In this document: positions 1 through 64,000 of the stretch, one piece after another | How the letters are laid out: the number at the start of each line of letters is the position of its first letter | How positions within the stretch are numbered: position 1 is the stretch's first letter | Assembly (NCBI GenBank): GCA_965217715.1 | Contig: OZ244563.1 | Location: 3,493,083 to 3,557,082 of the forward strand | DNA from: Candidatus Poribacteria bacterium | Lineage (GTDB): Bacteria > Poribacteria > WGA-4E > WGA-3G | DNA length: 64,000 nt | Direction: 5' to 3' | Notes under the pieces: generated by a model | Told to the model about the DNA's origin: nothing | What the model saw: the letters and a program-made list of their open reading frames with translations, nothing else | The model's database searches: none | Translations under genes and position numbers: made by a program

Positions 1-7
1 GATGTTA

Positions 8-1519
8 TTATGCCCCTGAAGTTCGCGGCATCCACAGAGATTCCTTCCCCATTTCCGCAAACAAGAACTTCATAACTAATTCCGCCTTCAATTCAGCATG
101 CTCAGGTGAATTCCAAAGGTTGTTGATTTCCCCCGGATCCGCGTGCATGTCAAACAGTTCTCCATACTCACGATTATAATAGACGGTTAGTTTGTATCGG
201 TCATTTACGTAGGTTTTTACGTGTACAGTTGTCGGTTCATGATGATTCTCAACGATAATATGATCACGCGCTTGAACTTCCTGTCCATACCAGACTGGCG
301 TTTGATCAACACCTGTCATCGGATGTGGTATGTCAATCCCCGCTGCACTAAGGAACGAAGGCGCTAAATCAACTAAGGTCTGCAACGCATCAGATTGTTT
401 CCCCGCAGGCACAACACCCGGATACCGCGCGATAAACGGCACTTTTATAACGTCTTCGTAGTGGAACGCACCTTTGGCAATGAGACCGTGCTGCCCGTAA
501 AAATGCCCGTGATCTGATGTGAAGACAACCAACGTATTGTCAGCGAGTCCAAGTTCATCAAGTTTCGCCAAGATATTGCCAATATATTTGTCCATCAGAC
601 TCACCATGCCGTAATACACAGCAATATCTTTAGCGAGTTCATCCCGATCCCTTAAATGCGACCTAAATCCGTGGACACCCTTACCGCTTTCGCGCCATTC
701 AGAGAAATCTGGTTTTTGTTGCTGTGTCATTTGAAAATGCGGAGGGTTGTTGTCATGTTCTCCCTCTGTTACAGAAGGCACCGTCAAAGCTTCAGGGTCA
801 TACATCGTATCCCAAGGTTCTGGCACGAGATATTTCGGGTGTGGATCGAAGAAACTTGCCCACAGAAAAAAGTTTTCACCTTTCTGCTGATATGCCTCCA
901 TCAGCGCGTTCGTGCGTTCAGCGATCCAGGTATCGTAATGATACTCCTCAGGAATCGGCCACTTTCGGTATTGTCCGCGAGCGTTACCTGTCGGTGGAGC
1001 GAAGTAGTCACGCCAATTTGTAAAACCTTTTTCCTCCATCCAGATAGCATAATGTTGACCGACGTGCGCTTCATCGGCGTGGTTGCGTGCCAGTTCAACA
1101 TGCTCGAATCCGTAAAATGGTTCATTGAAGTTCCGCCAGAAATCTAAGTCTTGCAGAATAGGATAGGATTCCAGTGATGGAAATTCGTCTGTTCCATGTA
1201 GGGGTTGGAAGTGTGCTTTTCCGACAAGGGACGTGCGATAACCCGCGTCTGTGAAATCTTCACCAACGGTCCGTTCATCTTCAGAAAGTTTTGTGCCGAG
1301 AGACCACGCCCCGTGTTGACTCGGATATTTGCCTGTTATGATGGAAGCGCGTGTCGGCGTGCAGGTCGGGTTAGGGCAGTAGGCTCTATGGAAGAGTGTG
1401 CCATCTTGTGCTAAAGCATCTAAATGAGGTGTCTGAATTTCCGGGTTAAGGCAACCCAAAGTGTTCCAATGTTGTTGGTCGCTGGTGATAAGCAAAATAT
1501 TCGGTCTGGTTTTATCCAT
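8..1519 (-). CDS. Sulfatase (formylglycine-dependent arylsulfatase family)
   Basis: 503-aa ORF. N-terminal LLITSDQQHW and the CTPTR (C-x-P-x-R) formylglycine signature. The conserved GKAHF and SDHG blocks of the alkaline phosphatase/sulfatase superfamily are present. Confidence 0.9.
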   Translation of the reverse strand: MDKTRPNILLITSDQQHWNTLGCLNPEIQTPHLDALAQDGTLFHRAYCPNPTCTPTRASIITGKYPSQHGAWSLGTKLSEDERTVGEDFTDAGYRTSLVGKAHFQPLHGTDEFPSLESYPILQDLDFWRNFNEPFYGFEHVELARNHADEAHVGQHYAIWMEEKGFTNWRDYFAPPTGNARGQYRKWPIPEEYHYDTWIAERTNALMEAYQQKGENFFLWASFFDPHPKYLVPEPWDTMYDPEALTVPSVTEGEHDNNPPHFQMTQQQKPDFSEWRESGKGVHGFRSHLRDRDELAKDIAVYYGMVSLMDKYIGNILAKLDELGLADNTLVVFTSDHGHFYGQHGLIAKGAFHYEDVIKVPFIARYPGVVPAGKQSDALQTLVDLAPSFLSAAGIDIPHPMTGVDQTPVWYGQEVQARDHIIVENHHEPTTVHVKTYVNDRYKLTVYYNREYGELFDMHADPGEINNLWNSPEHAELKAELVMKFLFAEMGKESLWMPRTSGA

Positions 1520-1587
1520 ATATCTCCTTTATGTCTTTCACAAATCAGATAACAGGCTTCACTTTATAGGTCAACTTTATCTCCTAA

Positions 1588-2940
1588 TCATACATTTTTC
1601 CCTAAACAGCACTGCTTATACTTCCGTCCACTACCGCACGGACAAGGCGAGTTACGTCCAATCTTCTGTGACGACGTAGAAGTTGTCTGAACCTTCATAT
1701 TATCACTCTTGCCTTTTGCTTGCCGACTTTCCCGCATCATCGGTATAATACTATTCGCGGGTTTTCCTGCTTGGAGAGCCGAAGCCATCAGTTTCATAGG
1801 CTCGTCAATGTGATTGAAAAAATGCTTATAGCCAGCACAGAGGTAGTTCAAGCCGTCTTCTCCATCGGGCGTTTTGATAATACGGTTTTTTGGGCAGCCA
1901 CCATTACAAACGAACTTCACCTCACAATTACGGCAGTACTCCGGTAATGTATCCCGTTTATCCGTACCGAATTTACGTTGAAAAGGTGAATCAACCATGT
2001 CCGCTATTGGAGTTTCTTCTATGTTACCAATGTGGTAATCAGGTGTGACGTAATGATCACAGGAATAGAGATCGCCATTATGTTCAATTGCCATCGCATC
2101 GCCACAGGTCTCATTGAAAATACAGAGGCTTGGGTTATACCCCATCCATGCTTCTAACGCGACATCAAAAATCTGGACAAAGATTTTGCCGATGTCATTA
2201 ACAACCCATTCATCAAAAATGGTGGAAAGAAATTTACCGTACTGCTTTGCCGTGACGGAGCGCGGGGACACATTCTTCCCATCGAAATGTTCAACCGCCG
2301 GAATAAACTGCATGAACTCCGCCCCAAGTCCTTTGAAATAGTTGTAGACCTCTTTCGGATATTCGGCATTATGGCTATTCACAACACAAAGTATATTATA
2401 GTCAACGTTATGCTTCTGTAATATCCGTAACCCTCGAATTACCTGTTCTGATGACGGACGACCGCGTTTATCATAACGATATTTATCGTGAATATCAGGT
2501 GGCCCGTCAATACTTACTCCTATTAGAAACTTATTCTGCTTGAAAAATTGACCCCACTCATCATCCAGTAGCGTAGCATTAGTTTGAAACGTATTTTGTA
2601 TCGTCATGCCAGTGCGTCTATATTTTTGTTGATATCGGATCGCTTGGCGGAAAAAATCCACACCCATTAACGTCGGTTCGCCGCCTTGCCACGCGAACGT
2701 GACTTCGTTAACCTGCTGTGCCTCTATATATTGCTTGACATACTTCTCCAAAGTTTCATCGCCCATCCGGAAAGAGCGAGTTTCGGGGTAGAGTTCCTCT
2801 TTTTCCAGATAAAAGCAGTATTCGCAATCTAAATTGCAAATTGGTCCTATTGGCTTTGTCATCACATGAAAAGCGCGTGGTGCATTAGGTTGAACCATTC
2901 GATTTACCTCTCTGCTTAAACTTTGCGTTAAGTGTAGCAT
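1588..2940 (-). CDS. Anaerobic sulfatase-maturating enzyme (radical SAM/SPASM) with a C-terminal SEC-C-like CPCGSGxKYKxCC tail
   Basis: 450 aa with a CNLDCEYCF radical SAM cluster motif and Cys-rich SPASM region (CRNCEVKFVCNGGCPKNR). It sits immediately next to the sulfatase on the same strand. The last 25 aa carry an SEC-C metal-binding motif. Confidence 0.85.
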   Translation of the reverse strand: MLHLTQSLSREVNRMVQPNAPRAFHVMTKPIGPICNLDCEYCFYLEKEELYPETRSFRMGDETLEKYVKQYIEAQQVNEVTFAWQGGEPTLMGVDFFRQAIRYQQKYRRTGMTIQNTFQTNATLLDDEWGQFFKQNKFLIGVSIDGPPDIHDKYRYDKRGRPSSEQVIRGLRILQKHNVDYNILCVVNSHNAEYPKEVYNYFKGLGAEFMQFIPAVEHFDGKNVSPRSVTAKQYGKFLSTIFDEWVVNDIGKIFVQIFDVALEAWMGYNPSLCIFNETCGDAMAIEHNGDLYSCDHYVTPDYHIGNIEETPIADMVDSPFQRKFGTDKRDTLPEYCRNCEVKFVCNGGCPKNRIIKTPDGEDGLNYLCAGYKHFFNHIDEPMKLMASALQAGKPANSIIPMMRESRQAKGKSDNMKVQTTSTSSQKIGRNSPCPCGSGRKYKQCCLGKNV

Positions 2941-3207
2941 ATTCCACCTGAATCCTCAAGAAAAAAGTGTCTTCACATTCCATCCTGTAGGCATAATCAT
3001 CAACAAAAAACGAAGATTCCTATTAAATAATAAAAACTTCTTGTCAAGAAATATGTAGTATGATAAATTGTTTTCAATATAAGGAAATATCATGGAACTC
3101 ACTTTGATAGTCTTGTTTTTATTAAAGGTTCCTATTATTCCGACATTCGCAATCCTTACCCATGAACCACCACAGTAAGGTTCTGGATAGTAAGTGATAT
3201 ATAAAAT

Positions 3208-3993
3208 ATGGGAGTTTATCAAATGAAGTTGTTAAGCATAAGTATAGTGTTGCTCTTATGTCTCTGTGCCACTTCATGGGCACTTGAGCAGAACGACGAA
3301 GCGATCGTTGGTGTATGGCTGTTTGAAGGCAATGCTGACGATTCGTCAGGAAACAAAAATGATGGAAAGGTTAACGGAAATTTCAAATTTGAAGATGGTA
3401 AGTTCGGTCAAGCTGTCGTCGCTGCTGGTGGCGGTAGTATTGATGTCCAAGAATCAGATAGCTTAAAGAGCGTCGGAGATCAATTGACTGTCGCTGCATG
3501 GTTCCGAGTAGATGCCGATTCGGACACTGGTGTCAGGAAAAATGGCGCATATCTGTTAGAAGACCAATCTGGCGGTGAACCCATCCCTGACGGTTTCTCT
3601 TTCAGAATCTGGACAGACCAGGGTATTACACCCGGGTTCTACGGTAAAACTGAGTTAGAGCAGAAGAAATGGCATCACGTTGCCGGAACTTATGATGGTA
3701 AAAATGTTGAGATGTATGTTGACGGTGAACCAGAAAGTGCCAAAGGAGCGCTTAATGCTGGCAAGGCTGATTGGAAACCAGAATGGGGTGGAAAAGTACA
3801 ACCAGGCCAGACATTACAACTCAAATTCGGACCTGAGTCATATACCGGTGCTATTGATGAGATCGTCATTCTCAGTCGTGCGCTTGAGGCTGATGAAATT
3901 AAGCAGTTACTGAATGGTTGGGGAGATGCTTTTGATGTTGGACCTGAAGGAAAATTAGCAACAACATGGGCACGGGTAAAAGCCGCCCGGTAA
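3208..3993 (+). CDS. Secreted LamG/concanavalin-like domain protein, paralog A, with conserved C-terminal KLATTWARVKAAR tail
   Basis: Signal peptide (MKLLSISIVLLLCLCATSWA). LamG-type blocks KWHHVAGTYDG and EMYVDGE. About 75 percent identical to the next ORF. Confidence 0.6.
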   Translation: MGVYQMKLLSISIVLLLCLCATSWALEQNDEAIVGVWLFEGNADDSSGNKNDGKVNGNFKFEDGKFGQAVVAAGGGSIDVQESDSLKSVGDQLTVAAWFRVDADSDTGVRKNGAYLLEDQSGGEPIPDGFSFRIWTDQGITPGFYGKTELEQKKWHHVAGTYDGKNVEMYVDGEPESAKGALNAGKADWKPEWGGKVQPGQTLQLKFGPESYTGAIDEIVILSRALEADEIKQLLNGWGDAFDVGPEGKLATTWARVKAAR

Positions 3994-4098
3994 TCTTATC
4001 GGCTGTACAAGGTTAATCATTCTATTTTCTTTACATGGGACAATTATATCTTGTTCCGGAAAGTTAATACAATTCGTTATAATTGACAATTCATATAA

Positions 4099-4887
4099 AT
4101 GGAGGAATTTAAATTGAAGTTATTGAGTGTAAGTATCAGTTTGGTACTATGTATTTGTGCTGTTTCATGGGCATTAGATCAGGATGATCCAGCAATTGTT
4201 GGTGTATGGCTGTTTGATGGTAATGCTGACGATTCGTCAGGGAACAGCAATAATGGAGAAATTAAAGGCGATTTCTCATTTGAAGCTGGCAAATTTGGTA
4301 ATGCTGTTGTTGCCAGTGGAGGCGGTAGCATTGACGTGCCTAATTCGGATAGCATCCTAAGTGTCAAAACAGGGTTGACTGTTGCGGCATGGTTTCGAGT
4401 AGATACTGACTCGGACACTGGTGTTAGAAAAAATGGCGCATATCTGTTAGAAGACCAATCTGCTGGTGAACCTATTCCTAACGGTTTCTCCTTCAGAGTT
4501 TGGACGAGCAATGGTATTTCACCAGGCTTTTATGGCAAAACAGAATTGCAGCAGAAAAAGTGGCATCATGTTGCGGGAACTTATGATGGCGAAACTATTG
4601 AGATGTATGTTGATGGTGAACCAGAAAGTGCCAAAGGTGCGCTGAGAGACAACAAAGCTGACTGGGATCCAAAGTGGAGTGGTGATGTTGCCGCTGGTCA
4701 GACGTTACAACTCAAATTCGGTTCTGAGACATATCACGGTGCCATTGATGAGATCGTTATTGCCAGTCGCGCTCTTGAGGCTGATGAGATTAAGCAGCTG
4801 ATGGCGGGCTGGGATCAAGCTTTCACTCCTGTTGAACCCCAAGGTAAATTGGCTACAACGTGGTCAAGATTGAAGGCTTCCCGATAA
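4099..4887 (+). CDS. Secreted LamG/concanavalin-like domain protein, paralog B, C-terminal KLATTWSRLKASR tail
   Basis: Tandem paralog of 3208..3993 with the same domain blocks and signal peptide. Confidence 0.6.
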   Translation: MEEFKLKLLSVSISLVLCICAVSWALDQDDPAIVGVWLFDGNADDSSGNSNNGEIKGDFSFEAGKFGNAVVASGGGSIDVPNSDSILSVKTGLTVAAWFRVDTDSDTGVRKNGAYLLEDQSAGEPIPNGFSFRVWTSNGISPGFYGKTELQQKKWHHVAGTYDGETIEMYVDGEPESAKGALRDNKADWDPKWSGDVAAGQTLQLKFGSETYHGAIDEIVIASRALEADEIKQLMAGWDQAFTPVEPQGKLATTWSRLKASR

Positions 4888-4980
4888 TTTGATCAATATA
4901 TATTGGGACACCTTGGTGTGTCCCCAAACCAATTATGGTGAATTATTGAAATAATTATACACCTCACTTGTGAATCAACG

Positions 4981-5045
4981 CCAAATGCGCCAAATCAACG
5001 GTATGAATGCCATTTAGGCATTCCCCGTATGGCATTTGGCGGGAG
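4981..5045. repeat. Repeat family AATGCGCCAAATCAACGGTATGAATGCCATTTAGGCATTCCCCGTATGGCATTTGGCGGGAG (representative copy)
   Basis: Also at 19301..19370, 23505..23550, 24740..24815 and 33880..33990. Contains the nested palindromes AATGCCATTTAGGCATT and GCCAAATGC/GCATTTGGC. Confidence 0.75.
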
Positions 5046-5183
5046 CGATCTCCGAATCGCGACCAAAACCATTCGTAGTCGGGAATCGGAGTTCCCTCCT
5101 ACAGATGAATAATGTCTAATTAATTCTAAAATCTACCATAAACACCTTCTTTCGTTGTAAGATTGACCTCCCGCACTTGATTT

Positions 5184-6716
5184 TCAATTAAACCTATTTT
5201 CAACCTCACCAAACGACAGAATTTTCTTTATCTTCCCCGGTTGTGCCCAGTTACACTTTCCTGCCCCATTAAGTTGTCGCAACAATATCGGAATTTCTGG
5301 ATTTTCAAGTGAGGTTTTAATCCTTTGTGCTTCGTCTTTAGACCAGCACGGGATAAACGCATGCATCGCCTGATTGCCTTGCCACATCTGCCCATCTACA
5401 CTACTTAATATAATCGGGTTAAATTGATTCTTCCCATACGCCTGCCATATCACCTTGAAAGGTGCAAATGAATAGGGACCAACGCCAAGCATCGCCCACC
5501 AATTTCCCTTATTCATAGACGCACGCAGCATCGTGCCTTTCCTTGCTTGTAGTTGGTCTTGGTAGCGCTGAAGATAGTCCTGCAATATGTCATATTTTCC
5601 GATTTGATCCCATGTAAGCGGTTTTCCCGTTTCCCGATGATACGGCAGCAGAATCCATTTGTGAGGTGATAATACATTTTGCCGCCATATCTCCTTGCTT
5701 GCGAGGGGATATAGAAATTCTTCGGGGAGATGTGAAGGTTTGTGGTCAAAGATAAAAACACTATTCGCACCACATGTATTCACACCTTGCCGCGGCTTTT
5801 GTTCAGGTCCTAATCTGATCTCAAGTGTTTCACCCGCCTTGAGTTCATCAAGGTTTTGCACTACCCGCCATGGGTCAGTAGGATTTTTGAGCGGTAAAGC
5901 CTTATGTTCAATCCAATTTCCATCCACCTCTTTGAAATATGTGACTGGAAATTCCTGTTGTGTATCACTTTGAAACCTTGCACAACAGTATGCAGTGTTA
6001 ACCCCATCAAACACTTTAGTAGATGTAAATTCATAAACAACATCTATGGCAAAATTCCGATAGGTATCAAAGAAACTTTGCGAGCATTTAGCACTATAAT
6101 TTCTAAATCCGCTATGTGCGCCATCGCCAAAGAAGAGAGATGTCGGGAGATAGAAATAACCTGAACCGTTCTTTTTGAGTAGTTTTCCGAGAGCAATCTT
6201 CAGCACCAACGCCGCTATATCAACGCGAGAAGACCCCAAAAGTGTCCGTTGCGTATCCGCAACAAGTCCTTCTTGAATAAAATAGGGTTTTAGAAGTGTT
6301 TTGTAAGTCGTAGGTAAGTCTCCGAAGTTTGCCCACGGCGGATTCCCAATGAGAATGTCATATTGTTGTGTATGCGCCTCCGTGATAACATCTTGACAGA
6401 AGATTTGAGAGGAAGGAAAATCAACGCCAAATTCTCGTTGAACATTTTCTCTGAACTGCTCAAGGAACGAAGGGACTATCTCAATGAGCGTTAGACGTGA
6501 CATACGTTCCGCGCTAATTGGAATTCCTCTGTTCCGTGCGATATGGAGCATCGCTAAGACGAATACACCTTGTCCTGCTGTAGGGTCACAAATATGAGCA
6601 CCGTCAAGCCACGCATCAAAGATATCCCACTTATTGATGAGCCATTCTGCCCATTTGAGTGGTGTAAAAACTTTTCCGATATTAGCGTCTATTAAATGAG
6701 AAATGTTTGTATCCAT
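5184..6716 (-). CDS. N6-adenine DNA methyltransferase, gamma class (M.TaqI-like)
   Basis: GKVFTP at the N-terminus, motif I DPTAGQGVF, motif IV IGNPPW, then GSGYFYLPTSLF. The order and spacing match M.TaqI-type gamma methyltransferases. A long C-terminal target-recognition region follows. Confidence 0.8.
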   Translation of the reverse strand: MDTNISHLIDANIGKVFTPLKWAEWLINKWDIFDAWLDGAHICDPTAGQGVFVLAMLHIARNRGIPISAERMSRLTLIEIVPSFLEQFRENVQREFGVDFPSSQIFCQDVITEAHTQQYDILIGNPPWANFGDLPTTYKTLLKPYFIQEGLVADTQRTLLGSSRVDIAALVLKIALGKLLKKNGSGYFYLPTSLFFGDGAHSGFRNYSAKCSQSFFDTYRNFAIDVVYEFTSTKVFDGVNTAYCCARFQSDTQQEFPVTYFKEVDGNWIEHKALPLKNPTDPWRVVQNLDELKAGETLEIRLGPEQKPRQGVNTCGANSVFIFDHKPSHLPEEFLYPLASKEIWRQNVLSPHKWILLPYHRETGKPLTWDQIGKYDILQDYLQRYQDQLQARKGTMLRASMNKGNWWAMLGVGPYSFAPFKVIWQAYGKNQFNPIILSSVDGQMWQGNQAMHAFIPCWSKDEAQRIKTSLENPEIPILLRQLNGAGKCNWAQPGKIKKILSFGEVENRFN

Positions 6717-7356
6717 TGTTTCTAAATGCCTCTAAATCTGCAATACGTCTTAACGCGTCACTGCTAACTCGTCTATAATGTTGGATAGCGAGATCTATGA
6801 ACATATCATAAAAATCAGTAATATCCCGATTCCAATCAATTTCCTCCCAAACTTGGTTAACTGTGTAATTAAGCCGTATCTGTCCAGTACCAAGATTTTC
6901 AATTCTGTATGCATCCTGAGGGAATAAAATAAAAGGTGCTACACGGATATATACAAAATCGCGTTTTTCACTCTGGGGAGATAATTTGTTGTGTCCAAAT
7001 TCTGCGATAAGGAACATCCCATTATCATTTGCCAGAAATTTCAACAAATTACCAACAGCACAAATCCCACCATCAGAGTACCGAGTTGAATCTAGGTCCT
7101 TAGTTTTAACATCAACTCCAATGATTCTATTTTCAAACTGTAAAGCAAAATCAAAGATGGTACGTCTTCCTGGTCGTACTAACGCAGGATATCCAAGATC
7201 TGAACACATCTGGTCCCAATTATCAGCTATCTTTTTTTCAATCATTGCTCCAAAAGCTCGGGAATCTTCGCGTGCTGCTAACCCCGATGTTAGTTCTTCA
7301 GAAAAAATCTCAGATAGTTTATCTTCTATTTGACTGGATATTTCCTTTAGATCCAT
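6682..7356 (-). CDS. Putative Type II restriction endonuclease (PD-DxK-like)
   Basis: 224-aa ORF overlapping the methyltransferase start by 35 nt on the same strand. It contains IFDFAL ... IIGVDVKTK, consistent with a D...DxK nuclease core. No other recognisable domain. Confidence 0.45.
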   Translation of the reverse strand: MDLKEISSQIEDKLSEIFSEELTSGLAAREDSRAFGAMIEKKIADNWDQMCSDLGYPALVRPGRRTIFDFALQFENRIIGVDVKTKDLDSTRYSDGGICAVGNLLKFLANDNGMFLIAEFGHNKLSPQSEKRDFVYIRVAPFILFPQDAYRIENLGTGQIRLNYTVNQVWEEIDWNRDITDFYDMFIDLAIQHYRRVSSDALRRIADLEAFRNNGYKHFSFNRR

Positions 7357-7626
7357 AAAATTCCTCCTCTTCCATTCATTATAGTCAATTTATTAGTATG
7401 ATATTACAATTATGCCAACAACCGAGATCGTTGGGACAGTCGCAATAACCCTTGTTACAATGTTAGTATGTATTTTATCACTTATGAATATATTAATCAA
7501 CTTGTTAAATTTCTTTTGGCTTGACCTTTTCAGAGCAAATATGGTACCATTTGATAACCACCTGTCCTAACAATGTTTTCCGCACACTGTAACGGCACTT
7601 ATGGATAGTGAAAGGCAGATTATGCA

Positions 7627-8475
7627 ATGGCAGCAATAAAAACAGACCTTTATCTTGGAGATTGTTTAGAGGTTCTGTCCAATTTTGACACCGATTCGTT
7701 TGACCTGATTGTGACTTCTCCGCCATACGCAGATCGCCGATCCAAAACGTATGGCGGAATCAATCCCAATGAATATGTAAATTGGTTTATGCCTCGCGCT
7801 GAACAATTTTTACGAGTCCTCAAGCCATCTGGCACATTCATCCTGAACATTAAAGAAAAAGCCGTTAACGGAGAACGGCACACTTATGTTATTGAGTTGA
7901 TACTTGAAATGAAAAAACAGGGATGGTTGTGGACAGAGGAGTTTATCTGGCACAAGAAAAACAGTTATCCGGGCAAATGGCCGAACCGATTCAGAGATGC
8001 TTGGGAAAGATGTCTACAGTTTAACAAAAGCAAGAAATTCAATATGTATCAAGAGGCTGTTATGGTGCCGATGGGAGATTGGGCGAAGAAGAGGTTGAAA
8101 AATCTCAGCGAAACAGATCAGAGTCGGGATACGTCAAAAGTGGGTAGTGGGTTTGGTAAAAATGTGTCAAATTGGTTAGACCGCAAAATGGCGTATCCGA
8201 CAAATGTTTTGCACTTAGCAACGGAAACGGGAAACCGAAAACATAGTGCCGTTTTCCCTAAGACTTTGCCTGAGTGGTTTATCAAGTTGTTTACGCAAGA
8301 AAATGATTGGGTGCTTGACCCGTTTGCAGGTTCAGCGACGACTTGTCAGATTGCTCAAAAGTTATCTCGAAATTCTGTGGGTATTGAAATTTTTCCCGAA
8401 TACTACCATGTTGCAAAGGAAAATATCAAACCAACACCATTTAAGATTGAGCACGAGATGAGGGCAACTATTTGA
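7627..8475 (+). CDS. DNA methyltransferase, beta class (N4-cytosine or N6-adenine; PF01555-like)
   Basis: DLIVTSPPYADRR (SPPY motif IV) near the N-terminus and VLDPFAGSATT (motif I) near the C-terminus. That circularly permuted order is typical of beta-class N4C/N6A methyltransferases. Divergent from the methyltransferase/nuclease pair. Confidence 0.8.
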   Translation: MAAIKTDLYLGDCLEVLSNFDTDSFDLIVTSPPYADRRSKTYGGINPNEYVNWFMPRAEQFLRVLKPSGTFILNIKEKAVNGERHTYVIELILEMKKQGWLWTEEFIWHKKNSYPGKWPNRFRDAWERCLQFNKSKKFNMYQEAVMVPMGDWAKKRLKNLSETDQSRDTSKVGSGFGKNVSNWLDRKMAYPTNVLHLATETGNRKHSAVFPKTLPEWFIKLFTQENDWVLDPFAGSATTCQIAQKLSRNSVGIEIFPEYYHVAKENIKPTPFKIEHEMRATI

Positions 8476-8780
8476 ATTATGCCTACAACATTTTGCAATG
8501 CTGAAGGCAACATGCTTTGGGAAGAAATCGTTAAATTTAATTCTGCAGAGACCCGTCTTGAAGCCAATCCCAAGTCCGTTTGATACTGAATTTTTAATCA
8601 TTTCCCACAACGAACTCCTATCTCCTAATCTCAAATAAACCAATCCACTTTCCCACCGAAAAACACCCTCTCAATTCAAACTGAATCCTCTGTATTAGCC
8701 ACAATTTTTCTGGACAAGCAGCGAATCCCATGCTATGCTAAACACCATATATCACATAGCTATTATACAGAGGAGAAGTT

Positions 8781-10337
8781 ATGGCAAACGAAGATTTTAC
8801 CTCTAAAGTACCGCACTATACCTTCGCGGAAACGTTGGAAGAACAGGAAGAACAGTTAAAAACCAATCCGTTAATGCAACGGTTGAACGCTTATCGTAAA
8901 ACTTACAAAGACGACCCGCACCGTCCGATCTACCATTACATCAATCCAGAAGCAATGCTCAATGACCCGAATGGACTCTGTTTCTGGCAGGGACGGTGGC
9001 ATCTTTTCTATCAGGCATATCCACCAGAAGATACACGTCAGCACTGGGGACACGCCGTTAGTGATGACCTCATCCATTGGCGTGATCTACCCTACGCAAT
9101 ATATCCGAACCCGGAACGCTGCTGTTTCTCCGGTTCAACTTTCGTGGAAGAAGACCGCGTGATAGCGATGTATCACGGCACAGTTGTCGGCAACATGGTG
9201 GCGGTATCAAGCGACCCGCTCCTTCTGAATTGGGAGAAGGTCTCCGGCAAGGCAGTCATCCCATCAAGACATGCAGACGGCACAACACCTATCTACCGTG
9301 TTTTTGATCCGTGCATCTGGGAAAAAGACGACATGTATTACTCGCTATCGGGCGGAACGTTACCGCATGGCCCTGGTGGTAAACCTGTTCGCGCCAATTT
9401 CTTACTCCGCTCGGCAGACTTAGCGAACTGGGTCTATTTGCACCCCTTCGTTGAAGATGATCAATACACGTTGGTCGGCGATGATGGCGCATGTCCCTAT
9501 TTCTGGCCCATAGGTGACCGACACATCCTCCTATTTTTCAGTCACATGAGTGGTGGACAGTATCTGCTCGGTGATTACGACAAAGCACGTGATAAGTTTG
9601 TCGTGACAGCAGGGGCAAAAAACAATTTTGGCGTAGCATCTCCCGCTGGTGTTCATGCGCCGTCTGCGGTTCCTGATGGTGAGGGTGGTGTCATCGTAAT
9701 CTACAACATGAATCCAGCAAAACCTACCAAGGGTTGGAACCAGATTATGACGTTACCGCGCCGTCTAACGCTTCTCTCTAAAGATGAAATCGGTGTTGAA
9801 CCTGCAGGTGATATTGAATCATTGCGGTCCGACCATCAGCATGTCAATGCGACAACACTCCCCGCAAACGAGGAAGTTGTGTTAGAGAACATTAAGGGCA
9901 ATGCGATGGAACTTGAACTCGAAATTGACACCAAAGGCTCCCCGATGGTTGAGTTGAACGTGCTTCGTTCGCCGCAGAAAGAGGAATTCACCCGAATCGC
10001 TTTCTTCAGAGAACGCGGTATGCGTAATCACAATTCGGACAGAAATGTACGTGAAAGCCTGCTAACGATAGATTCATCGTATTCGTCAATTGCGCCAGAT
10101 GTGCGTTCACGAGCACCCGAAACTGGTGGGTTGTCAATTTTGGGGGACGAAACGCTCAAACTACGCGTATTTGTTGACAAGAGTGTCGTAGAAGTGTTCG
10201 CCAATGGACGGCAATGTGTTGCTATGCGCGTCTATCCCGACAGGGAAGATAGTGTTGGTGTGTCTTTGCGTTCTCAAGGGCAAGACAGTGAACTCAAATC
10301 ACTGGATGCTTGGCAGATGAAGAATATCTATGCTTAA
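8781..10337 (+). CDS. Glycoside hydrolase family 32-like (beta-fructofuranosidase/levanase fold)
   Basis: YHYINPEAMLNDPNGLCFWQGRWHLFYQ (NDPNG nucleophile block), WGHAVSDDLIHW and FSGS blocks. The RDP-like (VFDP) and EC-like (ACPY) blocks look non-canonical. Confidence 0.7.
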   Translation: MANEDFTSKVPHYTFAETLEEQEEQLKTNPLMQRLNAYRKTYKDDPHRPIYHYINPEAMLNDPNGLCFWQGRWHLFYQAYPPEDTRQHWGHAVSDDLIHWRDLPYAIYPNPERCCFSGSTFVEEDRVIAMYHGTVVGNMVAVSSDPLLLNWEKVSGKAVIPSRHADGTTPIYRVFDPCIWEKDDMYYSLSGGTLPHGPGGKPVRANFLLRSADLANWVYLHPFVEDDQYTLVGDDGACPYFWPIGDRHILLFFSHMSGGQYLLGDYDKARDKFVVTAGAKNNFGVASPAGVHAPSAVPDGEGGVIVIYNMNPAKPTKGWNQIMTLPRRLTLLSKDEIGVEPAGDIESLRSDHQHVNATTLPANEEVVLENIKGNAMELELEIDTKGSPMVELNVLRSPQKEEFTRIAFFRERGMRNHNSDRNVRESLLTIDSSYSSIAPDVRSRAPETGGLSILGDETLKLRVFVDKSVVEVFANGRQCVAMRVYPDREDSVGVSLRSQGQDSELKSLDAWQMKNIYA

Positions 10338-10637
10338 AAAGTTACGGTTCTTCGTATCCTACGTGCTATAAACATCTCGCCTTTACAAGAAGGAAGACTA
10401 TAGGATTCGAAGAACCGTGATCTGAACAAACCGTGGGGAATGTTGATATGGCAGAAAAGGGGATAAATAACAGGAAAAATCCTATTTTGCAGTCGGTGGT
10501 GCAGCAAAGATCGTCTCAATGGACGTGTGGCAAATGCGCTCTATTTGGGAAGAATTGAAATATCGGGAAGGGGAGTAGGAAGATAAATAAGATCAACAAT
10601 TTCATGATAATTTTAAAACATAAAGGAGTAAGAAGCC

Positions 10638-11789
10638 ATGAAACGTCTCACACTAACATCGCTGGGACAAATCCGTGAAGCCGATATTGTCTTTGGAGAT
10701 CTGACAGTGTTTGTCGGTGAACAAGCGAGTGGAAAGAGCATTCTACTCCAACTTGTAAAGTTAATTTCAGACGCAGGCGATACTACGCAAACTCTCAAAA
10801 AACACGGTTTTGATTGGCAGAAAAAAGTTGAGAATTTTTTATCTCTTTATTTTGGTGAAGGGATGGGGACGATTTGGAACAAGGATGAGACGAAAGTCAC
10901 CGTTGATAAGGTAGATTTTACGCCTCGAAAAGCGTTATTAAAGAGAAAGAAAGATGAGAGTCTTTTTCTGATACCGGCACACCGTGTTGTAACATTAAAA
11001 GATGGATGGCCACGTGCTTTTACCGACTATGGCACGAGCGATCCGTACGTCGTTAAGGAGTTCAGCGAACAATTGCGCCTATTGATGGAAGCGGGTTTTG
11101 GTTCAGGTGAAAGCCCTATATTTCCTCATGCAGGTCGTATGAATAAAACAATACGAGATGCAATCGGGAAAAGTATCTTTGGGGAGGCTGAGTTGAGATT
11201 GGATAGATCCGGGCTGCGTAAACGGATTGTATTAGATGTTGCGGGTGCTCAACTACCATTTATGGTGTGGTCTACAGGTCAGAGAGAATTCGCTCCTCTT
11301 TTACTGGGACTGTACAGGTTAATGCCTTCAGGAAGAGCGCAAAAGAAAAATAACATCAACTGGGTTGTTATTGAAGAACCGGAAATGGGGTTGCATCCCA
11401 AAGCGATCTCAGCACTTCTCCTCATATTTTTAGAGTTATTAAGACGAGGTTACAAAGTCATTGTTTCGACCCATTCATCGCAAATTTTAGAACTTATCTG
11501 GGCTATTCAACTCATTGCTAAATCAAAAAATGCACCAGCAAGGTTAAGACAGTTGCTGGATTTGAAACCGAATAGCTTTTCCTATGACCTTACAGAGACA
11601 GTCATGCACAAAAAAACGTTCAAAACCTATTATTTCTCTCGTGAAGACAGTGTTGTAAATGTCAAAAATATCTCAACATTAGATGCGGAGGACATGGATG
11701 TTGAAGTATCGGATTGGGGAGGGTTAACAGCATTCAGTACTAAAGTTTCTGAAGTCGTCTCTGAAGCTATGTGGAGGACAGACGTGTGA
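10638..11789 (+). CDS. AAA_21/AAA_15-type ABC ATPase (OLD/Septu/PARIS-like defense ATPase family)
   Basis: Walker A GEQASGKS. Mid-protein VIEEPEMGLHP (ABC signature/D-loop analog typical of AAA_21). H-loop VSTHSSQIL. Confidence 0.75.
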   Translation: MKRLTLTSLGQIREADIVFGDLTVFVGEQASGKSILLQLVKLISDAGDTTQTLKKHGFDWQKKVENFLSLYFGEGMGTIWNKDETKVTVDKVDFTPRKALLKRKKDESLFLIPAHRVVTLKDGWPRAFTDYGTSDPYVVKEFSEQLRLLMEAGFGSGESPIFPHAGRMNKTIRDAIGKSIFGEAELRLDRSGLRKRIVLDVAGAQLPFMVWSTGQREFAPLLLGLYRLMPSGRAQKKNNINWVVIEEPEMGLHPKAISALLLIFLELLRRGYKVIVSTHSSQILELIWAIQLIAKSKNAPARLRQLLDLKPNSFSYDLTETVMHKKTFKTYYFSREDSVVNVKNISTLDAEDMDVEVSDWGGLTAFSTKVSEVVSEAMWRTDV

Positions 11790-12238
11790 ATATTTTCAAA
11801 AAAGCAGTTCGGAGTGTACCTGAAATACACGATTGTTTCAAAGACGGGTTACAGGCATTAGGGTCAAATAGTAGCAAGATAAAAGGATATGCGAAAGGTG
11901 ACCTTGTAGGAAGTGTTAACATAGACACTTGTCTCAAAAACCGTTATCCGAACGCATCCCGTTGGGATTATGTATTTGGTTGTAATGACAGGATTTACTA
12001 TGTTGAAGTTCATCAAGGGAAAACAAGTGAAGTAACAAAAATTGTTGAGAAATTAAATTGGTTAAAACAATGGCATAAGACTGCAGCAACGAGTCTTGAA
12101 AATTTGAAGGATCGGAGCATCTATCACTGGGTCTCTACGAAAGGAACTGCATCAATTGCCAAAGGAAGCAGACATCGCAGAAGATTAGATCAAAATGGCA
12201 TCCGTGGACCGAGTGCCGTATTGCGTATTGAACGCTGA
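11771..12238 (+). CDS. Small hypothetical protein (155 aa) overlapping the ATPase gene; candidate effector/partner
   Basis: Its start overlaps the ATPase stop by about 19 nt, which suggests translational coupling. No recognisable domain. RWDYVFGCNDRIYYVEVHQGK has a weak D...E.K flavour. Confidence 0.45.
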   Translation: MEDRRVNIFKKAVRSVPEIHDCFKDGLQALGSNSSKIKGYAKGDLVGSVNIDTCLKNRYPNASRWDYVFGCNDRIYYVEVHQGKTSEVTKIVEKLNWLKQWHKTAATSLENLKDRSIYHWVSTKGTASIAKGSRHRRRLDQNGIRGPSAVLRIER

Positions 12239-12302
12239 TTCTATCTCGTAATTATGTTGTTTCTTGACTCAGACGGTTACTTGAAACTATGGAAAAATAC
12301 AA

Positions 12303-12935
12303 ATGAGCAAATCCATTGAAAAGGTCACTGCATTTATTACACAAAAACGAAATGAGGTGAACGCGCTACTTGTATTTAAACATCCCACTGCTGGCATCCA
12401 AATTCCTGCAGGCACAGTTGAAGAGGGTGAAGATATTGAAACAGCGGTAAAGAGAGAAGTCTATGAAGAAACAGGACTACAGCATGTAAAAATTGAGAAA
12501 TATCTCGGTTGTATTGAAAATGAATTAGACGAACAAGAACGGATAATAACAGAAACAACCAACGTTTATATTAAACCCGATTTAAACGCAATTCCTTACA
12601 GAGACAAGCTAACCAGAGGACTTACTGTAGAACATCATTCTACTGGCAAAGACTTCACGCACATTTCATATTTTGAATATGATAAATTTCCCAATCCTTC
12701 TTATGTCGCCTATAATATTACGGGATGGGTGCCGAATACAAACTTGAGTAAACAAAAAACAAGACATTTCTTCCTATTGAGCACAACTGAAGAAACAGAG
12801 GATATGTGGGAATTGAAAAGCGATAGAGGTCATATTTTTCAACCTTTTTGGACACCGCTTTCACCGAAGCCCGAAATTGTGTTCCCGCAAAATAGGTGGA
12901 TGGACTTTGTCTACGAGAAAATACTTGCCGAATAA
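12303..12935 (+). CDS. NUDIX hydrolase
   Basis: NUDIX box GTVEEGEDIETAVKREVYEETGL (G-x5-E-x7-REVxEETG). Confidence 0.7.
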   Translation: MSKSIEKVTAFITQKRNEVNALLVFKHPTAGIQIPAGTVEEGEDIETAVKREVYEETGLQHVKIEKYLGCIENELDEQERIITETTNVYIKPDLNAIPYRDKLTRGLTVEHHSTGKDFTHISYFEYDKFPNPSYVAYNITGWVPNTNLSKQKTRHFFLLSTTEETEDMWELKSDRGHIFQPFWTPLSPKPEIVFPQNRWMDFVYEKILAE

Positions 12936-13596
12936 CTGTAGTAACAACATCTCAGGAAAATAAGCAACAATAATCAATTTCAAAGATGAACACTGCCGCT
13001 GCATCGTCCAGCACAGTTTCATTGAGTTGGCGGAAGCGGAGTTAATCAAGCGACGAGACGAACCGATTCTCTGGTGCTAACGTTGTGGACAGCAATCGCT
13101 CTACGCTTCCCTCGATGATGATTATCACGGCCGGTGAGACAGAGATATCTCGGCTTGCACCCATCACCGAGGATTTGCGTGCCGCCCATGCCGCGTCGCT
13201 CGGATTCGGAGAAGGTGGGATATCCCAACAGAAACCAAAAACATTACCTTAAAGCGTGTACTGGGTGAAAAGAAACCGAAACATTGAATCTGTAAGCCCT
13301 CAATATACTTACTATTACAACGCAAGTTACCACTTGAGTATCCATGAATGTTCGATTAGCAGATACCTCTCAGCAAGCATCGCTCTCAGAAAGCTGTCAT
13401 GCTGAAAGCATAAAATATCCAGCCACCACTGAATTCGTCCAGATTTTTTGTTTAGAAAATTGAAACTGTGATAGAATGACAAACAATGGTAGGAGCGATT
13501 CAGTGGTATGTCCACACATTACATGTTTAACTCGTATATGTCGTCACGAATTCACAATTCACAACCTTCTTACACAATGAAAGGAGATCATGACAG

Positions 13597-14361
13597 ATGA
13601 AGATCGTAATAGCGAATTTAATTCTTGGGTGTGCCAGTTTAATTGTCCTTATCTTGATATTCGTTGGCATCAGCAATGCCGAACTTGATCTGAAAACCGT
13701 TGTCGGAATGTGGCACTTTGATGATGACAAGGGGAATACAGCGAAGGATTCCTCTGAAAATGGCAATGACGGAAAACTTGTGAACAGTCCAAAATGGACA
13801 AAAAACGGTAAGTTCGGATCTGCACTGGAATTTGATGGAAATGAAAGTAAAGGCCAGGTGGCTGTTGGGGATTTGGGTTTATCTGGAACGATCACATTAA
13901 TTTTGTGGGCAAATCCAAACGATGCGGTTAATGATGATCGGCTAATATCGAATACCAGTGGACCGACAAATCCAGCCTTCGCAACCCGGTTCCAAAATGG
14001 CGCGGTTGAAATCTGGGGTACCGCCTGGAAACCCGTCATCCCAAAATTTGATAATAATAAATGGGGGTATTATGCCTTCGTATTTGATGGTGCTGGAAAT
14101 GTGACAGGCTATTACAATGGTAAAAAAGAGGACACGGTTTCCGATCCCTATGTTTTTACGGAGATCGGTATTGGCGCGAATTTTTTAGATCAATGGGGAC
14201 AATATTTTTCAGGTCTCTTTGATGAGGTCGCGTTTTTCAATGTTGCTTTGACTGAGGCTGACATTAAAGCTCTCATGACAAAGGGGCTCAAATCCGCGTT
14301 GTCGGTTTACCCCGCAAGCAAATTAACTACAACATGGGGAAATATAAAAGCCAACCTATAG
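13597..14361 (+). CDS. Secreted LamG-like domain protein, paralog C, C-terminal KLTTTWGNIKANL tail
   Basis: N-terminal hydrophobic signal/anchor. LamG-like blocks (GKFGSALEFDG ... YYAFVFDG ... YYNGK). Shares the C-terminal KLxTTWxxIKA tail with 3208..3993 and 4099..4887. Confidence 0.55.
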   Translation: MKIVIANLILGCASLIVLILIFVGISNAELDLKTVVGMWHFDDDKGNTAKDSSENGNDGKLVNSPKWTKNGKFGSALEFDGNESKGQVAVGDLGLSGTITLILWANPNDAVNDDRLISNTSGPTNPAFATRFQNGAVEIWGTAWKPVIPKFDNNKWGYYAFVFDGAGNVTGYYNGKKEDTVSDPYVFTEIGIGANFLDQWGQYFSGLFDEVAFFNVALTEADIKALMTKGLKSALSVYPASKLTTTWGNIKANL

Positions 14362-14570
14362 GGATCAAGTTAAGTACAAAGCAGGTCCTCATCAGCATTT
14401 TCAATAAGGAATTGAATGGCATCGCTTCATCAGGTTATGATGCCATGCTGCTTTTGGCAAACTCGATTGAACAGGCCCATTCAACGGATCTTGTTGCGGT
14501 TCGCGATGCGTTGGCCGCAACAAAATACTTTCCGGGCTCAACCTATATTTCTCATTACGATGAGAGATAG
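14334..14570 (+). pseudogene. Remnant: C-terminal ~55 aa of a branched-chain amino acid ABC transporter substrate-binding protein
   Basis: The translation ...YDAMLLLANSIEQAHSTDLVAVRDALAATKYFPGSTYISHYDE resembles the C-terminus of Leu/Ile/Val-binding proteins. There is no N-terminal body, and it overlaps the LamG paralog stop. Confidence 0.35.
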
Positions 14571-14729
14571 CATCCCGTCAAAAATCTGGCAATCCTGACG
14601 GTTGGCGATGGTAAATTCCAAACCTATAAAATCGTTGAGTCGTAATTCTCTGGTAGAGCTGTGCAAAGGAAGGGTTTAACGCCTAAAGCCTTCACAGTTT
14701 CCTGACACACTTTCTTGGAGGGATAAAAG

Positions 14730-15833
14730 ATGTCAACTTATCGTGCAGGCGTAATCGGTTTAGGACGGATGGGAAGCACTTTTGATGACGAAATTACACA
14801 GGGAGGTTCACTTTTCCTGCCTTACTGCCACGCGCCAAGTTATGACGCATCACCGAAAACAGAATTGGTCGCAGGTGCAGATCTACATGCTGAACAAGCC
14901 TCAATTTTTGGTGAACGTTGGGGACTCGGTTCAGAACATATCTATAGCGATTACCGTGAAATGTTAGAGAAGGAAAACCTTGATATTGTCAGCATTTGCA
15001 CGACAGCACGGGTACGGGAGGCTATCGTGCAAGATGTGGCGCGTGCTGGTGTCAAGGGTATCTGGGCAGAAAAACCGATTTCGCTGAGTCTTGCTGAAGC
15101 GGATGCGATGGTGGATGTCTGTCAAGAAAACGGTGTCGTAATGGCAATAAATTGTGCAAGACGTTGGAATCCTTTCTTTAGCGAGGCAAGGAAACTGATT
15201 GACGAAGGTGAAATCGGTGATGTGCTGCAGGTTACTGTTTATGCGCAATGTGGTCTCTCACATAACGGCAGTCATGCCATTGATATTCTACGCTATATGG
15301 CAGGTGGAAATGTGGAATGGGTTTTCGGTGAGATGCAGTCTGATGAAGCTGCAGCAGGTGAAAACGACCTGATGGGAAACGGCTATCTTGTTTTTGATAA
15401 CGGTGTCCGAGCATATCTCCGAAGCATGTCGTGTGGTGCTGCACCGTGGGAGGTGGATGTCATCGGCACAAGTGGACGCATCCGCTCAATCAACAATGCC
15501 GAAACTTTTGAGTTAATCCGTATGGTTCCCGGTGGTAGGCGCGGACGTGGTGTGCCTGCGACATGTCCGTTCCCTTGGCCCGTGCGGATGCAAGGGATGG
15601 GGTTAACCATTGTTGACGACATTATCAATGCTATTGAAAATGGAGGTTCACCCAAATGTTCAGGTGAAGATGGACGTGCTGCACTTGAGGTCGCTATTGC
15701 ACTCCGAGAATCGCATCGGCGTGGTGGTGTAAAGGTGGAGTTGCCGATTGAAGACCGAGACCTTCGTATTCTTTCGTCTGAGATTCGGGGTGACGATACG
15801 CCTGCGCGGGTTAGACGATCACAAGGGCGTTGA
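14730..15833 (+). CDS. Gfo/Idh/MocA family NAD(P)-dependent oxidoreductase
   Basis: N-terminal Rossmann segment YRAGVIGLGRMGS. The EKP motif (WAEKP). Length and layout are typical of the family. Confidence 0.8.
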   Translation: MSTYRAGVIGLGRMGSTFDDEITQGGSLFLPYCHAPSYDASPKTELVAGADLHAEQASIFGERWGLGSEHIYSDYREMLEKENLDIVSICTTARVREAIVQDVARAGVKGIWAEKPISLSLAEADAMVDVCQENGVVMAINCARRWNPFFSEARKLIDEGEIGDVLQVTVYAQCGLSHNGSHAIDILRYMAGGNVEWVFGEMQSDEAAAGENDLMGNGYLVFDNGVRAYLRSMSCGAAPWEVDVIGTSGRIRSINNAETFELIRMVPGGRRGRGVPATCPFPWPVRMQGMGLTIVDDIINAIENGGSPKCSGEDGRAALEVAIALRESHRRGGVKVELPIEDRDLRILSSEIRGDDTPARVRRSQGR

Positions 15834-15853
15834 TATAAGGAACAATCAAATAC

Positions 15854-16792
15854 ATGCCACAAAAAACCGCATTCGTCTATCACCCAGACTATCTTAAGCA
15901 CGACACAGGTCCCGAACACCCAGAACGCCCTGACCGACTCAGAGCCAGCCTCGCAGCACTCCAACAAAGCGATGTTTGGGAGCAGCTGCACCACATTGAC
16001 CCCACACCAGCGACCGTTGAACAGATCGCTTATGCACATAAACCCGGTTATAGCGAACATATCCGTCAATACTGTGAAGCAGAAATCCCACTCACCTACG
16101 ACACACCTGTCGGACATGAATCATACCATATTGCCCTACTTTCAACGGGTGGGGTGTTATGTGCAGCAGAGGCGGTAGCGACAAAGAAAGTGAAAAACGC
16201 TTTTGCGATGGTGCGTCCACCAGGACACCACGCGACACCGGGGCAGAGCATGGGGTTCTGCCTGTTCAACAACATAGCCGTTACAGCACGTTATCTCCAA
16301 CGGGAACATAGCGTGGGGAAGGTTGCAATCGTGGATTGGGATGTGCATCACGGTAACGGCACGCAAGACATTTTCTACAAAGACGAATCGGTTTTCTTCT
16401 TTTCTATTCATCAGTCTCCGCTCTACCCCGGTACAGGTTCAAAATATGAACAGGGTAGCGGGAATGCAAAAGGGACTACACTAAACGTGCCGATGCCGCC
16501 CGGAAGTGGCGATAGCGAATACATTGCTGTCTTTGAGGATATTCTCACCTCTGCATTACAAGATTTTTCGCCTGAGTTTATCCTGATATCCGCTGGATTT
16601 GATGCACACTATCTTGATCCACTTGCCCACATTGACATAACTGCAGAGGGATTTGCGAAGTTAACCGATTTGGTACTGGGTATAGCAGAGGACATTGCAT
16701 CGGGCAATGTCGTTTCGGCATTGGAGGGCGGGTATAGTTTGGAAGGCATCTCCGAATCTGTTGTGGCGCATGTGGAACGTTTGAGCAGCTAA
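15854..16792 (+). CDS. Histone deacetylase-family protein (acetoin utilization AcuC / acetylpolyamine amidohydrolase-like)
   Basis: IVDWDVHHGNGTQDIF and SIHQSPLYPGTG, followed by the SAGFDAH block. This is the arginase/deacetylase-fold Zn hydrolase signature. Confidence 0.8.
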   Translation: MPQKTAFVYHPDYLKHDTGPEHPERPDRLRASLAALQQSDVWEQLHHIDPTPATVEQIAYAHKPGYSEHIRQYCEAEIPLTYDTPVGHESYHIALLSTGGVLCAAEAVATKKVKNAFAMVRPPGHHATPGQSMGFCLFNNIAVTARYLQREHSVGKVAIVDWDVHHGNGTQDIFYKDESVFFFSIHQSPLYPGTGSKYEQGSGNAKGTTLNVPMPPGSGDSEYIAVFEDILTSALQDFSPEFILISAGFDAHYLDPLAHIDITAEGFAKLTDLVLGIAEDIASGNVVSALEGGYSLEGISESVVAHVERLSS

Positions 16793-16858
16793 ATGAATAG
16801 TAGGTTTTACGATTATTTATGGTAGATTTTAGAATTAATTAGACATTATTCACATGTA

Positions 16859-16925
16859 GGAGGGAACTCCGATTCCCGACTATCAATGGCTTTGGTCGCG
16901 ATTCGGAGATCGCTCCTACATGTGA
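16859..16925. repeat. ~65-nt repeat family GGGAACTCCGATTCCCGACTATCAA ... GTCGCGATTCGGAGATCGCTCCTACA (representative copy)
   Basis: Copies or partial copies at 5041..5103 (reverse), 19361..19427, 23881..23911, 26255..26315, 32431..32450, 33976..34048 and 35800..35852. Confidence 0.75.
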
Positions 16926-16968
16926 GGCGTATAATTATTTCAATAATTCACCATAAATACTGTGAACA

Positions 16969-16994
16969 GGCGAGGTTAGGAAACCTCGCCTACC
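16969..16994. repeat. REP-like hairpin module GGTAGG-stem-GGTT-AGGA/TCCT-AACC-stem-CCTACC (representative copy)
   Basis: More than 20 copies, for example 16969, 18268, 19199, 21989, 23281, 23328, 26769, 35300, 35381, 35430, 35515, 35560, 35687, 38248, 38375, 53760, 56138, 56182, 58095. The outer stem differs between copies with compensatory changes (cgagg/cctcg, gtgcg/cgcac, gatgc/gcatc, gttcg/cgaac). Confidence 0.85.
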
Positions 16995-17000
16995 GATTAA

Positions 17001-17040
17001 TTTAAGAGGCGCAATGAATTGCGCGACTACAAACACCACA
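17001..17040. repeat. Repeat family AAGAGGCGCAATGAATTGCGCGACTACAAACA (GCGCAAT-GA-ATTGCGC hairpin)
   Basis: Copies at 17001..17040, 19090..19130, 33805..33836, 56038..56072 and a partial copy at 26976..26992. Confidence 0.75.
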
Positions 17041-17087
17041 AATCCTAAGAAAATGTTCACTTAATTTTATAATCATAGTATCGCGAA

Positions 17088-18218
17088 CTATTCAACATCT
17101 TTTGCACAACGGAATCCGAGCGCACCAATCCCCGCATAAGCAGGACTATCTCCATAACGATTTGCAGCGCGTAACCATTCAGGATTACCGTTCCATCCAC
17201 TACCACGCAGGACACGATCAGTTACAACGTTCTCAAAATCGTTTACAATTTCTTCAATGTTTTCAGCACCAGCGACAGGATTTTGTTTTGGAGAATTTGC
17301 ATAGAAGTCACTCTGGTATGCGTCAAGACACCACTCCCACACATTCCCCGCCATATCATATACGCCGTAATCATTTGGTAGGTATTTACCAACAGGTGTC
17401 GTATGTCCGATATTCTTACCGTAGTTGGCTCTTGTCCCGTTAATCGTATTACCCCACGGATATTTTTTGCCTTTTAGTCCACCGCGTGCTGCCTTCTCCC
17501 ATTCTGCCTCTGTTGACAGACGTTTATCTACCCATTGTGCGTAAGCCATTGCGGCATACCAACTGACGTAACGTACAGGATGCTCACCTTCCTCGTCAGG
17601 ATAATTATTACCATTCCAATCGTGCAGATAATTACCATTTTGGAATCTTTCCTCAATGCGGTTTTTCTGCCACTCAGGGTTTGCGAGAATAAAGTCCTTA
17701 AATTGTGCATTGGTAATTTCGTTTTCATCAATATAAAAAGCATCAATATAAACGGTATGCTCGGGTTGTTCATCAGCATCACCATCTTCGCTTCCCATCT
17801 GAAATTCACCTTCCGGAATTAGCACCATCCCCTCAGGAGCAATAAGTTCCGGTTCAGAAACTTGCTCAGGTTCAACATCAAGCGGTTCGGAAGTACCTAC
17901 TGTGTATGTTAAATCTCGGGTTCCACCCTCCCATGTGAGTGTCAAGGTAAATTGTCCTTGTGGGAATGGACCCGCGATTGTGACCGTTGTGCCAAATATT
18001 GTGGCGGCACCCACATTCACCGCTACACTGCCAGGGTCTTTGTCAAAAGTAACGGTAATAGTGCTATTTGCCTTTATCATGCTACCGGGCGTTGGGTTTG
18101 CACGCAGCAACCGGACGGTTTCAACGTCATCATCTTCTGCCCGTTCTCCACAACCAGCGATGTAAACAACGGACATTCCTATTATTACCAACGCGAAAAT
18201 TTTTAACAAGGTTTTCAT
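17088..18218 (-). CDS. Lipoprotein with C-terminal formylglycine-generating enzyme (FGE/SUMF1) domain
   Basis: Lipoprotein signal (..VVYIAGC). FGE-sulfatase domain blocks: YPWGN, GNVWEWCLDAY, RVLRGSGWNGNPEWLRAANRYGD. Confidence 0.8.
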   Translation of the reverse strand: MKTLLKIFALVIIGMSVVYIAGCGERAEDDDVETVRLLRANPTPGSMIKANSTITVTFDKDPGSVAVNVGAATIFGTTVTIAGPFPQGQFTLTLTWEGGTRDLTYTVGTSEPLDVEPEQVSEPELIAPEGMVLIPEGEFQMGSEDGDADEQPEHTVYIDAFYIDENEITNAQFKDFILANPEWQKNRIEERFQNGNYLHDWNGNNYPDEEGEHPVRYVSWYAAMAYAQWVDKRLSTEAEWEKAARGGLKGKKYPWGNTINGTRANYGKNIGHTTPVGKYLPNDYGVYDMAGNVWEWCLDAYQSDFYANSPKQNPVAGAENIEEIVNDFENVVTDRVLRGSGWNGNPEWLRAANRYGDSPAYAGIGALGFRCAKDVE

Positions 18219-18349
18219 AGTTTCTCCTATTATGGTAGATTTTAGAATTACTTGGACATTTGCACCGGCGAGGTTAGGAAACCTCGCCTACCTGGGATGA
18301 AAGTGTCTATTTATTTTTATGATTCACCACAGATATTTTCAAAACAAAT

Positions 18350-19063
18350 TTATGCCTTCTTACCGACATGAATCGCAACAATACCCAAAGTTTTTCGAAA
18401 ATATTGGACATCTGTCAATCCGCACTGCTCCATAACTGCTTTCAACGCATCGCAATCAGGGAACTGCATAACAGAGCGAGGAAGATAGCCGTACGCATCA
18501 TCCTTGCTACGCGAGATACAATTGCCGATGAAAGGTAAAATCTTCGTGAAATAAAAATAATAGAGGCTACGAAACATCGGATTGACGGGTTGTGTAAACT
18601 CTAAGATTGCTATTCTACCGCCGGGCACAGCGATCCGTGTCATCTCTCGGATGCCCAATTCAAGATCGGAAACGTTTCGGATACCAAACCCTACAGAAAC
18701 AATGTCAAAAGTATTGTCCGAAAACGGGAGGGTAAGCGTGTCCGCTTCAATCGGGACAAAGGCGTGCGTCCTTCCCTGTCGTTCCACTTTTTGCTTGCCG
18801 ACAACTAACATCTCAAAGCAGAAATCAGAACCGATGACTGAGCCACTTGTGCCAATTTTGTCAGCATACGCAAGCGCAAGTTCACCTGTACCTGTGCAAA
18901 CATCAAGCACCTTGCTTGTTGGAGTTACACTGCTCGCTTTGACTGTTTCCCTTCGCCATACCCGATCAAATCGGAGGCTCAACAGCGAGTTGAGAAAATC
19001 ATAGTGGCGTGCGATAGTTGAAAATAGATTTTTTATACGGTGTGCTTGCATAGTAGTTTTCAA
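18350..19063 (-). CDS. ubiE: Demethylmenaquinone/ubiquinone C-methyltransferase
   Basis: SAM motif VLDVCTGTGELA. UbiE-like FDIVSVGFGIRNV and IAILEF blocks. About 237 aa. Confidence 0.8.
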   Translation of the reverse strand: MKTTMQAHRIKNLFSTIARHYDFLNSLLSLRFDRVWRRETVKASSVTPTSKVLDVCTGTGELALAYADKIGTSGSVIGSDFCFEMLVVGKQKVERQGRTHAFVPIEADTLTLPFSDNTFDIVSVGFGIRNVSDLELGIREMTRIAVPGGRIAILEFTQPVNPMFRSLYYFYFTKILPFIGNCISRSKDDAYGYLPRSVMQFPDCDALKAVMEQCGLTDVQYFRKTLGIVAIHVGKKA

Positions 19064-19508
19064 CCGAGTCTACTAACCGCAAATCTGAAGGTAAATGTAA
19101 GAGGCGCAATGAATTGCGCGACTACAAACAGATAATTTGAAAATGAGAAGTTATTTTCAGAAATGATATAAGTTTTAAAATTATCCATACACTATGCTCG
19201 GCGAGGTTAGGAAACCTCGCCTACCGGGTAGCGGTTGCAATTCACTGATATGTCTATTTATGGTAGAGATTAGAATTAACGCTACATTCCTGAACTGTGA
19301 ATCAACGCCAAATGCACATAAGGCATTCGGCCAAATCAACGCAGCATGCGCTTTTGGCATGCTGCGGGAGGGAACTCCGATTCCCGACTATTCATAAGTG
19401 CCATCGCGATTCGGAGATCGCTCCTACAGAGGAAATGTAGCATTATTTCTAAAATCCACTATATTTTTCTAATTCACTATAACCCTGACGATCAGGACGT
19501 TCCTAGCA

Positions 19509-21944
19509 TTACATTCTTAACTCCGCCCCAAGTTCCTGATTCAGTCGTTTGACAACCTTATCGTGGAGATCATTAACAGCTTTATCTGTCAAGGTTTCGG
19601 TTGCAGAGTGATACGTGATTGCGTAGGCAAGACTCTTTTTACCTTCTGGCACCTGATCCCCGATGTATACGTCAAAAAGCCTCACCGATTTAACTAACTC
19701 ACCTCCGGTGGAATAGATAATGTTAATCGGCACATCCGATTGCATATCTTGATCTACGACAATCGCGAGGTCGCGCAGGACACTGGGATAAATAGGAATC
19801 GGTTCAAAAAGTTTGGAAAAATCGGCTGCGTCGGCTAATGCTTCAAGATCAAGTTCAAAGAGATATGCCTCATAAGGCAACTCATAACTCTCCAGCACTT
19901 TCGGGTGTGTCTCTCCGAGGATACCGATGCGTTTTCCTTCCAACAATACCTCCGCATTGCGCCCCGGGTGGAAGGTCGGGTCTTCCGTTTTCTTAAATGT
20001 GTAATCAATGATACCGGAGACTTCAAGCATTCCCTCAACAATACCCTTAATGTCAAAGAAATCTGGATGCCGATAAGGATTGTTGTAAACACCGCCACCA
20101 ATTTCCCCTGCCAGAATACCTGCTACGCGTGCCGGTTCTTCATCTTTCATGAACACTGTTGAAATCTCAAAAAGTGCAATATTATCTATCTGATGATTGT
20201 GGTTGTGTTGGGCATTATCAAGCAGACTCGGCAACAACGTTGTGCGAAGTACTGACATCTCTGGACTCAACGGGTTTTTCAGTTGTAGTGTTTGGCGAAG
20301 TGGATTATCTGCTGCTAACCGTATCCTGTTAAAGCAGTTTGGGTGGCTGAAACTGTAGTTTACTGCTTCCATCATGCCAGAGCCAAGGAGATAATGCTTT
20401 ATACGCCTTCGGACTTCTGTTGAGATGTTTGGCACGGGGATAGGAATGTCACCCTTTGGTAGTGTTGTTGGGATGTTATCATAACCGTGGACACGTGCAA
20501 TCTCTTCAATCAAATCAATTTCACGTGTAATATCTGATCGGAACGATGGGACGGTGACCTGATAGACATCTTTCCCTGATTGTGATGCTTCTATGCCAAA
20601 TCCCAATCTACTTAAAATCTGCTCTATCTCTGATGCTGCAAGCGCGGTTCCTAATATAAAATTGACGCGTTCGGAACGAAGTTGAATCTGCAGTGGATCA
20701 CGTTGTCCTGGATAGACATCAATAATGCCTTCACAGATAATGCCGCCTGCTAACTCCACAATCATTTGTGCTGCACGGTCAAGCGCGGGGATAACAGCCT
20801 CTGGATCCGCGCCACGTTCAAATCTATATGATGCCTCAGTGTGTATTCCCAATGCTTTTGCAGTTGCGCGGACGCTTGACGGTTGGAAATTGGCGCTTTC
20901 CAATAGCACATCACATGTTGTTTCAGTGATTTCAGAGTCATAACCACCCATAATTCCCGCAAGTGCCACAGATTTTTCTGCATCGGCGATAACTAACATG
21001 TCTGGGGTGAGTTTGCGCTCATCTTCATCAAGCGTTGTAATCTGTTCTCCTTCTGCTGCACGGCGTACGATAATACGATTTTCAGCAAGTTTGTGATAAT
21101 CAAAGGCGTGCAGCGGTTGTCCATATTCCATTAAGACAAAGTTAGTAACATCTACGATATTATTTATCACACCGACCCCGATAGATTCAAGCCGTTGTTT
21201 TAACCATGCGGGAGATTCCCCGATTTTAACGCCGCGGATTACACGCGCTGCATAACGGGGACAGAGATCGGGGGCATCAATTGTTACGGATGTAAGTTCG
21301 CGTATGTCCGTTCCCTCTTCTTGTAGATCTACTTGAGGCAATTTCAAGTCGTTCCCTGTTTCAGCTCGTATCTCGCGGGCAACGCCTATCATACTGAGAC
21401 AGTCCGGACGGTTCGGTGTTATCTCCAACTCAAATACCACATCGTCTAACCCTAACGCTTCGGTGAGCGGTACGCCAAGGGTTAGGTATGAGGATAATTC
21501 CATTAGTCCTGCAGCTTCATCAGAAATGTCCAACTCTTTCTCTGAACAGAGCATACCGTGCGATTCTTCACCACGTAGTTTGGCACGTTTGATTGTAATG
21601 CCGGTTGATAATTCTGTACCGATTGTTGCGACAGGTGCGAACATACCTTCATAAACATTTGGTGCACCGCAAACAATCTGAAGTACGTCCGTCTCACCTA
21701 TATCTACCTGACAAAGTACAAGTTTATCGGCGTTCGGATGTGGTTTGATGGAAGTAACTTTGCCGACAACTATGCCTTCTAACGCGGCTCCAAGCTGCTT
21801 GACAGATTCAACTTCAATGCCTAACATCGTTAACCTTTCCGCAAGTTCGTCTGGAGAAAAATCAAAATCGATGTAGGTCTTTAGCCAATTTAGGGTTGCG
21901 TTCATAGATAAGTCCTTCAGAAATGGGTTCACACATACATTCAA
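19509..21944 (-). CDS. pheT: Phenylalanine--tRNA ligase beta subunit
   Basis: 811 aa. N-terminal tRNA-binding domain (KVTSIKPHPNADKLVLCQVDIGE), B3/4, B5 and FDX-ACB domains. Directly downstream of pheS. Confidence 0.95.
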   Translation of the reverse strand: MNVCVNPFLKDLSMNATLNWLKTYIDFDFSPDELAERLTMLGIEVESVKQLGAALEGIVVGKVTSIKPHPNADKLVLCQVDIGETDVLQIVCGAPNVYEGMFAPVATIGTELSTGITIKRAKLRGEESHGMLCSEKELDISDEAAGLMELSSYLTLGVPLTEALGLDDVVFELEITPNRPDCLSMIGVAREIRAETGNDLKLPQVDLQEEGTDIRELTSVTIDAPDLCPRYAARVIRGVKIGESPAWLKQRLESIGVGVINNIVDVTNFVLMEYGQPLHAFDYHKLAENRIIVRRAAEGEQITTLDEDERKLTPDMLVIADAEKSVALAGIMGGYDSEITETTCDVLLESANFQPSSVRATAKALGIHTEASYRFERGADPEAVIPALDRAAQMIVELAGGIICEGIIDVYPGQRDPLQIQLRSERVNFILGTALAASEIEQILSRLGFGIEASQSGKDVYQVTVPSFRSDITREIDLIEEIARVHGYDNIPTTLPKGDIPIPVPNISTEVRRRIKHYLLGSGMMEAVNYSFSHPNCFNRIRLAADNPLRQTLQLKNPLSPEMSVLRTTLLPSLLDNAQHNHNHQIDNIALFEISTVFMKDEEPARVAGILAGEIGGGVYNNPYRHPDFFDIKGIVEGMLEVSGIIDYTFKKTEDPTFHPGRNAEVLLEGKRIGILGETHPKVLESYELPYEAYLFELDLEALADAADFSKLFEPIPIYPSVLRDLAIVVDQDMQSDVPINIIYSTGGELVKSVRLFDVYIGDQVPEGKKSLAYAITYHSATETLTDKAVNDLHDKVVKRLNQELGAELRM

Positions 21945-22098
21945 TCCAATCTATAGTAGATTTTAAGATTGCTTGGATACTTTGCGCTGGCGAGGTTAGG
22001 AAACCTCGCCTACCGTGGTACAAAAGTGTCTATTTAATTTTATAATTCACCATAAATTGTTGGGTTTCGCTTGCAGCTCTACCCAACCTACAGCACTA

Positions 22099-23118
22099 TT
22101 AAAACTGCTGCAAGAAGCGGAGATCGTTTTCATAGAAGGTGCGGATATCTGGAATGCGGAACTGTAGATTTGCAATTCGCTCCACACCCATGCCGAAGGC
22201 AAAACCGGTAACTTCCTCTGGGTCATAGTTGACTGCGCGGAACACCTCTGGGTCAACTGCTCCTGCGCCCAAGATTTCAATCCACCCTGTGTGTCCACAA
22301 CTGCGACATCCCTCACCACGGCACACCGTGCATGATATATCCGCCTCTGCACTCGGTTCGGTAAAAGGGAAAAAATGTGGACGAAAACGCATCTGAGTTT
22401 GGTCGCCGAACATCTGCCGTGCGAAAGATACCAAAACGCCCTTCAATTCGCTGAAAGTTACATGCCTATCTACAAGCAAGCCTTCAACCTGATGAAACAT
22501 TGGGGTGTGTGAGACATCGTAATCCACGCGATATGCCTTACCGGGCACAATAATGCGTACTGGTGGTTTCTGGTTCTCCATCACGCGAATTTGCACAGGG
22601 GATGTATGGGTGCGTAACAGGTGTCCATCCGTTAAGTAGAATGTGTCATGTAAATCGCGGGCGGGATGGTCGGGAGGTGTATTAAGAGCGTCAAAATTGT
22701 AATGTTCTGTTTCAACTTCTGGTCCAGTAACTACCTGAAAACCCATTTGTGTAAAGATCGCTTCAATCCGTTCCAATGTCTGCATCACCGGATGCGCTTT
22801 TCCATAAGCGGGTTTTCGTCCGGGAAGCGTAATGTCAATAGATTCTGCCTCAAGTTGCTGTTCTTGTTGTTGACTATCCAGCGAATCCTTTGATGCTTCA
22901 AATGCTTCGGTTAGTGTGGTACGTACCTCATTGGCGAGTTTTCCAATTATCGGACGCTCCTCATTAGAAAGTTTTCCCATGCCTTTCATGACATCTGTCA
23001 ACTTTCCTTTGCGTCCAAAATACGCTATTCTGAGCGATTCAAGCGCGTCCGAAGATTTTACCGCTTTCAAAGCCTCAAGTGCTTCTGCTTGAATCGCTTC
23101 TAATTCTGTTTTCATCAA
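22099..23118 (-). CDS. pheS: Phenylalanine--tRNA ligase alpha subunit
   Basis: Class II aaRS motifs FRPHFFPFTEPSAEADI and GWIEILGAGAV. 339 aa. Confidence 0.95.
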   Translation of the reverse strand: MMKTELEAIQAEALEALKAVKSSDALESLRIAYFGRKGKLTDVMKGMGKLSNEERPIIGKLANEVRTTLTEAFEASKDSLDSQQQEQQLEAESIDITLPGRKPAYGKAHPVMQTLERIEAIFTQMGFQVVTGPEVETEHYNFDALNTPPDHPARDLHDTFYLTDGHLLRTHTSPVQIRVMENQKPPVRIIVPGKAYRVDYDVSHTPMFHQVEGLLVDRHVTFSELKGVLVSFARQMFGDQTQMRFRPHFFPFTEPSAEADISCTVCRGEGCRSCGHTGWIEILGAGAVDPEVFRAVNYDPEEVTGFAFGMGVERIANLQFRIPDIRTFYENDLRFLQQF

Positions 23119-23245
23119 TACCTCTACTTTTCTATTTGTTATAGGAACAAAACTTTGTACAATTTAGTGTTCTTATATGGTATTGGTTTATAGAAACCTT
23201 TTGACATTAACATTAGATTTTCATACACTTGTCACCCCGCTGGGG

Positions 23246-23384
23246 TTTATAGTGAAATCTAAAAATATGTTCACACTCCCTGGTAGATGCGGTTTCCTAA
23301 CCGCATCTATGGAGTGAATAAACACGGTTCGGTTAGGAAACCGAACCTACCGTAGTGTAAAAATAATTATGGGTTTTACTATAA
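23246..23384. repeat. Composite ~140-nt intergenic repeat (A/T-rich arms flanking two GGTTAGGAAACC-type hairpins); copies also at 35338..35447, 35512..35613 and 56097..56235
   Basis: Near-identical strings TTATAGTGAAATCTAAAAATATGTTCACACTCCCTGGTAGATGCGGTTTCCTAACCGCATCTATGGACTGAATAAACACGGTTCGGTTAGGAAACCGAACCTACCGTAGTGTAAAAATAATTATGGGTTTTACTATAA at all four sites. Confidence 0.85.
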
Positions 23385-23933
23385 ATTGGAGAATGGCACA
23401 TTTCTATAAACATTCCGCCCCGCTGGGGCTATACACACTCACAACATACAGATTCATTCGTTAAATTGGCACCTACTGGGACGTGTTAAATGATGCGGTG
23501 AATCAACGTCAAATGCGCTTTTTGGCATTTGGCGGGAAACCGCTATAGGCGTTAATTTAGTTCGAAATCGGGGTTGAAAACCCCTCCTACATTGCTTGAA
23601 AATATTTGTCAACAAAAACACCCATCACTTCGCTCCATAAAGGTTAATTCTTTATGGGGACGAAAGCGACAGGCATCTACTTCCGCGGTACCACCCCGCT
23701 TGACAGATTGTGAAATCTGCCCGCTTCATTTTTTTTTGCTGGCTCCAGGATGAAATTCAGCAGTTGCTCTCAAAACCACGCTTCCAACCGATGGCGCGGT
23801 CTCTCTGATTGAGAGGTCTCAACTTCCTACTGTGTCCCTTCATTGCCTTCTCATAGTGTATTGTTTATCAAATTTTGTGGTTTGGGGTCGCGATTCGGAG
23901 ATCGCTCCTACAAACACCTTCAATCGGTTTAAC

Positions 23934-24281
23934 TTACCCTTTTGCAAGGGCTGCAAGTTGTCCAAAACCTGCTGCATCATGTACAGCAATATCCGCAAGG
24001 ACTTTCCTGTCCAACTCAACACCGGCTGTTTTAAGTCCGTGAATGAATTTGCTGTATGTAAGTCCGTGCAGTCTTGCGGCGGCATTAATACGTATAATCC
24101 AAAGCCGTCTAAAATCGCGTTTTCGTGTACGCCTATGCGCGTAAGCGTGGTTCCACCCTTTTTCTACCGCCTCCATAGCGGTACGTCTCAGGTTGTTGCG
24201 TCCACCACGATACCCTTTAGAATGCTTCAGTATACGTTTTCGGCTCTTTCGACGGATATTCCCTGTTTTTACTCGTGCCAT
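23934..24281 (-). CDS. rplT: 50S ribosomal protein L20
   Basis: [27 protein letters not shown] ... an unmistakable L20 sequence. Confidence 0.95.
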
Positions 24282-24290
24282 TCTGAACTC

Positions 24291-24482
24291 CTAATAAATT
24301 AGACGTTTCAAACGTTTTACGTTACTTGGATCTACCAGCGTGCTTTGTCTTAAGCGACGTTTCCGTTTCGCTGATTTTGAGATAAAAAGGTGTCCCGCAT
24401 ACGCTCGCTTGCGGCGGATCTTACCTTTTGCAGTAAATTTAAAACGTTTTGCAGCGCCTTTATGTGTTTTAATTTTCGGCAT
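24291..24482 (-). CDS. rpmI: 50S ribosomal protein L35
   Basis: MPKIKTHKGAAKRFKFTAKGKIRRKRAYAGH ... The ORF-track entry 24291..24584 includes a spurious 34-codon N-terminal extension. The true start is the internal MPKIKTH. Confidence 0.9.
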   Translation of the reverse strand: MPKIKTHKGAAKRFKFTAKGKIRRKRAYAGHLFISKSAKRKRRLRQSTLVDPSNVKRLKRLIY

Positions 24483-24845
24483 TACAATATCCTTCTGTTG
24501 ATGGCTTATCCAAACTAACTTTTTCAGAGGTATTCTGTTAAGTAAGGGTAGGCATAGAAACACAAAAACCAATAAGATAATCACGGTTTTCTTGTAAACG
24601 ATACCTTCCTATCAAAAAGTCGTCAAATCGTAAAAGAACACGATTTTCCTCCATACACTTGCAACAAAATCTTTATGGTAAATTTTAGCATTACTTGGAC
24701 ACACTGCACCAGCGAGGTTAGGAAACCTCCAAATCAAGAAATCAACGCTACAAATGCCATTTAGGCATTTGGCGGGTATGAATGCCATTTAGGCATTCCC
24801 CGCCTACCAAGGGAGGCAAGTGTCTATTTTCTATAATCATCATAG

Positions 24846-25391
24846 TTACGAAGATTTCGGCATCAAGAGCATAGACATGGTGCGTGTTTCCATCTTAGGT
24901 GGTTGTTCAACCTCTGCAATTTCAGCAACATCCTTTTCCAGTCGGGTGAGCATGTTTTTGCCTAACTCCGTATGCAGCATCTCCCTACCTCGGAAACGTA
25001 CTGTTGCTCTCACCTTCCACCCATTTTTCAAGAAGTCTTCAACGTGACGTTTCTTGAATTGATAGTCGTGCTCAGCAGTATCTGGACGAAATTGAATCTC
25101 TTTCAGAACGATCTTTGTTTGCTTCTTTCGAGCCTCTCGCTCTCGCTTGTTCTTTTCGTACTGATACTTTCCGTAATCCATTATCTTACAAACGGGAGGG
25201 TCGGCATTCGGAGAAACCTCAACTAAGTCCAATCCGACTTCTTCAGCACGTTCCATCGCTTCCCGTGGAGTCATCACACCGAGCTGCTTGTTTTCATGAT
25301 CGATGACTAAAATCTCTTTGGCTCGAATCTGATAATTCGAACGACTTTTTCTTTCCCGTGGTTTCTGTGTGCGTCTACCTCTATAGTGTAT
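24846..25391 (-). CDS. infC: Translation initiation factor IF-3 with a non-AUG (AUA) start
   Basis: The listed ORF (24846..25277) has a GTG start and lacks the IF-3 N-domain. Upstream, the same frame stays open to an in-frame TGA at 25395..25397 and encodes ...RKSRSNYQIRAKEILVIDHENKQLGVMTPREA, which aligns with IF-3 N-termini. An ATA codon sits at 25389..25391, 8 nt downstream of a GGAGG Shine-Dalgarno (25400..25404, minus strand). IF-3 genes classically use AUU/AUA starts for autoregulation. Confidence 0.8.
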   Translation of the reverse strand: MHYRGRRTQKPRERKSRSNYQIRAKEILVIDHENKQLGVMTPREAMERAEEVGLDLVEVSPNADPPVCKIMDYGKYQYEKNKREREARKKQTKIVLKEIQFRPDTAEHDYQFKKRHVEDFLKNGWKVRATVRFRGREMLHTELGKNMLTRLEKDVAEIAEVEQPPKMETRTMSMLLMPKSS

Positions 25392-25638
25392 TTTTCACAC
25401 CTCCAAGTTGTGGCTGGTAATCAATTAGCGACTGTGCAGGCTACAAATAAGTAGAGTGTTGTAATCAAAATCAACAACCCTTTCCCACACACGGCTAAAA
25501 TTCACCTGACATTATGTGTACTTGTAGAACAATAAACCGATCCTTACAAAATGCGGACACTTCCTAAAACAGTGTCGGAAATGTTTCGTTCAAATATTAA
25601 TTTATGGTATTATATCACAATTTTAACATAAATGCAAA

Positions 25639-26127
25639 CTAAAAGTAGCCAATTGTCCATAAAGTCCGTAAAATGATAATCCCACCTGCTAAACCGCCAA
25701 ATATAATAATGAGGCTGAGGTTGATTATTAACGCGTGCCGAAAGATTCGTTCAGTTAATTCCGGTTGTTCCTTTACCCATGCCCGTGCTAAGTTGAAGGT
25801 TAGGACAACGCTAATCAGGCTCAGGATAGCCGCGCCTAAAAATGCCACGAGAATACCTCGAAAATCTACCATCTCCATTGTGTCTGGGATTGAACCGTAT
25901 TGTGAATAACGTTGGATGACAACGATTAAGATGCCCAACAAAATGACAATAAATCCGATGAATGCGATTAGGGCTTTTTTAAAGGTTATCGTGAACGACT
26001 TAACCCATTGATACGTGCGCCTGATGCAAACGATTAGGGCTTTTTTAAAGGTTATCGTGAACGACTTAACCCATTGATACGTGCGCCTGATGCAAACGAT
26101 TAGGGCTTTTTTAAAGGCATTTCCCAT
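25639..26127 (-). CDS. Small polytopic membrane protein containing a 66-bp (22-aa) tandem duplication
   Basis: 162-aa ORF with three predicted TM helices. Its N-terminus repeats FKKALIVCIRRTYQWVKSFTIT twice and starts a third copy. The DNA repeat covers about 25970..26110. Confidence 0.4.
   Translation of the reverse strand: MGNAFKKALIVCIRRTYQWVKSFTITFKKALIVCIRRTYQWVKSFTITFKKALIAFIGFIVILLGILIVVIQRYSQYGSIPDTMEMVDFRGILVAFLGAAILSLISVVLTFNLARAWVKEQPELTERIFRHALIINLSLIIIFGGLAGGIIILRTLWTIGYF
25970..26110. repeat. 66-bp direct tandem repeat (2.3 copies) inside the coding sequence
   Basis: GATTAGGGCTTTTTTAAAGGTTATCGTGAACGACTTAACCCATTGATACGTGCGCCTGATGCAAAC occurs twice in a row, followed by a 21-nt partial third copy. 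Confidence 0.85.
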
Positions 26128-26732
26128 CTTTGCTAAACTCTTTCGGGTTATAGACTATATGGTAATTTTAACATATTTGCGGTGTGATGGCAAGATTAGT
26201 TGTTCTTACCGCAGAGGCGTTCAATTTTCGGTTTTTTATTCGTTTGAGTCGTAAAGTCATGATTCGGAGATTGCTTCTATAGATGCGGGTCGCGATTCGG
26301 AGACCATTCCTACTTAAAAAGTTACCATTTGGCAACTTTTTTCATACCGTGGTAACTTTTTGAAATTCGCTATAAACTCAGTGTATGTATGGGTTTATAG
26401 GCATTTTATTAAAATTTTGTTTTTTCATCTTCATTGAGGAATACGTGTTTCCTTTTGCTGGAGATATTTTATTTTGATAAGTTTTGCGTTGTCGTCTTTG
26501 CATTAGAGAGTTACTTTAGATTTTCGGTGTGTTTGGGGATCGGTTTTCTCTTTTCATACTGATATTATACCAAGTTCTGTGTAGTGATCAGAGGTTTTTG
26601 TGGTGTTAGGAACAATAGATATCCAATATATTTCCAATAAGTTTGCAGGAAAAGCTGGGGTTGATACGTTTTTTGCCCTCCTTCGGGTCCACTTGAGACA
26701 TTGAGTGTAAAGATGATGTTCATATAACTATT

Positions 26733-26858
26733 ATAACGTGAGTTTGATAAATCAGATTTTTGGACTCGGTGCGGTTAGGAAACCGCACCTACCGGGCTTA
26801 TGAGAATAAGATTTTATGCAAAATGAAGTTCATATATCTATTATCAAACTCACGTTAT
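26733..26858. repeat. MITE-like element (~126 bp) with AACGTGAGTTTGATAA terminal inverted repeats and an internal hairpin module; further copies at 38211..38335, 38338..38465 (variant), 30622..30768 (variant interior) and a half-copy at 35448..35511
   Basis: Terminal inverted repeat ATAACGTGAGTTTGATAA ... TTATCAAACTCACGTTAT. Interior carries GGTGCGGTTAGGAAACCGCACCTACC. Copies are nearly identical in sequence. Confidence 0.8.
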
Positions 26859-27041
26859 TATATGAAAAGTGTTGCAACACATATAAAGTTGTTTGTCAAG
26901 TATTTTCAAATTATAGTGAAATCCATAATTATTTTTACGTTTTGTTCTTATGTGGATTTCAAACACACTATAAATGTCCGAGGCGCAATGAATTTAAAGA
27001 AGAATGTAAAGGTATTTTTAGATTTTACTATAAAGTAAATC

Positions 27042-30000
27042 TTGCGCTTAAGATGTCAATGCATATATAATAAAAATATGAATTTTCAAAGACACTGCAA
27101 CCGTTATCTAAAGAAAATACGTCAAACACAATCCGACTCGAATGCAACCCCCGAACTTTCTTTGCACCACCATCTCCAAGCATTCTTGGAAGATGTTACC
27201 ACAGACGCAGAATGTTTTAATAGACCCAACATAACATTTACGCACGAACCGAGAAATATTGACCAGATCGGACGACCTGATTTCATTGCAAAAGATGGAT
27301 TTCTACCACTTGGTTATATTGAGGCGGAAGCGGACGGCACAGACCTAAACAACCTAACAGGGCATGCCGCAGAACAGAATGAACGTTTTAGGGAAAACCT
27401 TGATAACTTTATCCTCACCAATTTCATTGGTTTTGAGTTGTGGCGGGATGGGCAACTACGTGCTTATGCAAATATTGAGAATGAAACTGATAATTTTAAA
27501 ACGTTATTGGAGCAGTTTCTGGACGCTGGGCATGTCCAAATCGCCTCTGCAGAGGCACTTGCAAAATACCTCGCCAGACGGACGCGTGAACTACAAACGC
27601 AGATTGCAACAACGCTCACCGATGAGGACAGTGAAACTTACAGCATGTTCAACGCGTTCAAGGAAACGTTGCTCGTCACACTCACCCGTGACGATTTCGC
27701 GGATATGTATGCGCAAACTCTTACCTACGGATTGTTCGCCGCACGCTGCACATTGCCGAATGCAACAAATTTTTCACGGCACACCGCAGTCGGTGCACTG
27801 CCAAGATCAAACCCATTCCTCATAGAACTCTTTTATCACGTCGCTTCTCCGAGACTTGAGACGAATGTTACCTATATTCTGGATGACATTGCAACGCTGC
27901 TCCAAAACGTCTCAACTGAAATGCTCCGCACAGCTTTCTCTGCAAATAACCATCTTGAAGACCCAGTTATCCATTTCTACGAGACATTTCTAAAAGAATA
28001 TAATCCAGAACTTCGCTTTGATCGTGGGGTATTTTATACACCGCCGCAGGTTATCTCCTACATCGTCAAATCTGTGGATAGTCTGCTGAAAACAGAACTC
28101 AACAGATCCGATGGACTTGCAGATGATGATACGCTTATTCTCGATCCTGCCACAGGTACGGGCGGATTTCTGCTAACAGTGCTTGACCATATCCGAGAAT
28201 ATGTTACGACCAATTACGGTACAGGGGATTGGAATCAGTATATCAACGCAAATTTGGTCCGACGGCTTTATGGATTTGAACTACTTGTTGCACCTTATAC
28301 GATTGCGCATCTGAAGTTAAGTCTGTTTTTGCAAGCGCAAGGGTGGCGCACTAATGAACGTCTCGGCATCTATCTGACCAATGCTTTGGAACAACCGGAT
28401 GAGATGCAGGCACCTTTGCCTTTTGCTGCGTTTATCTCTGACGAAGCGAACGCGGCACTCGCTGTGAAAAGGGACGAACCTATCCTTGCTATTCTCGGCA
28501 ATCCTCCGTATCCAGAAAATTCTGCTAACCCAAGCCGAGTCAATAGAAAATTAACTTTTATTGGTGAACTCATTGAAGATTACAAACAGGTAGATGGAGA
28601 ACCGATCAATGATAGGAACTTAAAAATGCTTCAGGCAGATTATGTAAAATTCACTCGATGGGCACAGTGGCGAATTGATAGAAACGGTGAAGGCGTTATC
28701 GGTTATATTGTCAATAATAGTTTCCTTGATGGTCCCGCTTTTCGTGGGATGCGGCAGAGTCTAATGACGAGTTTCAACGCTATCTACATACTCAATTTAC
28801 ACGGTAGCATCAGAAGACAGGAAGCAGTACCGAATGGACAGAAAGATGAAAATATCTTTGATATTTCACAAGGAGTCTCTATTCTGTTATGTGTCAAAGA
28901 ACGTGGCAATCCTTCACCGGCAAAGGTTTATCACGCGGATATGTGGGGATCTCGAGAAGAAAAATACAGAACACTTTCGGAAACCGATGTTCAGTCCACA
29001 GAGTGGTGTAAGTTACAACCGAAATCACCACTTTACCTTTTTGTGCAACAAGCTACAGACTATAGTTCAGAGTACGAAGCAGGTATCAGAATTAACGATA
29101 TTTTTCATATAGGTTCGGTTGGAATGGCTACGGGTCGGGATAGATTGACGATTCACCAGACTGCTGAAGATGTCCATAAAACGGTAACCGATTTTGCTTC
29201 ACTTTCTGCAGATGAAGCACGGGAACGGTATGATTTGGGAAGGGATACTCACCATTGGCAGATTCCTCGTGCTCAGACAGATCTTCGCAATAACTCAGAT
29301 GCCGAACAACACATAACAAAAATTCGCTACCGCCCCTTTGACATGCGTTGGACCTATTATACAGGGCAAACAGGTTTCCACTCACGTCCAAACTACAATA
29401 TCATACGACATTTACACGGCGTTGAAAATCTTGCTTTCTGTGTCTGTCGCATTGTTACAAGCTCTGTTTGGAAGCATGTTTTGATAACTGACAATATAAC
29501 TGAAAAGAGTTATATCTCAAATAGAGGAAGTGAAGCCACTCACTTATTCCCGCTCTACCTGTATCCAGATTCAGAGGCATTATTAGGTTCAACAGAACGT
29601 GAACTCAATTTCAAACCTGAATTTCTCACCGCACTCTCGGAGGCGTTGGGATTACCGCAGGCTGCACCGTTTGGACTCCCCGAAGACGTTACACCAGAGG
29701 AAATTCTCGCTTATATTTACGCTGTGCTTTATAGTCCTACCTATCGCGAACGTTATTATGAGTTTCTAAAATACGATTTTCCGCGTATCCCTTTACCACA
29801 GGATATTGACTCCTTTTTTGCACTTGCAGAGTCAGGGCAAGAATTAATTGATCTGCATCTCTTCAAGGATAGGAACATACCGCATCGCCATCGGTTTGAG
29901 GGTGAAGGTGATGGCGTTGTCTCAGGGGTTCGTTATGAAGGTGGTAATGTTTGGATAAATGGGACGCAGCATTTTACGGATGTGCCTGCAGATGTGTGGG

Positions 30001-30158
30001 AATATGAGATCGGGGCGTATCAGGTGTGTTTGAAGTGGTTGAAGGATCGGCGGGGAGAAACGTTGAGTCATGCGGAGGTGCGTCAGTATTGTTCTATTTT
30101 GGTTGCTGTTGCGGAGACGCTGCGGGTGATGGGGGAGATTGATGATGTGCTGTGGTAG
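27042..30158 (+). CDS. Type IIG/IIL restriction-modification enzyme (MmeI-like): N-terminal PD-ExE nuclease-like domain, N6-adenine methyltransferase, C-terminal target-recognition domain
   Basis: 1038 aa. N-terminal RPDFIAKDGFLPLGYIEAEAD aligns to the MmeI D...E.K nuclease core, with E in place of K. Motif I LDPATGTGGFLL. Motif IV ILGNPPYPEN. NNSFLDGPAFRGMRQ block. Long C-terminal region. The true start may be the internal MNFQ at about 27078. Confidence 0.7.
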   Translation: MRLRCQCIYNKNMNFQRHCNRYLKKIRQTQSDSNATPELSLHHHLQAFLEDVTTDAECFNRPNITFTHEPRNIDQIGRPDFIAKDGFLPLGYIEAEADGTDLNNLTGHAAEQNERFRENLDNFILTNFIGFELWRDGQLRAYANIENETDNFKTLLEQFLDAGHVQIASAEALAKYLARRTRELQTQIATTLTDEDSETYSMFNAFKETLLVTLTRDDFADMYAQTLTYGLFAARCTLPNATNFSRHTAVGALPRSNPFLIELFYHVASPRLETNVTYILDDIATLLQNVSTEMLRTAFSANNHLEDPVIHFYETFLKEYNPELRFDRGVFYTPPQVISYIVKSVDSLLKTELNRSDGLADDDTLILDPATGTGGFLLTVLDHIREYVTTNYGTGDWNQYINANLVRRLYGFELLVAPYTIAHLKLSLFLQAQGWRTNERLGIYLTNALEQPDEMQAPLPFAAFISDEANAALAVKRDEPILAILGNPPYPENSANPSRVNRKLTFIGELIEDYKQVDGEPINDRNLKMLQADYVKFTRWAQWRIDRNGEGVIGYIVNNSFLDGPAFRGMRQSLMTSFNAIYILNLHGSIRRQEAVPNGQKDENIFDISQGVSILLCVKERGNPSPAKVYHADMWGSREEKYRTLSETDVQSTEWCKLQPKSPLYLFVQQATDYSSEYEAGIRINDIFHIGSVGMATGRDRLTIHQTAEDVHKTVTDFASLSADEARERYDLGRDTHHWQIPRAQTDLRNNSDAEQHITKIRYRPFDMRWTYYTGQTGFHSRPNYNIIRHLHGVENLAFCVCRIVTSSVWKHVLITDNITEKSYISNRGSEATHLFPLYLYPDSEALLGSTERELNFKPEFLTALSEALGLPQAAPFGLPEDVTPEEILAYIYAVLYSPTYRERYYEFLKYDFPRIPLPQDIDSFFALAESGQELIDLHLFKDRNIPHRHRFEGEGDGVVSGVRYEGGNVWINGTQHFTDVPADVWEYEIGAYQVCLKWLKDRRGETLSHAEVRQYCSILVAVAETLRVMGEIDDVLW

Positions 30159-30160
30159 GT

Positions 30161-30337
30161 TGTCTGAACCAGGATTTGCAGGATTATAGGATTTTCAGGA
30201 TTATAGAAACCTACTGAGAAAATAAAGTCTGTTTGATGGATTACCGATTTGACGATGTTCTCTCACACAAGATAGTATCAACTAAAATACATACTAATCT
30301 TGGTAATCCTATAATCCTGCAAATCCTGGTTCAGACA
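30161..30337. repeat. Long inverted-repeat element: TGTCTGAACCAGGATTTGCAGGATTATAGGA ... TCCTATAATCCTGCAAATCCTGGTTCAGACA (31-bp perfect arms, ~110-bp spacer); related copies at 45247..45430 and 55905..55950
   Basis: The arms are perfect reverse complements. The shared core GTCTGAACCAGGAT recurs at three loci, each directly after a gene end. Confidence 0.75.
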
Positions 30338-30530
30338 AATAAGAATGCCGCAGCAGCATGAGTTGCGATGCTTGCAACGTCTCTAAAGCATACATCTGCC
30401 CTTTGAGGTCGCTAAATTCAACTTCAAATACTTCCGGTTCATATTCTTCAACAATAGTGCCGACCTGTCCACGGTATAATTTAAGTGCGGGCATATCCTC
30501 TATGAGTGCAACTGTATCAAATAGTTTCAT
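30309..30530 (-). CDS. DUF4926-like small protein
   Basis: MKLFDTVALIEDMPALKLYRGQVGTIVEEYEPEVFEVEFSD resembles the DUF4926 family of about 70 aa. Confidence 0.4.
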   Translation of the reverse strand: MKLFDTVALIEDMPALKLYRGQVGTIVEEYEPEVFEVEFSDLKGQMYALETLQASQLMLLRHSYLSEPGFAGL

Positions 30531-30747
30531 TTCAGAATAACTACCATAAAAACAAAACAATTCACCTTAATGACAAATTTAGGACTCAACATAAACAATT
30601 TCATGAGGTTGAATAACTTGTAGTAACGTGAGTTTGATAAATCCCGTAGGTTGGGTTGAACCGCAGGTGAAACCCAACATTTAGAGTCTATAAAAGCGTT
30701 TCAAGTTGGGTTTCGTTCCTCAACCCAACCTACATCTACATTTGGAT

Positions 30748-31047
30748 TTAATTATCAAACTCACGTTGTAGTACCTCGCGTAACTGCGGTATCAGGGGAA
30801 GCAGGGCATCTAATCTGTTCCTATAAGCAACAAGCACAACAACTGCAATATCAAAATGGATAAGGTTCTGTTGATATTCAATGTTTCTGTCAGCAGTAAG
30901 CCAGACGTCAAATTCTTTCTCTGCTATGTGGAGCAAGTCCCCATTTTCTATACCGGACCAGCCTTTTTCTTGAACCGTAAAAACAGTATGCCCGCGCAAC
31001 TCTTGTTTGAGTTTTTTAGGTAAGCATTCATCAATCAGAATATGCAT
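30748..31047 (-). CDS. DUF5615 (PIN-like/Mut7-C-like) putative toxin
   Basis: 99 aa, MHILIDECLPKKL ... Overlaps the upstream DUF433 gene by 17 nt. Its last codons lie within a MITE terminal inverted repeat. Confidence 0.55.
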   Translation of the reverse strand: MHILIDECLPKKLKQELRGHTVFTVQEKGWSGIENGDLLHIAEKEFDVWLTADRNIEYQQNLIHFDIAVVVLVAYRNRLDALLPLIPQLREVLQREFDN

Positions 31048-31282
31048 GGGCTTGTGTAAGTAGTATTTCCTTCGCTAATTCCAACGTTTGAACAGCTTGC
31101 GTGCGGCTGACAGAAGGAAAATCATCCAAAAATTCGTCTAAATTATCACCTGCTTCCAAATAGTCAATGAGATTTTTGATGGGAACGCGCGTATTTTTGA
31201 AAACAGGCGTGCCACTCATAATCCGCGGATTGCAGGTAATGATGTCTTTAAATGTCTGCGTTGTTTGTTTGTCAAATTTCAT
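31031..31282 (-). CDS. DUF433 putative antitoxin
   Basis: 83 aa. ...CNPRIMSGTPVFKNTRVPIKNLIDYLEAGDNLDEFLDDFPSVSRTQAVQ matches the DUF433 pattern (GKPVIxGTRIPV ... DYP.L). Confidence 0.6.
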   Translation of the reverse strand: MKFDKQTTQTFKDIITCNPRIMSGTPVFKNTRVPIKNLIDYLEAGDNLDEFLDDFPSVSRTQAVQTLELAKEILLTQAHAYSD

Positions 31283-31315
31283 GCGTGCGTTTCTCCTCCC
31301 TTGTAATATTCAAAA

Positions 31316-31642
31316 CTAAGTGGTGGCTCGCCTTTTCTTTTTCTCCCATTCTCGCGCATCTTCTCGCGTCGTCCGTTTCCCAACTTGATGAATCTGGACA
31401 TCTTTACCGTAGTCCCGTTGGAGTTCCTTCTCACGTCGATCTAAGTTATTCGTAATTCCACTGCGGATAATTTTGTCCCCTTGTTTTAGATGGTATTTAT
31501 AGGTATCACGCTTAGGTTCTATAGGAACACCTCTCGCCTTAAGAACCTCTTCGACTGCTCGTTCTATTTTTGATCTTGGGATTTTTCCTCGCTTAGGGGG
31601 ATATTTAACAATTCTCTGTCTGGGCATTCTAATCACCTCCAT
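31316..31642 (-). CDS. Small basic protein with a GIY-YIG-like nuclease motif
   Basis: YKYHLKQGDKIIRSGITNNLDRREKELQRDYG fits Y.Y ... G..I..G.T.NL..R...E (GIY-YIG). Basic N- and C-termini. Confidence 0.4.
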   Translation of the reverse strand: MEVIRMPRQRIVKYPPKRGKIPRSKIERAVEEVLKARGVPIEPKRDTYKYHLKQGDKIIRSGITNNLDRREKELQRDYGKDVQIHQVGKRTTREDAREWEKKKRRATT

Positions 31643-31650
31643 AGAACAGG

Positions 31651-32283
31651 TTATAGTTCGCTATTTGATTGACGATTCAGCCACTTTGCTACAACAAAAA
31701 TATAATCATTGAAGTATTCCAGGTCTTCAACCTCTAAACGAAGTTCCTGAGCGACTTCAGGCAAATCGTTCAAAAAACTTTGGTAACGTCTCCAAATAAT
31801 TCCACCGCCTGGAATTGCCTCGCGTTCCGATTCGGTGCCAAGCCAATTCCGAACAACCCTTACGACTTCTTCAGGATTATTGTTATGCACAAAAATATCT
31901 TGACCTGAAATATCTGAAATAAACTTTTGATACCGATACGGTTCTGTGTCCATCACAAGACACTTTTTTCTTTCTTGTTCTTCTATACCGAATCTCTTTG
32001 CCCCAAGAAAAATGCCCAACTCTAAGGGCATATTAAACCGAGGTAGTTGTGAAATCTCATCTAATTCCGTTCTGGATATATCATGAATCCCATAACGGCA
32101 GCCTTCAATAATGCTATAGATTTTATCAATCCGAACTTGGCTTGCGTCACCTTCTTCAAGCGCACAACGGGCGATAAAACCGCAATCATGCACGGCAAAT
32201 ATCATTGCATCAAACAAAGGTTTGTAATCTGAGTCAAATGGACAATTGATAAAAACATTGTCATTATAATGGGGTGACTTCAT
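31651..32283 (-). CDS. Hypothetical protein, possible TIR-like/SLOG-like fold
   Basis: N-terminal VFINCPFDSDYKPLFDAMIFAVHDCGF resembles the beta-A/alpha-A start of TIR-like domains. 8-nt gap to the GIY-YIG-like gene, so they are probably co-transcribed. Confidence 0.3.
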   Translation of the reverse strand: MKSPHYNDNVFINCPFDSDYKPLFDAMIFAVHDCGFIARCALEEGDASQVRIDKIYSIIEGCRYGIHDISRTELDEISQLPRFNMPLELGIFLGAKRFGIEEQERKKCLVMDTEPYRYQKFISDISGQDIFVHNNNPEEVVRVVRNWLGTESEREAIPGGGIIWRRYQSFLNDLPEVAQELRLEVEDLEYFNDYIFVVAKWLNRQSNSEL

Positions 32284-32460
32284 GAATTCCTAATCGGTTT
32301 CACCTACGTGGAAACTTTTCAAAAGCACTCTTAGCCTGCTTTTTTAAGTATACCATAAAATTTGATGAATCGTCAATCTCTTGGGAAACCTAAAAACGTA
32401 GGAGTGCCTACTACTTTAAAATTGTGATAGGGAGATCACTCCTATAAGAAGGGGCAGCAA

Positions 32461-33744
32461 TCAAGTGTAAAGCCCTTGCAGCACCTCAAAATAGTTAGGG
32501 AACGTCTTACTCACACATTCAGGGTCATTAATCCGAATGCCAGGTACTTTTAAGCCGATAAGAGAAAACGCCATCGCCACGCGATGGTCACTATAGGTAT
32601 CAATTGCTGCAGGGGTGATGGGAGAAGGGGAGATTTCAAGTCCGTCTTGATGTTCAATCACAGGCACACCTAATTTTCGCAGTTCCGCCACCATTGCGTG
32701 AATTCTGTCGGTTTCTTGCCAGCGCGTATGCTCAATGTTTCGGATAGCGACTTTGCTATCGGCAAATGGGGCAATCGCTGCAAGCGTCAACGCAGTATCC
32801 GAAATAGTCTTCATATCTACATCAATACCCTTCAACTGACGCGGTCCTCTCACAGTAATACCCGTATCGGAAATAGAAACATGACACCCCATCTGCTCCA
32901 AAACACGCACAAATTGGACATCGCCTTGTGCTGAACTTGTGGATAGATGCTTAACAGTGACGCATCCACCCGTGAGTGCAGCGGCAGCGAAAAAGTAGGA
33001 CGCACTGGAGGCATCTGGTTCAATGTGGTAAGAACGCGGTTGATACTGCTGTCCACCTGCAATGTGGAAATGTTGATAATCTTTGTGGATAACCTGTGCA
33101 TCAAATGCTTCCATCACTGCCAACGTTATGTCAATATAAGACGTGTTGAGATTGCCAACAACCTCAATCTCTATCCCTTTTTTGGCACACGGCGCGGTGA
33201 GCATCAACGATGTTAGAAACTGACTGCTTTTGCTCGTATCCAGTCTGGTTTTTCCACCTTCAAGTCCGTCTGCTTGAACGATAACAGGGAGATGTCCATT
33301 GTCAAATTGTGAGTGTGCATCAACGCCAAGCTGCATTAGGGCATCAAGTAAATCTGACATAGGGCGACTTCGCCGCATCGGTTCATCGCCATCAATGACA
33401 AATCTACCGTGTCCGAGAGAAACATAACCGATAAGTGAACGTGTTGTTGTGCCTGAGTTGCCTACATAGAGGTCTGCACCTTGAGCGGGGATATTTCCGC
33501 CATTTCCAGCGACATGAAAGGTGGCTTGTTCTCTGTTTTCCTCAATATGGATACCGAGTTTTCGGAGAGCGTTGCACATATAGTGCGTATCATCACTGAA
33601 AAGCGCACCTGTCAACGTTGAGTCTCCGTGTGCAAGTGAAGCAACTAATAGCGCACGGTTGGTAAAACTTTTAGAGCCGGGTACCTCTATCGTAGCGTTA
33701 GGTGGGTTATGAAGTGGTTGTATTTCAATCATTTTAGAGTGCAT
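32461..33744 (-). CDS. aroA: 3-phosphoshikimate 1-carboxyvinyltransferase (EPSP synthase)
   Basis: 427 aa. VPGSKSFTNRALL, LYVGNSGTTTRSL and RPMSDLLDALMQLG blocks. Confidence 0.85.
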   Translation of the reverse strand: MHSKMIEIQPLHNPPNATIEVPGSKSFTNRALLVASLAHGDSTLTGALFSDDTHYMCNALRKLGIHIEENREQATFHVAGNGGNIPAQGADLYVGNSGTTTRSLIGYVSLGHGRFVIDGDEPMRRSRPMSDLLDALMQLGVDAHSQFDNGHLPVIVQADGLEGGKTRLDTSKSSQFLTSLMLTAPCAKKGIEIEVVGNLNTSYIDITLAVMEAFDAQVIHKDYQHFHIAGGQQYQPRSYHIEPDASSASYFFAAAALTGGCVTVKHLSTSSAQGDVQFVRVLEQMGCHVSISDTGITVRGPRQLKGIDVDMKTISDTALTLAAIAPFADSKVAIRNIEHTRWQETDRIHAMVAELRKLGVPVIEHQDGLEISPSPITPAAIDTYSDHRVAMAFSLIGLKVPGIRINDPECVSKTFPNYFEVLQGLYT

Positions 33745-34152
33745 CTCATAAATCGGAATTCGTTAGTTCACTACGCTAATTCAAGCCATAAAATACTAAT
33801 GTAAGAGGCGCAATAAATTGCGCGACTACCAACGCGTTCCTGCTTATGGTAAAGATTACAATTAACACTACATTCCTGAACTGTGAATCAACGTCAAATG
33901 CACATAAGGCATTTGTCCAAATCAACGCTGAATGCGCCAAATCAACGGTATGAATGCCTTATGGCATTCCCCGTATGGCATTCAGCGGGAGGGAACTCCG
34001 ATTCCCGACTATCAATGTGTTTCGTCGCGATTCGGAGATCGCTCCTACAGAGGAAATGTAGAATTATTTCTATACTCCACTATAAGTAAACATCTCTTTA
34101 AAAAAAGATCGGGTTTAGAAACCCTCCCACGATTTATGAGATAGATTGTAGT

Positions 34153-35052
34153 TTAGCGCGAGAGACCTAATTCGGTGAGTAATTCTTTAAGTTCAGCTTT
34201 CTCTGTATCATTGAGAGGCAGCAATGGACTTGTTGTGTGTGCCTTACAAACGCCCAAAATCTCTAAACACGCCTTCATACCGCTTACACCTTGTCCGTAG
34301 GTATAGAGTTTGCTGAGCTTGATCATCCATTTCTGGAGTCGGTCAACCTCGTCAATGTCGCGTGCTTTTGCGGCGTTATAGAGTGCGACAGATTCTCTCG
34401 GTGCGACGTTTGCGATAGAAATGACCCCGCCATCAGCACCGAATAGCAACGCTGCCCCTATAATAAAATGCGAACCGATGAAGATGGAGAAATCGTCACG
34501 TTCACCAAGCAGTGCCAAGAGATGGAGGCTATTTATCCAGTCACCGGAGCTATCCTTAATGCCAACGATATTATCACAATCATCTGCCAGTTGCGCGACA
34601 ATATGCGGTTTGATAGCGGTTTTCGCTGTAGACGGAATATTGTAGATTAGCACGGGTAATTCAGTGCTTGCAGCGATTTCCTGATAGAATTGGATTATGT
34701 CTGCGTCATCGGTGGAGGGATAATAGTAACCGGGAGTCGCAGCGACAGCATCAACCTGAAACTGTTGTGCAGTCTCAATGTTTTGTATGACGCGCTGGGT
34801 GCTTGTATCCATCACACAACAGATAATCGGGACGCGTCCTGCAATAGTTTTGGTGGCGATGTCCAACGCACGTTCACGCTCCGCATTTGTTAACGTTGTA
34901 AACTCACCAGAAGAACCCAGCAGATAAATGCCGTGAACGCCATTGTCAATCAGTCTGTTAAGCTGTCTAACAAACCCAAGTTCATCAACGCGTTCTTTTT
35001 CATCAAGTGGTGTAACCGTTGGTGAAAAAATACCTTCATATTGGATGTTCAT
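34153..35052 (-). CDS. DapA-family (dihydrodipicolinate synthase/N-acetylneuraminate lyase family) class I aldolase
   Basis: GVHGIYLLGSSGEFTTLTNAERE ... VPIICCV ... TIM-barrel Schiff-base lyase family. The likely start is MNIQYEG, since the ORF-track start at 35103 adds 17 aa. Confidence 0.75.
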   Translation of the reverse strand: MNIQYEGIFSPTVTPLDEKERVDELGFVRQLNRLIDNGVHGIYLLGSSGEFTTLTNAERERALDIATKTIAGRVPIICCVMDTSTQRVIQNIETAQQFQVDAVAATPGYYYPSTDDADIIQFYQEIAASTELPVLIYNIPSTAKTAIKPHIVAQLADDCDNIVGIKDSSGDWINSLHLLALLGERDDFSIFIGSHFIIGAALLFGADGGVISIANVAPRESVALYNAAKARDIDEVDRLQKWMIKLSKLYTYGQGVSGMKACLEILGVCKAHTTSPLLPLNDTEKAELKELLTELGLSR

Positions 35053-35901
35053 TGTTGCCTCTCTCATGTTTCGCTGAATTGTAGCATAATTGCAGTTTAG
35101 CAAAGCCCAATTTAAATGTCAATACCTTCTAAAAATGGGGCAGAACCATTCAATTGTTGAGTTTACCCAATTAATGGTGATGGGTAAACGGGTGCGTCAA
35201 CATTCCGCCTCTACGAGGCTCAAGAACTTAGGATAACGCTTTTTCTATAAACATTCCGCCTCTACGAGGCTATATACAAATCCTTAAATTCACGCTTAGG
35301 GTGCGGTTAGAAAACGCACCTCGGACATTGTTGGAGGGTTTTATAGTGAAATCTAAAAATATGTTCACACTCCCTGGTAGATGCGGTTTCCTAACCGCAT
35401 CTATGGACTGAATAAACACGGTTCGGTTAGGAAACCGAACCTACCGTAACGTGAGTTTGATAATAGATATATGAACTTCATTTTGCATAAAATCTTATTC
35501 TCATAAGCCCGGTAGGTGCGGTTTCCTAACCGCATCTATGGACTGAATAAACACGGTTCGGTTAGGAAACCGAACCTACCGTAGTGTAAAAATAATTATG
35601 GATTTTACTATAAACGCCGATACATTGATATATAATCGGGGTTGAAAACCCCTCTCACAAGATAATCAGACACTAAATTGACGCTTAGGATGCGGTTGGG
35701 AAACCGCACCTACCAAAGTGTAAAAGTAATTACAGATTCTACTATAATGGTGATGTATTATCCAATTAACTTGACAGTCTTGTTTTGTGGGAGAAAACTC
35801 TGATTCCCGACTATCAAAGCGTTTCGTCGCGATTCGGAGATTGCTCCTACCAGTGATTTCACCACAAAAACTTACACGCCCACCTGAATTAATTCATTGC
35901 C

Positions 35902-37824
35902 TTGATTTCAGCGGTATGGTATGATAGAAACATGCATCAAAACGAACCAAGCGCTATTCAGGACGTTGAGAAACCTTCAACACTCCGTTTTTTTGTTGGT
36001 ACTCTCCTCTTCGGTTCTATCCTCATCATTCTAACCTGTTACTGGATTATCTCCGCAGAAAACCGTGTGGTATGGGAACTCACAGATTTTTCAATCTTTC
36101 CCACTGTGCTTTTCACGTTCTTTCTGCTTGCAGCCCTTTCACCTTTCTTAAGAAGATTATTCAAACATGCTGCGCCAACCTCACGTGAACTGGCGTCGAC
36201 ATATATTATGGTTTCGGTAGCGACAGCACTTGCAGGGCACGACATCGTCCGTCAATTAGTGCCGATGATAGCAAACGCAGGGTGGTTTGCAACACCAGAA
36301 AATGAATGGGCAGACATCTTCTTTCGCTTTTTACCAACGTGGTTGACGATTACCGATCGTAAAATTCTGCGAGGCTATTTTGAAGGAGATGATACCTTTT
36401 GGCAACCCCGCTACATGGAAGCGTGGATGTGGCCAATTATTGCGTGGAGCGTTTTGGTGATTGTACTGATGTTTATGATGTTATGCATCAATATCATCAT
36501 CCGAAAACAGTGGATTGACCATGAAAAGTTGAGTTATCCGCTGACAACGCTTCCAGTTGAACTGCTCGGCAATACGTCGAACCTTTTCCGCAATAAACTA
36601 ATTTGGCTCGGTTTCGGAATTGCGTTTGGTCTTGAGATTTTGGCAGGATTGAATTACCTTTTTCCTGTGATTCCCTCGCTATCAATTAAGTATAGACTCT
36701 TCTTTCCAGATCGTCCTTGGAATGCAATGGGGCGTTTGCCAGTCTATGTTTATCCATTTGCAATCGGGTTAGGTTACCTAATGCCGTTGGATTTAGCACT
36801 ATCTTTCTGGAGTTTTTATTTGTTCTGGGGATTGCAGCGCGTCTTTTTTACTGCGATAGGATGGACAACGGCAATCGGTTTTCAAACAGAACAACGGGCA
36901 GGTGCGTGGATTGGGATAGGATTACTTGCACTGGTAACAAGTCGAAGAGAAATTTTAAAGGTGTTAGGAGGGGTATTCTCTTTTAGATCGAAAGATCGTT
37001 TATATCAACTTGCTGTATTTGGTCTGATATTTGGATTAGGAATTGTATTGATATTTTGGTATTTCGCCGGACTATCGCCTTGGGTTGCGCTCGGATATTT
37101 CGGCATCTATTTGGTGTTGTGCATCGGGATGACCCGCATGCGTGCAGAACTGGGTCCCCCGACACACGAGTTGCATGGAGTTCATCCGGACCGAATTATG
37201 CTATTATTTTTAGGCAGTCGTCCATTAGGCGCGCAAAATTTGACAAACACAACCTTATTATCTTGGCTTGCTTACGGGTATCGGTGTCATCCGATGCCAC
37301 ATCAATTGGAGGCGTTTAAAATCGGCAGACACTTCCGTCTCCGTGAGAATCGGTTGGTTATTGCCTTGATAGTAGCATCAATCGTAGGTGCAATCATTTC
37401 CATTGTTGGGCATGTGGCACTCTATTACGAATTTCGGTTTGCACGCTGGGGAGTCGGTGAGTTTAACCGCCTGCAAAACTGGATTACCGCGCCGCGCGCG
37501 CCGAACCTCCCTGCTATTCAACACATGGGGTTTGGCTTCCTTTTAACCGGTATTTTGACGATTCTCAAACGGCAGTTTTTGTGGTGGCCGTTTTATCCAG
37601 TCGGATATGCCGTAGGAAACGGTTGGGCAATCGGATGGATGTGGTTTTCAATTTTTTTAGGATGGCTCTTTAAAAGACTACTTTTTACAGGGGGCGGTGT
37701 GCGTGCTTACCGCAGAGCGTTACCGTTATTCTTAGGACTTATCTTTGGTCAGTTCCTTGCAGGAAGCCTGTGGAGTTTGTTAGGCGTGCTGTTTAACAAG
37801 AACATGTACACCCTGTTTCCATGA
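35902..37824 (+). CDS. Large polytopic membrane protein of unknown function (paralog 1)
   Basis: 640 aa with at least 12 predicted TM segments. Conserved blocks RKQWIDHEKLSYPLTTLPVEL ... shared with 53937..55904. Confidence 0.55.
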   Translation: MISAVWYDRNMHQNEPSAIQDVEKPSTLRFFVGTLLFGSILIILTCYWIISAENRVVWELTDFSIFPTVLFTFFLLAALSPFLRRLFKHAAPTSRELASTYIMVSVATALAGHDIVRQLVPMIANAGWFATPENEWADIFFRFLPTWLTITDRKILRGYFEGDDTFWQPRYMEAWMWPIIAWSVLVIVLMFMMLCINIIIRKQWIDHEKLSYPLTTLPVELLGNTSNLFRNKLIWLGFGIAFGLEILAGLNYLFPVIPSLSIKYRLFFPDRPWNAMGRLPVYVYPFAIGLGYLMPLDLALSFWSFYLFWGLQRVFFTAIGWTTAIGFQTEQRAGAWIGIGLLALVTSRREILKVLGGVFSFRSKDRLYQLAVFGLIFGLGIVLIFWYFAGLSPWVALGYFGIYLVLCIGMTRMRAELGPPTHELHGVHPDRIMLLFLGSRPLGAQNLTNTTLLSWLAYGYRCHPMPHQLEAFKIGRHFRLRENRLVIALIVASIVGAIISIVGHVALYYEFRFARWGVGEFNRLQNWITAPRAPNLPAIQHMGFGFLLTGILTILKRQFLWWPFYPVGYAVGNGWAIGWMWFSIFLGWLFKRLLFTGGGVRAYRRALPLFLGLIFGQFLAGSLWSLLGVLFNKNMYTLFP

Positions 37825-37828
37825 GAGC

Positions 37829-38173
37829 TTAAAAATCTTCCAACGCCTCTGCTTCAGACGCGTATACACCGATGCTTTGTGTCAATCCGATGGTATTAAA
37901 AATAGTCCTCACCTGCATTGCGGGATGTGCAATGCGCAATGTTTGTCCTTTATCCCGTGTCTTCCAAAGCAACTTGATAATTGTGCCAAATCCGCTACTT
38001 GTAATGAAGCTTTGGCGATCAAAGTTGAGCAAAAGTTTTGTTGCCTCCTGCACGCCATTGTCAGCATACGCATCATTAATAGCCTCTTCAGATTCGTTTG
38101 TTAAATAACCGGTAATGTCAAATATTGCAATGTCGCCTTCGTGTCGGATAGAGACCTGTGGTTGTGCCCTCAC
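37829..38173 (-). CDS. STAS-domain anti-sigma factor antagonist (SpoIIAA-like)
   Basis: 114 aa. ...LNFDRQSFITSSGFGTIIKL ... is the STAS signature. Confidence 0.7.
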   Translation of the reverse strand: MRAQPQVSIRHEGDIAIFDITGYLTNESEEAINDAYADNGVQEATKLLLNFDRQSFITSSGFGTIIKLLWKTRDKGQTLRIAHPAMQVRTIFNTIGLTQSIGVYASEAEALEDF

Positions 38174-38474
38174 ATTTTCCTCCTAAGGATTAAAATCCTA
38201 AATACGTAAAATAACGTGAGTTTGATAAATCAGATTTTTGGACTCGGTGCGGTTAGGAAACCGCACCTACCGGGCTTATGAGAATAAGATTTTATGCAAA
38301 ATGAAGTTCATATATCTATTATCAAACTCACGTTAAAATAACGTGAGCTAGACATAAGTAATTTTGGAAATCGGTGCGGTTAGGAAACCGCACCTACCAC
38401 GGTTATATGTGTGAAATACTAAACATTAAGAGCTTCATAACTCTTAGACCGAGCTCACGTTAAAAATAGAATCA

Positions 38475-39419
38475 TCAATCTTCAGTGAAAGTGCGTTGGA
38501 GCGGCGTATGTTCTGGTTGCTCACGCACTATAGTTCCGTTGTCAAGATGGAGCCAAGTCTCAAATTGACGTTCACCTTCCCGTAATTGAATCACTCTTGC
38601 CCCGCGCGGAAACCCTTCTTTTCCATAAGAGTTATAACCTGTTGTTCTCCCGTAGCAGAGACGGATTCCGTGCAAATTTCCCCAAAAATCGTTAATATGT
38701 TCATGTCCAACAAATGTTCCCATTACATCTCCTGCTTCGTGTAGTGCAGCAAAAAAGCCTGTATTGATTCGAGGCGCGCAAACATCCTCATATTTTGCAC
38801 CGTAGCAGGTGTGAAAATCCCATACTTCATCGTATTCAGGAATTGGGATGTGGAAAAAGGCGAGCGCAGGAACCGGGTGTCCTGCCGAGGCAGTGTGTCT
38901 CGCGGATTCATTGAGAAACCATTCTATTTGACCGCGCCTGATCCAATCGTAACCACCGATATCTGTAGGGGCATAACTCCCTGAATCCACAAAATAGAGT
39001 AGTGCAGCTGGATTTGTTTTATCTGAACTTTGTACTGTTAAAACATAATTTCCGACCCCTGGAACTTCTTCCTGTCCTGGCTCCGCAAGCGACAAGTCAC
39101 TTTCCTGCATGACTTCCATCAATTCGTGGCGATTTGCTGTGCCTTCGTCATCATGATTGCCAAAAACAGCTGCCCAAGGGAAACCGCACCGTTCTAAAAT
39201 CTCTACGATTTGTCGCATGGATTCGGCGGCATTATCACATCCGCCACCAGACAAAATATCTCCAGTTAACACGATTAAATCCGGTGATTCTGCTCGTGCG
39301 ACATTTTCCATCAATACAGCAGATTTCTGGTCGGTAGGATCACCATTTTGCCAATGGATATCAGTGTACTGGACAATTTTAAAACAACCATTTTCTCTAA
39401 ACTTTAACTCGTTTTTCAT
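38475..39419 (-). CDS. Calcineurin-like metallophosphoesterase
   Basis: DLIVLTGDI, AVFGNHDDE and GHEHINDF motifs. Confidence 0.8.
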   Translation of the reverse strand: MKNELKFRENGCFKIVQYTDIHWQNGDPTDQKSAVLMENVARAESPDLIVLTGDILSGGGCDNAAESMRQIVEILERCGFPWAAVFGNHDDEGTANRHELMEVMQESDLSLAEPGQEEVPGVGNYVLTVQSSDKTNPAALLYFVDSGSYAPTDIGGYDWIRRGQIEWFLNESARHTASAGHPVPALAFFHIPIPEYDEVWDFHTCYGAKYEDVCAPRINTGFFAALHEAGDVMGTFVGHEHINDFWGNLHGIRLCYGRTTGYNSYGKEGFPRGARVIQLREGERQFETWLHLDNGTIVREQPEHTPLQRTFTED

Positions 39420-40248
39420 CCTTTATAATTCCTCCCGTGTAACTATAAACATAATTTCGAAAAATTGCAAGCAAATTTCTTGCATGTTCTCCTAAAAAAT
39501 TTTAAGTCTTAACCTCAAATTTGTGATTCGAAATATGTTGTTACAATTGGTAATCTTTCAATAGACATATTACACTTGAAAAAGACAGGACAAACGTTTC
39601 ATAATTTTCCTTTGGTTAAGCAACTCAGGGAATCAATTATCCACTTTCTGTAGAAGTATTTGTAAGTAGACGTTTAATTCTGATGCTATTATACCTCAAT
39701 TTCCTTAAATACGACTCCTGCAATCAATTCGCTTTTTTTGAAAATACCGATCATACCTCACTTAAAAAATAGAATGTTATATTTTTGCAAATAACGGTAA
39801 CAGATACAAAAAAGAGACGTTAAAATCTTCACATCAAACACAAGTCCTTGATTTTCTTTTTTAGTTTGCATGTGATGAAATTGAAATGCCTACCCACATT
39901 TAGAGTAGCCTGAGATTGTGTGTATTCAGCAAAAATGCATGTTTATGAAGTATAAAACAGACATTTTTTGCATGATCGGTGTATCTGATTGGCTAAGATT
40001 ACTAACAGTAAGGGTTCCTCATATTGGCACGCAAATTGCCGCGACTTGTGTAGGTTGATATCTTCAACATTATTTGTTTTAGACGTATCTGTTGGTTCGC
40101 TCTTGAGGAAAATTGACTTTAATGGTGTTGGCATCCGCATAAGCCAACAATGAAAAAAATAAGGCGCAGGCTGTTACCTGTGCATCCCTCAGAGAAAACC
40201 ACTGCGATTTCAAAGGGGCAGGCACTACAAGAGGTCAGGTGACAAATT

Positions 40249-40602
40249 ATGCAAAAAGCACTACTTATAATCTGTGTCTATTTCATTGTGTTTGTGTTTC
40301 TGGGGGTCTTATGGTATTATCCAGTGATGCCGTTTCTCTTTTATAACACACTTGCAGATTCTGAAATGAAGCAACGGATGGAAGATGATTTGATTGAATT
40401 CTATGAAATTGTTAACGAAATCCATCAACTTGCCCGCGAAGGGGTATCGCTCACTGGACGAGAAAAGATTGTTTTCGTTCTCACGCCTCTGGGTGAGTAC
40501 GGATTTATAATATGGCCCATAGTTGGTATTCTATGGGGTTTGTGGCGTGGGATGTTTCATCTGTTCAGATTACGAAAATTAGATCCTGTCTCTTCCACTT
40601 AA
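40249..40602 (+). CDS. Small membrane protein, hypothetical
   Basis: 117 aa with two hydrophobic helices. No similarity recognised. Confidence 0.3.
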   Translation: MQKALLIICVYFIVFVFLGVLWYYPVMPFLFYNTLADSEMKQRMEDDLIEFYEIVNEIHQLAREGVSLTGREKIVFVLTPLGEYGFIIWPIVGILWGLWRGMFHLFRLRKLDPVSST

Positions 40603-40788
40603 TAATTCAATCGCTTTCAAAATAAAACAGGCGTTATCCTTAGGACACGCTTGTTTTATTTTGAAAGTTCAAGGTTTCCTTGCCTTCCCTAATATGCAGT
40701 GGTATAATTTAAGGCACATATCCAGTAAGTAAATACTACGATTTTACATTCTATTCAAAGCGATCCGTTCAATACAAATTACTGCACA

Positions 40789-41586
40789 ATGAATACTTTT
40801 GATACTTACACAAGGATTCTCTCAAATGAAAAAGTAGCGGAAGATCATTACCTATTGCGTTGTGAGTGTTCCGAGATTGCTCAGTATGCAGAGCCAGGAC
40901 AATTTATTCATGTCCTGATTTCACACGCTGCAGGACTTTTACTTCGTCGTCCGTTTACAATCTATACGATTGATGGACATGAAATTACAATGCTCTATCA
41001 GATCATCGGTGAGGGGACACAACGACTATCAGAAATGCCACAAGAAACACCTTTACATGTATTGGGACCGCTTGGAAATACGTTTGATATTGAGAACGCC
41101 TCCGAACCGGCAATTTTAGTTGGCGGAGGGGCAGGCATAGCATCTTTGATGCTACTTGCGGTCGCGTTGCGCGCGCGTGATATACAGACAATCGGATTGG
41201 TAGGCGCACAACATCAGGAACGACTGTTGAGCGTTGATGATTTGGAAGCAATAGGTGTTACGGTGCATATCACTACTGATGACGGAAGTGTGGGACATCA
41301 CGGGTTTGTCACCGATATGCTAACAGATATGCTCAGTAAACATGACTTACACCGTCCCACTATTTACGCTTGTGGGCCACATGCCATGCTTGCCGCAGTC
41401 GCTAAAATTACAACAGAATTTGAAATCCCGACACAAGTTGCCATGGAAAATCGAATGGGATGTGCAATGGGGGTATGTCTGGGTTGTGTTTGTCCTGTCC
41501 GTATTGATACAAATCGGATTGAATATCAACGCGTTTGCACTGAAGGTCCCGTCTTTAATGCGACAGATATTGCATGGGAAATTTAG
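40789..41586 (+). CDS. PyrK-like FAD/NAD-binding oxidoreductase with C-terminal 2Fe-2S Cys cluster
   Basis: RRPFTIY (FAD-binding RxxS/T-like), LVGGGAGIASL (NAD-binding), and C-terminal CAMGVCLGCVC. 24 nt upstream of bioB. Confidence 0.6.
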   Translation: MNTFDTYTRILSNEKVAEDHYLLRCECSEIAQYAEPGQFIHVLISHAAGLLLRRPFTIYTIDGHEITMLYQIIGEGTQRLSEMPQETPLHVLGPLGNTFDIENASEPAILVGGGAGIASLMLLAVALRARDIQTIGLVGAQHQERLLSVDDLEAIGVTVHITTDDGSVGHHGFVTDMLTDMLSKHDLHRPTIYACGPHAMLAAVAKITTEFEIPTQVAMENRMGCAMGVCLGCVCPVRIDTNRIEYQRVCTEGPVFNATDIAWEI

Positions 41587-41610
41587 TAAACGAAGTAAGA
41601 ACAGATAGAT

Positions 41611-42708
41611 ATGAAACCAACATTTTATAGCGAATTGACATCAACAAGTCTACAAGGGAAATTGCTTTCGGATACGTCTTGCGAAGAGATATTATCCGCC
41701 TCGGAAGTAGAATTACTTCCGTTGTTGGATGCTGCGTATCAGGTTCGCAAAACATATTTTCAAAATACGGTTCAACTGCATATCCTCAATAACGCGCAGA
41801 ACGGTAATTGTCCAGAGGATTGCCACTACTGCGTCCAAGCCAAAACTGCAACGACAGACATTGACACCTATTCTTTAAAACCGGAAACTGAGATTCTTGC
41901 TGAGGCAGAACACGCATATCAGTCTGGTGCGTATCGCTACTGCATCGTGATGAGTGGACGCGGACCAAGTCCTAAACGGGTCGCACAACTCGCTCAGTTG
42001 ATTCAAGAAATGAAAACACGATACCCTATTGAAGTGTGTCTATCTGTCGGATTGATTGACAAACCCGCTGCCCGTACATTAAAAGAAGCAGGATTGGACA
42101 GATTGAACCACAATCTCAACACTTCAGAATCACACTATCCGCAAATATGTAGCACACATACTTATCAGGATAGAATAGATACACTACGTGCTGCACAGTC
42201 TGTTGGACTTGCTTGCTGTTCAGGTGTGATTGTTGGGATGGGTGAAGAAAACGAGGACTTAATCAGGGTGGCAAAGGAATTGCGTAGGTTAGAAGTAGCC
42301 TCAATTCCTGTTAACTTTTTCCTGCCGATTAGTGGCACACAGTTATCGGAATCGTTTACGGAAACCTTAAAGCCCATGCCTACCCCTTTAACGCCTGACT
42401 ACTGTTTACGTGTGTTATGTCTATATCGATTCCTAAATCCGAGTGCAGAAGTCCGGGTAGCTGCAGGCAGGGAACATCACCTACGAGGTATGGAGGTAAT
42501 GGCACTTTACCCTGCGAATTCAATGTTTCTGGAAGGTTATCTTAATGCTACAGGAACAGCAGCATTACGCACACTGCAGATGATAGAGGATGCGGGGTTT
42601 ATCGTTGAGACAAATGGAGAAATCTCAGAACAACTACAGGTTGAACAGGGAACGGTGCTACTCAAAGAATTGGAAGTGCTTCGCCCACGGATGGAATCTA
42701 ATAGTTAG
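41611..42708 (+). CDS. bioB: Biotin synthase-like radical SAM enzyme
   Basis: NGNCPEDCHYCVQ (CxxxCxxC with the BioB-type ED.Y context). The auxiliary cluster Cys in CCSGVIVGMGE is present. 365 aa with a C-terminal extension. Confidence 0.7.
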   Translation: MKPTFYSELTSTSLQGKLLSDTSCEEILSASEVELLPLLDAAYQVRKTYFQNTVQLHILNNAQNGNCPEDCHYCVQAKTATTDIDTYSLKPETEILAEAEHAYQSGAYRYCIVMSGRGPSPKRVAQLAQLIQEMKTRYPIEVCLSVGLIDKPAARTLKEAGLDRLNHNLNTSESHYPQICSTHTYQDRIDTLRAAQSVGLACCSGVIVGMGEENEDLIRVAKELRRLEVASIPVNFFLPISGTQLSESFTETLKPMPTPLTPDYCLRVLCLYRFLNPSAEVRVAAGREHHLRGMEVMALYPANSMFLEGYLNATGTAALRTLQMIEDAGFIVETNGEISEQLQVEQGTVLLKELEVLRPRMESNS

Positions 42709-42717
42709 AAGAGAAAT

Positions 42718-42936
42718 TTATGGACTCACCGTTTCAATCTTGCAAGGGATCTTACTAAGAATCAGTTTCTCCATTTCAACTTTGTTGCTGGCATTATCAA
42801 TGTCAATACCAACAAGCCAACCGTCAGCATCATAATCAAGAAGTACACCTTCCGAAATTTCGTAGCTCTCTACGCTGGGTTGCTCGGATAAATTAATATA
42901 TAGCGAGTCGGTTTCCGGGTAATAGTTGAGTTTCAT
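42718..42936 (-). CDS. DUF2283-family small protein
   Basis: MKLNYYPETDSLYINLSE ... DYDADGWLVGIDI matches the DUF2283 pattern. Confidence 0.45.
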   Translation of the reverse strand: MKLNYYPETDSLYINLSEQPSVESYEISEGVLLDYDADGWLVGIDIDNASNKVEMEKLILSKIPCKIETVSP

Positions 42937-42954
42937 AGATTAAATCCTTAATCA

Positions 42955-44244
42955 TCACCCAATTTGCTGCAAACCGCCCATATACGGCTGCAACACAGCA
43001 GGCACACGCACCGTCCCATCCGGATTCTGATACGTCTCAAGAAGTGCTATGACGACACGCGGCAGAGCAGTCCCAGACGCATTGAGCGTATGGATAAACT
43101 CCGGTTTGGCACCGGGTTCTGGACGGTATCGGATGTTCGCACGGCGTGCTTGGAACGCCTCAAAGTTGCTACAGGAAGAAACCTCTAAAAACTTTTCCCC
43201 TGCTGGTGCCCAAACCTCAATATCGTAGCATTTCGCGGCGGCAAAGGAGAGTTCTACCGTGCAATGCTGAACAACGCGATACGGCAGACCGAGTGCCTGT
43301 AAAACGCTCTCGGCATTTGTCAAAAGCGATTCATGTTCTGTATAAGAAGTTTCTGGTGTGGTGAATTTCACCATCTCTACTTTGTCAAATTGATGGATGC
43401 GTTGTAAACCACGTGTGTCCTTGCCATACGCACCTGCCTCACGCCGGAAACATGGCGTGTAGGCGGTATAATAGATAGGCAACTCCTCGGCAGACAATAT
43501 TTCACCTGCGAAAAGATTCGTTACAGGCACTTCAGCAGTCGGAATCAGGAATAGATCGCTATCCGGATTCTCTTCGTCTCTATCGCAACGATACATGTCC
43601 GCCTCTAATTTAGGGATTTGTCCCGTTCCCGTCATTGTTGGACGGTTCGCAAGGAACGGTGGAGAAATCTCGGTGTAACCGTGTTGGATCGTATGCAAGT
43701 CAAGCATAAACTGGATTAAAGCACGTTCCAGTCGTGCTCCCAAACCTTTGAAAACGACAAAGTTACTGCCTGCAACCTTCGCACCGCGTTGAAAGTCAAC
43801 AATATCTAACGCTTCCGCGATCTCCCAATGCGGTTTGAGTTCAAAGTCAAAACTCGGTATTTCACCCCATGTTTTGATTTCAATGTTATCCGCTTCACCC
43901 GTGCCAAAAGGCGTACTTGCTTCTGGCATATTCGGCATAGTCAAACAGATGGCATCAATCTCGGACTTAAGATCGTTTGCCTCCGCGTTACGCTCCTTGA
44001 TTTCTTGGGAGAGTTTCCGCATCTCCGCGATAGTTTCTGTTGCGTCCTGCTTTTCCTTTTTCAATTGGGCAATTTGTTGTGAAGCCTGATTTTGATGTGC
44101 CTGGAGAGTTTGTGTGTGCGTCAAGTTCTCACGCCAACGCGTATCCAATTCAATCAGTTTGTCTAAATCTGCTTCAGTTTGGCGATCTGCTAACATTTGA
44201 CGAACGGCTTCGGTATTTTCTCGGATAAATTTGAGGTCAAGCAC
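42955..44244 (-). CDS. serS: Serine--tRNA ligase
   Basis: 429 aa. MLDLKFIRENTEAVRQ N-terminal coiled coil and a class II catalytic core. Confidence 0.95.
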   Translation of the reverse strand: MLDLKFIRENTEAVRQMLADRQTEADLDKLIELDTRWRENLTHTQTLQAHQNQASQQIAQLKKEKQDATETIAEMRKLSQEIKERNAEANDLKSEIDAICLTMPNMPEASTPFGTGEADNIEIKTWGEIPSFDFELKPHWEIAEALDIVDFQRGAKVAGSNFVVFKGLGARLERALIQFMLDLHTIQHGYTEISPPFLANRPTMTGTGQIPKLEADMYRCDRDEENPDSDLFLIPTAEVPVTNLFAGEILSAEELPIYYTAYTPCFRREAGAYGKDTRGLQRIHQFDKVEMVKFTTPETSYTEHESLLTNAESVLQALGLPYRVVQHCTVELSFAAAKCYDIEVWAPAGEKFLEVSSCSNFEAFQARRANIRYRPEPGAKPEFIHTLNASGTALPRVVIALLETYQNPDGTVRVPAVLQPYMGGLQQIG

Positions 44245-44365
44245 GGCGATTATGCTCCTCTGTTATAAAGGTAGTTTATAAACATACAATCAGTAGCGTG
44301 TTCTGTAACGAAAAAACCACAGCGTTGTAAAACACAACCTGTGGCTAATTCTTCATAAATATAAA

Positions 44366-44440
44366 CGGGCCCGACGGGATTTGAACCCGCGACCTCCTGC
44401 GTGACAGGCAGGCGCGCTAAGCCAACTGCGCCACGAGCCC
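44366..44440 (-). tRNA. tRNA-Asp (GTC)
   Basis: Minus-strand sequence GGGCTCGTGGCGCAGTTGGCTAGCGCGCCTGCCTGTCACGCAGGAGGTCGCGGGTTCAAATCCCGTCGGGCCCG. Anticodon loop CTGTCAC. Cloverleaf arms are identifiable. CCA is not encoded. Confidence 0.85.
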
Positions 44441-44459
44441 ATAAGATGCCTCTAACAAA

Positions 44460-44533
44460 TAGGCGGGACAGGACTTGAACCTGTGACCTACAGCTTGTAA
44501 GGCTGTCGCTCTAGCCACCTGAGCTACCCGCCC
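44460..44533 (-). tRNA. tRNA-Val (TAC)
   Basis: Minus-strand sequence GGGCGGGTAGCTCAGGTGGCTAGAGCGACAGCCTTACAAGCTGTAGGTCACAGGTTCAAGTCCTGTCCCGCCTA. Anticodon loop CTTACAA. Confidence 0.85.
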
Positions 44534-44689
44534 AAAATGAGATTGTGACATTATCTCATCTCAAGGACGGTATTAAGTATAACACGTGGGCTGCTGTTTG
44601 TCAAGAAAATCTCATTTTTTTTGAAAACTATTCTTTAATCAGGAAAATCAGGAATTGTCTGATTTATGCTGCTTCTAATGTCGTAATTT

Positions 44690-45112
44690 TCACCACTGTT
44701 CTTCAATCCATTCGTTGTCATGATCCGGATTATAAGTTAATCCTTTTCTGATATCAAGACAAAGGTCAAGCATTTCTAAAACTATGTGCCCCACAAGGAC
44801 AGGTGCATTATCGGGTAAGTCGGTTATTTCTAACGTTCCTGTTCGTTTTAGGACAGTAAACCTCACCTCTGAATAGATAGTCCGATCTACAATACCGTTT
44901 GCTGTTATTGCTCTCGTTGTTCCGACAGGTGTCAAACCGAGTTGTTCAATAAGCGATTTAGGTAACGACAATCGAGTCGCCCCGGTATCAACAAGCGCAT
45001 TTTCAACGGTGGCGCGCCGAACCTCTTCCAGTTTTATAACGCCTGCCTCTGCCAAAAATTGATCTTTTCGATTCACAAGTTCAATTTTTGTTGTATGTCT
45101 CATTTTCAACAC
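44690..45112 (-). CDS. Retropepsin-like (clan AA) aspartic protease
   Basis: ALVDTGATRLSLP is the D-T/S-G-A catalytic motif. About 140 aa, typical of bacterial single-domain retropepsins. Confidence 0.6.
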   Translation of the reverse strand: MLKMRHTTKIELVNRKDQFLAEAGVIKLEEVRRATVENALVDTGATRLSLPKSLIEQLGLTPVGTTRAITANGIVDRTIYSEVRFTVLKRTGTLEITDLPDNAPVLVGHIVLEMLDLCLDIRKGLTYNPDHDNEWIEEQW

Positions 45113-45441
45113 CTCATTGGGCTACCAAAAACAGTTGGCTTATGTCTATATTATGTTTTCTCCAAAAATTTTGCATATAGCATACTTTAGAATCTGTTTA
45201 TAAGCATATCACAAAAATAATAGGATGTCAAGTTTCTGAATTGCCGATTGTCTGAACCAGGATTCTCAAGATTATAGGATTTCCAGGATTGTTGACGGTA
45301 TAAATGTTCTTGAAGCAGACAACAACCTATCTCATAATCACTTTGAGATGCTGTGGAGAATAAGCGGTTATCGTTGAAGACACTCTAATCCTGAAAATCT
45401 GTAAATCTTGTAAATCCCGGTTCAGATAGCAGCAGAAAACC

Positions 45442-46023
45442 TTACTTCCTTATCAACATCTTCCGCGTAGCAGAAAAATCCCCTGCTTTTAGCGTATAGA
45501 AATACACACCACTTGCAACAGATTCACCGAGTGCGTTTTTCCCATCCCAATGTGCCGCACGACTCTTGCCTTGATAGATACCGACAGACTTATGTCCCAA
45601 TGCTAAGGTGTGTACCACTGTGCCATCTACCGCATAGATAGTCACTGTCACATCTGCAGACTCTGCTAACTGATACGGTATCCACGTCTCAGGATTGAAT
45701 GGATTTGGATAATTCGGTAATAGGGATGTCTTTTTCGGTGTTAAGGCTGCCAAGAGTTGTTCTAAGAAAAGAATCCCGCGTTGTGAGGTTGGATCTGTGA
45801 GACTTAGCTGCTGTGCTTGTGTAAGCCACTGTTGCACTTCCGATGTGGTAAGCAGGGCAGATGCCTGGGAATACACGGAAGGAGCAGATGCTGTATTACC
45901 GAATGCGCCAGCGACTAACACGAGATCTACAATATCTATAACACCATCGTTATTGACATCTCCAGGGGTGCTCTCTACTTGCTGTTGCTTGTCTACCTGT
46001 TTTCCCAAAACTTGCGGCGACAA
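45442..46023 (-). CDS. Dockerin repeat 2 plus T9SS-type C-terminal sorting domain (C-terminal part of the same frameshifted gene)
   Basis: DVNNDGVIDIVDLVLVAGAFG (second dockerin repeat). C-terminal NPFNPETWIPYQL ... GVYFYTLKAGDFSATRKMLIRK matches the Por/T9SS C-terminal domain (TIGR04183-like). It is in a different frame from the upstream part. Removing one A from the A4 run (T-run on plus strand, 46000..46003) fuses the two parts. Confidence 0.6.
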   Translation of the reverse strand: MSPQVLGKQVDKQQQVESTPGDVNNDGVIDIVDLVLVAGAFGNTASAPSVYSQASALLTTSEVQQWLTQAQQLSLTDPTSQRGILFLEQLLAALTPKKTSLLPNYPNPFNPETWIPYQLAESADVTVTIYAVDGTVVHTLALGHKSVGIYQGKSRAAHWDGKNALGESVASGVYFYTLKAGDFSATRKMLIRK

Positions 46024-47668
46024 GTCTCAAATCTAAAATGTCCACAACGCCATCAAGGTTGACATCCTCACGTAGCCGTGGCACACCAACAATAACGTTG
46101 ATATTTTTAAAAAAGAAGGGGAGGCGTTCACCTTCACTATCAACGATAACTGCTTCAGGCAAGGTTAGGGTTGATTCTTTAATAGCAATAAATTCAAACG
46201 TCAAGGTTGCGAGGGTACCATCACCGCTGCTGCTGTCAGCGAGAGAAGTTGCACCGAGTATCACTTCATTCCCTTCAATGACTGGGTCCACAAAAAACGA
46301 GTCATCTGGTAAGTAGTCGCCGTTGTAACTGTTCACATAGCGGAGTGCTGTCGAATCAAAAATTACCTTGGCTTGAAACCCAGTGACGTTTCCACCTTTA
46401 GTAATGTCAATGTTAAGTGTTAACTGGTCTCCGATAGCTGGAGCATCTACTGGTAAAACAGTAATACCTACGCGGGTATCAATAACCTTCCATAAGCGGA
46501 CGGTGTTATCATCACCCCCACTTGCAAGTGTTTGTCCATCCGGACTGAAGACTACGCTATTGATGCCTTCTGTATGTCCTACAAGAGTTGAATTTAGCGT
46601 TCCTGTTCCCACATCCCATAAGCGAACGGTGTTATCATAATCCGTACTTGCGAGTGTCTGCCCATCTGGACTGAAAACCCCCAAACCTGTTGTGATAGAA
46701 AACTTGGGTATGCCTGTTTCCACATCCCACAAGCGGATGGTGTTGTTAGATACCATATTCAACAGCATTTGTCCATCCGGACTGAACTCAATGGTCCAAA
46801 CACTATACGTTGGGAGTGTGTGCTTGAGCGTGCCTGTTTCTACGTCCCACAGTCGGATGGTTTTGTCACTACTTGCACTTGCGAGCGTCTTTCCATCCGG
46901 ACTGAACTCAACATTCGCGACATGCCCTGTATGTTCAGCGAGTGTATGCTTGAGTGTGCCTGTTTCAACATCCCACAAGTGGATTGTGTTTTCATCACTA
47001 TCTGTACTTACGAGTGTCTGTCCATCCGGACTGAACTCAACACTCAAGCTCCAGACATTATTCGTTGGGAGTGTATGCTTGAGTGTGCCTGTTTCCATAT
47101 CCCACAGGTGAATAGTGTTACTATCACGACTCCAACTTGCAAGCGTTTGCCCATCAGGACTGAAGAATGCTGAACTAACATTCTCCGCAGTGAGTGTGTG
47201 CTTGAGTGTGCCTGTTTCAACATCCCATAGATGGATGGTGTTATCATTATCTATATTCGCAATCATCTGCATATCCGTGCTAAATGCCGCTCTGCTGTAT
47301 GTGAATGGAAGCTTCTTCTCTCCTGTGGCAACATCCCACAGATAGTAAGTAGAGGGATTCCCACTCCTACTTAACAGGGTCTGTCCATTCGGACTGAACG
47401 CTACGCTATAGACATTACCTGAATGCCCTTCAAGAGTATGCAGGAGGATTCCTGTCTCAACATTCCACAAGCGGACGACATCGTCTTTTTTCTCCCAAAA
47501 ATTACCACTTTCACTTACAGCTGCAAGTATGCTACCATCCGGACTGAACGCTACACTATAGACATTACTACCACTATACCTTTCAAGGACGGTGTGTGCA
47601 ATATCTTGTGCGAAGGTGTTTAGGGAAAACAAGGTTAAAAGAATAAGTATCGTTAAGTTTGTTTTCAT
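45950..47668 (-). CDS. Secreted WD40 beta-propeller / cohesin-like / dockerin repeat-1 protein (N-terminal part of a frameshifted gene)
   Basis: Signal peptide. At least 10 WD40 repeats, many nearly identical (TIHLWDVETGTLKHTL). Cohesin-like block (GDQLTLNIDITKGG ... GDGTLATLTFEF). First dockerin repeat DVNLDGVVDILDL. The frame ends 9 codons after FGKTG. Confidence 0.7.
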   Translation of the reverse strand: MKTNLTILILLTLFSLNTFAQDIAHTVLERYSGSNVYSVAFSPDGSILAAVSESGNFWEKKDDVVRLWNVETGILLHTLEGHSGNVYSVAFSPNGQTLLSRSGNPSTYYLWDVATGEKKLPFTYSRAAFSTDMQMIANIDNDNTIHLWDVETGTLKHTLTAENVSSAFFSPDGQTLASWSRDSNTIHLWDMETGTLKHTLPTNNVWSLSVEFSPDGQTLVSTDSDENTIHLWDVETGTLKHTLAEHTGHVANVEFSPDGKTLASASSDKTIRLWDVETGTLKHTLPTYSVWTIEFSPDGQMLLNMVSNNTIRLWDVETGIPKFSITTGLGVFSPDGQTLASTDYDNTVRLWDVGTGTLNSTLVGHTEGINSVVFSPDGQTLASGGDDNTVRLWKVIDTRVGITVLPVDAPAIGDQLTLNIDITKGGNVTGFQAKVIFDSTALRYVNSYNGDYLPDDSFFVDPVIEGNEVILGATSLADSSSGDGTLATLTFEFIAIKESTLTLPEAVIVDSEGERLPFFFKNINVIVGVPRLREDVNLDGVVDILDLRLVAASFGKTGRQATASREHPWRCQ

Positions 47669-48005
47669 AGGTGAGTTGTCCTTTAGGATTTACATTTCAG
47701 ATTTAATGTGTTCAAATCTCCTTTACCTAAAGCTTGAACAGTTTTTGGAATGTCTAAGTTGCTACGATAATAACGGATTCTGACGAATAAGTCAAGTGAA
47801 ATCCGTCTCACCGTATAAAATCGGGGTTGAAAACCCCTCCAACAATAAGAAATATCCTTAATCCGTCCGTAGTCTTTTTTAGTAACGAAAACTACAAAAT
47901 TTCCGTTTTATATCATGCTTTAAATCCTAAAGAAAAATCAAATTTCCGCATATTATAGGGGAGTTTGCGGACTACATCATTGTAAGTAGGAAGAGGAGTA
48001 AATTC

Positions 48006-49448
48006 ATGAAACCGTGTTTTGTCTGGATGACAATTCTATTGTTAGCAGTCCTATCCTCAGGCTGCACTACCATACCAAGTTATAATGAATTAGCGGATCG
48101 ACATTACGACTATACAAGCGGAGAAAAAAACGTAACTCTTGATGAATGGCGGACACTAATATCTGAGTTTGAGAACGTCATTCGCATGGATTCGGAAAGT
48201 GCATCGGCAAATGACGCACAATATGCTATCGCTTCCTGCTGGGTTTGGCGCATTAAAGCAGGGGATTCAGAAGCACCGCAACGAGCCGTTGCATCATTTC
48301 GAAGATTGATTTACACCTATCCCGATTCGGAGCATTTGCCCCAGGCTCACTTTTGGATTGCTCGCTGCTACACGCTGATAGGCGATTCTGCCCGTGCAGC
48401 ACATCACTACCAAATTGTCACAAACCGATATGCCGATACAGATATAGCAGCAGAGGCGCAGTTGGAGTTGGGACGCACTTATGCAGAACATGGCTACAAA
48501 ACACGTGCCGAAACGCTTTACGTTGATATTGTTGAGTCTGCAACGCAAAAAGAAATAGTGTCCACCGCATCTGAAGAACTTAAGAAACTGAAAACACCAC
48601 AGAATCCCGTAACAATACCTGATAAAACCCCTTCTCAACCGAAAACTGAACTCCAACCAAAAGTAAAGCCTGAACCCCCTACCGCTGAACCAGAGGCGTT
48701 AACGCCAGGATCCCTTACACGTGAATTCGGATTAACTGCTAAGACGATTGTGATAGACCCTGGGCATGGCGGAAAAGATCCAGGAGGAGGCAGCGATGGA
48801 GATATAATAGAAAAACCTATTGTACTTAGCATTTCAAAGAAAATTGGGGCGATTTTAACCGCAAAAGGTTACACGGTTCTGCTAACACGAGATACTGATC
48901 GCTTTATTCCGTTAAAGGAGCGAACAGCGTTTGCAACCAGACACAAGGCAGACCTATTTTTGAGTGTCCATGCAAATGCAAGTGGAAACCCGAAAGCCAA
49001 CGGTATTGAAACCTACTATTTGGATGTAAAGAACACAGATAAAAACTCGGAAATCATCGCAGCGCGAGAAAATGCAAACTCAGGCTATAGCATACAGGAA
49101 TTGGAATCGCTTCTAAAAGGGTTGATAGTAGAGAGTAAAAGTAAGGATAGCCGTCGATTGGCAAAATATGTGCAGCAGGAATTGGTTGCAGCAACAGGGG
49201 CAGCAGACCGTGGTGTAAAACATGCACGTTTCGTGGTGCTTATCGGAACGAGTGTTCCCGCTATCCTGATTGAGGCTGGATTTGTAACAAATCCAACGGA
49301 AGGAAATAAACTTACATCGGACGCTTATCAACAAAAAGTAGCCGCTGCTGTCGTCCGAGGCGTTGAAAAGTTTTTAGGGAATACTGGACAAATCAGCCAA
49401 GATAATTCTGGTCAACCCAATAAGTATTTTGCAACGACAGAACGTTAG
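48006..49448 (+). CDS. N-acetylmuramoyl-L-alanine amidase (AmiC-like) with N-terminal TPR (YbgF/BamD-like) domain; lipoprotein
   Basis: Lipobox LSSGC. TPR-like N-domain. Amidase_3 blocks VIDPGHGGKDPGG, LSVHANAS and ETYYL. A P/T/E-rich linker joins the two domains. Confidence 0.8.
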   Translation: MKPCFVWMTILLLAVLSSGCTTIPSYNELADRHYDYTSGEKNVTLDEWRTLISEFENVIRMDSESASANDAQYAIASCWVWRIKAGDSEAPQRAVASFRRLIYTYPDSEHLPQAHFWIARCYTLIGDSARAAHHYQIVTNRYADTDIAAEAQLELGRTYAEHGYKTRAETLYVDIVESATQKEIVSTASEELKKLKTPQNPVTIPDKTPSQPKTELQPKVKPEPPTAEPEALTPGSLTREFGLTAKTIVIDPGHGGKDPGGGSDGDIIEKPIVLSISKKIGAILTAKGYTVLLTRDTDRFIPLKERTAFATRHKADLFLSVHANASGNPKANGIETYYLDVKNTDKNSEIIAARENANSGYSIQELESLLKGLIVESKSKDSRRLAKYVQQELVAATGAADRGVKHARFVVLIGTSVPAILIEAGFVTNPTEGNKLTSDAYQQKVAAAVVRGVEKFLGNTGQISQDNSGQPNKYFATTER

Positions 49449-49484
49449 GTAAACGGATAAAGATGTGAAAACCGACAAACCATT

Positions 49485-51530
49485 TTGCTGGGGAAACCGG
49501 TTATGTTATCTGAAATAATGCATCGGAAAAAGTTATGGTTCAAAACCTTTTCCACGCATATTATATTTATTCTCGTTTGCTGGAGTGGGGTGATAGCCGA
49601 CATTGCTGCACAACAGGCAGATATTGCCATCCTATTACCATCAACAGCGTCTGGTGTCCCAGAAAGTGATGTGAACTATGCACGTTCTGTCAGCAGGCGT
49701 TTTGTCCGCATGTTAAAAAGCATCGGTTTTTCGGCAGATCAATTGGAAGAGTCATCTGCTGCGGATGTGCCTCGCTTGCAGAACACATCTTCTAATCCGT
49801 ATCGGTTGATAATCCTTCCACTTAATCCAAAAATCACCCCAAAAACAGCCACTCTTCTGCAGCGTTATGTGGCTCATGGCGGAAAACTTTTTGTAACCTA
49901 TAACCTTGCGGATGAGGTCGCATCGCTTCTGAATTTACACAGTATAAAATGGATGCGCCAAGAAGCCTCTGGTCAGTTCGCTTCCATTCAATTTGATGCA
50001 CCTGAAATTTTAGGTATCCCGAAATTTGTCCGGCAAGCATCGTGGAATATCACGGTGGTAGAATCTACCGATCCACAAACAAAAATTATCGGACAGTGGC
50101 ACAATGCAGAGGGTAAATCGACCGGATATCCTGCCTTTTTCTTAAGTGAAGCAGGTGTATTTTTTAGCCATGTTTTCCTTCCTGACGATATCCGAACCAA
50201 AACGCAGCTCCTCGCGGCACTTCTCGGACATCTTGTTCCTGAATTTCAGCATGCAATCGCAAAACGTGAATTGGAAGCGATGACGACCTTCGGACACATC
50301 AATAGCCTTGACACCTTAACGAAATTTGTAGGGTATGGCGGGATTTCTGAAGCAAAACAAGCGTTACAAACGGGAAAGACCTTGACGACGCAAGCACGAA
50401 CTGAATACGCACGCGAGGATTATTACGAAGCGATGACCGCAGCACGTGAGAGTCGAGATGCACTTTCAAAAGCATATTTTCTATCTCACTTGAGCGATGA
50501 AACGGAAGGACGCGCTTTATGGAATCATTCAGGACTTGGGGCATACCCTGGCGACTGGGAACGTTCTACTAAGGAATTGGCTGCTGCGGGTATTAACATG
50601 ATTTTTCCGAATATGGCATGGGGAGGTTTAGCCCATTACGATAGCAGCATCTTGCCTCAGAGTGCAAAGTTTACAAAATATGGAGACCAAATTGCGCAAT
50701 GCGTTAAGGCAGCGCATAAGCACAAGTTGGAAGTCCATGTATGGAAGATCACTTGGAATTTGGAAGGTGCACCGAAAGAATTTGTGGAAGAACTGCGAAA
50801 TGCCGGACGCACGCAAGTTTCGGCAACGGGCGACCCGATCAATTGGCTTTGCCCTTCTAATCCAGAAAACGTGCTGTTGGAATTGAATGCTATCACGGAA
50901 ATCGTGCAGAACTACGATGTTGACGGTATCCACCTCGATTATATACGTTATCCGGGGAGCCGAGCTTGCTATTGTGATGAATGCCATAAAAGATTCATGC
51001 TTGCGACACGACAACATATTCAGGAATGGCCCACGTCTGTGTTACCAAGAACGGGACAACACGGGAAAGCGTATATTGAATGGCGCGCGCAACAGATAAC
51101 CCGCTTAGTACGCTTGATCCACAAACGCACACGTGAGATAAAACCGAACATAAAGATTTCAACTGCAGTTTTTGGTGCCTATCCTGACTGTGTAACATCT
51201 ATTGGGCAGGATTGGATTGCGTGGGCAAAAGCAGGCTATGTCGATTTTGTTTGCCCTATGAACTATACTGAAGACACCAAATATTTCACCGACCTGTTAG
51301 AGAAGCAGCTTGCACTTATGCCGAAAGATGTGGCAATTTATCCGGGTATCGGTGCAACTGCATCTAATTCTCTCCTTACACCCGATGCCGTAATTGGACA
51401 GATTCATCTGGCACGCTTTTTAGGTGCGTCCGGTTGGACAATTTTCGATTATACTGTCAATATATCAGATACCATCCTACCTGCTATTCAAATGGGTGTC
51501 GGTAAACGAAAAGCTGAACCTGTACATTGA
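49485..51530 (+). CDS. Glycoside hydrolase-like family 10 (GHL10/PF02638, YngK-like) protein
   Basis: DGIHLDYIRYP is the signature of PF02638. Secreted N-terminus. A CYCDECHKRF Cys pair. Confidence 0.6.
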   Translation: MLGKPVMLSEIMHRKKLWFKTFSTHIIFILVCWSGVIADIAAQQADIAILLPSTASGVPESDVNYARSVSRRFVRMLKSIGFSADQLEESSAADVPRLQNTSSNPYRLIILPLNPKITPKTATLLQRYVAHGGKLFVTYNLADEVASLLNLHSIKWMRQEASGQFASIQFDAPEILGIPKFVRQASWNITVVESTDPQTKIIGQWHNAEGKSTGYPAFFLSEAGVFFSHVFLPDDIRTKTQLLAALLGHLVPEFQHAIAKRELEAMTTFGHINSLDTLTKFVGYGGISEAKQALQTGKTLTTQARTEYAREDYYEAMTAARESRDALSKAYFLSHLSDETEGRALWNHSGLGAYPGDWERSTKELAAAGINMIFPNMAWGGLAHYDSSILPQSAKFTKYGDQIAQCVKAAHKHKLEVHVWKITWNLEGAPKEFVEELRNAGRTQVSATGDPINWLCPSNPENVLLELNAITEIVQNYDVDGIHLDYIRYPGSRACYCDECHKRFMLATRQHIQEWPTSVLPRTGQHGKAYIEWRAQQITRLVRLIHKRTREIKPNIKISTAVFGAYPDCVTSIGQDWIAWAKAGYVDFVCPMNYTEDTKYFTDLLEKQLALMPKDVAIYPGIGATASNSLLTPDAVIGQIHLARFLGASGWTIFDYTVNISDTILPAIQMGVGKRKAEPVH

Positions 51531-51660
51531 TATTATTCTTGCTTGTTCTCCTAAAATCATTTGGCAATGTGGTTAGGTTTAGCTGCCTCAAACTCAGATT
51601 ACCAAATCTACTTGACCGTTACTGAAAAATAATGTAAACTAAAGTGAGTCGAGGTATCGT

Positions 51661-51957
51661 ATGTGGCATGTTACCGACAAATGGGGTAACCACATTGAGT
51701 TGACAGATGAAAGATGGCAACACATCCTTGAAAATCATTGGGAATTGAGACACTATCTCAATGAGGTGCTTTTAACCGTCCGAACTGGTAGAAGAAAACA
51801 GGCACCGATGGATCCTTATAAATACACATATTATAAGGATTTTGACAACCTTCCTCACAATTATACTCGCATTGTTGTTATTGTAAAATTAATTCGGAAC
51901 AACTTCATTATCACCGCATATCCTATAAGAAAAAGGAATTCAGATGAATCACAATAA
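51661..51957 (+). CDS. DUF4258-family protein (putative toxin of a DUF4258/DUF2283 pair)
   Basis: MWHVTDKWGNHIELTDERWQHILENH ... pattern. Overlaps the next gene by 14 nt. Confidence 0.45.
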   Translation: MWHVTDKWGNHIELTDERWQHILENHWELRHYLNEVLLTVRTGRRKQAPMDPYKYTYYKDFDNLPHNYTRIVVIVKLIRNNFIITAYPIRKRNSDESQ

Positions 51958-52198
51958 AGAGGGGCTTAAAATTGTCTATGATCAGGAAGCTGATGTGCTT
52001 TATGTAACGCGAGGTCAACCCGAATATACAGACTACGTTGAATACGCTGATGATTTGATTCTGCGGTTTCACCCTGAGACTAAACAACTTGTGGGATTCA
52101 CACTTGTTGATTTTTCGCAAAACTTCGCTAAAAAAGACTCGGACATCACGCTGCCCTTCGGCGTTGATTTTCAAATGCATGGCGAGTTACCCACTTGA
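51944..52198 (+). CDS. DUF2283-family protein (putative antitoxin partner)
   Basis: LKIVYDQEADVLYVTRGQ is the DUF2283 YD.EAD.LYI signature. Confidence 0.5.
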   Translation: MNHNKEGLKIVYDQEADVLYVTRGQPEYTDYVEYADDLILRFHPETKQLVGFTLVDFSQNFAKKDSDITLPFGVDFQMHGELPT

Positions 52199-52231
52199 AC
52201 ACAGATTGACAGTAAAAGGAGATTTTTCAGC

Positions 52232-53692
52232 ATGGCTCAAAAACCGAATATCTTATTTCTTCAGAGTGATGAACACAGTCCACACGCTATCGGATGTGAA
52301 GGCAACGAAATTGTGCAGACCCCACATTTTGATCGGCTTGCGGGATCCGGCACATACTTCGATGGAGCATATTGCCAATTTCCGCTTTGTACTCCCTCAC
52401 GGATGTGTATGCTAACAGGGAAATATGCGCATCGTTGCTCCGCTTGGAATAACGGTTCAATCCTGTACCCTGAACATCTCACGATGCCAGCACATTTTTC
52501 AGAACACGGGTATGCCACCGCGCTTGTTGGAAAGATGCACTTTGGTGGGAAAGAACAGCACAACGGATTCCAATCGCGTCCGTACGGTGATCTACGTGGA
52601 CGTGCCGGACATCAACGTGATCCACTACGGGGCAACAAGAATCGTACGAAGGATGCGGGGGTGACAGAAATTCCATCGAGCCTTCTGCAAGAACGGGTGG
52701 TCAACGAAGAAACGATAGAATACTTAAGGTCTCAACCTGCTGACCAACCGTGGTTTTTGCTTGCAAGTTATAGTCGTCCTCACTTTCCGCTTACCGCGCC
52801 AAAACGGCTTCTTGACAAATACTATCCCGATAATGTGGACATGCCCAATATCCCGCCGGGACACTTGGAACAGACACATCGCTATGCAAAAGGTCTACGA
52901 AAGAATTTCAACACAGCAGCCATTACAGAGGAAGAGACGCGGAAAGCCCGCGCGGCTTACTATGCCTGCTGCGAATTTCTGGATGAATGTGTCGGCGATT
53001 TACTGACGATCTTAGAACGCGATGGTCTGTTAGAGAACACAATTATCGTTTATACTACCGACCACGGTGAAATGGCTGGCGAGCATGGACAATGGTGGAA
53101 ATCCAGTTATTATGAAGCAGCAGCACGGGTTCCTCTCATTATATACGATTCACGATCAGAAGACACACACGGCACGCGTGTCAATGCTCCCGTTGAATTG
53201 AACGACCTTTTCCCAACTTTATGTGCAAGGGCAGGTATACCGATACCTGATGACCTGGACGGTTTGGACTTATCAAATCTGATGGCTGGAAATTCGGATG
53301 GTTGGCGAAACACCGCAATCAGCGAATACTGGGCAAATCAAACAACTGGACCGATGCGTATGTTGAGAACACCTCGTTATAAATACGTCGCTTTTCCCGA
53401 AGATGAATCCATCTTGTTTGATTTAGAAAATGACCCTGACGAATTTGAGAATCTTGCTGGAAAACCTGAACATCGTGAAGTGGAAGCATCCCTACATGAA
53501 CAACTCATGGAAGGATTCTCTTGGGAAGCTGTCCAGCAAAAGAAAGATGATGACAAAGAACGCAGTAAAGATTGGACAGCACCGTGGGGCGGTGGCACCC
53601 CAAATCAGTATACGTTGCCTGATGGCAGAATTGTAGATGCAGAACTCTGTCTCTATAATCCCGTTCTCCGTGATGAGACTGATGAAAATTAA
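52232..53692 (+). CDS. Sulfatase (formylglycine-dependent)
   Basis: ILFLQSDEHS ... CTPSR ... GKMHFGG ... TTDHGE blocks. Confidence 0.9.
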   Translation: MAQKPNILFLQSDEHSPHAIGCEGNEIVQTPHFDRLAGSGTYFDGAYCQFPLCTPSRMCMLTGKYAHRCSAWNNGSILYPEHLTMPAHFSEHGYATALVGKMHFGGKEQHNGFQSRPYGDLRGRAGHQRDPLRGNKNRTKDAGVTEIPSSLLQERVVNEETIEYLRSQPADQPWFLLASYSRPHFPLTAPKRLLDKYYPDNVDMPNIPPGHLEQTHRYAKGLRKNFNTAAITEEETRKARAAYYACCEFLDECVGDLLTILERDGLLENTIIVYTTDHGEMAGEHGQWWKSSYYEAAARVPLIIYDSRSEDTHGTRVNAPVELNDLFPTLCARAGIPIPDDLDGLDLSNLMAGNSDGWRNTAISEYWANQTTGPMRMLRTPRYKYVAFPEDESILFDLENDPDEFENLAGKPEHREVEASLHEQLMEGFSWEAVQQKKDDDKERSKDWTAPWGGGTPNQYTLPDGRIVDAELCLYNPVLRDETDEN

Positions 53693-53936
53693 GAAAGATA
53701 TAGTGAATTATGAAAATGAATGTACATGTTGTAACCCGCATGCACAGGAATTCCCCCTCGGTAGGCGAGGTTTCCTAACCTCACCTATTCTAAAGTGTCT
53801 CGTTAATTTTAAAATCTATCATAGTTAGGTGCTGGTGTGTAAGCGCGGTGAGAAAGAAGCTGCTTTGCACCGCGCCATACGGTTCAATCCATATCATAAT
53901 GTTTTGAACCGATATACATCGTATGGAACTTGATAT

Positions 53937-55904
53937 ATGCCTCGCCGCCCAAAAATCCGATTCTCTGCTATCCTTGTAGGACTGTTTTTAGTAGGGGGAA
54001 TGTGTGCAATCACCCCCTACAACAACTATTTTTTAGAGAATTCAAGGATTGCGGGTAATCACCTCCCTGTTGGCTCAATCTTTGGGCTGCTCCTGCTTGT
54101 GTTCGTTGTCAATCTACCCTTACGCCTGTTGACACGAAGCAGCCGCTTTTCATTTTCCGCCCTTGAATTAACAGTCATTTGGATGATGCTGATTGTCGCA
54201 GTCGGCATTCCTTCAATGGGATTGATGCAGTTCCTGCTACCTTGTCTCGTCGCGCTGCGTTATTTTACTACTCCCGAAAACGATTGGGCGGAGACACTCC
54301 AACCACACATCCCAGAATGGTTAATCGTCACGGATACACAAGCCGTAACAGATTTTTATGAAGGACTTTCACCGGGTGGTAGCGTTCCGTGGTCACCTTG
54401 GATCAAACCGCTCCTTATCTGGGGGCTTTTTGTTTTCGTTTTCTATTTCACAACGATCTGCCTTTCCACAATCCTCCGAAAGCAGTGGATTGAACGCGAA
54501 CGGTTCTCATTTCCCTTGGTCCAGATTCCAGTGCAACTCGCAGCGCAGCCCGAACAGGGAACACTCCTAAACGCTTTTTTCAAAAACAAATTATTATGGG
54601 TAGGCATGACGTTACCGATGTTAATACATTTTCTCAACGGACTGCATGCCCATTTTCCAACAGTGCCAGAAATCCCATTGATCTATAATATCCACCGCGC
54701 CTTTACCGAGAAACCGTGGCACACGCTCAGTTGGTGGCCAGCCATGAACATCGCCATCTATTTTTCAGTTATCGGTGTGGCTGCGTTACTTACGCTTGAA
54801 GTGTCCTTTAGTCTATGGTTTTTCTTTCTCTTTTTCAAACTCCAGTACATTATTATGAATGCAACAGGTGTCGGAATCGGTCCGTGGGTGAGTTGTAGCC
54901 GTCAAGTGATGGGAGGTTATCTTATCTTTGTCCCTGCAGTTTTTTGGGGTGGACGAGAACATATCGCATCAATTTTCAGGAAAACATTCGGGTTGCATAG
55001 TAAACAAACAAATATCGCGGGAGATAGACGTTTGATAGACGATTCTGATGAACCGCTGTCGTATCGCTTGGCACTGCTCGGATTTCTACTCGGATTTGTC
55101 ACCCTTGTTGCGTTTTTTGTGATTGCTGGCATAACAACTTGGGTGGCGGTGGTCACGCTGCTCTCAATCTTCGTAACCTCTGTTGTGTTATCATGGATGG
55201 TAGTAAACGGTGGACTACTGTTGGTGCAAGCCCCTTTCTTTCCAGCAGATTACATTAATTTCACACTCGGATCGGGGGTAATGGGACAAAAAAGCTTGGC
55301 TGTACTCAGTTTTCAGCGTACTTTTCTACGGGATTGGGGAGAATTCATGATGCCGAACTTCTTGCACAGTTTTAAAGCAGCCGATGAAGTTCAATTGGTC
55401 CGCCGCCGAATCGTTCCAATACTCGCCATCTCAATCGTTGTTGCTATCCTCGTTTCCGTTTACGCTTGGTTAACGCTTGTCTATGACAAAGGCGCGCTGT
55501 TTTTACAAGGCTGGTCTTTTGTCGGTGCCCCGCGTGGCTATTTCAACAAGATGAACAAACTGATTCAATTTCCTGTTGAAACAAATTGGCTTGAAGTCTA
55601 CAGTATGATTGCGGGGGCAGGTTTTACTGGTTTCATGCTCTGGATGCGTCAAAGTTTTGTGTGGTGGTCATTGCATCCCATCGGATACCTTTTAGGTGCT
55701 ACATATCCTGCGTTTCACTTATGGTCTTCTATTTTCGTAGGATGGATGATAAAATACGTTACGCTTAAGTTTGGTGGTCCAATGACTTATCGGCGGATCC
55801 GTCCTATCGCATTTGGCTTAATTTTTGGTGAGTATGTAATGGTAGGTATCTGGATGGTCGTTGGATTTTTCAGTGGAATAGGCTATCATGCCCTACCACG
55901 TTAG
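53937..55904 (+). CDS. Large polytopic membrane protein of unknown function (paralog 2)
   Basis: 655 aa. RKQWIERERFSFPLVQIPVQL and overall collinearity with 35902..37824. Confidence 0.55.
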   Translation: MPRRPKIRFSAILVGLFLVGGMCAITPYNNYFLENSRIAGNHLPVGSIFGLLLLVFVVNLPLRLLTRSSRFSFSALELTVIWMMLIVAVGIPSMGLMQFLLPCLVALRYFTTPENDWAETLQPHIPEWLIVTDTQAVTDFYEGLSPGGSVPWSPWIKPLLIWGLFVFVFYFTTICLSTILRKQWIERERFSFPLVQIPVQLAAQPEQGTLLNAFFKNKLLWVGMTLPMLIHFLNGLHAHFPTVPEIPLIYNIHRAFTEKPWHTLSWWPAMNIAIYFSVIGVAALLTLEVSFSLWFFFLFFKLQYIIMNATGVGIGPWVSCSRQVMGGYLIFVPAVFWGGREHIASIFRKTFGLHSKQTNIAGDRRLIDDSDEPLSYRLALLGFLLGFVTLVAFFVIAGITTWVAVVTLLSIFVTSVVLSWMVVNGGLLLVQAPFFPADYINFTLGSGVMGQKSLAVLSFQRTFLRDWGEFMMPNFLHSFKAADEVQLVRRRIVPILAISIVVAILVSVYAWLTLVYDKGALFLQGWSFVGAPRGYFNKMNKLIQFPVETNWLEVYSMIAGAGFTGFMLWMRQSFVWWSLHPIGYLLGATYPAFHLWSSIFVGWMIKYVTLKFGGPMTYRRIRPIAFGLIFGEYVMVGIWMVVGFFSGIGYHALPR

Positions 55905-56271
55905 TCTAATTGTCTGAACCAGGATTTACAAGATTTTCAGGATTGAAGATGTTCACATGTAGTGTTCGGAGCGTTTACAAAGCCTCCTAAAGTTTTAACA
56001 GTAAAGTCGCGACCAGGAGGTCGCTCCTACAGGAAAAAAAGAGGCGCAATGAATTGCGCTACTACAAACACTGCAAATCTTAAGGAAATATAAGAATTTT
56101 ATAGTGAAATCTAAAAATATGTTCACACTCCCTGGTAGATGCGGTTTCCTAACCGCATTTATGGACTGAATAAACACGGTTCGGTTAGGAAACCGAACCT
56201 ACCGTAGTGTAAAAATAATTATGGGTTTTACTATAACTGTAATATAAGTTCCATTACATAGGAATCGTATC

Positions 56272-57477
56272 ATGCAAACCAGTGAAAATACGCTCTCAAC
56301 ACAATGGAAAACACGCGCCAAAACACGTCATACCGTAGCAGGTATCCGCACATGGCATGTCAACCTGAACCCACGTGCAATGCCAACGCTCGGTTTTGCA
56401 AAGGGTGATATACCGGGACAGACTACACCCAAAAATGTTCATGTCGATTGGCGAGGCCCCTTCGCAGCACAAGCGGGCGCGTTAATCGTAGAAATTACGA
56501 CCGATAAAGGCTTAAAAGGATACGGACTCGGCGGCGGTGGACTTGCGGGGGCGATGATTATTGAGAAACACCTACAACACTTTGTCCTTGGACGAGACCC
56601 ACTTGATGTTGAACAGATTTGGGAACATCTTTATCACGTCACCTCAATTTACGGACGACGCGGACTTGTTATCTATGCGTTAAGTGGTATAGAACTTGCC
56701 CTCGTTGACCTGTGTGGTAAGATATTGGATGCACCTGTCTATAGCCTATTCGCGGATACACCGCGCCTTGAGATACCCGCCTATGCTACTGGTGCAGATG
56801 TCGGTTATTATGCAGAAAACGGATTCACTGCATGCAAGATTCCTCTTAAAAACGGACTCGCTGAGGGCGAAGATGGCTTCGCGCAAAACCTTGAGATGAT
56901 ACACACTGCACGTGATACTATCGGTCCAGAGGTGGAACTGATGACAGACATCTATCTCCGTTGGGATGTGGACTATACCCTCCGTTTTGCTGACGCAACA
57001 AGTGATGTTAACCTCAAATGGATTGAGGAACCGGTCCCACTTGACAACTACGCTGGCATGGCACAGTTAGTCCAAGAGATAGATCCGACATGGATTGTTT
57101 CTGGTGAACACGAATTCACCCGATACGGATTCCGCGAACTGTTAAGATGGAAGGCAGCAGATATGATTCAGCCAGATGTGAGTTGGGCGGGCGGTTTCAC
57201 GGAATGCCTCCGTATTGCACGCGAAGCTGCTGAACTTGGCATTCCGACATGGCTTCATCAAGCAGGAATACCGTGGGGATTGCATCTCACTGCATGTTTA
57301 CCGATGCCGTGTATGGCAGAGACGTTCGGTCCTTCGCGAAATGGTGTTGAAAATGAACTTTACCGCCGCTTGCGTCCTATCCCTCGCGACGGTTTTTTCA
57401 CGCTGAACGATGCACCAGGTTTTGGCGTTGATGTAGACGAAAAATTGTTGGATGCATATACAGTTGATCGGCTGTAA
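56272..57477 (+). CDS. Enolase-superfamily enzyme (mandelate racemase/muconate lactonizing enzyme family)
   Basis: KIPLKNG ... MTDIYLRWDVDYTL ... WIEEPV ... blocks of the MR/MLE capping and barrel domains. Confidence 0.75.
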   Translation: MQTSENTLSTQWKTRAKTRHTVAGIRTWHVNLNPRAMPTLGFAKGDIPGQTTPKNVHVDWRGPFAAQAGALIVEITTDKGLKGYGLGGGGLAGAMIIEKHLQHFVLGRDPLDVEQIWEHLYHVTSIYGRRGLVIYALSGIELALVDLCGKILDAPVYSLFADTPRLEIPAYATGADVGYYAENGFTACKIPLKNGLAEGEDGFAQNLEMIHTARDTIGPEVELMTDIYLRWDVDYTLRFADATSDVNLKWIEEPVPLDNYAGMAQLVQEIDPTWIVSGEHEFTRYGFRELLRWKAADMIQPDVSWAGGFTECLRIAREAAELGIPTWLHQAGIPWGLHLTACLPMPCMAETFGPSRNGVENELYRRLRPIPRDGFFTLNDAPGFGVDVDEKLLDAYTVDRL

Positions 57478-57580
57478 CGGGACGTACAAACATGTAAATT
57501 CTCGGTGTGCGGTGGTTCCTATATCTTGGCGGGGATATTGAGAAAACCCATTAACATTCCATATCCCATTGCGTTTGTTG

Positions 57581-57928
57581 TTAGTCGGGAAACCATATCC
57601 AGCAGACCCATGCACTAATATGTAGAATTAGGAGTGTAACAATGAGAAAGACACTAAGTCTGTGTCGCATCTTCGCGGAATTCCACTCGGGCTGTACTTT
57701 CTCCCTATATGTTACCGCTAATGAACACATTCCCCATGTGGCGAAGGGAATAAGGAAAAAGTTCTGTATTTCGACAGCGATGTTAAACATAAATATTATT
57801 CCACATAACACAGCAGAAACAGCCATGGCAATATACATATTATGACCTAAAAAATCTAATCTCTGCATAAGAACCTCCTGTTTGGATAGCCTGATATAAA
57901 AAATAGAAGTGTCAAAATGCAAACACAA
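57581..57928 (-). CDS. Small membrane protein, hypothetical
   Basis: 115 aa with two or three TM helices. No similarity recognised. Confidence 0.3.
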   Translation of the reverse strand: MCLHFDTSIFYIRLSKQEVLMQRLDFLGHNMYIAMAVSAVLCGIIFMFNIAVEIQNFFLIPFATWGMCSLAVTYREKVQPEWNSAKMRHRLSVFLIVTLLILHISAWVCWIWFPD

Positions 57929-58245
57929 TCCTATATCAGTAGGAATTATAACACTTTTGTTCTAATTCGACAACTTTATTGGTTTGAGTGTCAATATCTT
58001 ATACCAAATTGACTGGGTTCATCCTATTTTCTCGGTAGGTGAGCTTTATAAACGCACCATAGGCATCAATTTAGCGGTCCACCACTCTGGTAGGCGCGTT
58101 TCCAAAACGCGCCTACCTTTGGGTAATAAATCGGGCTTACAAGAAACAATCCAGCAATTTTTTCTTAAATTGACGCTTATGGTGAGCTTTATAAACGCAC
58201 CTACCGAGTGGAATCACGTTAATTTGGTATTAAACCGAGTTCCCG

Positions 58246-58563
58246 TTAATGATCATCAGTGTCGTAATGATCATTGATATTCGGACAAGAACCCCTGCAT
58301 AGTCGGTAGCCCACACTGCAGGCTGTCAGATTGGTTTTGCCATTCGGGCCGGGAATTTCAATATTAATAGGACAAGTATACCATATATGTCTCATATCCG
58401 CTGGATCATTTCCATCTAAAGCAGCTTGTGTTGTTGATCTTAGGCACGTAGGACATATAATATCCTCATTATAATATTTCCATGAAGACCAAGCGGTTTT
58501 GAAACGTTCTAGTGGATAGTCCATCCTAAAAGTTTGTTTTAGTTTTTGTAGATTTCTCGGCAT
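58246..58563 (-). CDS. Cys-rich small hypothetical protein
   Basis: Probable start at MPRNLQKL. The longer ORF-track extension overlaps the IS. Several CxxC-like pairs. Weak call. Confidence 0.25.
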   Translation of the reverse strand: MPRNLQKLKQTFRMDYPLERFKTAWSSWKYYNEDIICPTCLRSTTQAALDGNDPADMRHIWYTCPINIEIPGPNGKTNLTACSVGYRLCRGSCPNINDHYDTDDH

Positions 58564-58620
58564 CTTGACAAACAAAAGTGTTCTCTTATAGTATAGCAAT
58601 ACATAAGGAGGAACACACCC

Positions 58621-59064
58621 TTGAATAAGAAATATGTTGTCCAACTGACCGATGCGGAACGACAGGAGTTATCAGATATTATTAACACAGGTAAAAAAGA
58701 GGCATATATGATAAGGCATGCTCATATTTTGCTGAAATCAGATATAAATGGTCCCTGCTGGACTGACGCGAGAATAGCTGAGGCGTATGAGTGCACTGAT
58801 AGGACAGTTGCGAAAGTGCGTCAGCGTTTTGTGGAAGGTGGCTTTTCTCGTGCCTTATATCGTGCGAAGCGGAAGCATCCACCGACACCTCGTAAACTTG
58901 ATGGTGACGGAGAAGCAAGGTTGATAGCACTGAGTTGTGGAACCCCTCCCGAAGGTGCTGCCAAATGGACGTTACGTCTGCTTGCGTCAGAGTTGGTAAG
59001 ACTTGAAGTTGTGGAAAACATTTCTCCAGAAACGGTGCGGCAGACACTAAAAAAAACGCGTTGA
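58621..59064 (+). CDS. IS630-family transposase OrfA (HTH/winged-helix N-terminal part)
   Basis: MNKKYVVQLTDAERQELSDII ... WTLRLLASEL ... is typical IS630 OrfA. Confidence 0.8.
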   Translation: MNKKYVVQLTDAERQELSDIINTGKKEAYMIRHAHILLKSDINGPCWTDARIAEAYECTDRTVAKVRQRFVEGGFSRALYRAKRKHPPTPRKLDGDGEARLIALSCGTPPEGAAKWTLRLLASELVRLEVVENISPETVRQTLKKTR

Positions 59065-59747
59065 AACCACACCTTCAGCAACAGTGGGTGATACCCCCTG
59101 AAAAAGACGCTGAGTTTGTAAAGTCAATGGAAGAAGTGCTTGATCTTTACCAGAAACCTTTGGCTGCGGATACTCCTGTTGTGAACATGGACGAACAATC
59201 TGTCACACTTAGGGATGATGTTCGTGAACCGTATCCTGCGAAACCGGGACAAGTCAAGCGCGTAGATAACGAGTATAAACGCAAAGGCACAGCAAATATC
59301 TTCCTATTTACAGAGGCACTCTCGGGATGGCGGCGTGTGTCTGTTCGGACGCACCGAAAGACAGTGGATTGGGCAGAAGAAGTCAAAATACTATTGGATG
59401 AGGTCTACCCATCCGCAAAACAGGTCATTTTAGTTTGTGATAACCTGAATACACATAAACTCGCGTCACTCAATAAAGTGTTTGGAGATGAAGAAGCAGA
59501 TAGGTTCCGGAAGCGTTTAGAAATCGTGCATACCCCCATTCATGGAAGTTGGTTGAATATAGCGGAAATAGAACTTAGCGTCCTTACACGCCAATGTTTG
59601 TGTCGTCGAATCCCAGATATAGAGACACTCCGTAGAGAGACACAAGCGTGGCAAAAACGTAGAAATGCAGAGCAAAAGCAGGTAGACTGGCAATTTACAA
59701 CGGACGATGCGCGTGTCAGATTAAAACATCTATACCCGAAAAGTTAG
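59061..59747 (+). CDS. IS630-family transposase OrfB (DDE_3 catalytic domain)
   Basis: DDE_3 blocks. The frame is -1 relative to OrfA. The two are probably fused by programmed frameshifting on the A8 run. Confidence 0.8.
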   Translation: MKPHLQQQWVIPPEKDAEFVKSMEEVLDLYQKPLAADTPVVNMDEQSVTLRDDVREPYPAKPGQVKRVDNEYKRKGTANIFLFTEALSGWRRVSVRTHRKTVDWAEEVKILLDEVYPSAKQVILVCDNLNTHKLASLNKVFGDEEADRFRKRLEIVHTPIHGSWLNIAEIELSVLTRQCLCRRIPDIETLRRETQAWQKRRNAEQKQVDWQFTTDDARVRLKHLYPKS

Positions 59748-60084
59748 ACTGGACTAACCACTAGGAACCAATTAGTCTCTCATATTCATCGTGTTTACCA
59801 ATCCAAACCCAAGTGAAATCATTGCCATCTTTAGTGGCAAGAGCTCTATAATCTTACCCTACGCGGGCAGACCAATATTTGCCAACTTTCTTGAAATGTA
59901 GAGATCGGTGTCGTGGGTTAATTTTGAGGAGCTCGAAATTCTGTCTTGCAGTTTTTTTGTACAGGTTCAGGGAGTTGCTGAAAAAATCTCCAGAAACGCG
60001 TGGTTGTTCTGTGCGCCTAATGAACTTTGACAATCAAACGGGGTAATGTTATGATGGTATAATCCGAAATATAAGGAGTGTATC

Positions 60085-60375
60085 ATGGCAAAACGCAGAG
60101 AACTCTTTCTTACAGAAGAAGAAAGACAGAAACTGATTAAATATAGAGATCATCACCCTCGTCCTGATGTCAGAGAAAAAGCTGCAGCGTTGTTGAAAGT
60201 AAACGATGGTATTCCAGCACACCGGGTTTCGACCAGTGGGTTACTCAAACGCCGCAAGCCTGATACCGTCTACAGATGGTTGAATATTTATGAAGACGAA
60301 GGTTTTGATGGGTTAATACAGCGACAGCATGGAGGGGCAAGACAGCGATTTTCAAAAAAAAAGAAGAACTCTTAG
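60085..60375 (+). CDS. IS630-family transposase OrfA
   Basis: 96 aa with a basic HTH region. Ends in KKKKNS, encoded by the A9 slippery run. Confidence 0.75.
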   Translation: MAKRRELFLTEEERQKLIKYRDHHPRPDVREKAAALLKVNDGIPAHRVSTSGLLKRRKPDTVYRWLNIYEDEGFDGLIQRQHGGARQRFSKKKKNS

Positions 60376-60380
60376 AACGT

Positions 60381-61208
60381 GTGCGCCAAGCCCCAGATGA
60401 AGTTGTGGATAAAGCGAAAGGCGTTTCTACTGATGTGCCTCTCCCAAGTCGTTGGACGCTTCGGACACTACGTAGGAGCCTTGATTGGTTAGAAGGATAC
60501 AGCCTGAGTGGTGTTCATAGAGTGCTGTCTCGTTGCGGTTTGCGTCTTCGTTCAGGTCGCGTGCAGCAGTATAGTCCGGATCCTGAGTATAAGGAGAAAG
60601 TGTCGCATCTATGTTCCTGCTTACAGCAGACCGTTCACAATCATGGTAAACAAGAGTTAGTATTTCTTGATGAGATGGGATATACTCGCTGGCCTGAAGC
60701 TGGGCGTGTTTGGACACAAGCACCGCCGGAAAGTATTCCGGTAGCAGGTTGTGATGGAAATAATCAGCAATGGCGGATTATTGGTGCGCTGAATGGGTTG
60801 ACGGGACAGGTATGTTATCTTGATAACTATATTGTAGGACGTGCGAAAGTGGTTGAAATGTATCAGAAGTTGACACAAGTCTATCCACAAGCAGAAACAC
60901 TTTACGTTGTTCAAGACAACGGGTCTATTCACAAACATCCGGATGTGCTTGATGCGTTATCAGAGTTGCCACAGATCAAGCCTGTTTGGCTACCGACTTA
61001 TGCGCCGTGGTTGAACCCGATTGAGAAGTTGTGGAGATGGCTGCGGGTTGATGTGTTTAAGATGCATCGCTTTGCGGGCCAGTGGGAGGCGTTCAGAGCC
61101 CGGGTGAACGGATTTCTTGATCAATTTGCCGCTGGTTCGGACGACTTACTCCGTTATGTAGGACTGAAAGGCGGTGGTCTAATGGCTAACGCTTGTAGAC
61201 CTGTTTAA
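60381..61208 (+). CDS. IS630-family transposase OrfB (DDE_3)
   Basis: VFLDEMGYTR ... YVVQDNGSIHKH ... WLPTYAPWLNPIEKLW are canonical IS630 DDE_3 blocks. Confidence 0.8.
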   Translation: MRQAPDEVVDKAKGVSTDVPLPSRWTLRTLRRSLDWLEGYSLSGVHRVLSRCGLRLRSGRVQQYSPDPEYKEKVSHLCSCLQQTVHNHGKQELVFLDEMGYTRWPEAGRVWTQAPPESIPVAGCDGNNQQWRIIGALNGLTGQVCYLDNYIVGRAKVVEMYQKLTQVYPQAETLYVVQDNGSIHKHPDVLDALSELPQIKPVWLPTYAPWLNPIEKLWRWLRVDVFKMHRFAGQWEAFRARVNGFLDQFAAGSDDLLRYVGLKGGGLMANACRPV

Positions 61209-61290
61209 AAATTACCCAACTTGAACGTCAAAGTTCATTAGGGGCATTTACCAACAGGAAGTTTGAAAGCTTGCAAACCCTACGAAAAAT

Positions 61291-62691
61291 ATGACCGACA
61301 AACCGAATATCGTTTATCTTCTCGCAGATCAGATTCGCGCGTGCTCGTTGCCGGTATATGGTGATACGCAGATTGAAACACCACACATTGACCGACTCGC
61401 ACAAGAAGGCACCGTTTTCTCAAATGCAATTGCCACCGCACCTGTCTGCACACCTTACCGCTCCATGCTACTCACCGGACGACACCCACAGACAACCGGC
61501 CATCTCATCAATTTTGTCAATACCAGACACGATGAAATCGGACTCGGTGATGTTTTCAACCGAAACGGCTATCGGACAGCATGGGTCGGTAAATGGCATC
61601 TCCACACAGGTTCATTCCCAGAAATCGGTGGACGCGATTACGTCCCCGAAGGACGCGATAGACTCGGATTCCAACACTGGCGCGGTTATAACTTTCATAC
61701 CGACTATTTCAACGGCACTGTAAACCTTGACGGTTGGCGAAACGAAAGATGGAAAGGATATGAAACCGATGCCCTAAACCGATACGCCTTTCAGTTTATG
61801 GATGACGTGGACAACGATACGCCATTTTGTCTGTTTATCTCCCCGCATCAAGCGCACTCCACACCTTACGACTTTGCACCGCAGGAATACTATGACCGAC
61901 TGCCCGCCGAACTCCATCTACCAGAAAACGTTCCCGATTCGGTTAAAGAACAATCGTTAAAAATTTACCGACACTACCTCGCCATGACTTTAGCAGTAGA
62001 TGATATGCTCGGTGAACTGATGGCATACTTGGAAAAAACGGGACGTGTGGAAAATACCCTGCTTGTTTTCGGATCGGATCATGGAACACAAGGCGGCGCA
62101 CAAGGTATCAATTTCTGGGCAAAGAAGAAACCTTACGAGGAATCCATCAAAGTGCCACTCATCATGCGGCTACCCGGTGTTTTTGATAGCAATCGCACCT
62201 GTGACACTCTCACATCCCCCGTAGACTTGTTTCCATCGCTCTGCGGTTTATGTGGGATTCAACCTCCCCGAACAGTGGAAGGCTACGACCTTTCTGCATC
62301 TTGGCGTGGCGAAACAGATACCTTTGAACAGGACGCTGTGTTAACGATGAACTTCGGTGCAACCTACGATTATCTCGTTGATGGCGACGAGTGGCGCGGT
62401 GTTCGCACAAAAACGCATAGCTACGCACGTTGGCTTGATGGCAAACGGATGCTATACGACATTGAAGCAGACTCGCTGCAGATGAACAACCTGATTGACG
62501 TTCCCGAAGCAAAGTCGTTGGCAGATGAAATGGAGAACATCCTCCAAAATCTAATGGATGCCCGAAACGACAAACTCCAACCTGCCACAAGCTACACGGA
62601 TTGGTATGATGCCCAACGCCGTATTGTCCGAAACGCCCACGGTCCCCTCGGCGATCCAGAAGATGAACCTGACTGGTCACTTTTGAAATGA
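61291..62691 (+). CDS. Sulfatase (formylglycine-dependent)
   Basis: IVYLLADQIRA ... CTPYRSMLLTGRH ... GKWHL ... SDHG blocks. Confidence 0.9.
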   Translation: MTDKPNIVYLLADQIRACSLPVYGDTQIETPHIDRLAQEGTVFSNAIATAPVCTPYRSMLLTGRHPQTTGHLINFVNTRHDEIGLGDVFNRNGYRTAWVGKWHLHTGSFPEIGGRDYVPEGRDRLGFQHWRGYNFHTDYFNGTVNLDGWRNERWKGYETDALNRYAFQFMDDVDNDTPFCLFISPHQAHSTPYDFAPQEYYDRLPAELHLPENVPDSVKEQSLKIYRHYLAMTLAVDDMLGELMAYLEKTGRVENTLLVFGSDHGTQGGAQGINFWAKKKPYEESIKVPLIMRLPGVFDSNRTCDTLTSPVDLFPSLCGLCGIQPPRTVEGYDLSASWRGETDTFEQDAVLTMNFGATYDYLVDGDEWRGVRTKTHSYARWLDGKRMLYDIEADSLQMNNLIDVPEAKSLADEMENILQNLMDARNDKLQPATSYTDWYDAQRRIVRNAHGPLGDPEDEPDWSLLK

Positions 62692-63123
62692 GGTGGTAAT
62701 GTCCTCTAAAATGAGGTATAATGTTATTGGCTTTGAAGTTCCTGTGATACAGGTTTCCCTTTTCAATGGAGAGAGTAAAATGTCTAACGAACGCCTTACG
62801 CTTGAAGAAATGGAACAGAAATATCCTGACGAATGGTTGTTCATCATTGACTGTGAAATCAGCGAAAGCACCGAACTGTTGTCAGGGGTTGTTGCCGCTC
62901 ATAGTGAATCCAGAGACGATATTTATGAAGTCTCTGGGCACTATAAAGGCGGCGCAGCGATACATTTTACAGGTAAACCAACTGATCAGCACTGCCTATT
63001 ATCTCCTTGGATTGTACAGGTTGATTAGTCGAATCTGTCTTAATTTTCCCACACCAGATTAATGTAATGGTAGTACGTAGGTTGGGTAGAGCGAGCGAAA
63101 CCCAACATTTTGTATACCGCTTG

Positions 63124-63558
63124 CTATTCAGATGGTGGTTGTTGAATCACAGGTGTCTGAGTTCCGTCAAAAAACTGTTGGAGAATATCTATTACTGCCT
63201 TAAACTTCTCAAAGTCAGCAGGGTTTCTCCGCTCTTCACAAATCCATTGACAAAATTCTTTCTTCTTGAATTTAGTCTCAACCTCTTTCCTACCATGAAC
63301 ACCTTTTTTGGCTTCCTCTTCATAGAAACGTTCCTCAAAAAGGTGGTGAGAAAAAAGGTTTTCGATTCCTGCCTTATTATCGGTGTCATCAGGATTTGGA
63401 GGAATAGATCTTACCCAAATCTTCTCATCTGTTTCCTCTGTCTTTCCTGCATCCCAATCATAAAGGAGCAAAAACGGTTGATTTTGCAACGACGGATGTT
63501 TTTTAAAAAAGTCTCTTACTTTTTTTAATCCACTTTTTCCACCATTTTCATCACCCAA
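63124..63558 (-). CDS. Small protein downstream of the AAA_21 ATPase; possible split TOPRIM-like (DxD) partner
   Basis: 144 aa. FLLLYDWDAGK contains a DxD motif. Follows the ATPase stop by 38 nt on the same strand. Confidence 0.4.
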   Translation of the reverse strand: MGDENGGKSGLKKVRDFFKKHPSLQNQPFLLLYDWDAGKTEETDEKIWVRSIPPNPDDTDNKAGIENLFSHHLFEERFYEEEAKKGVHGRKEVETKFKKKEFCQWICEERRNPADFEKFKAVIDILQQFFDGTQTPVIQQPPSE

Positions 63559-63596
63559 TTTACCTTTTTCACCAACAGGTTTGATTTCTACGGAAT

Positions 63597-64000
63597 TCAG
63601 GAGTTCAATTTATTGAGAAGTATTAGGGCAGTTTTAATGTACTGCACATCTAACTTTCCTTCAGTCAAAATGGTAGGTTTTAGAGCATCATCGATAAGTT
63701 GTTCTATCTCCTTTTCAAAGCGTTCTGTAGATTGGAAGAATTCAAAGGCCTTCTCGAATTCAGAGAATCGCTCGCAACTAATCGGGTTTCCTTCAGGTAA
63801 CTTAATGATAGCGAACCTATCCGGTTCAAATGTTTTTTTCATCCCAAGCAGAAATAACGGAGAATGAGACGAAACGATAAACTGAACCTTTGGGAACAAT
63901 TTGATAAGTTCTGGAAGGACATCGTGTTGAAGAGTCGAGTGTAAATTAGTATCAATTTCATCTATGACTACAAGTCCTGTGATATCGCGGAGACGAATAC
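63597..64000 (-). CDS. AAA_21-type ABC ATPase, C-terminal part (gene continues beyond the window end)
   Basis: ...GLVVIDEIDTNLHSTLQHDVLPELIKLFPKVQFIVSSHSPLFLL is the Walker B/D-loop and H-loop region of AAA_21 ATPases. The ORF stays open to position 64000. Confidence 0.65.
   Translation of the reverse strand, partial: IRLRDITGLVVIDEIDTNLHSTLQHDVLPELIKLFPKVQFIVSSHSPLFLLGMKKTFEPDRFAIIKLPEGNPISCERFSEFEKAFEFFQSTERFEKEIEQLIDDALKPTILTEGKLDVQYIKTALILLNKLNS

Follow-up and report, generated by a model that had tools for sequence, protein, structure and literature searches.

All positions are given relative to the window, i.e. the whole 64-kb (64,000-nucleotide) stretch of DNA that was analysed. Three genes on the forward strand encode proteins that each consist of a hydrophobic signal-like N-terminus and one Laminin_G_3 domain, followed by ~30 residues of linker and tail. 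These three LamG open reading frames (ORFs) had been reported in an earlier note on this DNA, and their positions and endings were confirmed. Tagged gene 1 (3208..3993, + strand) was identified as an ORF of 261 aa with a signal peptide, a LamG jelly-roll, a linker and a tail (PF13385: aa 77-232, E = 4.5e-21, 76 bits). Translation probably starts from the ATG at 3223, as the homologues, of 256 aa, begin with MKLLS. A Sec signal peptide was predicted from the hydrophobic N-terminus (3208..3282, + strand) and, according to the AxA rule, would be cleaved between CATSWA and LEQ; aa 2-22 form an isolated helix in the AlphaFold2 model. Foldseek comparison of the gene 1 product retrieved lectin-like ConA/LamG domains (E = 1e-11 to AbnA domain 4 and to lectin-like domains in the binding fragments of clostridial neurotoxins), and a database look-up returned no exact match on record for this protein.

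Tagged gene 2 (4099..4887, + strand, 262 aa) is a tandem paralogue of gene 1, from which it is separated by 105 bp, and the two are 75% identical. The PF13385 domain of its product ends at aa 232 (E = 6.4e-22, 78.8 bits), and the protein is identical to a database protein (P0041) encoded on a 5.5-Mb contig. A hairpin was found 3' of gene 2, at 4905-4924. Tagged gene 3 (13597..14361, + strand, 254 aa) lies 8.7 kb downstream and encodes a distant LamG paralogue (~30% identity to genes 1 and 2; PF13385: domain end at aa 224, E = 7e-16, 59.2 bits), which is a conserved orthologue across Poribacteria. All three window proteins exceeded the PF13385 gathering cut-off of 27.6 bits.

The proteins encoded by genes 1, 2 and 3 end in KLATTWARVKAAR, KLATTWSRLKASR and KLTTTWGNIKANL, respectively, and the C-terminal tags were delimited as follows (all + strand): 3934..3990 (DVGPEGKLATTWARVKAAR) for gene 1, 4825..4884 (TPVEPQGKLATTWSRLKASR) for gene 2 and 14302..14358 (SVYPASKLTTTWGNIKANL) for gene 3. 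The consensus was [LTF]-[APS]-V-[ED]-P-x-[GDN]-K-L-[ATS]-T-T-W-[GA]-x-[LIV]-K-x(1-8)-stop. The gene 1 tag matches this consensus and gene 2 carries the full V-E-P form; the upstream V-[ED]-P deviates in two window copies (VGP in gene 1, VYP in gene 3). The conserved C-terminal motif described in the earlier note was thus retrieved, but the conserved element spans ~20 residues rather than 11-13: the upstream V-[ED]-P had been missed, and the last 1-3 residues are unconserved. Beyond the search pattern, conservation reached 98% for V at -10, 73% for E/D at -9 and 72% for P at -8, and V was also at least 90% conserved in a set that was gathered via the LamG body and not via the pattern. The last residue varied across the tags (R 34%, Y 14%, K 14%, Q 13%). 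When homologues were searched with gene 3, only orthologues were recovered, all tagged and all at least 73% identical; across these 121 sequences conservation was 90-100% in the core, except at its free third position (54%), and 34-67% over the three final residues.

A six-frame scan of the window for K[LIVM][ATS]TTW returned three places only, with the final K always three residues before the stop, while ~0.01 chance matches would be expected from the amino-acid frequencies. The same ending on unrelated genes, together with the hairpin downstream of gene 2, could suggest an artefact at the DNA level, i.e. a repeat, a terminator or a mobile 3' cassette that is translated by accident. This is refuted by codon usage: at the conserved residues all synonymous codons were found (four each for V, P and T, six for L, and likewise all of those for K), and the three window tags differ in their DNA at wobble positions. 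The conservation resides in the amino acids while the codons are free to vary, so selection acts on the protein, and the chance that a DNA element accounts for the tail is negligible.

For assessment of the distribution of the tag, a degenerate DNA scan for the motif was carried out on 185,579 species genomes (596 Gb), which yielded at least 119 loci, compared with ~17 expected by chance in 596 Gb. Among the loci listed, 111 were labelled Poribacteria and two more were syntenic with Poribacteria loci; L019 (64% GC), L041, L047/L101 and L105 stood out as odd carriers. The tag is therefore restricted to one lineage, and within it the motif is widespread across Poribacteria instead of being a peculiarity of the three window paralogues. 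A profile of four tandem tail copies gave one match, and the DNA scan and a 30-aa tail profile were used instead. The exhaustive search with the 30-aa profile (1.84 billion representatives) returned 296 clusters at E <= 1e-3; among the best 150 of these, the core motif was present in 140 of 149 new proteins, and it lay no more than 9 aa from the C-terminus in 131 of the 140. The position is strictly C-terminal: when no stop condition was imposed, all 32 further loose-motif copies in the flanks of the loci were found 1-8 aa from the stop and none was internal, and a true stop closes 135 of 137 pattern hits, although TGG was also permitted by the pattern. A phage-like contig, encoding a family B DNA polymerase, a RecA-like protein and a DnaB-like helicase, also encodes a tagged protein with a signal peptide and a LamG domain; such a phage-borne copy would fit a dependence on host machinery.

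The tag is portable. After removal of the tails, the carriers (124 tagged ORFs and the three window proteins) were grouped into 23 BLAST clusters, and unrelated Pfam families were represented: Laminin_G_3, CBM9, CBM_4_9, F5/8-type-C (discoidin), 3keto-disac_hyd (DUF1080), PD40, HmuY, ankyrin with zincin, Kelch and metallophosphatase. More than 10 unrelated Pfam folds bear the tail, and one carrier, of 1,681 aa, contains He_PIG Ig repeats and an LTD domain. The cargo consists mostly of small lectin-like beta-sandwich proteins of ~260 aa: ConA/LamG-like lectin folds made up 67/127 carriers in one set and 29/40 in another. With lectin folds in the majority, a function linked to lectin biology, of which oligomerisation would be one example, is conceivable. 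The family expansion proposed in the earlier note is visible in the tandem and distant LamG copies, but is secondary, since the tail is common to many unrelated families and was not spread via duplication of one family. The cargo is exported: an N-terminal hydrophobic signal-like segment was detected in 93% of the tagged ORFs (n = 143) and in 36% of those in their neighbourhood (n = 561), which is the enrichment among signal-peptide proteins that had been put forward for checking. Tagged ORFs that lacked this segment were mostly truncated, and a lipobox-like site was present in 5/134 tagged proteins. Two further readings were rejected: a ribosome-arrest peptide, since structural carriers are far too numerous, and a RiPP-type Lys-Trp crosslink site, since the tag is found on folded proteins exported by Sec.

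Conservation of the tail among the LamG paralogues is also what would be seen if it were the last structural element (a beta-strand) of a LamG family, a reading that the earlier note had set against its own. The motif occurs well beyond one LamG family, on the > 10 unrelated folds, and the Pfam domain ends ~30 aa before the tail. In the two AlphaFold2 models the tail was unpacked (pLDDT 36-61) rather than drawn as a buried strand: pLDDT was 61/55/46 for gene 1 (aa 241-261) and < 50 (40/36) for gene 3 (aa 238-254), with cores > 90 in both cases. In addition, homologues that carry PEP-CTERM in place of the tail fold without it. The LamG-strand explanation was rejected on these grounds and is scarcely credible.

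The same models bear on a second alternative, in which the tail anchors the protein by itself. With its W between K, K and R, it would act as a small cationic, amphipathic peptide and bind LPS or the outer leaflet of a membrane without any dedicated partner, in the manner of the terminal helices of PBP5/6 or of the MinD membrane-targeting sequence. In both models a helix was drawn over the tail at low confidence (pLDDT < 60), and such a helix would bring L2, W6 and I9 together on a single face, with each end occupied by lysine. For helical angles of 100-110 degrees the hydrophobic moment was 0.31-0.44 and peaked at 110 degrees (0.44, compared with 0.27 for shuffled sequences), and the carriers, being soluble and having type-I signal peptides, would otherwise float free. 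This moment is however small, and a value just as high (0.47) was obtained at 160 degrees, which corresponds to a beta-strand, and the mean Eisenberg hydrophobicity is close to zero (-0.03); T-T, G and the P-x-G turn are poor helix formers, and an anchor of this kind leaves no role for the conserved upstream V-E-P. Furthermore, W and the two lysines do not vary across unrelated families, and T, L, V and, less strictly, P (72%) are close to invariant. Generic amphipathic anchors tolerate drift, and this invariance points to a specific reader. A self-sufficient anchor is therefore considered unlikely. Known anchors of the PBP5/6 and MinD type resemble the tag in being short terminal peptides of soluble proteins with basic and aromatic residues, no transmembrane helix and a weak helix prediction, but they are poorly conserved and strongly amphipathic, whereas the tag is highly conserved and weakly amphipathic.

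Since most carriers are single-domain glycan-binding folds of ~260 aa, the tail might alternatively be an oligomerisation or co-assembly peptide, for instance through beta-hairpin pairing between subunits, that raises lectin avidity and has no sorting role. The P-x-G and the beta-branched residues after it are well suited to a hairpin, and a PDB sequence search with the tail returned as its sole result a weak, non-significant likeness (E = 0.14) to BP39L (PDB 6gxr), a propeller lectin with the blade repeat DVFAVDxxGxLxVxW. The tag is however also borne by enzymes, propellers, the ankyrin-zincin protein and the 1,681-aa adhesin-like protein; a strict distance of 1-8 residues from the C-terminus would not be expected of an assembly peptide, and a bona fide sorting signal occupies the same site in homologues. 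We regard co-assembly as improbable. The C-terminal position on a flexible linker and the restriction to exported proteins would equally suit a degron or processing handle, read by an envelope protease (Prc/Ctp) that controls the turnover of exported proteins. PDZ-type C-terminal proteases, however, recognise the free carboxylate together with the 3-4 final residues, and it is these residues that vary in the tag, in sequence as well as in number; moreover, one conserved degron on many structural and lectin proteins would be hard to explain; a degron is accordingly judged very improbable.

The homologues with a sorting signal at the site of the tail are LamG proteins, 54-62% identical, encoded in other genomes on contigs of 0.33 and 12.7 Mb; they carry PEP-CTERM there, with or without a dockerin. 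In a MAFFT alignment the V-E-P of the tag shares columns with the P-E-P of these homologues, a correspondence of three residues only; it was with this PEP that the gene 2 tag aligned. The tag is thus positionally equivalent to PEP-CTERM in these homologues. The dockerin repeat PF00404 was found only in the PEP-CTERM homologues and had no match in the tagged proteins. As the earlier note had stated of the tags known to its author, no known tag model is matched by the motif: comparison of the tails with Pfam (E <= 1) and NCBIfam (E <= 1-10) returned no model, including PF07589 / TIGR02595. PEP-CTERM-like C-termini were absent from ~800 ORFs of Poribacteria DNA, the combination of an LPXTG-like motif, a transmembrane helix and a basic tail was absent from all tails examined, and the T9SS C-terminal domain (TIGR04183 / PF18962, TIGR04131) gave no match in Pfam/NCBIfam scans of at least 30 carriers. 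KLATTW, KLTTTW and KLSTTW were found in no paper of the searchable literature.

Among known signals, PEP-CTERM shares with the tag the extreme C-terminal position, occurrence on a wide range of unrelated proteins that one lineage exports through Sec, the preceding linker and a 'choice-of-anchor' carrier domain; an [VI]-x-E-P-like motif in the same columns of the LamG homologues may be a further common trait, as far as three residues allow. It differs in that the Poribacteria tag has neither a transmembrane segment nor an Arg cluster (at most one terminal R or K was found at its end), and consists instead of a polar K-L-x-T-T-W-G-x-[ILV]-K followed by 1-8 residues. The T9SS signal is, like the tag, a lineage-specific, helix-free C-terminal signal on Sec-exported cargo of diderms, with varied cargo that includes lectin-like domains and giant adhesins, but its C-terminal domain folds into a beta-sandwich and has 70-100 aa, compared with ~20 aa for the tag. 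Poribacteria single-cell genomes were reported to contain TIGR04183-like domains and no T9SS structural genes (Kamke et al. 2014, PMC3909097). The dockerin of dockerin-cohesin pairs (PF00404) is likewise a C-terminal module on diverse secreted glycan-active proteins, and the tag could similarly dock on a common scaffold; a dockerin, however, is a Ca-binding duplicated EF-hand of ~70 aa, to which the tag has no similarity, and no cohesin-like receptor came to light. Finally, the beta-signal of outer-membrane proteins is also short and C-terminal, may likewise be a beta-strand and is recognised by machinery of the envelope, but it ends in an aromatic residue on a beta-barrel, whereas the tag ends are variable (R/K/Y/Q) and its cargo comprises soluble beta-sandwiches, propellers and enzymes, with no beta-barrels. 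The tag has neither the transmembrane helix nor the basic cluster that all sortase-, exosortase- and rhombosortase-type signals possess and is far shorter than a T9SS domain, and therefore has no mechanistic precedent.

For identification of a partner, the neighbourhoods of the 119 loci were clustered (~790 ORFs). The earlier note had suggested a co-occurring sortase-, exosortase- or protease-like gene, and none emerged from this ~1 Mb of flanking DNA; nor was an exosortase noticed in the window. What recurred next to tagged genes were only families with a general expansion in Poribacteria: PhyH, Gfo/Idh/MocA, PD40 and FGE-domain lipoproteins. The last adjoin tagged genes in the same orientation in one conserved operon (loci L011, L016, L069 and L113) and at L090, and score 95-158 bits on the GldK/PorK model, compared with a cut-off of 350; they are a weak lead as a partner. 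Two further loci (L097 and L107) were rejected as FGE-lipoprotein loci, as the match was only to the N-terminal Ig-like part of a window protein.

Taken from sequence, the tag looks like an undescribed sorting or surface-anchoring signal of Poribacteria. Of the novel sorting signal proposed in the earlier note, the portability, the C-terminal position and the placement at the PEP-CTERM site of homologues were borne out, and the sorting role itself is what we infer from them. Our preferred reading, to which a probability of roughly 0.6 is assigned, is that the tail acts as a portable C-terminal tag, specific to the lineage, which has no transmembrane helix and would direct sorting or anchoring via a trans-acting envelope reader, both the function and the partner being deduced. 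The cargo would be exported by Sec and its N-terminal signal peptide removed; the tag, presented on a flexible acidic or glycine-rich linker, would then be recognised in trans by a dedicated putative envelope component, and this component would route or tether the cargo to the cell surface or the outer membrane. We lean slightly towards exosortase-type processing near V-E-P over non-covalent docking of a retained peptide, in the manner of a miniature dockerin. A known sortase, exosortase or T9SS is an unlikely candidate for the machinery, because the tag comes without a transmembrane anchor or a folded domain.

The study of LPXTG, PEP-CTERM, GlyGly-CTERM and T9SS domains led in every case to a dedicated envelope machine, and with C-terminal sorting tags the sequence alone suffices to read out a surface proteome. 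Poribacteria are uncultivated and are dominant symbionts of sponges. It is conceivable, at somewhat less than even odds, that the tag addresses proteins to a hitherto unrecognised sorting or surface-display system of this diderm phylum, with new reading machinery, and that phages exploit it. If so, it would be the first short (~20 aa) C-terminal signal without a transmembrane helix, read by new envelope machinery that possibly cleaves at V-E-P, and would serve as a query for phylogenetic profiling toward the missing machinery. The tag would also offer a handle for metaproteomics and imaging (HMM, anti-peptide antibody, diagnostic tryptic peptide, predicted as LATTW[GA]R). The 20-residue label would define the likely surface or secreted 'tagome' of Poribacteria straight from genomes and, under the display-system reading, would mark of the order of a hundred cargo proteins per genome, including glycan-binding proteins that would engage the sponge matrix.

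Three open reading frames (ORFs) for LamG proteins with shared C-terminal endings are present in the window as the earlier note described them, all on the forward strand: gene 1 (3208-3993), gene 2 (4099-4887) and gene 3 (13597-14361). Each product has a hydrophobic N-terminus and a Laminin_G_3 domain (Pfam E = 4.5e-21, 6.4e-22 and 7e-16, ending at residues 232, 232 and 224, respectively), followed by about 30 more residues with the tail at the end (DVGPEGKLATTWARVKAAR, TPVEPQGKLATTWSRLKASR and SVYPASKLTTTWGNIKANL, respectively). Across the six reading frames of the whole 64-kb window, the core K[LIVM][ATS]TTW was found at only three places, the ends of genes 1-3 (~0.01 occurrences expected by chance), and the final lysine of the tail lay 3 residues before the stop codon in all three genes. 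Genes 1 and 2 are tandem copies (75% identical); gene 3 shares about 30% identity with both.

At E ≤ 1e-3, 233 homologues of gene 1 and 247 of gene 3 were retrieved, nearly all metagenomic, and the named ones were 'LamG domain-containing protein [Candidatus Poribacteria bacterium]'. For the gene 2 product, an identical database protein exists. AlphaFold2 models of genes 1 and 3 were confident jelly-rolls (core pLDDT > 90), and structure comparison gave carbohydrate-binding ConA/LamG-like domains as the closest solved folds (E ~1e-11 to 1e-9): GH43 AbnA domain 4, the lectin-like domains of clostridial neurotoxin binding fragments and trans-sialidase lectin domains. By these models and closest folds, the bodies of genes 1-3 are ordinary secreted lectin-like modules. 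The gene 1/2 pair is divergent from two reverse-strand ORFs (8-2940), one sulfatase-like (8-1519) and one radical-SAM-like (1588-2940), the latter resembling the anaerobic sulfatase-maturating enzyme; both calls were read from translations. The LamG-maturase arrangement is kept in one other tail locus, L037 (maturase 84% identical), another, L092, has LamG and methylase genes in common with the window, and two more sulfatase-like ORFs lie at 52232-53692 and 61291-62691. Sulfated glycans are possible ligands of the tagged LamG proteins.

The tail lies outside the LamG domain, since Pfam Laminin_G_3 ends about 30 residues before the C-terminus. Besides the signal peptide, it was the sole low-confidence part of both AlphaFold2 models (block-mean pLDDT 61/55/46 for gene 1 and 40/36 for gene 3), modelled as a weakly supported helix apart from the sandwich and not as one of its strands. 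LamG homologues from other genomes (54-62% identical) carried a classical PEP-CTERM, the known exosortase sorting signal, instead of the tail (...LPIPEPTSLSLLALGLLSLGLCRRR), some of them together with a dockerin; the LamG domain therefore folds without the tail, which occupies exactly the position of a known sorting signal. In a MAFFT alignment, V-E-P of the tail shared columns with P-E-P of these homologues. The reading of the tail as the last strand of the LamG fold is refuted by the domain end, the pLDDT values, the PEP-CTERM homologues and the unrelated carriers described below.

For assessment of distribution, a degenerate DNA pattern (K-L-x-T-T-W-[GA]-x-[ILVMF]-K-xxx-stop) was searched in one genome per species (185,579 species; 596 Gb), giving at least 119 loci where ~17 chance matches were expected. 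Among the 119 loci listed, 111 were labelled Poribacteria, 6 'uncultured bacterium' (of which two share synteny with loci of Poribacteria, 73-96% identical) and 2 were short contigs labelled Pseudomonadota or Deltaproteobacteria. The last 25 residues were removed from the 137 ORFs ending at matches, and the 124 of at least 150 aa were clustered by BLAST with the three window proteins; these 127 tail-stripped carriers fell into 23 clusters. Pfam matches of the cluster representatives were CBM9, 3-keto-disaccharide hydrolase (DUF1080), F5/8-type-C, CBM_4_9, PD40 beta-propeller, HmuY and ankyrin plus zincin, and the representatives of several families had no Pfam match. One carrier (1,681 aa) had He_PIG Ig repeats and lamin-tail domains behind its signal peptide, an architecture typical of surface adhesins.

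An exhaustive HMMER search with a 30-residue tail profile against 1.84 billion cluster representatives gave 296 clusters at E ≤ 1e-3. Among the best 150 of these, the core motif was present in 140 of 149 new proteins, within 9 residues of the protein end in 131 of the 140; Pfam assigned 29 of the 40 motif-bearing matches of at least 150 aa to LamG and 5 to DUF1080, and Kelch propellers and a metallophosphatase were also found. The earlier note had allowed that the motif might be confined to one LamG family; it is not, since unrelated Pfam families carry it. An 'uncultured bacterium' locus, L019 (CAYYPK010000004.1, 64% GC), from a high-GC MAG unlike the sponge Poribacteria loci, held three clear tag-bearing genes and two degenerate variants (ending ...RRLVTTWAGLKGD and ...DALTTTWGSLKVKGVP) in 8 kb, some of the tagged proteins being PD40 propellers; from this locus, the tag may extend beyond the phylum as labelled. 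Two further database proteins, P0267 and P0286 (445 aa, Candidatus Poribacteria), joined an ECF sigma-70 factor (regions 2 and 4), a hydrophobic segment, a DUF1080-like domain and the tag. Either two genes were merged in annotation, or the protein is a regulator that spans the membrane, with its tagged domain in the periplasm.

Although TGG was also permitted by the pattern in place of the stop codon, 135 of 137 matches ended in a real stop. The locus flanks held 32 further copies of a looser motif, outside the selection pattern and with no stop condition imposed; all 32 were 1-8 residues before a stop and none was internal. An oligomerisation peptide of lectins is an improbable account of the tail, against which stand both this terminal constraint and the non-lectin cargo. 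An N-terminal hydrophobic segment was predicted in 93% of 143 tagged ORFs (≥150 aa) versus 36% of 561 neighbouring ORFs, which bears out the suggested enrichment among signal-peptide proteins; most of the ten exceptions were cut at locus ends or mis-started. A lipobox-like site was present in 5 of 134 tagged ORFs, and the tagged proteins had a median size of 260 aa (5th-95th percentile 225-298). The tag marks a subset of exported proteins, since a secreted WD40 protein, an amidase lipoprotein, a GHL10 protein and an FGE-sulfatase-domain (FGE) lipoprotein in the window are exported without it.

To define the motif, 127 non-identical tails were aligned on the tryptophan and the positions outside the search pattern were read: V at -10 (98%), P at -8 (72%; A 19%), E/D at -9 (73%), A/P/S at -11 and G/D/N at -6. 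In a set gathered via the LamG body and not the pattern, the tryptophan and the second lysine were invariant, the first lysine and the valine were conserved in at least 90%, and position 4 of the core was T/V/I. The resulting consensus is [LTF]-[APS]-V-[ED]-P-x-[GDN]-K-L-[ATS]-[TVI]-T-W-[GAS]-x-[LIV]-K, after which come 1-8 residues without conservation (mostly 3). Every synonymous codon occurs at each conserved residue, which places the constraint on the peptide rather than on repeated DNA; a translated DNA repeat is refuted by this codon analysis. Among 121 gene 3 orthologues (≥73% identical), the core was 90-100% conserved, the free third position 54% and the last three residues 34-67%. A degron is very improbable, as it is the residues at the very end that vary. 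A self-sufficient amphipathic or LPS-binding anchor is unlikely given the very high sequence conservation of the tail, whose hydrophobic moment was modest (0.44 at 110 degrees, helical; 0.47 at 160 degrees, strand).

No Pfam or NCBIfam model matched the tail, even when tails alone were searched at E ≤ 10, in agreement with the proposal that it corresponds to no known tag. Unlike sortase-, exosortase- and rhombosortase-type signals, it has neither a TM helix nor a basic cluster (mean hydrophobicity -0.03); it is a quarter of the length of the T9SS C-terminal domain, does not end in an aromatic residue as the outer-membrane-protein beta-signal does, and shows no resemblance to a dockerin. T9SS-like C-terminal domains have been described in Poribacteria, with T9SS genes absent (Kamke et al., 2014; PMC3909097), and the tail is a different element. 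No paper in the searchable literature contained the three core hexapeptides. The tail is outside every known tag family. Its P-x-G turn and beta-branched T/T/V/I residues would suit a beta-hairpin, and a non-significant PDB match of the consensus (E = 0.14) to the seven-fold blade repeat DVFAVDxxGxLxVxW of the beta-propeller lectin BP39L (6gxr_A) hints at the same form.

FGE-sulfatase-domain lipoproteins (PF03781) share a superfamily with PorK/GldK, the ring protein of the T9SS. In four loci that have a conserved operon in common (L011, L016, L069, L113), FGE lipoproteins are encoded co-directionally with tagged genes, directly downstream at a distance of 2-110 bp; in L090 one lies ~290 bp upstream of a tagged pair, and the window copy (17088-18218, reverse strand) is 2.7 kb from gene 3. 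Their best NCBIfam similarity was to PorK/GldK (124, 95 and 158 bits, far below the cut-off of 350), and they form a large family; they offer a weak possible pointer to a partner rather than evidence of one. Clustering of neighbouring genes over ~1 Mb found no partner of the tail, only families generally expanded in Poribacteria. Multi-pass membrane paralogues with DUF6785 and DUF6784 are encoded at 35932-37824 and 53937-55904 (both forward; E = 1e-149 and 7e-161), with relatives in 5 of the 119 tag loci listed. Defence-type genes lie between and near the LamG paralogues (5184-8475, 10638-12238 and 27078-30158): an Eco57I-like methylase, a second DNA methylase (read from translation), an AAA_21 (AbiEii-like) ATPase with a small downstream ORF, and a 1,026-aa Type ISP restriction-modification enzyme. 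A perfect tandem repeat (25965-26117; 66-bp unit, 2.3 copies, 100% identity) lies inside a weak reverse-strand ORF (25639-26127) upstream of an infC-rplT-pheST cluster (names read from translations), and two adjacent short forward ORFs (58708-59747) resemble, in translation, halves of a frameshifted IS630-type transposase.

In IMG/VR, the same DNA pattern matched three contigs only, all with genuine tags (L122, L123, L124). The last (IMGVR_UViG_3300032360_000003, 66,974 bp) is phage-like: its tagged gene (8629-9552; signal peptide plus LamG, ending ...GLKIEPKNKLVTTWGEMKKWK) neighbours genes for a family B DNA polymerase (110-2278), a RecA-like protein (3177-4277) and a DnaB-like helicase (4277-5662). 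Poribacteria phages appear to carry tagged auxiliary proteins, and a host tag copied by a phage is in keeping with recognition of the signal by machinery of the host.

The shared C-terminal tail is confirmed and extended, and its anatomy is that of a sorting tag: it is terminal and portable, confined to exported proteins and to one lineage, attached through a flexible linker, and replaced by PEP-CTERM, with which it is interchangeable, in homologues. Its proposed role as a novel sorting signal withstands all the tests run. Processing near V-E-P is slightly favoured over non-covalent docking. With a probability of roughly 0.6, a dedicated envelope component would read the tail and deliver or tether its cargo to the cell surface.

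Follow-up and report, generated by a model that had tools for sequence, protein, structure and literature searches.

Pairs of an ABC-type ATPase and an effector, such as PARIS, Septu, Gabija and HEC-01 to HEC-04, form a major and growing class of bacterial immune systems. In PARIS, AriA sequesters AriB and frees it once a phage protein has been detected in an ATP-dependent manner (PMC11464382). In HEC-02, an ABC ATPase (HEC-02A) is paired with a NERD-domain PD-(D/E)xK protein (HEC-02B), and this system has been confirmed as defensive by experiment (Payne et al., bioRxiv 10.1101/2024.01.29.577857). The same work introduced PDC-M56, a phage defence candidate of PADLOC-DB v2.0.0 (Payne et al. 2024 preprint, bioRxiv 10.1101/2024.01.29.577857), recorded there as cassette CAS_00181 with the structure FAM_00005>>FAM_02395 and the remark "assign as candidate" (supplementary file 8 of the preprint). 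PDC-M56 was proposed through "guilt-by-embedding" and is among 145 untested candidates (bioRxiv 10.1101/2024.01.29.577857). It is defined by PADLOC as two genes, its catalogue entry gives no function, fold or experiment, and a literature text search returned no mention of it in paper texts.

Here we describe a gene pair from a 64,000-nt stretch of a Candidatus Poribacteria contig (OZ244563.1), referred to below as the window. The products of its two genes, A and B, match the two PDC-M56 models over their full length, and the genes share the strand, order and adjacency of that cassette [A against PDC-M56A: E = 9.3e-155 and 513 bits, with residues 1-378 aligned to positions 1-378 of the 382-position profile; B against PDC-M56B: E = 1.9e-48 and 162 bits, with residues 6-149 aligned to positions 5-147 of the 151-position profile]. 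Judged by these profile matches, the pair is a poribacterial member of PDC-M56 with nothing different at the family level, and the original prediction, which held that this could be an undescribed ATPase-effector pairing, has to be given up on this point because both proteins are full-length matches to models already in PADLOC-DB v2. What we add to the PDC-M56 entry is the assignment of a predicted nuclease fold, a set of invariant residues, the conserved overlap of the two genes and their synteny in Poribacteria. By analogy with characterised ATPase-effector pairs, we consider it probable (roughly 60%) that the cassette consists of an ATPase sensor controlling a nuclease effector in phage defence.

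The ATPase gene and its overlap with the partner

The three open reading frames of the original prediction, an ATPase gene, a small gene overlapping its end and a NUDIX gene, are all present in the ORF listing of the window where they had been placed. Gene A (10638..11789, + strand) encodes an ABC-type ATPase of 383 aa, and a Shine-Dalgarno sequence, AAGGAG (10623..10628, + strand), lies 9 nt 5' of its ATG. The protein matches Pfam AAA_21 (3e-20, 73.8 bits, cutoff 27) and AAA_15 (5e-18, 66.3 bits, cutoff 32.1). It carries a Walker A motif, GEQASGKS (G27-S34, nt 10716-10739), a signature-like motif, STGQ (S212-Q215), a Walker B motif (V243-E247) together with EEPEMGLHP (block 243-254), and an H-loop histidine, H279, within STHS. 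The Walker A, signature-like, Walker B/D-loop and H-loop motifs are all conserved in 65 homologs, which bears out the AAA_21 blocks described originally; no catalytic motif is missing, and A is an intact ABC ATPase of the AAA_21/AAA_15 clade. The C-terminal domain, about residues 291-383, is variable. After PDC-M56A, the next best PADLOC model for A is AriA, at 72 bits. An assignment of A to Gabija or to class 1 OLD was rejected, as the 383 residues contain ATPase-region matches only, with no fused TOPRIM, and no helicase gene is adjacent.

The longest open reading frame for B spans 11771..12238 and encodes 155 aa from the first GTG; all residue numbers of B given here follow this 155-aa numbering. 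The true start is likely the GTG at 11786, which yields a protein of 150 aa (11786..12238, + strand). This start produces a 4-nt overlap, GTGA, of the B start codon with the TGA stop of A (11786..11789, + strand), a Shine-Dalgarno sequence, GGAGG (11773..11777, + strand), lies 8 nt before it within the 3' end of A, and the resulting length equals that of the database protein P0001, a B homolog of 150 aa. The same type of overlap, NTGA, is found at the A/B junction in 32 related loci, and overlaps of 8-19 nt occur in 24 more. Since A and B are always adjacent and co-oriented, and mostly overlap at stop and start, we infer that the two are co-translated, and the translational coupling initially proposed from the overlap in a single genome thus extends to its relatives.

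The GH32 gene upstream of the pair is 87-97% identical to the poribacterial GH32 neighbours. An inverted-repeat scan detected a hairpin that starts 7 nt past its stop codon and whose 18-nt arms (94% complementary) enclose a loop of 39 nt (10344..10418, + strand). This hairpin is probably the GH32 terminator, in which case A and B would form their own transcription unit. Promoter and terminator scans of the window gave nothing above the shuffled background, and no flanking direct or inverted repeats pointing to a mobile cassette were found in the window.

A predicted nuclease fold in the small partner

B had been described as a protein with no recognisable domain, and our searches agree: it has no match in Pfam or NCBIfam and no significant match in PHROG. 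When 78 diverse members of the family were compared with Pfam at E <= 1, no nuclease family and no recurrent family appeared, and a search of PDB sequences with the B profile returned chance-level matches only, with no nuclease among them. B has 207 close homologs, and the family comprises 1,092 clusters at 50% identity (E <= 1e-3), nearly all with lengths of 140-170 aa. On this evidence, B is a stand-alone protein of a large family that lies outside the curated domain libraries. Two longer proteins contain a B sequence, one with a UvrD-like C-terminus (P0188) and one preceded by a truncated A (P0266); both seem to be chimeras or degenerate ORFs, and neither offers a hint at function.

Seven residues, S48, D66, Y67, E79, H81, K94 and W120, are invariant in the 78 diverse members. 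Of these, D66, E79, H81 and K94 (nt 11966-8, 12005-7, 12011-3 and 12050-2, + strand) are candidate catalytic residues, at places that would correspond to those of the canonical motif. An AlphaFold2 model of B, built from the alignment of 78 diverse representatives, reached a pLDDT of 95.1 and a pTM of 0.90; an earlier run with 30 close homologs had reached a pLDDT of only 70. The secondary structure of the model (helix 28-36, strands 45-50, 67-71 and 74-81, helix 85-105, strand 116-122) follows the order alpha-beta-beta-beta-alpha-beta that forms the core of PD-(D/E)xK nucleases, a fold that is confidently predicted. The structural check proposed with the original prediction, which was to look for a cryptic nuclease or TOPRIM fold in the small protein, thus points to the former, in a restriction-endonuclease-like version.

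A Foldseek search of the PDB with the model placed Cdn1 first (9u49_A, probability 1.0) and Can2 second, followed by VC1899, N.BspD6I, Can1, Mus81 and Hjc; these top matches are weak, the best E value being 1.8e-3. Among the BFVD matches with informative names, most were to restriction endonucleases, PD-(D/E)XK, Mrr, VRR-NUC and RecU proteins. The model places D66 at or just before the beginning of strand 2, E79-x-H81 within strand 3, and K94 on the next helix. The canonical lysine of the (D/E)xK motif is replaced in B by a histidine, H81, and because of this replacement we can only infer that B is catalytic. K94, on the helix that follows strand 3, could stand in for the missing lysine.

Linkage, inheritance and genomic setting

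A homolog of A adjoins B in all 67 genomic loci, which belong to Poribacteria, Bacteroidota, Chloroflexota and Bacillota, and the pair is also present on a mobilizable Opitutaceae plasmid, which adds a fifth phylum. A is directly upstream of B in all but about two loci, and the order A>>B is kept in 66 of the 67. The original prediction had named the absence of the small gene beside homologous ATPases in other genomes as its refutation; the co-occurrence that we observe is the opposite outcome.

Within Poribacteria, the pair occupies one syntenic chromosomal site (GH32 ... A-B ... GFO) in about 48 species-level genomes, a pattern that resembles vertical inheritance more than the patchy distribution of defence systems. 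If this identical site is considered along with the several non-poribacterial copies that are located among housekeeping genes (TsaD, Mur ligase, Lon), and with the finding that no relatives of B were present in the INPHARED phage genomes or IMG/VR contigs, then the pair might be a housekeeping module for genome maintenance, that is, a factor of DNA repair or recombination passed on vertically, like SbcCD, RecN or the OLD-type machines. We consider this unlikely, because the distribution becomes patchy outside Poribacteria (scattered Bacteroidota, Anaerolineae, one Oscillospiraceae genome and the mobilizable plasmid), and because in Mucilaginibacter the pair is embedded within a type I R-M operon, as HsdR-HsdS-[A-B]-HsdM. 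Even inside Poribacteria, A is frameshifted at one locus (L072) and probably at a second (L018), one locus (L069) has A without B, and another (L009) carries a tandem duplication of the pair; this decay and turnover is typical of defence genes. Furthermore, B evolves fast, with a median identity of 56% as opposed to 91% for the neighbouring GH32, and the tree of A does not match the arrangement of the loci, a mismatch that suggests exchange of the cassette.

Pairwise distances in B track those in residues 291-383 of A best (rho = 0.69; the other segments of A reach 0.36-0.43). We discounted this gradient as evidence for an interface between the two proteins, since recombination acting on physically linked genes would by itself be expected to produce it.

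The original prediction also placed the pair in a defence island on account of a nearby R-M cluster. This part stands for the window, where R-M genes are found 2.2 kb away, and R-M genes also occur near the pair in other Poribacteria, but known defence genes lie beside it at only 3 of the 18 non-poribacterial loci. The pair adjoins type I R-M genes at one locus (L063) and is located beside QatA at another (L065). Overall, the defence-island setting is moderately supported. The R-M genes of the window comprise an Eco57I-like methyltransferase gene (5184..6716, - strand), an orphan 224-aa ORF and an N6_N4 methyltransferase gene (7627..8475, + strand); they end upstream of A, with the GH32 gene in between.

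A further reading of the same linkage is that of a selfish addiction cassette resembling a toxin-antitoxin system, with B as the toxin, a nuclease, and A as an antidote that depends on ATP; the pair would then be maintained by post-segregational killing and give no protection from phage. The tight coupling, the position of a small putative nuclease downstream of a putative regulator, the occurrence on a mobilizable plasmid and the embedding inside other operons all fit such a cassette, but its stable syntenic retention across a phylum, with no obvious addiction benefit, does not, and where related AAA_21/AAA_15 pairs have been put to the test, as with PARIS, Septu and HEC-02, they are bona fide defences. 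We regard this reading as improbable; it is compatible with defence by abortive infection, so that the two are not exclusive.

The third gene (12303..12935, + strand) encodes a NUDIX hydrolase of 210 aa that matches PF00293 (4e-13, 49.9 bits, cutoff 21.1), and its translation has the canonical Nudix box, GX5EX7REUXEEXGU, at G37-L59 (nt 12411-12479). In the window, it is separated from B by a gap of 64 nt with no predicted terminator, and in about 40 of the 48 poribacterial loci a NUDIX gene of the same orientation lies directly beside the pair, in one of two orders, A-B-NUDIX or NUDIX-A-B. One could therefore envisage a three-gene system in which the NUDIX protein hydrolyses a nucleotide signal or an NAD/ADP-ribose derivative, or modulates the nucleotide pool of the ATPase; the adjacency is kept in both gene orders, the tandem duplication at L009 shows a possible route to such a circular permutation, and the NUDIX protein has a weak match to the PADLOC model PDC-S07 (1.6e-5). 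That match, however, covers the generic Nudix-box region only, and PADLOC's PDC-M56 has two genes. None of the 18 non-poribacterial loci, nor the single plasmid locus, has a NUDIX gene near the pair. In Poribacteria themselves, the pair occurs without an intact NUDIX gene at 7 loci (L029 keeps a 27-aa remnant), the NUDIX gene is followed by GFO at L071 with the pair absent within 6 kb, and a 1,446-aa gene separates A from NUDIX at L069. Moreover, the NUDIX start is coupled to whichever gene precedes it, be it a 411-aa or a 1,359-aa gene, and it thus behaves as a fixed core gene between two variable slots. A three-gene system is accordingly very doubtful, and the NUDIX gene is probably a conserved poribacterial neighbour that borders a variable defence-gene hotspot rather than a component of the module. 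Of what was first noted about it, its location on the same strand is correct, but a participation in the module, which had been raised as speculation, is not supported, given that it changes sides and that each occurs without the other.

Proposed mechanism and relation to known systems

For a defensive ATPase-nuclease pair, the analogy with PARIS, Septu and HEC-02 suggests that A would oligomerise and hold or regulate B. An infection cue sensed by A would then, in an ATP-dependent manner, license the putative nuclease B to cut nucleic acid, with phage DNA, host DNA or tRNA as candidate substrates, and this cutting would block phage replication, either directly or by abortive infection. A more elaborate version would have PDC-M56 in Poribacteria as a fixed, vertically inherited system of three parts that is specific to this lineage, with NUDIX, for instance, tuning a nucleotide cue for the ATPase, and B as a new PD-(D/E)xK branch (E-x-H plus a helix-borne lysine) whose fast-evolving surface co-varies with the C-terminal domain of A; we see this as a long shot.

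With a predicted fold for its orphan partner, four candidate catalytic residues and a strict, coupled linkage of two genes, PDC-M56 gains a testable model, and the B family concerned counts about a thousand clusters of sequences in at least five phyla. The sponge-associated Poribacteria keep the pair almost fixed, next to a variable R-M hotspot, and this placement bears on how immunity is organised in symbionts under heavy phage exposure. The pair does not represent a new kind of system, and the link that would have been more unusual, that to NUDIX, fails.

The nearest solved structures to the B model are the nuclease domains of Cdn1, Can2 and Card1, which are RecB-like PD-(D/E)xK proteins (9u49_A, 8bao and 1xmx). 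They share with B the order of the core strands and, as modelled, the position of the acidic residues, at an identity of about 16% and a TM of about 0.3, but they form part of proteins of ~400 aa that also contain CARF or other sensor domains, whereas B stands alone and is paired with an ATPase. Septu and the retron-associated PtuAB likewise combine an AAA_15/21 ATPase with a small nuclease encoded downstream, and A has weak matches to PtuA (PADLOC 6.7e-9; NCBIfam 4e-10, far under the cutoff). PARIS is also a two-gene combination of ATPase and nuclease, and AriA gives A its best score for any named system (1.8e-20), but this match is confined to the Walker B/H-loop region of A, residues 203-284, and A has 383 aa as compared with about 55 kDa for AriA. 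As had been anticipated, the partner is neither the HNH protein PtuB nor the DUF4435/TOPRIM protein AriB: in PADLOC B matches PDC-M56B only, it has no match in Pfam, and its modelled fold is PD-(D/E)xK-like and not HNH. B also differs from HEC-02B, in that it matches neither NERD in Pfam nor HEC-02B in PADLOC, is much smaller and has E-x-H instead of E-x-K. HEC-02A aligns to residues 2-284 of A over nearly its whole length (E = 4e-11), with a score for A of about 41 bits against 513 on its own PDC-M56A model, and the two systems have the same layout, in which an ABC ATPase of ~340-380 aa is followed by a nuclease, predicted in the case of B, of the PD-(D/E)xK superfamily.

Gene organisation and identity of the pair

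ORF calling recovers the three same-strand genes that the original prediction had placed at 10638-12935: an ABC ATPase of the AAA_21/AAA_15 type (A; 10638..11789, + strand, 383 aa), a small partner overlapping it (B; 11771..12238, + strand, 155 aa when counted, as here, from the first in-frame GTG) and a Nudix hydrolase gene (NUDIX; 12303..12935, + strand, 210 aa, PF00293). As had been claimed, A is an ATPase with intact AAA_21-type motifs: it scores above the Pfam thresholds (AAA_21 73.8 bits, AAA_15 66.3 bits), and its Walker A (G27-EQASGKS34), signature-like motif (S212-TGQ), Walker B (V243-VIEE, then PEMGLHP) and H-loop (STH279S) are invariant or nearly invariant in the 65 homologs compared. 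B lies in the +1 register relative to A, with the junction reading ...GAC GTG TGA. Because B homologs begin at the position of V6, and because a database protein 99% identical to B (P0001) has a length of 150 aa, the true start of B is probably the GTG at 11786, which shares 4 nt (GTGA) with the stop of A and follows a GGAGG at a distance of 8 nt. An 18-nt-arm hairpin at 10344-10418, starting 7 nt 3' of the stop of the flanking GH32 gene, and an AAGGAG 9 nt 5' of the ATG of A are sequence signals indicating that A-B probably forms its own transcription unit.

In PADLOC-DB v2.0.0, A matches model PDC-M56A (E 9.3e-155, 378/382 profile positions) and B matches PDC-M56B (E 1.9e-48, 143/151 profile positions); the second-best model for A, AriA, reaches only 72 bits. 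PDC-M56 is cassette CAS_00181 (FAM_00005>>FAM_02395, 47 occurrences; Payne et al., bioRxiv 10.1101/2024.01.29.577857, supplementary file 8), whose entry reads "Assign as candidate PDC-M56", and the 145 "phage defence candidates" of that study are computational candidates, picked because their genes lie inside BREX, DISARM and type I R-M systems (bioRxiv 10.1101/2024.01.29.577857). Given the full matches to both models and this entry, the pairing, thought at first to be undescribed, is already catalogued, solely as a computational candidate, and the entry carries a name without fold or mechanism. A literature text search found no mention of PDC-M56 by name in the paper texts covered.

The partner protein and its candidate active site

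B has no match in Pfam or NCBIfam and no significant match in PHROGs, and no recurrent Pfam family was found among 78 diverse members at E<=1. A word-indexed search returned 207 relatives, and an exhaustive profile search 1,092 clusters (50% identity) at E<=1e-3 and 710 at E<=1e-10, with nearly all members stand-alone proteins of 140-170 aa; judged from these alignments, the family is large and well conserved despite its absence from domain libraries. Across the 78 diverse members, S48, D66, Y67, E79, H81, K94 and W120 are invariant, and G47, D52, R64, W65, W97, L98 and W101 nearly so. Two longer database proteins, P0188 (395 aa; B residues 1-108 joined to a UvrD-like helicase C-terminal region) and P0266 (389 aa; the N-terminal ~215 residues of A joined to full B), probably reflect frameshifts or chimeric gene calling, not genuine architectures.

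Structure prediction of the 155-aa partner, a check that the original prediction had proposed, points to a restriction-endonuclease-like fold. The AlphaFold2 model built from an alignment of diverse members has a pLDDT of 95.1 and a pTM of 0.90 (pLDDT 70 with close homologs only), and its helix 28-36, strands 45-50, 67-71 and 74-81, long helix 85-105 and strand 116-122 follow, in the predicted structure, the alpha-beta-beta-beta-alpha-beta order of that core. In this model the invariant acidic, His and Lys residues would occupy canonical positions: D66, directly N-terminal to strand 2, is at the "PD" position, E79-V-H81 on strand 3 is at the "(D/E)xK" position, with the Lys replaced by His, and K94, on the next helix, might stand in for that Lys. 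In a Foldseek search against the PDB, PD-(D/E)xK nucleases head the list and recur throughout, the best match being Cdn1 (E 1.8e-3, probability 1.0), followed by Can2, VC1899, N.BspD6I, Can1, Mus81, Hjc, SfsA, Bse634I and the AddAB nuclease, with low-probability unrelated matches such as gelsolin and Ndi1 scattered in the same list. BFVD matches with informative names are mostly restriction endonuclease, PD-(D/E)XK, Mrr, VRR-NUC, RecU and Holliday-junction resolvases. Since the single structural matches are all weak (TM ~0.3 across ~85 residues) and His stands in for Lys, we grade B as a probable PD-(D/E)xK-like nuclease whose motif is a variant one and whose catalysis we infer.

Distribution and genomic neighbourhoods

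When one genome for each GTDB species was scanned by pattern, 67 loci encoding a B relative came out: 49 in Candidatus Poribacteria or in unclassified MAGs that share the synteny, 15 in Bacteroidota (Bacteroides, Parabacteroides, Mediterranea, Mucilaginibacter, Runella, Cytophagales, Prevotellaceae, Muribaculaceae and others), two in Anaerolineae/Anaerolineales and one in Oscillospiraceae. By tblastn, an A homolog adjoins B in 67/67 and lies directly upstream in all except L023, the A copy of L067 being truncated; the junctions comprise NTGA 4-nt overlaps in 32 loci, 8-19-nt overlaps in 24 and 7-16-nt gaps in three. The small ORF is thus conserved beside AAA_21 homologs, a point on which the original prediction had staked its reading, and the A-B module is real. 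Opitutaceae TAV5 (Verrucomicrobiota) carries the pair too, on a 99.8-kb plasmid that is mobilizable; there a B-family gene (L068 8001-8486, CP007054.1 91098-91583) follows OPIT5_00420, a hypothetical protein that is an A homolog (43% identical); this B-family gene is missing from the plasmid's gene table and is probably an unannotated gene.

Outside Poribacteria, the pair sits inside a type I R-M operon in a Mucilaginibacter sp. (HsdR-HsdS-[A-B]-HsdM), abuts HsdM and HsdS in a Bacteroidota MAG (L063) and lies upstream of QatA in a Prevotellaceae MAG. No PADLOC-recognised neighbours at E<=1e-15 were found in the other 15/18 non-poribacterial loci, and some neighbourhoods are plainly housekeeping (TsaD, Mur ligase and Lon in L059). 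No copies were found among the phage genomes of INPHARED or the viral contigs of IMG/VR.

The poribacterial pair keeps to a single syntenic neighbourhood, bounded by the GH32 gene and a Gfo/Idh/MocA oxidoreductase gene (GFO) and accompanied by variable R-M genes and a 1,359-1,451-aa sacsin-like ATPase/NucS_C protein. Such retention at one locus phylum-wide is unusual for a defence system and speaks for a housekeeping role of the pair in this phylum, a reading we consider less likely. Yet A is split by a frameshift in L072 (6699-7855) and probably in L018, is followed by ~450 nt of non-coding DNA without B in L069 (1-650), and is duplicated with B in tandem (A-B-A-B) in L009 (~6868-10000). Median identity to the window proteins falls from 91% for GH32 through 79% for A and 70% for NUDIX to 56% for B, and the identities of A and B to the window copies are uncorrelated across the poribacterial loci (Spearman about 0, n=43). 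Pairwise B distances track A residues 291-383, the C-terminal 93 and most variable segment of A, best (rho 0.69 vs 0.36-0.43 for other segments), a value compatible with an interface there and predicted equally well by physical linkage under recombination; the divergence pattern suggests co-evolution or recombination with linkage. Taken together, the hotspot setting, the decayed and duplicated copies and an effector that evolves fast fit a defence cassette.

The R-M genes said to lie near the pair are indeed present, at 5184-8475, and recur in only some related poribacterial loci: an Eco57I-like/type IIG-like MTase (5184..6716, - strand), a 224-aa orphan ORF (6682..7356, - strand) and a divergent N6_N4 MTase (7627..8475, + strand). 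The orphan ORF shares 35 nt with the first MTase, and searches of Pfam, PADLOC, NCBIfam and PHROGs gave no match to it; we therefore regard it as a candidate for a restriction endonuclease not yet characterised.

NUDIX is a genuine Nudix hydrolase, matching PF00293 and carrying the canonical box at G37-L59, with no specific subfamily match in Pfam/NCBIfam searches. It neighbours the pair in Poribacteria only, in the orders A-B-NUDIX-GFO (12 loci and the window) and NUDIX-A-B-GFO (~28 loci), two arrangements that do not form separate groups in a neighbour-joining tree of A; an intact adjacent copy is missing in seven poribacterial loci, L029 keeping a 27-aa remnant. It is absent from all 18 other-phylum loci and from the TAV5 plasmid locus. 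Among contexts collected through NUDIX homologs, NUDIX-GFO occurs without A-B within 6 kb in L071, and L069 has a gene of 1,446 aa between A and NUDIX; NUDIX is start-coupled to whatever gene stands 5' of it. Membership of NUDIX in the module is hence not upheld, and a lineage-specific functional link, for which the poribacterial adjacency would speak, seems to us improbable. On the simplest reading, NUDIX and GFO are conserved core genes bracketing two variable slots, either of which A-B fits.

Other genes occupy the position 5' of NUDIX. In several Poribacteria the 1,359-1,451-aa protein lies directly there, ending within ~10 nt of the NUDIX start or overlapping it (L069 650-4990, L071 1929-6008; ~1,450-aa ORFs also in L005 and L028); the L069 copy combines a sacsin-like HATPase region (PF25794) with a NucS_C-like nuclease motif at its C-terminus, and this is possibly a further defence gene of the same hotspot. 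At L070 2730-5004 that position holds a 325-aa C5 DNA methylase together with a protein of 411 aa, and ORFs of these two sizes occur in ~20 loci of type II arrangement; the 411-aa protein, whose gene shares 4 nt with the start of NUDIX, has a spurious-looking VHL as its sole Pfam match. The two are likely a type II R-M pair, filling the slot taken by A-B in the window. On the other side of NUDIX, 660 nt (12936-13596) with no convincing ORF (none >62 aa) and no Rfam match precede a LamG-domain gene. Since GFO directly follows NUDIX in most related loci, the LamG gene and spacer look like an insertion common to the window and L058. Two adjacent tRNA genes (44366-44533, - strand) are the only Rfam gathering-threshold matches in the 64 kb.

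Comparison with known ATPase-nuclease defence pairs

Of the original prediction, the three-gene observation and a real two-gene module stand; the novelty of the pairing and the NUDIX link, raised there as speculation, do not. What is new here is the predicted nuclease fold and candidate active site of the orphan partner B, how large and broad its family is, the conserved A-B coupling, the poribacterial synteny and the demotion of NUDIX to a neighbour. A is an intact ABC ATPase to which B, with its predicted restriction-endonuclease-like fold, is strictly linked and translationally coupled. The PARIS system has six AriA ATPases that serve as a scaffold and keep its nuclease, AriB, sequestered until ATP-dependent detection of a phage protein sets it free (PMC11464382). 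HEC-02, an ABC ATPase with a NERD PD-(D/E)xK nuclease, has been shown to defend (bioRxiv 10.1101/2024.01.29.577857); its ATPase is related to A and its nuclease, like predicted B, is of the PD-(D/E)xK type. By analogy with these two systems, A would sense infection and then license B to cleave nucleic acid. A-B is hence a poribacterial member of the catalogued candidate family PDC-M56, which belongs to the well-known class of ABC-ATPase and nuclease defence pairs.

Follow-up and report, generated by a model that had tools for sequence, protein, structure and literature searches.

What are the short hairpins that fill so many intergenic gaps of this chromosome, and how did they get there? We addressed this in a 64,000-nucleotide stretch of a Candidatus Poribacteria genome, referred to as the window. 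We consider it highly probable that the intergenic hairpins are GTAG-tagged repetitive extragenic palindromes (REPs), accompanied by inverted doublets of the REPIN/BIME type and by longer carriers bounded by TIRs, and that they were spread in trans by a RAYT (REP-associated tyrosine transposase, TnpA_REP; an HUH/Y1 enzyme). REPs form an established class of bacterial DNA hairpins, small in size and either parasitic or domesticated, here present in the sponge-symbiont phylum Poribacteria; no paper describing them in Poribacteria appeared in the literature that we searched. The hairpin units are extragenic, multicopy, and restricted to one phylum.

Repeat families in the window

We tallied GTAG-type families A, B, C, E, and F, hairpin families D and G, and TIR carriers H, I, J, and K (Table 1), in keeping with the seven or more families counted in an earlier, sequence-only reading of this DNA. 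Its statement that nearly every gap is filled holds between 16.8 and 38.5 kb, where repeats occupy 12 of the 14 gaps that reach 100 nt, but not for the whole window (17 of 35 gaps). All of the coordinate blocks that it listed contain repeat copies, but part of one (23130-23930) is a nonrepeat T-box leader (23653-23852, minus strand). The family A core GGTTAGGAAACC, which folds into a 9-bp stem with a 4-nt loop, occurs 18 times with at most one mismatch, compared with 0.25 expected (100 shuffles, none of which reached 18). The danger which that reading saw for itself, that the copies are assembly artefacts (here taken as collapsed or chimeric repeats), is practically negligible: the sequence is probably metagenomic, and assemblers can be misled by repeats, but the copies have unique flanks, lie between intact housekeeping genes, and differ from one another, and 55 or more independent assemblies, some of them closed chromosomes, contain the same families.

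Table 1. Hairpin repeats and their carriers in the window
Coordinates	Strand	Feature	Details
4973-5038	+	D-type hairpins nested in another D hairpin's loop	AATCAACG leader; GTAT-GAATGCC-ATTTA-GGCATTC-CCCG
5039-5102	.	Family C inverted doublet, tag class GTAGGAG	Orientation reversed relative to other C doublets; halves GCGAT-CTCCGA-ATCGC and GGGAA-CTCCGA-TTCCC, differences compensatory
16856-16919	.	Family C inverted doublet, GTAG tags outside	One long hairpin, fold z -6.8
16969-16994	-	REP A single, CGA/TCG stem	+ strand GGCGAGGTT-AGGA-AACCTCGCC-TACC
17006-17030	-	Family B REP	Minus strand GTAGTC-GCGCAA-TTCA-TTGCGC-CTC
18267-18292	-	REP A, CGA type	Within H-type carrier 18226-18335
19101-19125	-	Family B REP	
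19200-19225	-	REP A, CGA type	
19364-19427	.	Family C doublet	GCGG in left tag's place, where D-type hairpin abuts
21989-22014	-	REP A, CGA type	Within H-type carrier 21948-22058
23246-23384	.	K-type inverted doublet, REPIN-like, tags outside	REP A ATGC type 23282-23307 (+), TTC type 23326-23351 (-); imperfect TIR TTTATAGTGAAATC...; fold z -7.7
23403-23432	+	Family G hairpin	TCTATAAACATTCC-GCCCC-GCT-GGGGC
23570-23590	-	Family E REP	Minus strand GTAGGAG-GGGTT-TTC-AACCC-C
23887-23911	-	Family C single	Directly past rplT stop codon
24670-24845	-	H-type carrier with split REP A	Core 24716-24727; nested D-type double hairpin (24740-24805) splits REP A at tag/stem boundary
26256-26313	-	Family C, two degenerate tandem copies	
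26733-26858	.	I-type TIR carrier	18-bp TIR ATAACGTGAGTTTGATAA; REP A TGC type 26768-26793 (-); fold z -9.1
30623-30769	.	I-type TIR carrier, F-type doublet cargo in REP A's place	GTAGGTTGGGTT... at 30646 (+), 30733 (-)
33805-33829	-	Family B REP, loop variant	
33985-34048	.	Family C doublet	Nested D-type hairpins just before (33886-33984)
35244-35272	+	Family G hairpin	Compensated stem GCCTC/GAGGC
35340-35613	.	Two fused K-type doublets (35340-35478, 35475-35613), I-type half between	REP A 35376-35401 (+), 35420-35445 (-), 35511-35536 (+; hybrid stem GGTGC/GCATC), 35555-35580 (-)
35638-35658	-	Family E, degenerate tag	
35689-35714	-	REP A variant	Loop GGGA (GGTTGGGAAACC)
35787-35850	.	Family C doublet, left half diverged	
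38211-38336	.	I-type carrier	TIR ATAACGTGAGTTTGATAA; REP A TGC type 38246-38271 (-)
38329-38467	.	Diverged (65%) I-type-like unit	REP A 38373-38398 (-)
47823-47843	-	Family E, degenerate tag	
53760-53785	+	REP A, CGA type, one mismatch	H-type tail follows (53804-53823)
56006-56030	-	Family C variant	Compensated stem GCGACC/GGTCGC
56041-56065	-	Family B REP	
56098-56236	.	K-type inverted doublet, 99% identical to 23246-23384	REP A 56134-56159 (+), 56178-56203 (-)
58089-58117	.	Perfect 13-bp palindrome, tags both sides	GGTAGGCGCGTTT-CCA-AAACGCGCCTACC

One-sided tag and paired stem

Families A, B, C, E, and F share a common reading, GTAG followed by a hairpin, and almost every hairpin family carries such a tag (GGTAGG, GTAGGAG, or GTAGTC) on one side only, which places them in the class of GTAG-tagged REPs; the sequence-only reading overlooked this one-sidedness and therefore gave no REP or REPIN class name. 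The tag accompanies 23 of 58 perfect hairpins in intergenic DNA versus 5 of 66 in coding sequence (Fisher p = 2.5e-5), compared with a rate of 6.8% at random positions. Conversely, a hairpin of at least 5 bp follows GTAGG[CT] or GTAGGAG in 22.8% of cases and control 4-mers in 2.4 to 3.3%, and all but one of 169 tagged copies lie outside open reading frames. Family A reads 5'-GGTAGG-NNN-GGTT-TCCT-AACC-NNN-CC-3', and its asymmetric loop shows that the tag sits on a fixed side (160 versus 4 copies; 13 versus 0 in the window alone). The recurring module first proposed thus stands as a hairpin but not as a two-sided unit: GGTAGG...CCTACC symmetry is limited to inverted doublets and the palindrome at 58089-58117, and the variable part of the stem is 3 to 4 nt long rather than 5 to 7.

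Compensatory change affects three stem pairs of family A. In a set of 150 nonidentical copies, taken both from the window and from further Poribacteria, pairing holds in 89.6% of cells, and 113 cells are double changes (shuffles, 32.9 ± 4.5; 0 of 500 as high), with a covariation score of 0.248 (slid controls, 0.03 to 0.05); because the copies are paralogues, these statistics count few independent events. The compensatory variation described in the sequence-only reading is therefore real, and the changes do conserve the hairpin. The selection on structure that it read into them needs rewording, since the "events" are a few founder subfamilies, each amplified, rather than many independent substitutions; the stem types TGC/GCA, TTC/GAA, and CGA/TCG each occur in 14 to 35 different sequences. 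Tag, loop, and upper stem are invariant, and the lower stem is free in sequence but paired. This pattern matches the published requirements of a RAYT that acts on folded single-stranded DNA: for cleavage by this group 3 enzyme, the stem must be free of mismatches and both the GTAG tag and one base of the loop matter, and complement swaps at bottom stem positions are tolerated or even helpful (PMC8266576).

Hairpins of this kind might instead be primarily RNA elements, terminators or 3'-end stabilizers selected at the RNA level, a reading that we regard as unlikely. Their sites include transcribed operon spacers (infC-rpmI-rplT-pheS-pheT-ubiE) and the pheS leader downstream of the T-box, and E. 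coli REPs have been reported (PMC3733652, PMC8266576) to influence termination and the stability of mRNA. The GTAG strand has about twice as many wobble-compatible mismatches as the opposite strand (47 versus 24), terminator-like sites are mildly enriched (27 versus 18 ± 4.4 expected), and hairpins in tandem-gene gaps are slightly biased in orientation relative to transcription (64 versus 42). However, both orientations are common, most copies lack a T-run (only the TTC subtype inside doublets was flagged), and the gene contexts (19 convergent, 18 divergent, and 106 tandem) reveal neither enrichment at convergent gene ends, where the sequence-only reading had suggested looking for it, nor depletion at divergent ones. 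Without U-tracts, a strong orientation bias, or convergent-end enrichment, the terminator or mRNA-stabilizer role which that reading had entertained is unsupported. The hairpins have no Rfam match at the gathering threshold (only two tRNAs were reported), the orthologous operons of close relatives function without them, and neither the one-sided GTAG tag nor the RAYT flanks described below have an RNA-level rationale.

RAYT genes and empty sites in other Poribacteria

The search of related genomes suggested earlier returned the family A pattern in at least 55 assemblies, including closed 5- to 6-Mb chromosomes; one is titled "uncultured bacterium," and every other one bears the name Candidatus Poribacteria. 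The 64-kb window contains no RAYT gene, and the cognate enzyme was seen only in related genomes, where RAYT genes score 127 to 135 bits against NCBIfam NF047646 (cutoff, 80) and carry the same hairpins on their flanks. One such gene (L049:2012-2485) encodes a 157-amino-acid protein (Pfam Y1_Tnp, 1.7e-16; NF047646 REP_Tyr_transpos, 128.4 bits) between family A arrays on both sides. Three further RAYTs (L196, L197, and L198; 72 to 84% identical) also have family A flanks. Hairpins of the GT[AG]GGAG type, which is the family C tag class, flank two others (L113 and L199; 60 to 62% identical), and the RAYTs of L114 and L115 are accompanied by GTAGG hairpins particular to each. Different RAYT clades of other Poribacteria are thus paired with different hairpin classes. 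The 91 RAYT homologues are mostly single per contig, their HUH and Tyr motifs are conserved, and their loci are syntenic between genomes.

We compared the window with two fully syntenic loci (L116 and L117; 72 to 93% amino acid identity). Gaps that measure 131 to 445 nt in the window measure 20 to 45 nt in these two loci, from which families A, B, C, and E are absent, versus 15 copies in the window; across the syntenic loci of close relatives, gaps of 20 to 45 nt stand against 130 to 810 nt of REPs in the window. The gap holding the REP A at 21989-22014, for example, is 154 nt long here and ~40 nt there. Short, REP-free gaps in close relatives indicate that the elements were inserted in the window's lineage.

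The REPs are most probably nonautonomous DNA elements mobilized by a RAYT for which each genome has a single gene at another chromosomal position. By analogy with the biochemistry of the E. coli, Stenotrophomonas, and Marinomonas enzymes, the RAYT would bind a folded single-stranded REP, reading its tag, loop, and upper stem, cut beside the hairpin via a 5'-phosphotyrosine intermediate, and transfer the cut strand into a different single-stranded target, probably located at a replication fork. It would need the lower stem to be paired but not its sequence, which would account for the compensatory variation: a small number of founders in which pairing was retained would each have been amplified into a subfamily. 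Any putative effect on mRNA would be secondary.

Composite units and relation to known systems

Modules recombine into composites, as the sequence-only reading had claimed: a chimera at 35446-35540 has its junction inside a hairpin, the same I-type TIR encloses either REP A or an F doublet, and D-type hairpins are fused to half a REP A at no fewer than 10 loci of other genomes. Its four ~140-nt double hairpins correspond to the K-type units, each ~139 nt long (single-strand fold z = -5.2 to -7.9), and its hairpin inside a TIR-bounded MITE to two I-type carriers (26733-26858 and 38211-38336). Could the whole set be ordinary MITEs, TIR-bounded deletion derivatives of DDE-type IS elements, with GTAG hairpins as passengers or insertion targets? 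Types I, K, and J have clear TIRs and fold into long hairpins, one type of TIR holds different cargo, REP A stem subtypes in the window are carrier bound (CGA in H, TGC in I, ATGC/TTC in K), and some IS elements use REPs as insertion targets. We nevertheless consider this reading very unlikely: many REPs have no TIR carrier (B, C, and E; A in other genomes, around RAYT genes), 1 Mb of Poribacteria sequence yielded no autonomous element with these TIRs, no target-site duplications were established, and the reading leaves the tag, its constant orientation, and the association with RAYT clades unexplained. Several REP A subfamilies inside H, I, and K units could use another enzyme (e.g., a DDE transposase), and carrier amplification may thus explain part of the copy number.

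Among characterized systems, the REPs of the window most resemble the short perfect-palindrome GTAG REPs associated with group 3 RAYTs in Stenotrophomonas maltophilia (SMAG/REPtron Sm) and Pseudomonas (PMC3733652, PMC8266576). The REP definition, complementary-stem subfamilies, HH dimers, and REPtrons (a RAYT gene with flanking REPs) are set out in PMC3733652. Shared features are a terminal GTAG tag followed directly by a 6- to 9-bp perfect stem and short loop, complementary-stem subfamilies, inverted dimers whose tags lie at the outer ends, the presence of several families in one genome, cognate REPs flanking the RAYT, and an invariant loop and upper stem above a free but paired lower stem. 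In contrast, the Poribacteria sequences are unrelated, the host is a candidate phylum rather than Proteobacteria, the tags are longer (GGTAGG or GTAGGAG), and many copies lie inside longer TIR-bounded carriers and are nested in one another. E. coli TnpA_REP (RayT/YafM, PDB 4ER8) is likewise an HUH/Y1 protein of ~160 amino acids with conserved HxH and Tyr-x-x-N-P motifs, with weak similarity to Poribacteria RAYTs (phmmer E values of 2.4e-7 and 4.4e-5); E. coli REP/BIME elements are also GTAG-tagged extragenic palindromes in REP/inverted-REP pairs but are longer, imperfect, and dependent on an essential bulge. Like the REPINs of Pseudomonas fluorescens SBW25 (Bertels and Rainey, 2011; PMC3116915), family C doublets (~64 to 72 nt) and K-type doublets (139 nt) are recurring units in which an inverted REP pair with a short spacer forms one long hairpin, and the SBW25 RAYT is similarly single copy and vertically inherited. 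Unlike in SBW25, singlets in the window are about as common as doublets, and K-type doublets have extra outer inverted repeats and two REPs with different stems.

NF047646-type RAYTs do not explain D-type hairpins (tag GTAT, leader AATCAACG) or those of family G. The latter lack the GTAG tag and in L009, L049, and L092 flank an IS200-like Y1 transposase (NF033573, 72 bits) rather than a RAYT. In their form (TCTATAGACAT-stem-loop-stem beside the transposase, with solo copies in the window), they resemble IS200/IS605 ends and palindrome-associated derivatives, a separate system that shares only the intergenic space with the REPs.

Tagged hairpins in the intergenic space

The hairpin core GGTTAGGAAACC, allowing one mismatch, occurs 18 times in the 64-kb window, compared with 0.25 expected from shuffled sequence. 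A repeat search recovered the families described in an earlier sequence-only reading, including four 139-nt double hairpins and a unit bounded by terminal inverted repeats (TIRs). In a family-by-family census of the window all repeat copies are intergenic. Of the tagged copies scored, 168 of 169 lie outside open reading frames (ORFs). Repeats with partners in the window cover ∼18% of its intergenic bases. The statement that nearly every gap is filled holds for 16.8 to 38.5 kb, where 12 of 14 gaps of ≥100 nt contain such repeats, but not for the whole window (17 of 35). We dismissed CRISPR and tandem-array readings, given that the copies are scattered, irregularly spaced, and flanked by unique sequence. 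A pattern scan for GGTTAGGAAACCNNNCCTACC, using one genome per species, found at least 112 matching stretches from at least 55 assemblies, closed 5- to 6-Mb chromosomes among them, and therefore the repeats are not an artifact of assembly. Among the matches listed, every assembly is named Candidatus Poribacteria but for one titled "uncultured bacterium," and this distribution assigns the window to that phylum.

Reading the gaps together with a list of perfect hairpins and their flanks revealed the tetramer GTAG at one hairpin end in nearly every family, as in repetitive extragenic palindromes (REPs). Five families (A, B, C, E, and F) are of this type (table below), with stems of 5 to 8 bp in families B, C, E, and F. 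The tag accompanies 23 of 58 perfect hairpins in intergenic DNA (40%), compared with 5 of 66 in coding DNA and 6.8% at random positions. Across ∼1 Mb of Poribacteria DNA, a hairpin of ≥5 bp follows GTAGG[CT] or GTAGGAG in 22.8% of cases, versus ∼2.5% for control tetramers. The tag also keeps to one side relative to the asymmetric loop, by 160 to 4 in total and by 13 to 0 among window copies; the REP unit is therefore oriented and one-sided, not the symmetric module previously drawn. Inverted doublets, four of family A and five of family C, all carry their tags on the outside. In the window, 8 family A REPs are in doublets and 10 are single, and family C has 5 doublets and ∼4 singles. Predicted folding is strong for the family C doublet (−22.9 kcal/mol, z = −6.8) and for the 139-nt inverted REP A doublet that we call K (z = −5.2 to −7.9).

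Features of the window and of related Poribacteria loci (L-prefixed coordinates are loci from other genomes; L116 and L117 are syntenic close relatives)
Feature	Coordinates	Layout or model	Gap length, window; L116/L117
REP family A		GGTAGG-NNN-GGTT-TCCT-AACC-NNN-CC; stem 9 bp, loop 4 nt	
REP family B		GTAGTC-GCGCAA-TTCA-TTGCGC	
REP family C		GTAGGAG-GGAA-CTCCGA-TTCC-CGAC and GTAGGAG-CGAT-CTCCGA-ATCG-CGAC; mostly an inverted pair	
REP family E		GTAGGAG-GGGTT-TTC-AACCC	
REP family F		GTAGGTTGGGTT...	
139-nt double-hairpin unit (four copies)	starts 23246, 35340, 35475, 56098		
139-nt unit bounded by 18-bp inverted repeats	starts 26724, 38202		
D-type hairpins	4973-5038, 19300-19366, 23501-23545, 24740-24805, 33886-33984	leader AATCAACG, unit GTAT-GAATGCC-loop-GGCATTC-CCCG	
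H motif	18226-18262, 5121-5150, 16815-16850	ATGTCTAATTAATTCTAAAATCTACCATAA	
J-type element	30160-30338, 45248-45429, 55910-55957	TIR TTGTCTGAACCAGGATT, AGGATT-rich repeats inside; two complete copies (∼180 nt) plus a single isolated end	
TCTATAGACAT-type hairpin, solo copies	23403, 35244		
IS200-type Y1 transposase	L049:7022-7552 (-), L092:448-936, L009:5637-6119 (-)	NF033573	
T-box leader	23653-23852 (-)	RF00230; 74.3 bits, E 2e-15, below gathering score of 93	
pheS-pheT gap			154 nt; ∼40 nt
pheT-ubiE gap			445 nt; 24-45 nt
ubiE-FGE gap			131 nt; 22-35 nt
FGE-HDAC gap			295 nt; ∼20 nt
rplT-pheS gap			810 nt; ∼305 nt

We scored the 9-bp stem in an alignment of 150 distinct family A copies from the window and other genomes. 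In total, 89.6% of cells are paired, and both sides have changed in 113 cells, compared with 32.9 ± 4.5 after shuffling (none of 500 shuffles reached 113). The covariation score is 0.248, versus 0.03 to 0.05 when the partner column is slid. The earlier claim that structure is under selection is correct. Only three lower-middle pairs vary, with almost no change in the four upper pairs, loop, or tag. The main stem types TGC/GCA, TTC/GAA, and CGA/TCG each occur in 14 to 35 different sequences; CAC/GTG and ATGC/GCAT are further alternatives. The copies are paralogues, which bears on the covariation statistics, and the signal reflects a handful of pairing-preserving founder variants that were later amplified rather than many independent substitutions.

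This conservation is the same kind of pattern as the substrate requirements of the Stenotrophomonas maltophilia group 3 system, in which cleavage requires the GTAG tag and a loop base and mismatches in the stem impair it, whereas exchanging the three bottom pairs for their complements is tolerated or even improves cleavage (PMC8266576). REPs are known as extragenic elements, often in inverted pairs, with a single-copy tnpA_REP gene flanked by REPs (PMC8266576), and Di Nocera et al. described 24 GTAG families in 8 phyla, with HH dimers and subfamilies that "feature alternative complementary stem residues" (PMC3733652).

Predicted cognate transposases in related genomes

We queried all ORFs of the GGTTAGGAAACCNNNCCTACC-matching loci with Escherichia coli TnpA_REP, its sequence checked against PDB 4ER8, and recovered a gene at L049:2012-2485. 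Its product matches Pfam Y1_Tnp and the NCBIfam equivalog model for REP-associated tyrosine transposases (RAYTs), NF047646. Proteins P0070, P0017, and P0076, from loci L113, L114, and L115, also exceed the cutoff of that model (four Poribacteria RAYTs, 128.4 [L049], 134.7, 129.3, and 126.6 bits; cutoff, 80), and the IS200 model gives the Poribacteria RAYTs 34 to 52 bits, below its own cutoff of 55. We collected 91 RAYT homologues, of which the named ones are from Poribacteria; clusters were mostly seen on a single contig. Across the 70 homologues that are full length, the HUH motif PDHVH and the tyrosine motif Y-x-x-NP are conserved, and both line up with E. coli TnpA_REP. A partial ORF at L112 with a weak YafM match (E 0.021) was judged unrelated. 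Within the window itself, neither phmmer with E. coli TnpA_REP nor jackhmmer with a Poribacteria RAYT found a RAYT.

The L049 RAYT gene has family A hairpins on both flanks, with GGTGCGGTTAGGAAACCGCACCTACC copies upstream and GGTAGGCACGGTTTCCTAACCGTGCC arrays downstream, one GGTAGGCACGGTTTCCTAACCGTGCC copy overlapping the 3′ end of the gene; this layout is a classic REPtron, a RAYT gene flanked by its own REPs. We fetched the flanks of seven further homologues for comparison. Family A hairpins also flank the RAYT genes of L196, L197, and L198 (72 to 84% identity), and those of L113 and L199 (60 to 62% identity) are flanked by GT[AG]GGAG-AGGCA-TCCY-TGCCT-CGAT, whose tag class window families C and E share, so that REPtrons of both the family A and the GTAGGAG class are found in related genomes. 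The L114 and L115 RAYTs each have their own GTAGG hairpins, and tandem REP arrays are present beside RAYT genes. Synteny of the RAYT locus is kept between L049 and L196 and between L113 and L199, the latter two within a conserved DUF5683-SnoaL-Cupin neighborhood. Together, these flanks show that different hairpin classes pair with different predicted RAYTs as cognates. The most probable cause behind the selected hairpin structure is a DNA-level REP/RAYT system, in which the RAYT is predicted to bind and cleave its single-stranded REP. No paper in the literature searched joins Poribacteria with REP, RAYT, or REPIN (the inverted REP doublet), and our results extend REP/RAYT systems to this uncultured sponge-symbiont phylum. 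What is unusual here is the density of elements and their nesting, the number of coresident tag classes, and the clean contrast between filled and empty sites.

In one Poribacteria genome, a TnpB-like ORF (L114:1211-2329; OrfB_IS605, Cas12f1-like_TNB) stands immediately upstream of the RAYT gene and may be a chance neighbor or an IS605-like remnant. A second transposase, an IS200-type Y1 enzyme (NF033573, 72 bits) separate from the RAYT, has at its flanks TCTATAGACAT-stem-loop hairpins of the form TCTATAGACAT-GCACTCC-NNN-GGAGTGC, with compensatory variants, matching window family G. Solo copies of this hairpin type also occur in the window.

Composite elements and orthologous gaps

The proposal that modules recombine is borne out by the composites. 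In the window, every stem subtype of REP A belongs to a longer unit of its own, CGA to H, TGC to the TIR-bounded carrier I, and ATGC plus TTC to the K doublet. The I-type inverted repeats surround REP A in two cases (26733 and 38211) and a family F doublet in another (30623). The segment 35446-35540 combines an I-type half with a K-type half, and because their junction lies within the hairpin, its stem is the hybrid GGTGC/GCATC. A D-type double hairpin splits a REP A between tag and stem at 24711-24805, and D-to-half-REP-A fusions of the same kind occur at 10 or more loci of other genomes. Terminal inverted repeats are present in carriers I, J, and K and not in the bare REPs of families B, C, and E. 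No parent insertion sequence with the carrier ends was found in ∼1 Mb of fetched sequence, and the listed ORFs within long-spaced TIR pairs (L046 and L067) had no apparent transposase features by inspection.

D-type hairpins have compensatory outer stems, are nested in each other's loops after ATGC, and adjoin REP A or C where the GTAG tag would stand. GGTAGG hairpins are regularly followed by the H motif, in the window as well as in the arrays that adjoin the L114 RAYT gene (L114:3150-3420). The copy at 18219-18262 stops 10 nt short of the start codon of an FGE-sulfatase gene and directly adjoins the ribosome-binding site. J-type elements, which are unrelated to GTAG hairpins, have 22 matches across Poribacteria, spread over 14 sequences. 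A noncoding, AT-rich stretch of ∼360 nt (26310-26672) matches L052:2791-3149 at 86.6% identity and L107:5597-5986 at 74%, two contigs of one other Poribacteria isolate; it is probably a further dispersed element that lacks a GTAG hairpin.

Scanning metagenomes with the window PheT gave two loci of close relatives, L116 and L117, that are syntenic throughout and encode proteins 72 to 93% identical to those of the window. All five gaps compared are longer in the window, and the syntenic 12.5 kb holds 15 copies of families A, B, C, and E, compared with none in the relatives; the flanks of these orthologous empty sites are too diverged to define exact insertion sites or target duplications. The conserved core of the rplT-pheS gap, kept in L117, is a T-box leader upstream of pheS, which is absent from the Rfam gathering-threshold scan and was found in a permissive scan. 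In the window, ∼535 nt of REP-type repeats stand between the T-box and the start codon of pheS; in the relative the distance is ∼70 nt. The unusually long intergenic DNA of Poribacteria genomes (the window is only ∼77% coding) is explained by REP-type elements, and annotators should be wary of reading these spacers as regulatory RNAs rather than mobile-element debris.

The composite junctions fall at fixed positions, the tag/stem boundary and the loop. It is conceivable, though we think it improbable, that the REP hairpin is a breakpoint at which nonautonomous elements swap halves, by RAYT strand transfer or template switching, so that REPs, D-type hairpins, and TIR carriers would be rebuilt combinatorially, and that a recent bloom in the window lineage placed the ∼535 nt of modules in the leader of the essential, T-box-controlled pheST operon. 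If so, the junctions would preserve a natural trace of where RAYTs cleave and join. The tag classes with matching RAYT clades, the filled and empty orthologous sites, and the fixed-position junctions form a useful natural data set that bears on RAYT cleavage-site choice and REP spread.

Possible RNA-level effects and other features of the window

The sequence-only reading had also raised a terminator or mRNA-stabilizer role with enrichment at convergent gene ends. Tagged copies lie in 106 tandem, 19 convergent, and 18 divergent gaps, and their orientation relative to transcription is only weakly biased (64 to 42). A T-run is absent from most copies, for which we reject the terminator hypothesis, and only TTC-subtype copies within doublets resemble intrinsic terminators. 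At the gathering threshold the hairpins match no Rfam family, and the window scan gave only two tRNAs; a microRNA match on one doublet in the permissive scan was taken as chance. A primary terminator or stabilizer function is therefore not supported. The hairpins must nevertheless be transcribed within operons and could exert side effects on RNA.

Several other features were noted in the window. A Type ISP restriction-modification enzyme (27042-30158, +; Type_ISP_C, N6_Mtase) adjoins a repeat-rich 900-nt gap. A 572-amino-acid ORF (45950-47668, −), which we take to be a WD40-like repeat protein, has internal repeats of 111 to 129 nt and is the source of repeat-search families D2, D5, D7, and D13, unrelated to REPs. 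An adjacent paralogous gene pair (3208-3993 and 4099-4887) shares blocks of 74 to 82% nucleotide identity, and a small membrane-protein ORF (25639-26127, −) contains a ∼60-nt tandem duplication at 25970-26110, in which the protein repeats FKKALIVCIRRTYQWVKSFTIT.

Follow-up and report, generated by a model that had tools for sequence, protein, structure and literature searches.

REP sequences are reportedly rearrangement join points, as described by Shyamala in 1990, and Elhai et al. are said to have found, in 2008, small dispersed repeats nested in minitransposons of Nostoc. The nested Nostoc repeats are mentioned by Bertels and Rainey (2011, PMC3116915), whose paper, along with those of Nunvar (2010, PMC2817692) and Di Nocera (2013, PMC3733652), covers GTAG REPs, RAYTs and REPINs; in Anabaena variabilis, REP dimers lie inside long TATAG-ended palindromes (Di Nocera, PMC3733652). 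REPs have been described both as insertion targets and as rearrangement join points (Tobes and Pareja 2006, PMC1525189; PMC3184786; Slack 2006, PMC1428787), and the REPs found at rearrangement junctions provide homology shorter than the REP itself (PMC1428787).

Here we analyze an intergenic region in a 64-kb stretch of DNA from Candidatus Poribacteria (hereafter the window), in which half of one MITE is fused into another repeat element. Every component of this chimera is of a known kind, i.e. a GTAG REP/REPIN with its RAYT, an IS630-derived MITE and an IS982-derived MITE; the novelty lies in the lineage, in the REP family itself and in how widely REPs serve as cores of MITE frames that come from different transposons. 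A preliminary description of the region had outlined a three-part arrangement, in which a composite hairpin element breaks off, is followed by the reverse complement of the right half of a MITE and resumes in its second hairpin pair. Self-BLAST and multiple alignment reproduce this arrangement to within one base; the 'hairpin module' and the 'composite element' had gone unrecognised as a GTAG-type REP and an IS630-derived MITE.

The repeat-filled spacer and its flanking genes

All homologues of the two flanking genes that bear a name come from Poribacteria, the best matches being 97% identical, which identifies the source as Candidatus Poribacteria and rules out a cyanobacterial origin with Nezha-like MITEs. 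Exact-protein look-ups returned no identical record for either flanking protein. The two genes are those previously named, a DHDPS-family (dapA-like) gene and a DUF6785/DUF6784 membrane-protein gene (Table 1). No RAYT, IS982 or IS630 transposase gene is encoded in the 64-kb window, so that the links to enzymes made below rest on other Poribacteria genomes. An Rfam scan of the region found no family, only sub-threshold miRNA noise.

Recognisable repeats span approximately positions 35195 to 35850, between two divergent promoters. The characterization of the region as 800 bp of repeats only is slightly too broad: positions 35053 to 35170 are conserved dapA upstream sequence, which aligns with L001, L002 and L003, and positions 35897 to 35925 are promoter-like. 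The spacer is probably best read as an accumulation of small mobile repeats lying between these two promoters.

In relatives at 87–97% protein identity, dapA and the DUF6785 gene each have different upstream neighbours, with spacers of <10 bp (L002), 48 bp (L003), 175 bp (L122) and 593 bp (L123), and the L001 contig stops 117 bp upstream of dapA. The repeat-filled spacer (35053–35931) coincides with a gene-order change between lineages. Among the closest relatives, neither an ancestral nor an intermediate allele (the host element with a full MITE, or an uninserted site at the locus) was found; because no parental allele is at hand and the flanking genes are differently placed in relatives, we infer the order of events.

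Table 1 Features of the spacer and its flanking genes (window positions; the last column gives the basis of the assignment or further copies).
Feature	Position	Strand	Basis or remark
DHDPS-family (dapA-like) gene	34153–35052	-	flanks the repeat-filled spacer
Promoter-like site of the dapA-like gene, TTGACA-17-TAAACT	35094–35122	-	promoter scan; non-repeat, in stretch conserved in relatives
Small hairpin repeat, core AACATTCCGCCTCTACGAGGCT, two copies (35199–35220 and 35250–35271)	35195–35280	+	self-comparison
TAAATTSACGC leader, then degenerate REP (GGTGCGGTTAGAAAACGCACCTCGG)	35285–35330	+	family D3
Left terminal inverted repeat of the 141-bp element (IS630-type), TA before	35341–35375	+	99% identical to two copies; L122 end alignment
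REP H1: GGTAG head, stem ATGCGG/CCGCAT, loop TTTCCTAA	35376–35401	+	
REP H2, stem GTTCGG/CCGAAC, inverted relative to H1	35420–35445	-	inverted repeat I6
Junction 1, putative insertion site TACCGTA of the IS982-type MITE in the host element	35442–35448	.	alignment; native host sequence CCTACCGTAGTG
Right half of the IS982-derived MITE, intact terminal repeat AACGTGAGTTTGATAA	35448–35510	-	100% identical to two full copies
Hybrid REP (junction 2): left arm GTGCGG MITE-type, right arm CCGCAT H1-type	35511–35536	+	alignment
Crossover interval, 18 bases identical in both parents	35517–35534	.	diagnostic bases 35516 and 35535
REP H2, second copy	35555–35580	-	
Right terminal inverted repeat of the 141-bp element (IS630-type), TA after	35582–35613	+	
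Small hairpin repeat CGGGGTTGAAAACCCC	35629–35654	+	copies at 47814, 23566
TAAATTGACGC leader, then REP, then IS630-type right arm	35674–35747	+	families D1, D3
Different GTAG-type hairpin repeat GTCGCGATTCGGAGATTGCTCCTAC	35796–35850	+	copies at 33994, 16865, 5042
Promoter-like site of the DUF6785 gene, TTGCCT-17-TATGAT	35897–35925	+	promoter scan
DUF6785/DUF6784 membrane-protein gene	35932–37824	+	flanks the repeat-filled spacer

Several of the smaller repeats in the spacer are shared with other loci. The second of the AACATTCCGCCTCTACGAGGCT-core copies has a TTTCTATAAACAT leader that is also present at position 23401 of the window, and the unit of leader plus hairpin occurs in the Poribacteria loci L022, L033 and L042. 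The TAAATTSACGC leader plus REP unit is common in other Poribacteria (L020, L022, L030, L042, L043, L107). The segment at 35674–35747 is a second cross-family hybrid joined at a REP, and its combination of leader, REP and IS630-type arm recurs in L109 and L112.

The shared hairpin and the two MITE families

When we searched the window for stem-loops preceded by GTAG, many hairpins of one design came up, in which GGTAG leads into a 6-bp stem with the loop TTTCCTAA and the matching second strand of the stem. When the REP core CGGTTAGGAAACCGMAYCTACC was scanned against 185,579 species genomes, at least 109 genome stretches contained it and, among those listed, all were from Poribacteria. Across the listed loci and the window, the stems covary (GTGCGG/CCGCAC, 75; GTTCGG/CCGAAC, 51; GCGAGG/CCTCGC, 16; and, more rarely, ATGCGG/CCGCAT, 9, and GCACGG/CCGTGC, 5), with the loop remaining fixed while the stems vary in a compensated manner; the GGTAG head is found in 70 of the 75 copies of the commonest stem variant and in 50 of the 51 copies of the next. 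In the window, the 13 copies of the hairpin are all located between ORFs.

A 157-aa gene in another Poribacteria locus (L037:2012–2485) reaches 128 bits, above the cut-off of 80, with the NCBIfam model NF047646 (REP-associated tyrosine transposase) and also matches Pfam Y1_Tnp; it was found by phmmer and confirmed with Pfam and NCBIfam, and a regular-expression screen for HUH/Y motifs failed to pick it up. This gene has GGTGCGGTTAGGAAACCGCACCTACC upstream and an array of the inverted form downstream, with at least six tandem REP copies on its 3′ side (L037:2470–2700), and its TAA stop codon sits in the TTTCCTAA loop of the first downstream REP. A RAYT homologue in L119 is likewise flanked, by the GCGAGG variant of the REP. 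The RAYT family comprises 91 homologue clusters, the named ones all from Poribacteria, and the flanking of RAYT by inverted same-class REPs was seen in related genomes only (L037, L119). Because the head, the covarying stem, the loop and the inverted copies flanking RAYT are defining features, the hairpin is a GTAG-type REP, the kind associated with RAYT (Y1/HUH) transposases. In the spacer, H1, a 20-nt spacer and H2 form an inverted REP doublet with the GTAG heads pointing outward, i.e. a REPIN-like doublet, and an intact copy of the 141-bp element folds as one long hairpin (z = −6.2). We found no paper on REPs in Poribacteria in the searchable literature.

A second, IS200-like family of Y1 transposases is present as well, in three of the loci selected by the REP (L007:5636–6119, L071:447–936, L037:7019–7498; 72 bits against NF033573, cut-off 55), and its genes in L007 and L071 lie within a few hundred bases of a REP match. 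Further classes of GTAG hairpins occur between ORFs of the window (16993, 18291, 19224, 22013 and 53761; 17030, 19125, 33829 and 56065; 58090/58116), among them the GCGAGG-stem variant of the same REP, GTAG-TCGCGCAATTCATTGCGC and a head-to-head pair with the stem GCGCG.

The composite element itself, 141 bp in length, is a MITE frame of IS630 origin that encloses two REPs in inverted orientation (a REPIN). Alignment pairs both of its arms with the termini of an L122 element of the IS630 family (9956–10871, with HTH_Tnp_IS630 and DDE_3 genes, both degraded), and the copies of the composite element in the window have TTATAGT ends with TA on both sides. The L122 element was noticed outside a search of REP loci for a full-length element with TATAGT ends, which found none. 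We found no empty site orthologous to any of the three 141-bp elements in the window. At 26909–26975, the window contains a 66-bp palindromic element with TTATAGTG ends and without a REP core, adjoined by a solitary IS630-type arm at 27013–27035; it is the sole candidate 'empty frame' seen.

The AACGTGAG-ended MITE carries one REP and derives from an IS982-family element, because its terminal repeat also ends an IS982-family transposase gene in L009, where AACGTGAGTTTGATAAAT precedes a transposase that matches NF033520 with 185 bits (cut-off 130). Full copies of the MITE at 26735, 30625 and 38213 are flanked by the direct duplications ATTAT, GTAGT and AAAAT, respectively, which read as 7 bp, T-N5-A, if the terminal A/T is counted as target. 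The full copies thus have a two-ended structure with a target duplication; the copy in the chimera has one end only and is a truncated half rather than a complete MITE. One and the same frame can enclose different REP families from copy to copy; frame and core vary independently.

Several further arrangements of this family were observed. At 38213–38462 of the window, two IS982-type MITEs, one standard and one variant with AACGTGAGCTAGAC ends, stand back to back, sharing the flank AAAAT and each carrying the same REP; L123 (8243–8287) has an empty site that matches this pair, and L122 has, at the same spot, a different REP-bearing insertion with a direct duplication of approximately 17 bp. The flanking duplications of the full copies and the empty site in L123 are evidence that the MITE is mobile. 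At 30625–30767, the frame with IS982-type ends has another core, two inverted copies of another GTAG hairpin (stem GTTGGGTT), a variant also present in another species (L018:2643–2796). The metagenome contigs L113 and L118 (LXNJ01002458 and LXNJ01005401) contain full MITEs whose right half and REP match the window subfamily exactly, so that a close relative of the source organism is present in that metagenome data set.

Two junctions and the origin of the chimera

Self-BLAST of the window resolves the chimera into three segments. The first (35339–35448), 99.1% identical to 56097–56206 and 23246–23354, is the left 110 bases of the 141-bp element, the other copies of which lie at 23244–23384 and 56096–56236. 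The second (35447–35534), 100% identical to the reverse complement of 26770–26857 and 38248–38335, is the right 88 bases of the 122-bp MITE (full copies at 26735–26856 and 38213–38334); the other half of the MITE and its second terminal repeat are absent. The third (35511–35613), 97% identical to 56134–56236 and 23282–23385, is the right 103 bases of the 141-bp element. The identities of the second and third segments overlap solely in the 24-bp hairpin GGTAGGTGCGGTTTCCTAACCGCA (35511–35534), and the 73-bp block at 35376–35448 is repeated at 35511–35583 with a single difference, A versus G at 35381/35516. The multiple alignment gives the same layout, base by base. The segment matches are not due to chance: in the window, the 16-nt MITE end occurs 7 times (0.03 expected), the 24-nt hairpin 13 times with at most 3 mismatches (0 expected) and the 30-nt right arm 4 times (0 expected).

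The two junctions differ in kind. At junction 1 (35447/35448), an intact IS982-type MITE terminus abuts TACCGTA, the point from which intact host copies continue with CCTACCGTAGTG; because the terminus is exact and intact, this junction appears to be a transposase-made end, i.e. an ordinary transposition junction and not the result of hairpin recombination. At junction 2, the G at position 35516 is the base of the MITE, in contrast to the A that H1 carries at 35381, and the T at position 35535 is the base of H1 of the composite element, in contrast to the C of the MITE. These diagnostic bases bound the interval, so that the exchange lies within the 18 bases between them, and the resulting hybrid REP has one arm from each parent, with a G:T mismatch at the base of the stem. 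Only junction 2 falls in the hairpin; the proposal that the junction lies at the shared hairpin is therefore upheld for this one and fails for junction 1, with its intact MITE terminus.

We consider it probable that the chimera arose in two steps, by insertion of the MITE followed by a homology-driven exchange between REPs. In the first step, suggested by the intact terminus, the IS982-type MITE would have transposed into TACCGTA, immediately 3′ of the host REP H2. In the second, the position of which is given by the diagnostic bases, a homology-driven event would have joined the REP of the MITE to H1 of a host-type element lacking the MITE, the two REPs being co-oriented. The partner may have been an uninserted sister or allele (unequal exchange), a neighbouring copy (deletion) or an ectopic copy serving as repair template, in which case copying would have been followed by re-annealing in the right arm. 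Such an exchange would have removed the other half of the MITE, left two REP pairs and made the hybrid hairpin, and it would yield the observed order: left arm, H1, spacer, H2, half MITE, hybrid REP, spacer, H2, right arm. The sequence would fit RecA-type recombination and a replication template switch at the hairpin alike and cannot tell the two apart; of the earlier suggestion of recombination or template switching, what stands is an exchange inside the shared hairpin at junction 2. The event is recent, given that the MITE half shows 100% identity with the full copies and that the 73-bp duplicate differs only at the diagnostic base.

Two other origins were rejected. Simple tandem duplication by backward slippage on the inserted allele predicts that the second REP pair is followed by another full MITE. 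Had an excised MITE circle integrated, both halves of the MITE would still be there and no sequence would be duplicated.

The chimera retains both IS630-type ends and might, in principle, still move as a unit. That it was formed elsewhere and arrived as a ready-made 276-bp composite through an IS630-type transposase, as a member of a young family, would agree with the intact IS630-type arms, the TA on each side and the folding of the chimera, in which the left arm still pairs with the right one. We regard such an arrival as unlikely, however: the window contains no second copy, the exact junction 1 is absent from the genome loci among the matches listed (at least 109) as well as from the metagenome collection, and the same REP-to-REP event would still be required once. 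The chimera, which the preliminary description had expected to be sought in other contigs or strains, was accordingly found nowhere else among these loci and metagenomes. A second metagenome scan, with the MITE end, returned full copies only, including L113 and L118.

The enzymatic cleavage sites published for Y1 transposases reportedly lie outside the hairpin. This speaks against the somewhat less probable, and on the whole doubtful, alternative that junction 2 was made by a RAYT (Y1), which would have cut and rejoined single-stranded DNA site-specifically where two REP hairpins have their foot. In its favour, the hairpin truly belongs to the RAYT-type REPs, and the data allow the exchange point to be placed at the 3′ foot of the hairpin (...CCGCA|T). 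However, position 35516, beside the GTAG head, comes from the MITE parent, so that the exchange was not on the GTAG side; the perfect identity over 18 bp is what a homology-driven exchange predicts; and the window has no RAYT gene.

An assembly artefact, i.e. a false join or duplication at the 24-bp hairpin common to both families, is very improbable, for although repeats break the short-read assemblies of relatives (as in the L001 contig, which ends close to dapA) and many RAYT contigs are just 600–800 bp long, the window crosses three 99%-identical copies of the 141-bp element and several 100%-identical 122-bp copies, which suggests long reads, a spurious join at a 24-bp repeat would not account for the exact transposon terminus at TACCGTA, and analogous half-copies are present in independent assemblies.

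On the two-step origin, the chimera is a routine by-product of repeat recombination; its value is that of a clean, datable example, because no mutation has accumulated since it formed and the crossover can be placed within 18 bp.

Half-copies in other Poribacteria and comparison with known systems

We listed all occurrences of the MITE terminal repeat in the fetched loci, which comprise two full-length IS ends (L009, L015), about nine full MITEs (including the metagenome copies L113, L115 and L118) and five half-copies (the window, L013, L018, L065 and L093). Half-copies thus make up about one third of the MITE copies in this sample, in which loci were chosen for containing the REP and MITE copies truncated elsewhere, without a REP, would be under-sampled. 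All five half-copies lose homology at the REP or a few bases from it, and their partners are the IS630-type element (window), a TAAATTGAYGC-leader unit (L013), a third frame family (L018, L065) and an unclassified sequence (L093). Because the four further half-copies, each from another Poribacteria genome, end at or next to the REP, the formation of half-copies at the REP is recurrent, not rare. The expectation that the breakpoints of other copies would lie at the hairpin is borne out by these truncated MITEs, and the notion that the locus gives a rare view of how repeat families are generated has to be given up.

An analogous REP-to-REP deletion, of an outer interrupted REP with an inner one, was found in L042. 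Clustering of the flanks of 140 REP occurrences yielded matched arm pairs for several families, together with cross-combinations at the REP. A pattern search of approximately 0.9 Mb of Poribacteria loci detected no core-less frames.

A third MITE-like family, ATGAAGATTAAG...CTTCAT, with a REP core, was observed in L044 (approximately 130–320) and also in L036, L038, L098, L099 and L108. It sits precisely in the loop of another REP or palindrome, e.g. GGTGCGGTTAG|element|GAAACCGCACCTACC, with no target duplication; the arrangement is, in effect, a REP inside a MITE inside a REP.

MITEs of several transposon families have these REP hairpins as their cores, and the hairpins mark sites of changed gene order. 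Frames and cores are combined in many ways. Tentatively, the REP hairpin could be a portable core that is common to MITE frames of unrelated transposase families (IS630, IS982 and at least two others) and that doubles as a favoured landing site or cargo and as homology for swaps of arms. RAYT-driven insertion might, on such a scheme, prefer the single-stranded tips of extruded palindromes. If the hairpin is indeed such a core, the chimera in the window would be one caught instance of a general route to new MITE families.

Poribacteria carry a phylum-wide, previously undescribed REP/RAYT system, which may be of interest to researchers of mobile DNA and of sponge symbionts. The repeats explain the fragmentation of short-read assemblies of Poribacteria and could serve as strain markers.

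Compared with the described GTAG-REP/REPIN-RAYT systems, the Poribacteria repeats show the same GTAG-headed extragenic palindrome, covarying stems, inverted pairs that form one hairpin and, on both sides of RAYT genes, inverted REPs that belong to one class. They differ in being a family specific to Poribacteria with a fixed 8-nt TTTCCTAA loop, absent from searchable papers, and in that many copies sit as cores of MITE frames rather than free-standing, in a window that is itself without the RAYT gene. Like MITEs derived from IS982 and IS630, the two frames are non-coding, 120–145 bp long and bounded by the terminal inverted repeats of a full-length element, with target duplications of 5 or 7 bp (IS982 type) or TA (IS630 type) and, in a relative, an empty site. 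In contrast to the known MITEs of these families, their interior is a REP or a REP pair and not a leftover of the parent element, and the copy in the chimera is one-ended. As in REP-associated rearrangements, a dispersed hairpin gives the short homology at a duplication or deletion junction, and a mobile element has inserted beside a REP; here, however, two transposon families rather than two chromosomal sites were joined, and a recognisable hybrid hairpin was left. The likeness to Nostoc lies in tiny hairpin repeats that occur inside MITEs and inside one another and make up mosaic intergenic regions, whereas the phylum and the sequences differ, and the Poribacteria hairpin is tied to a RAYT gene.
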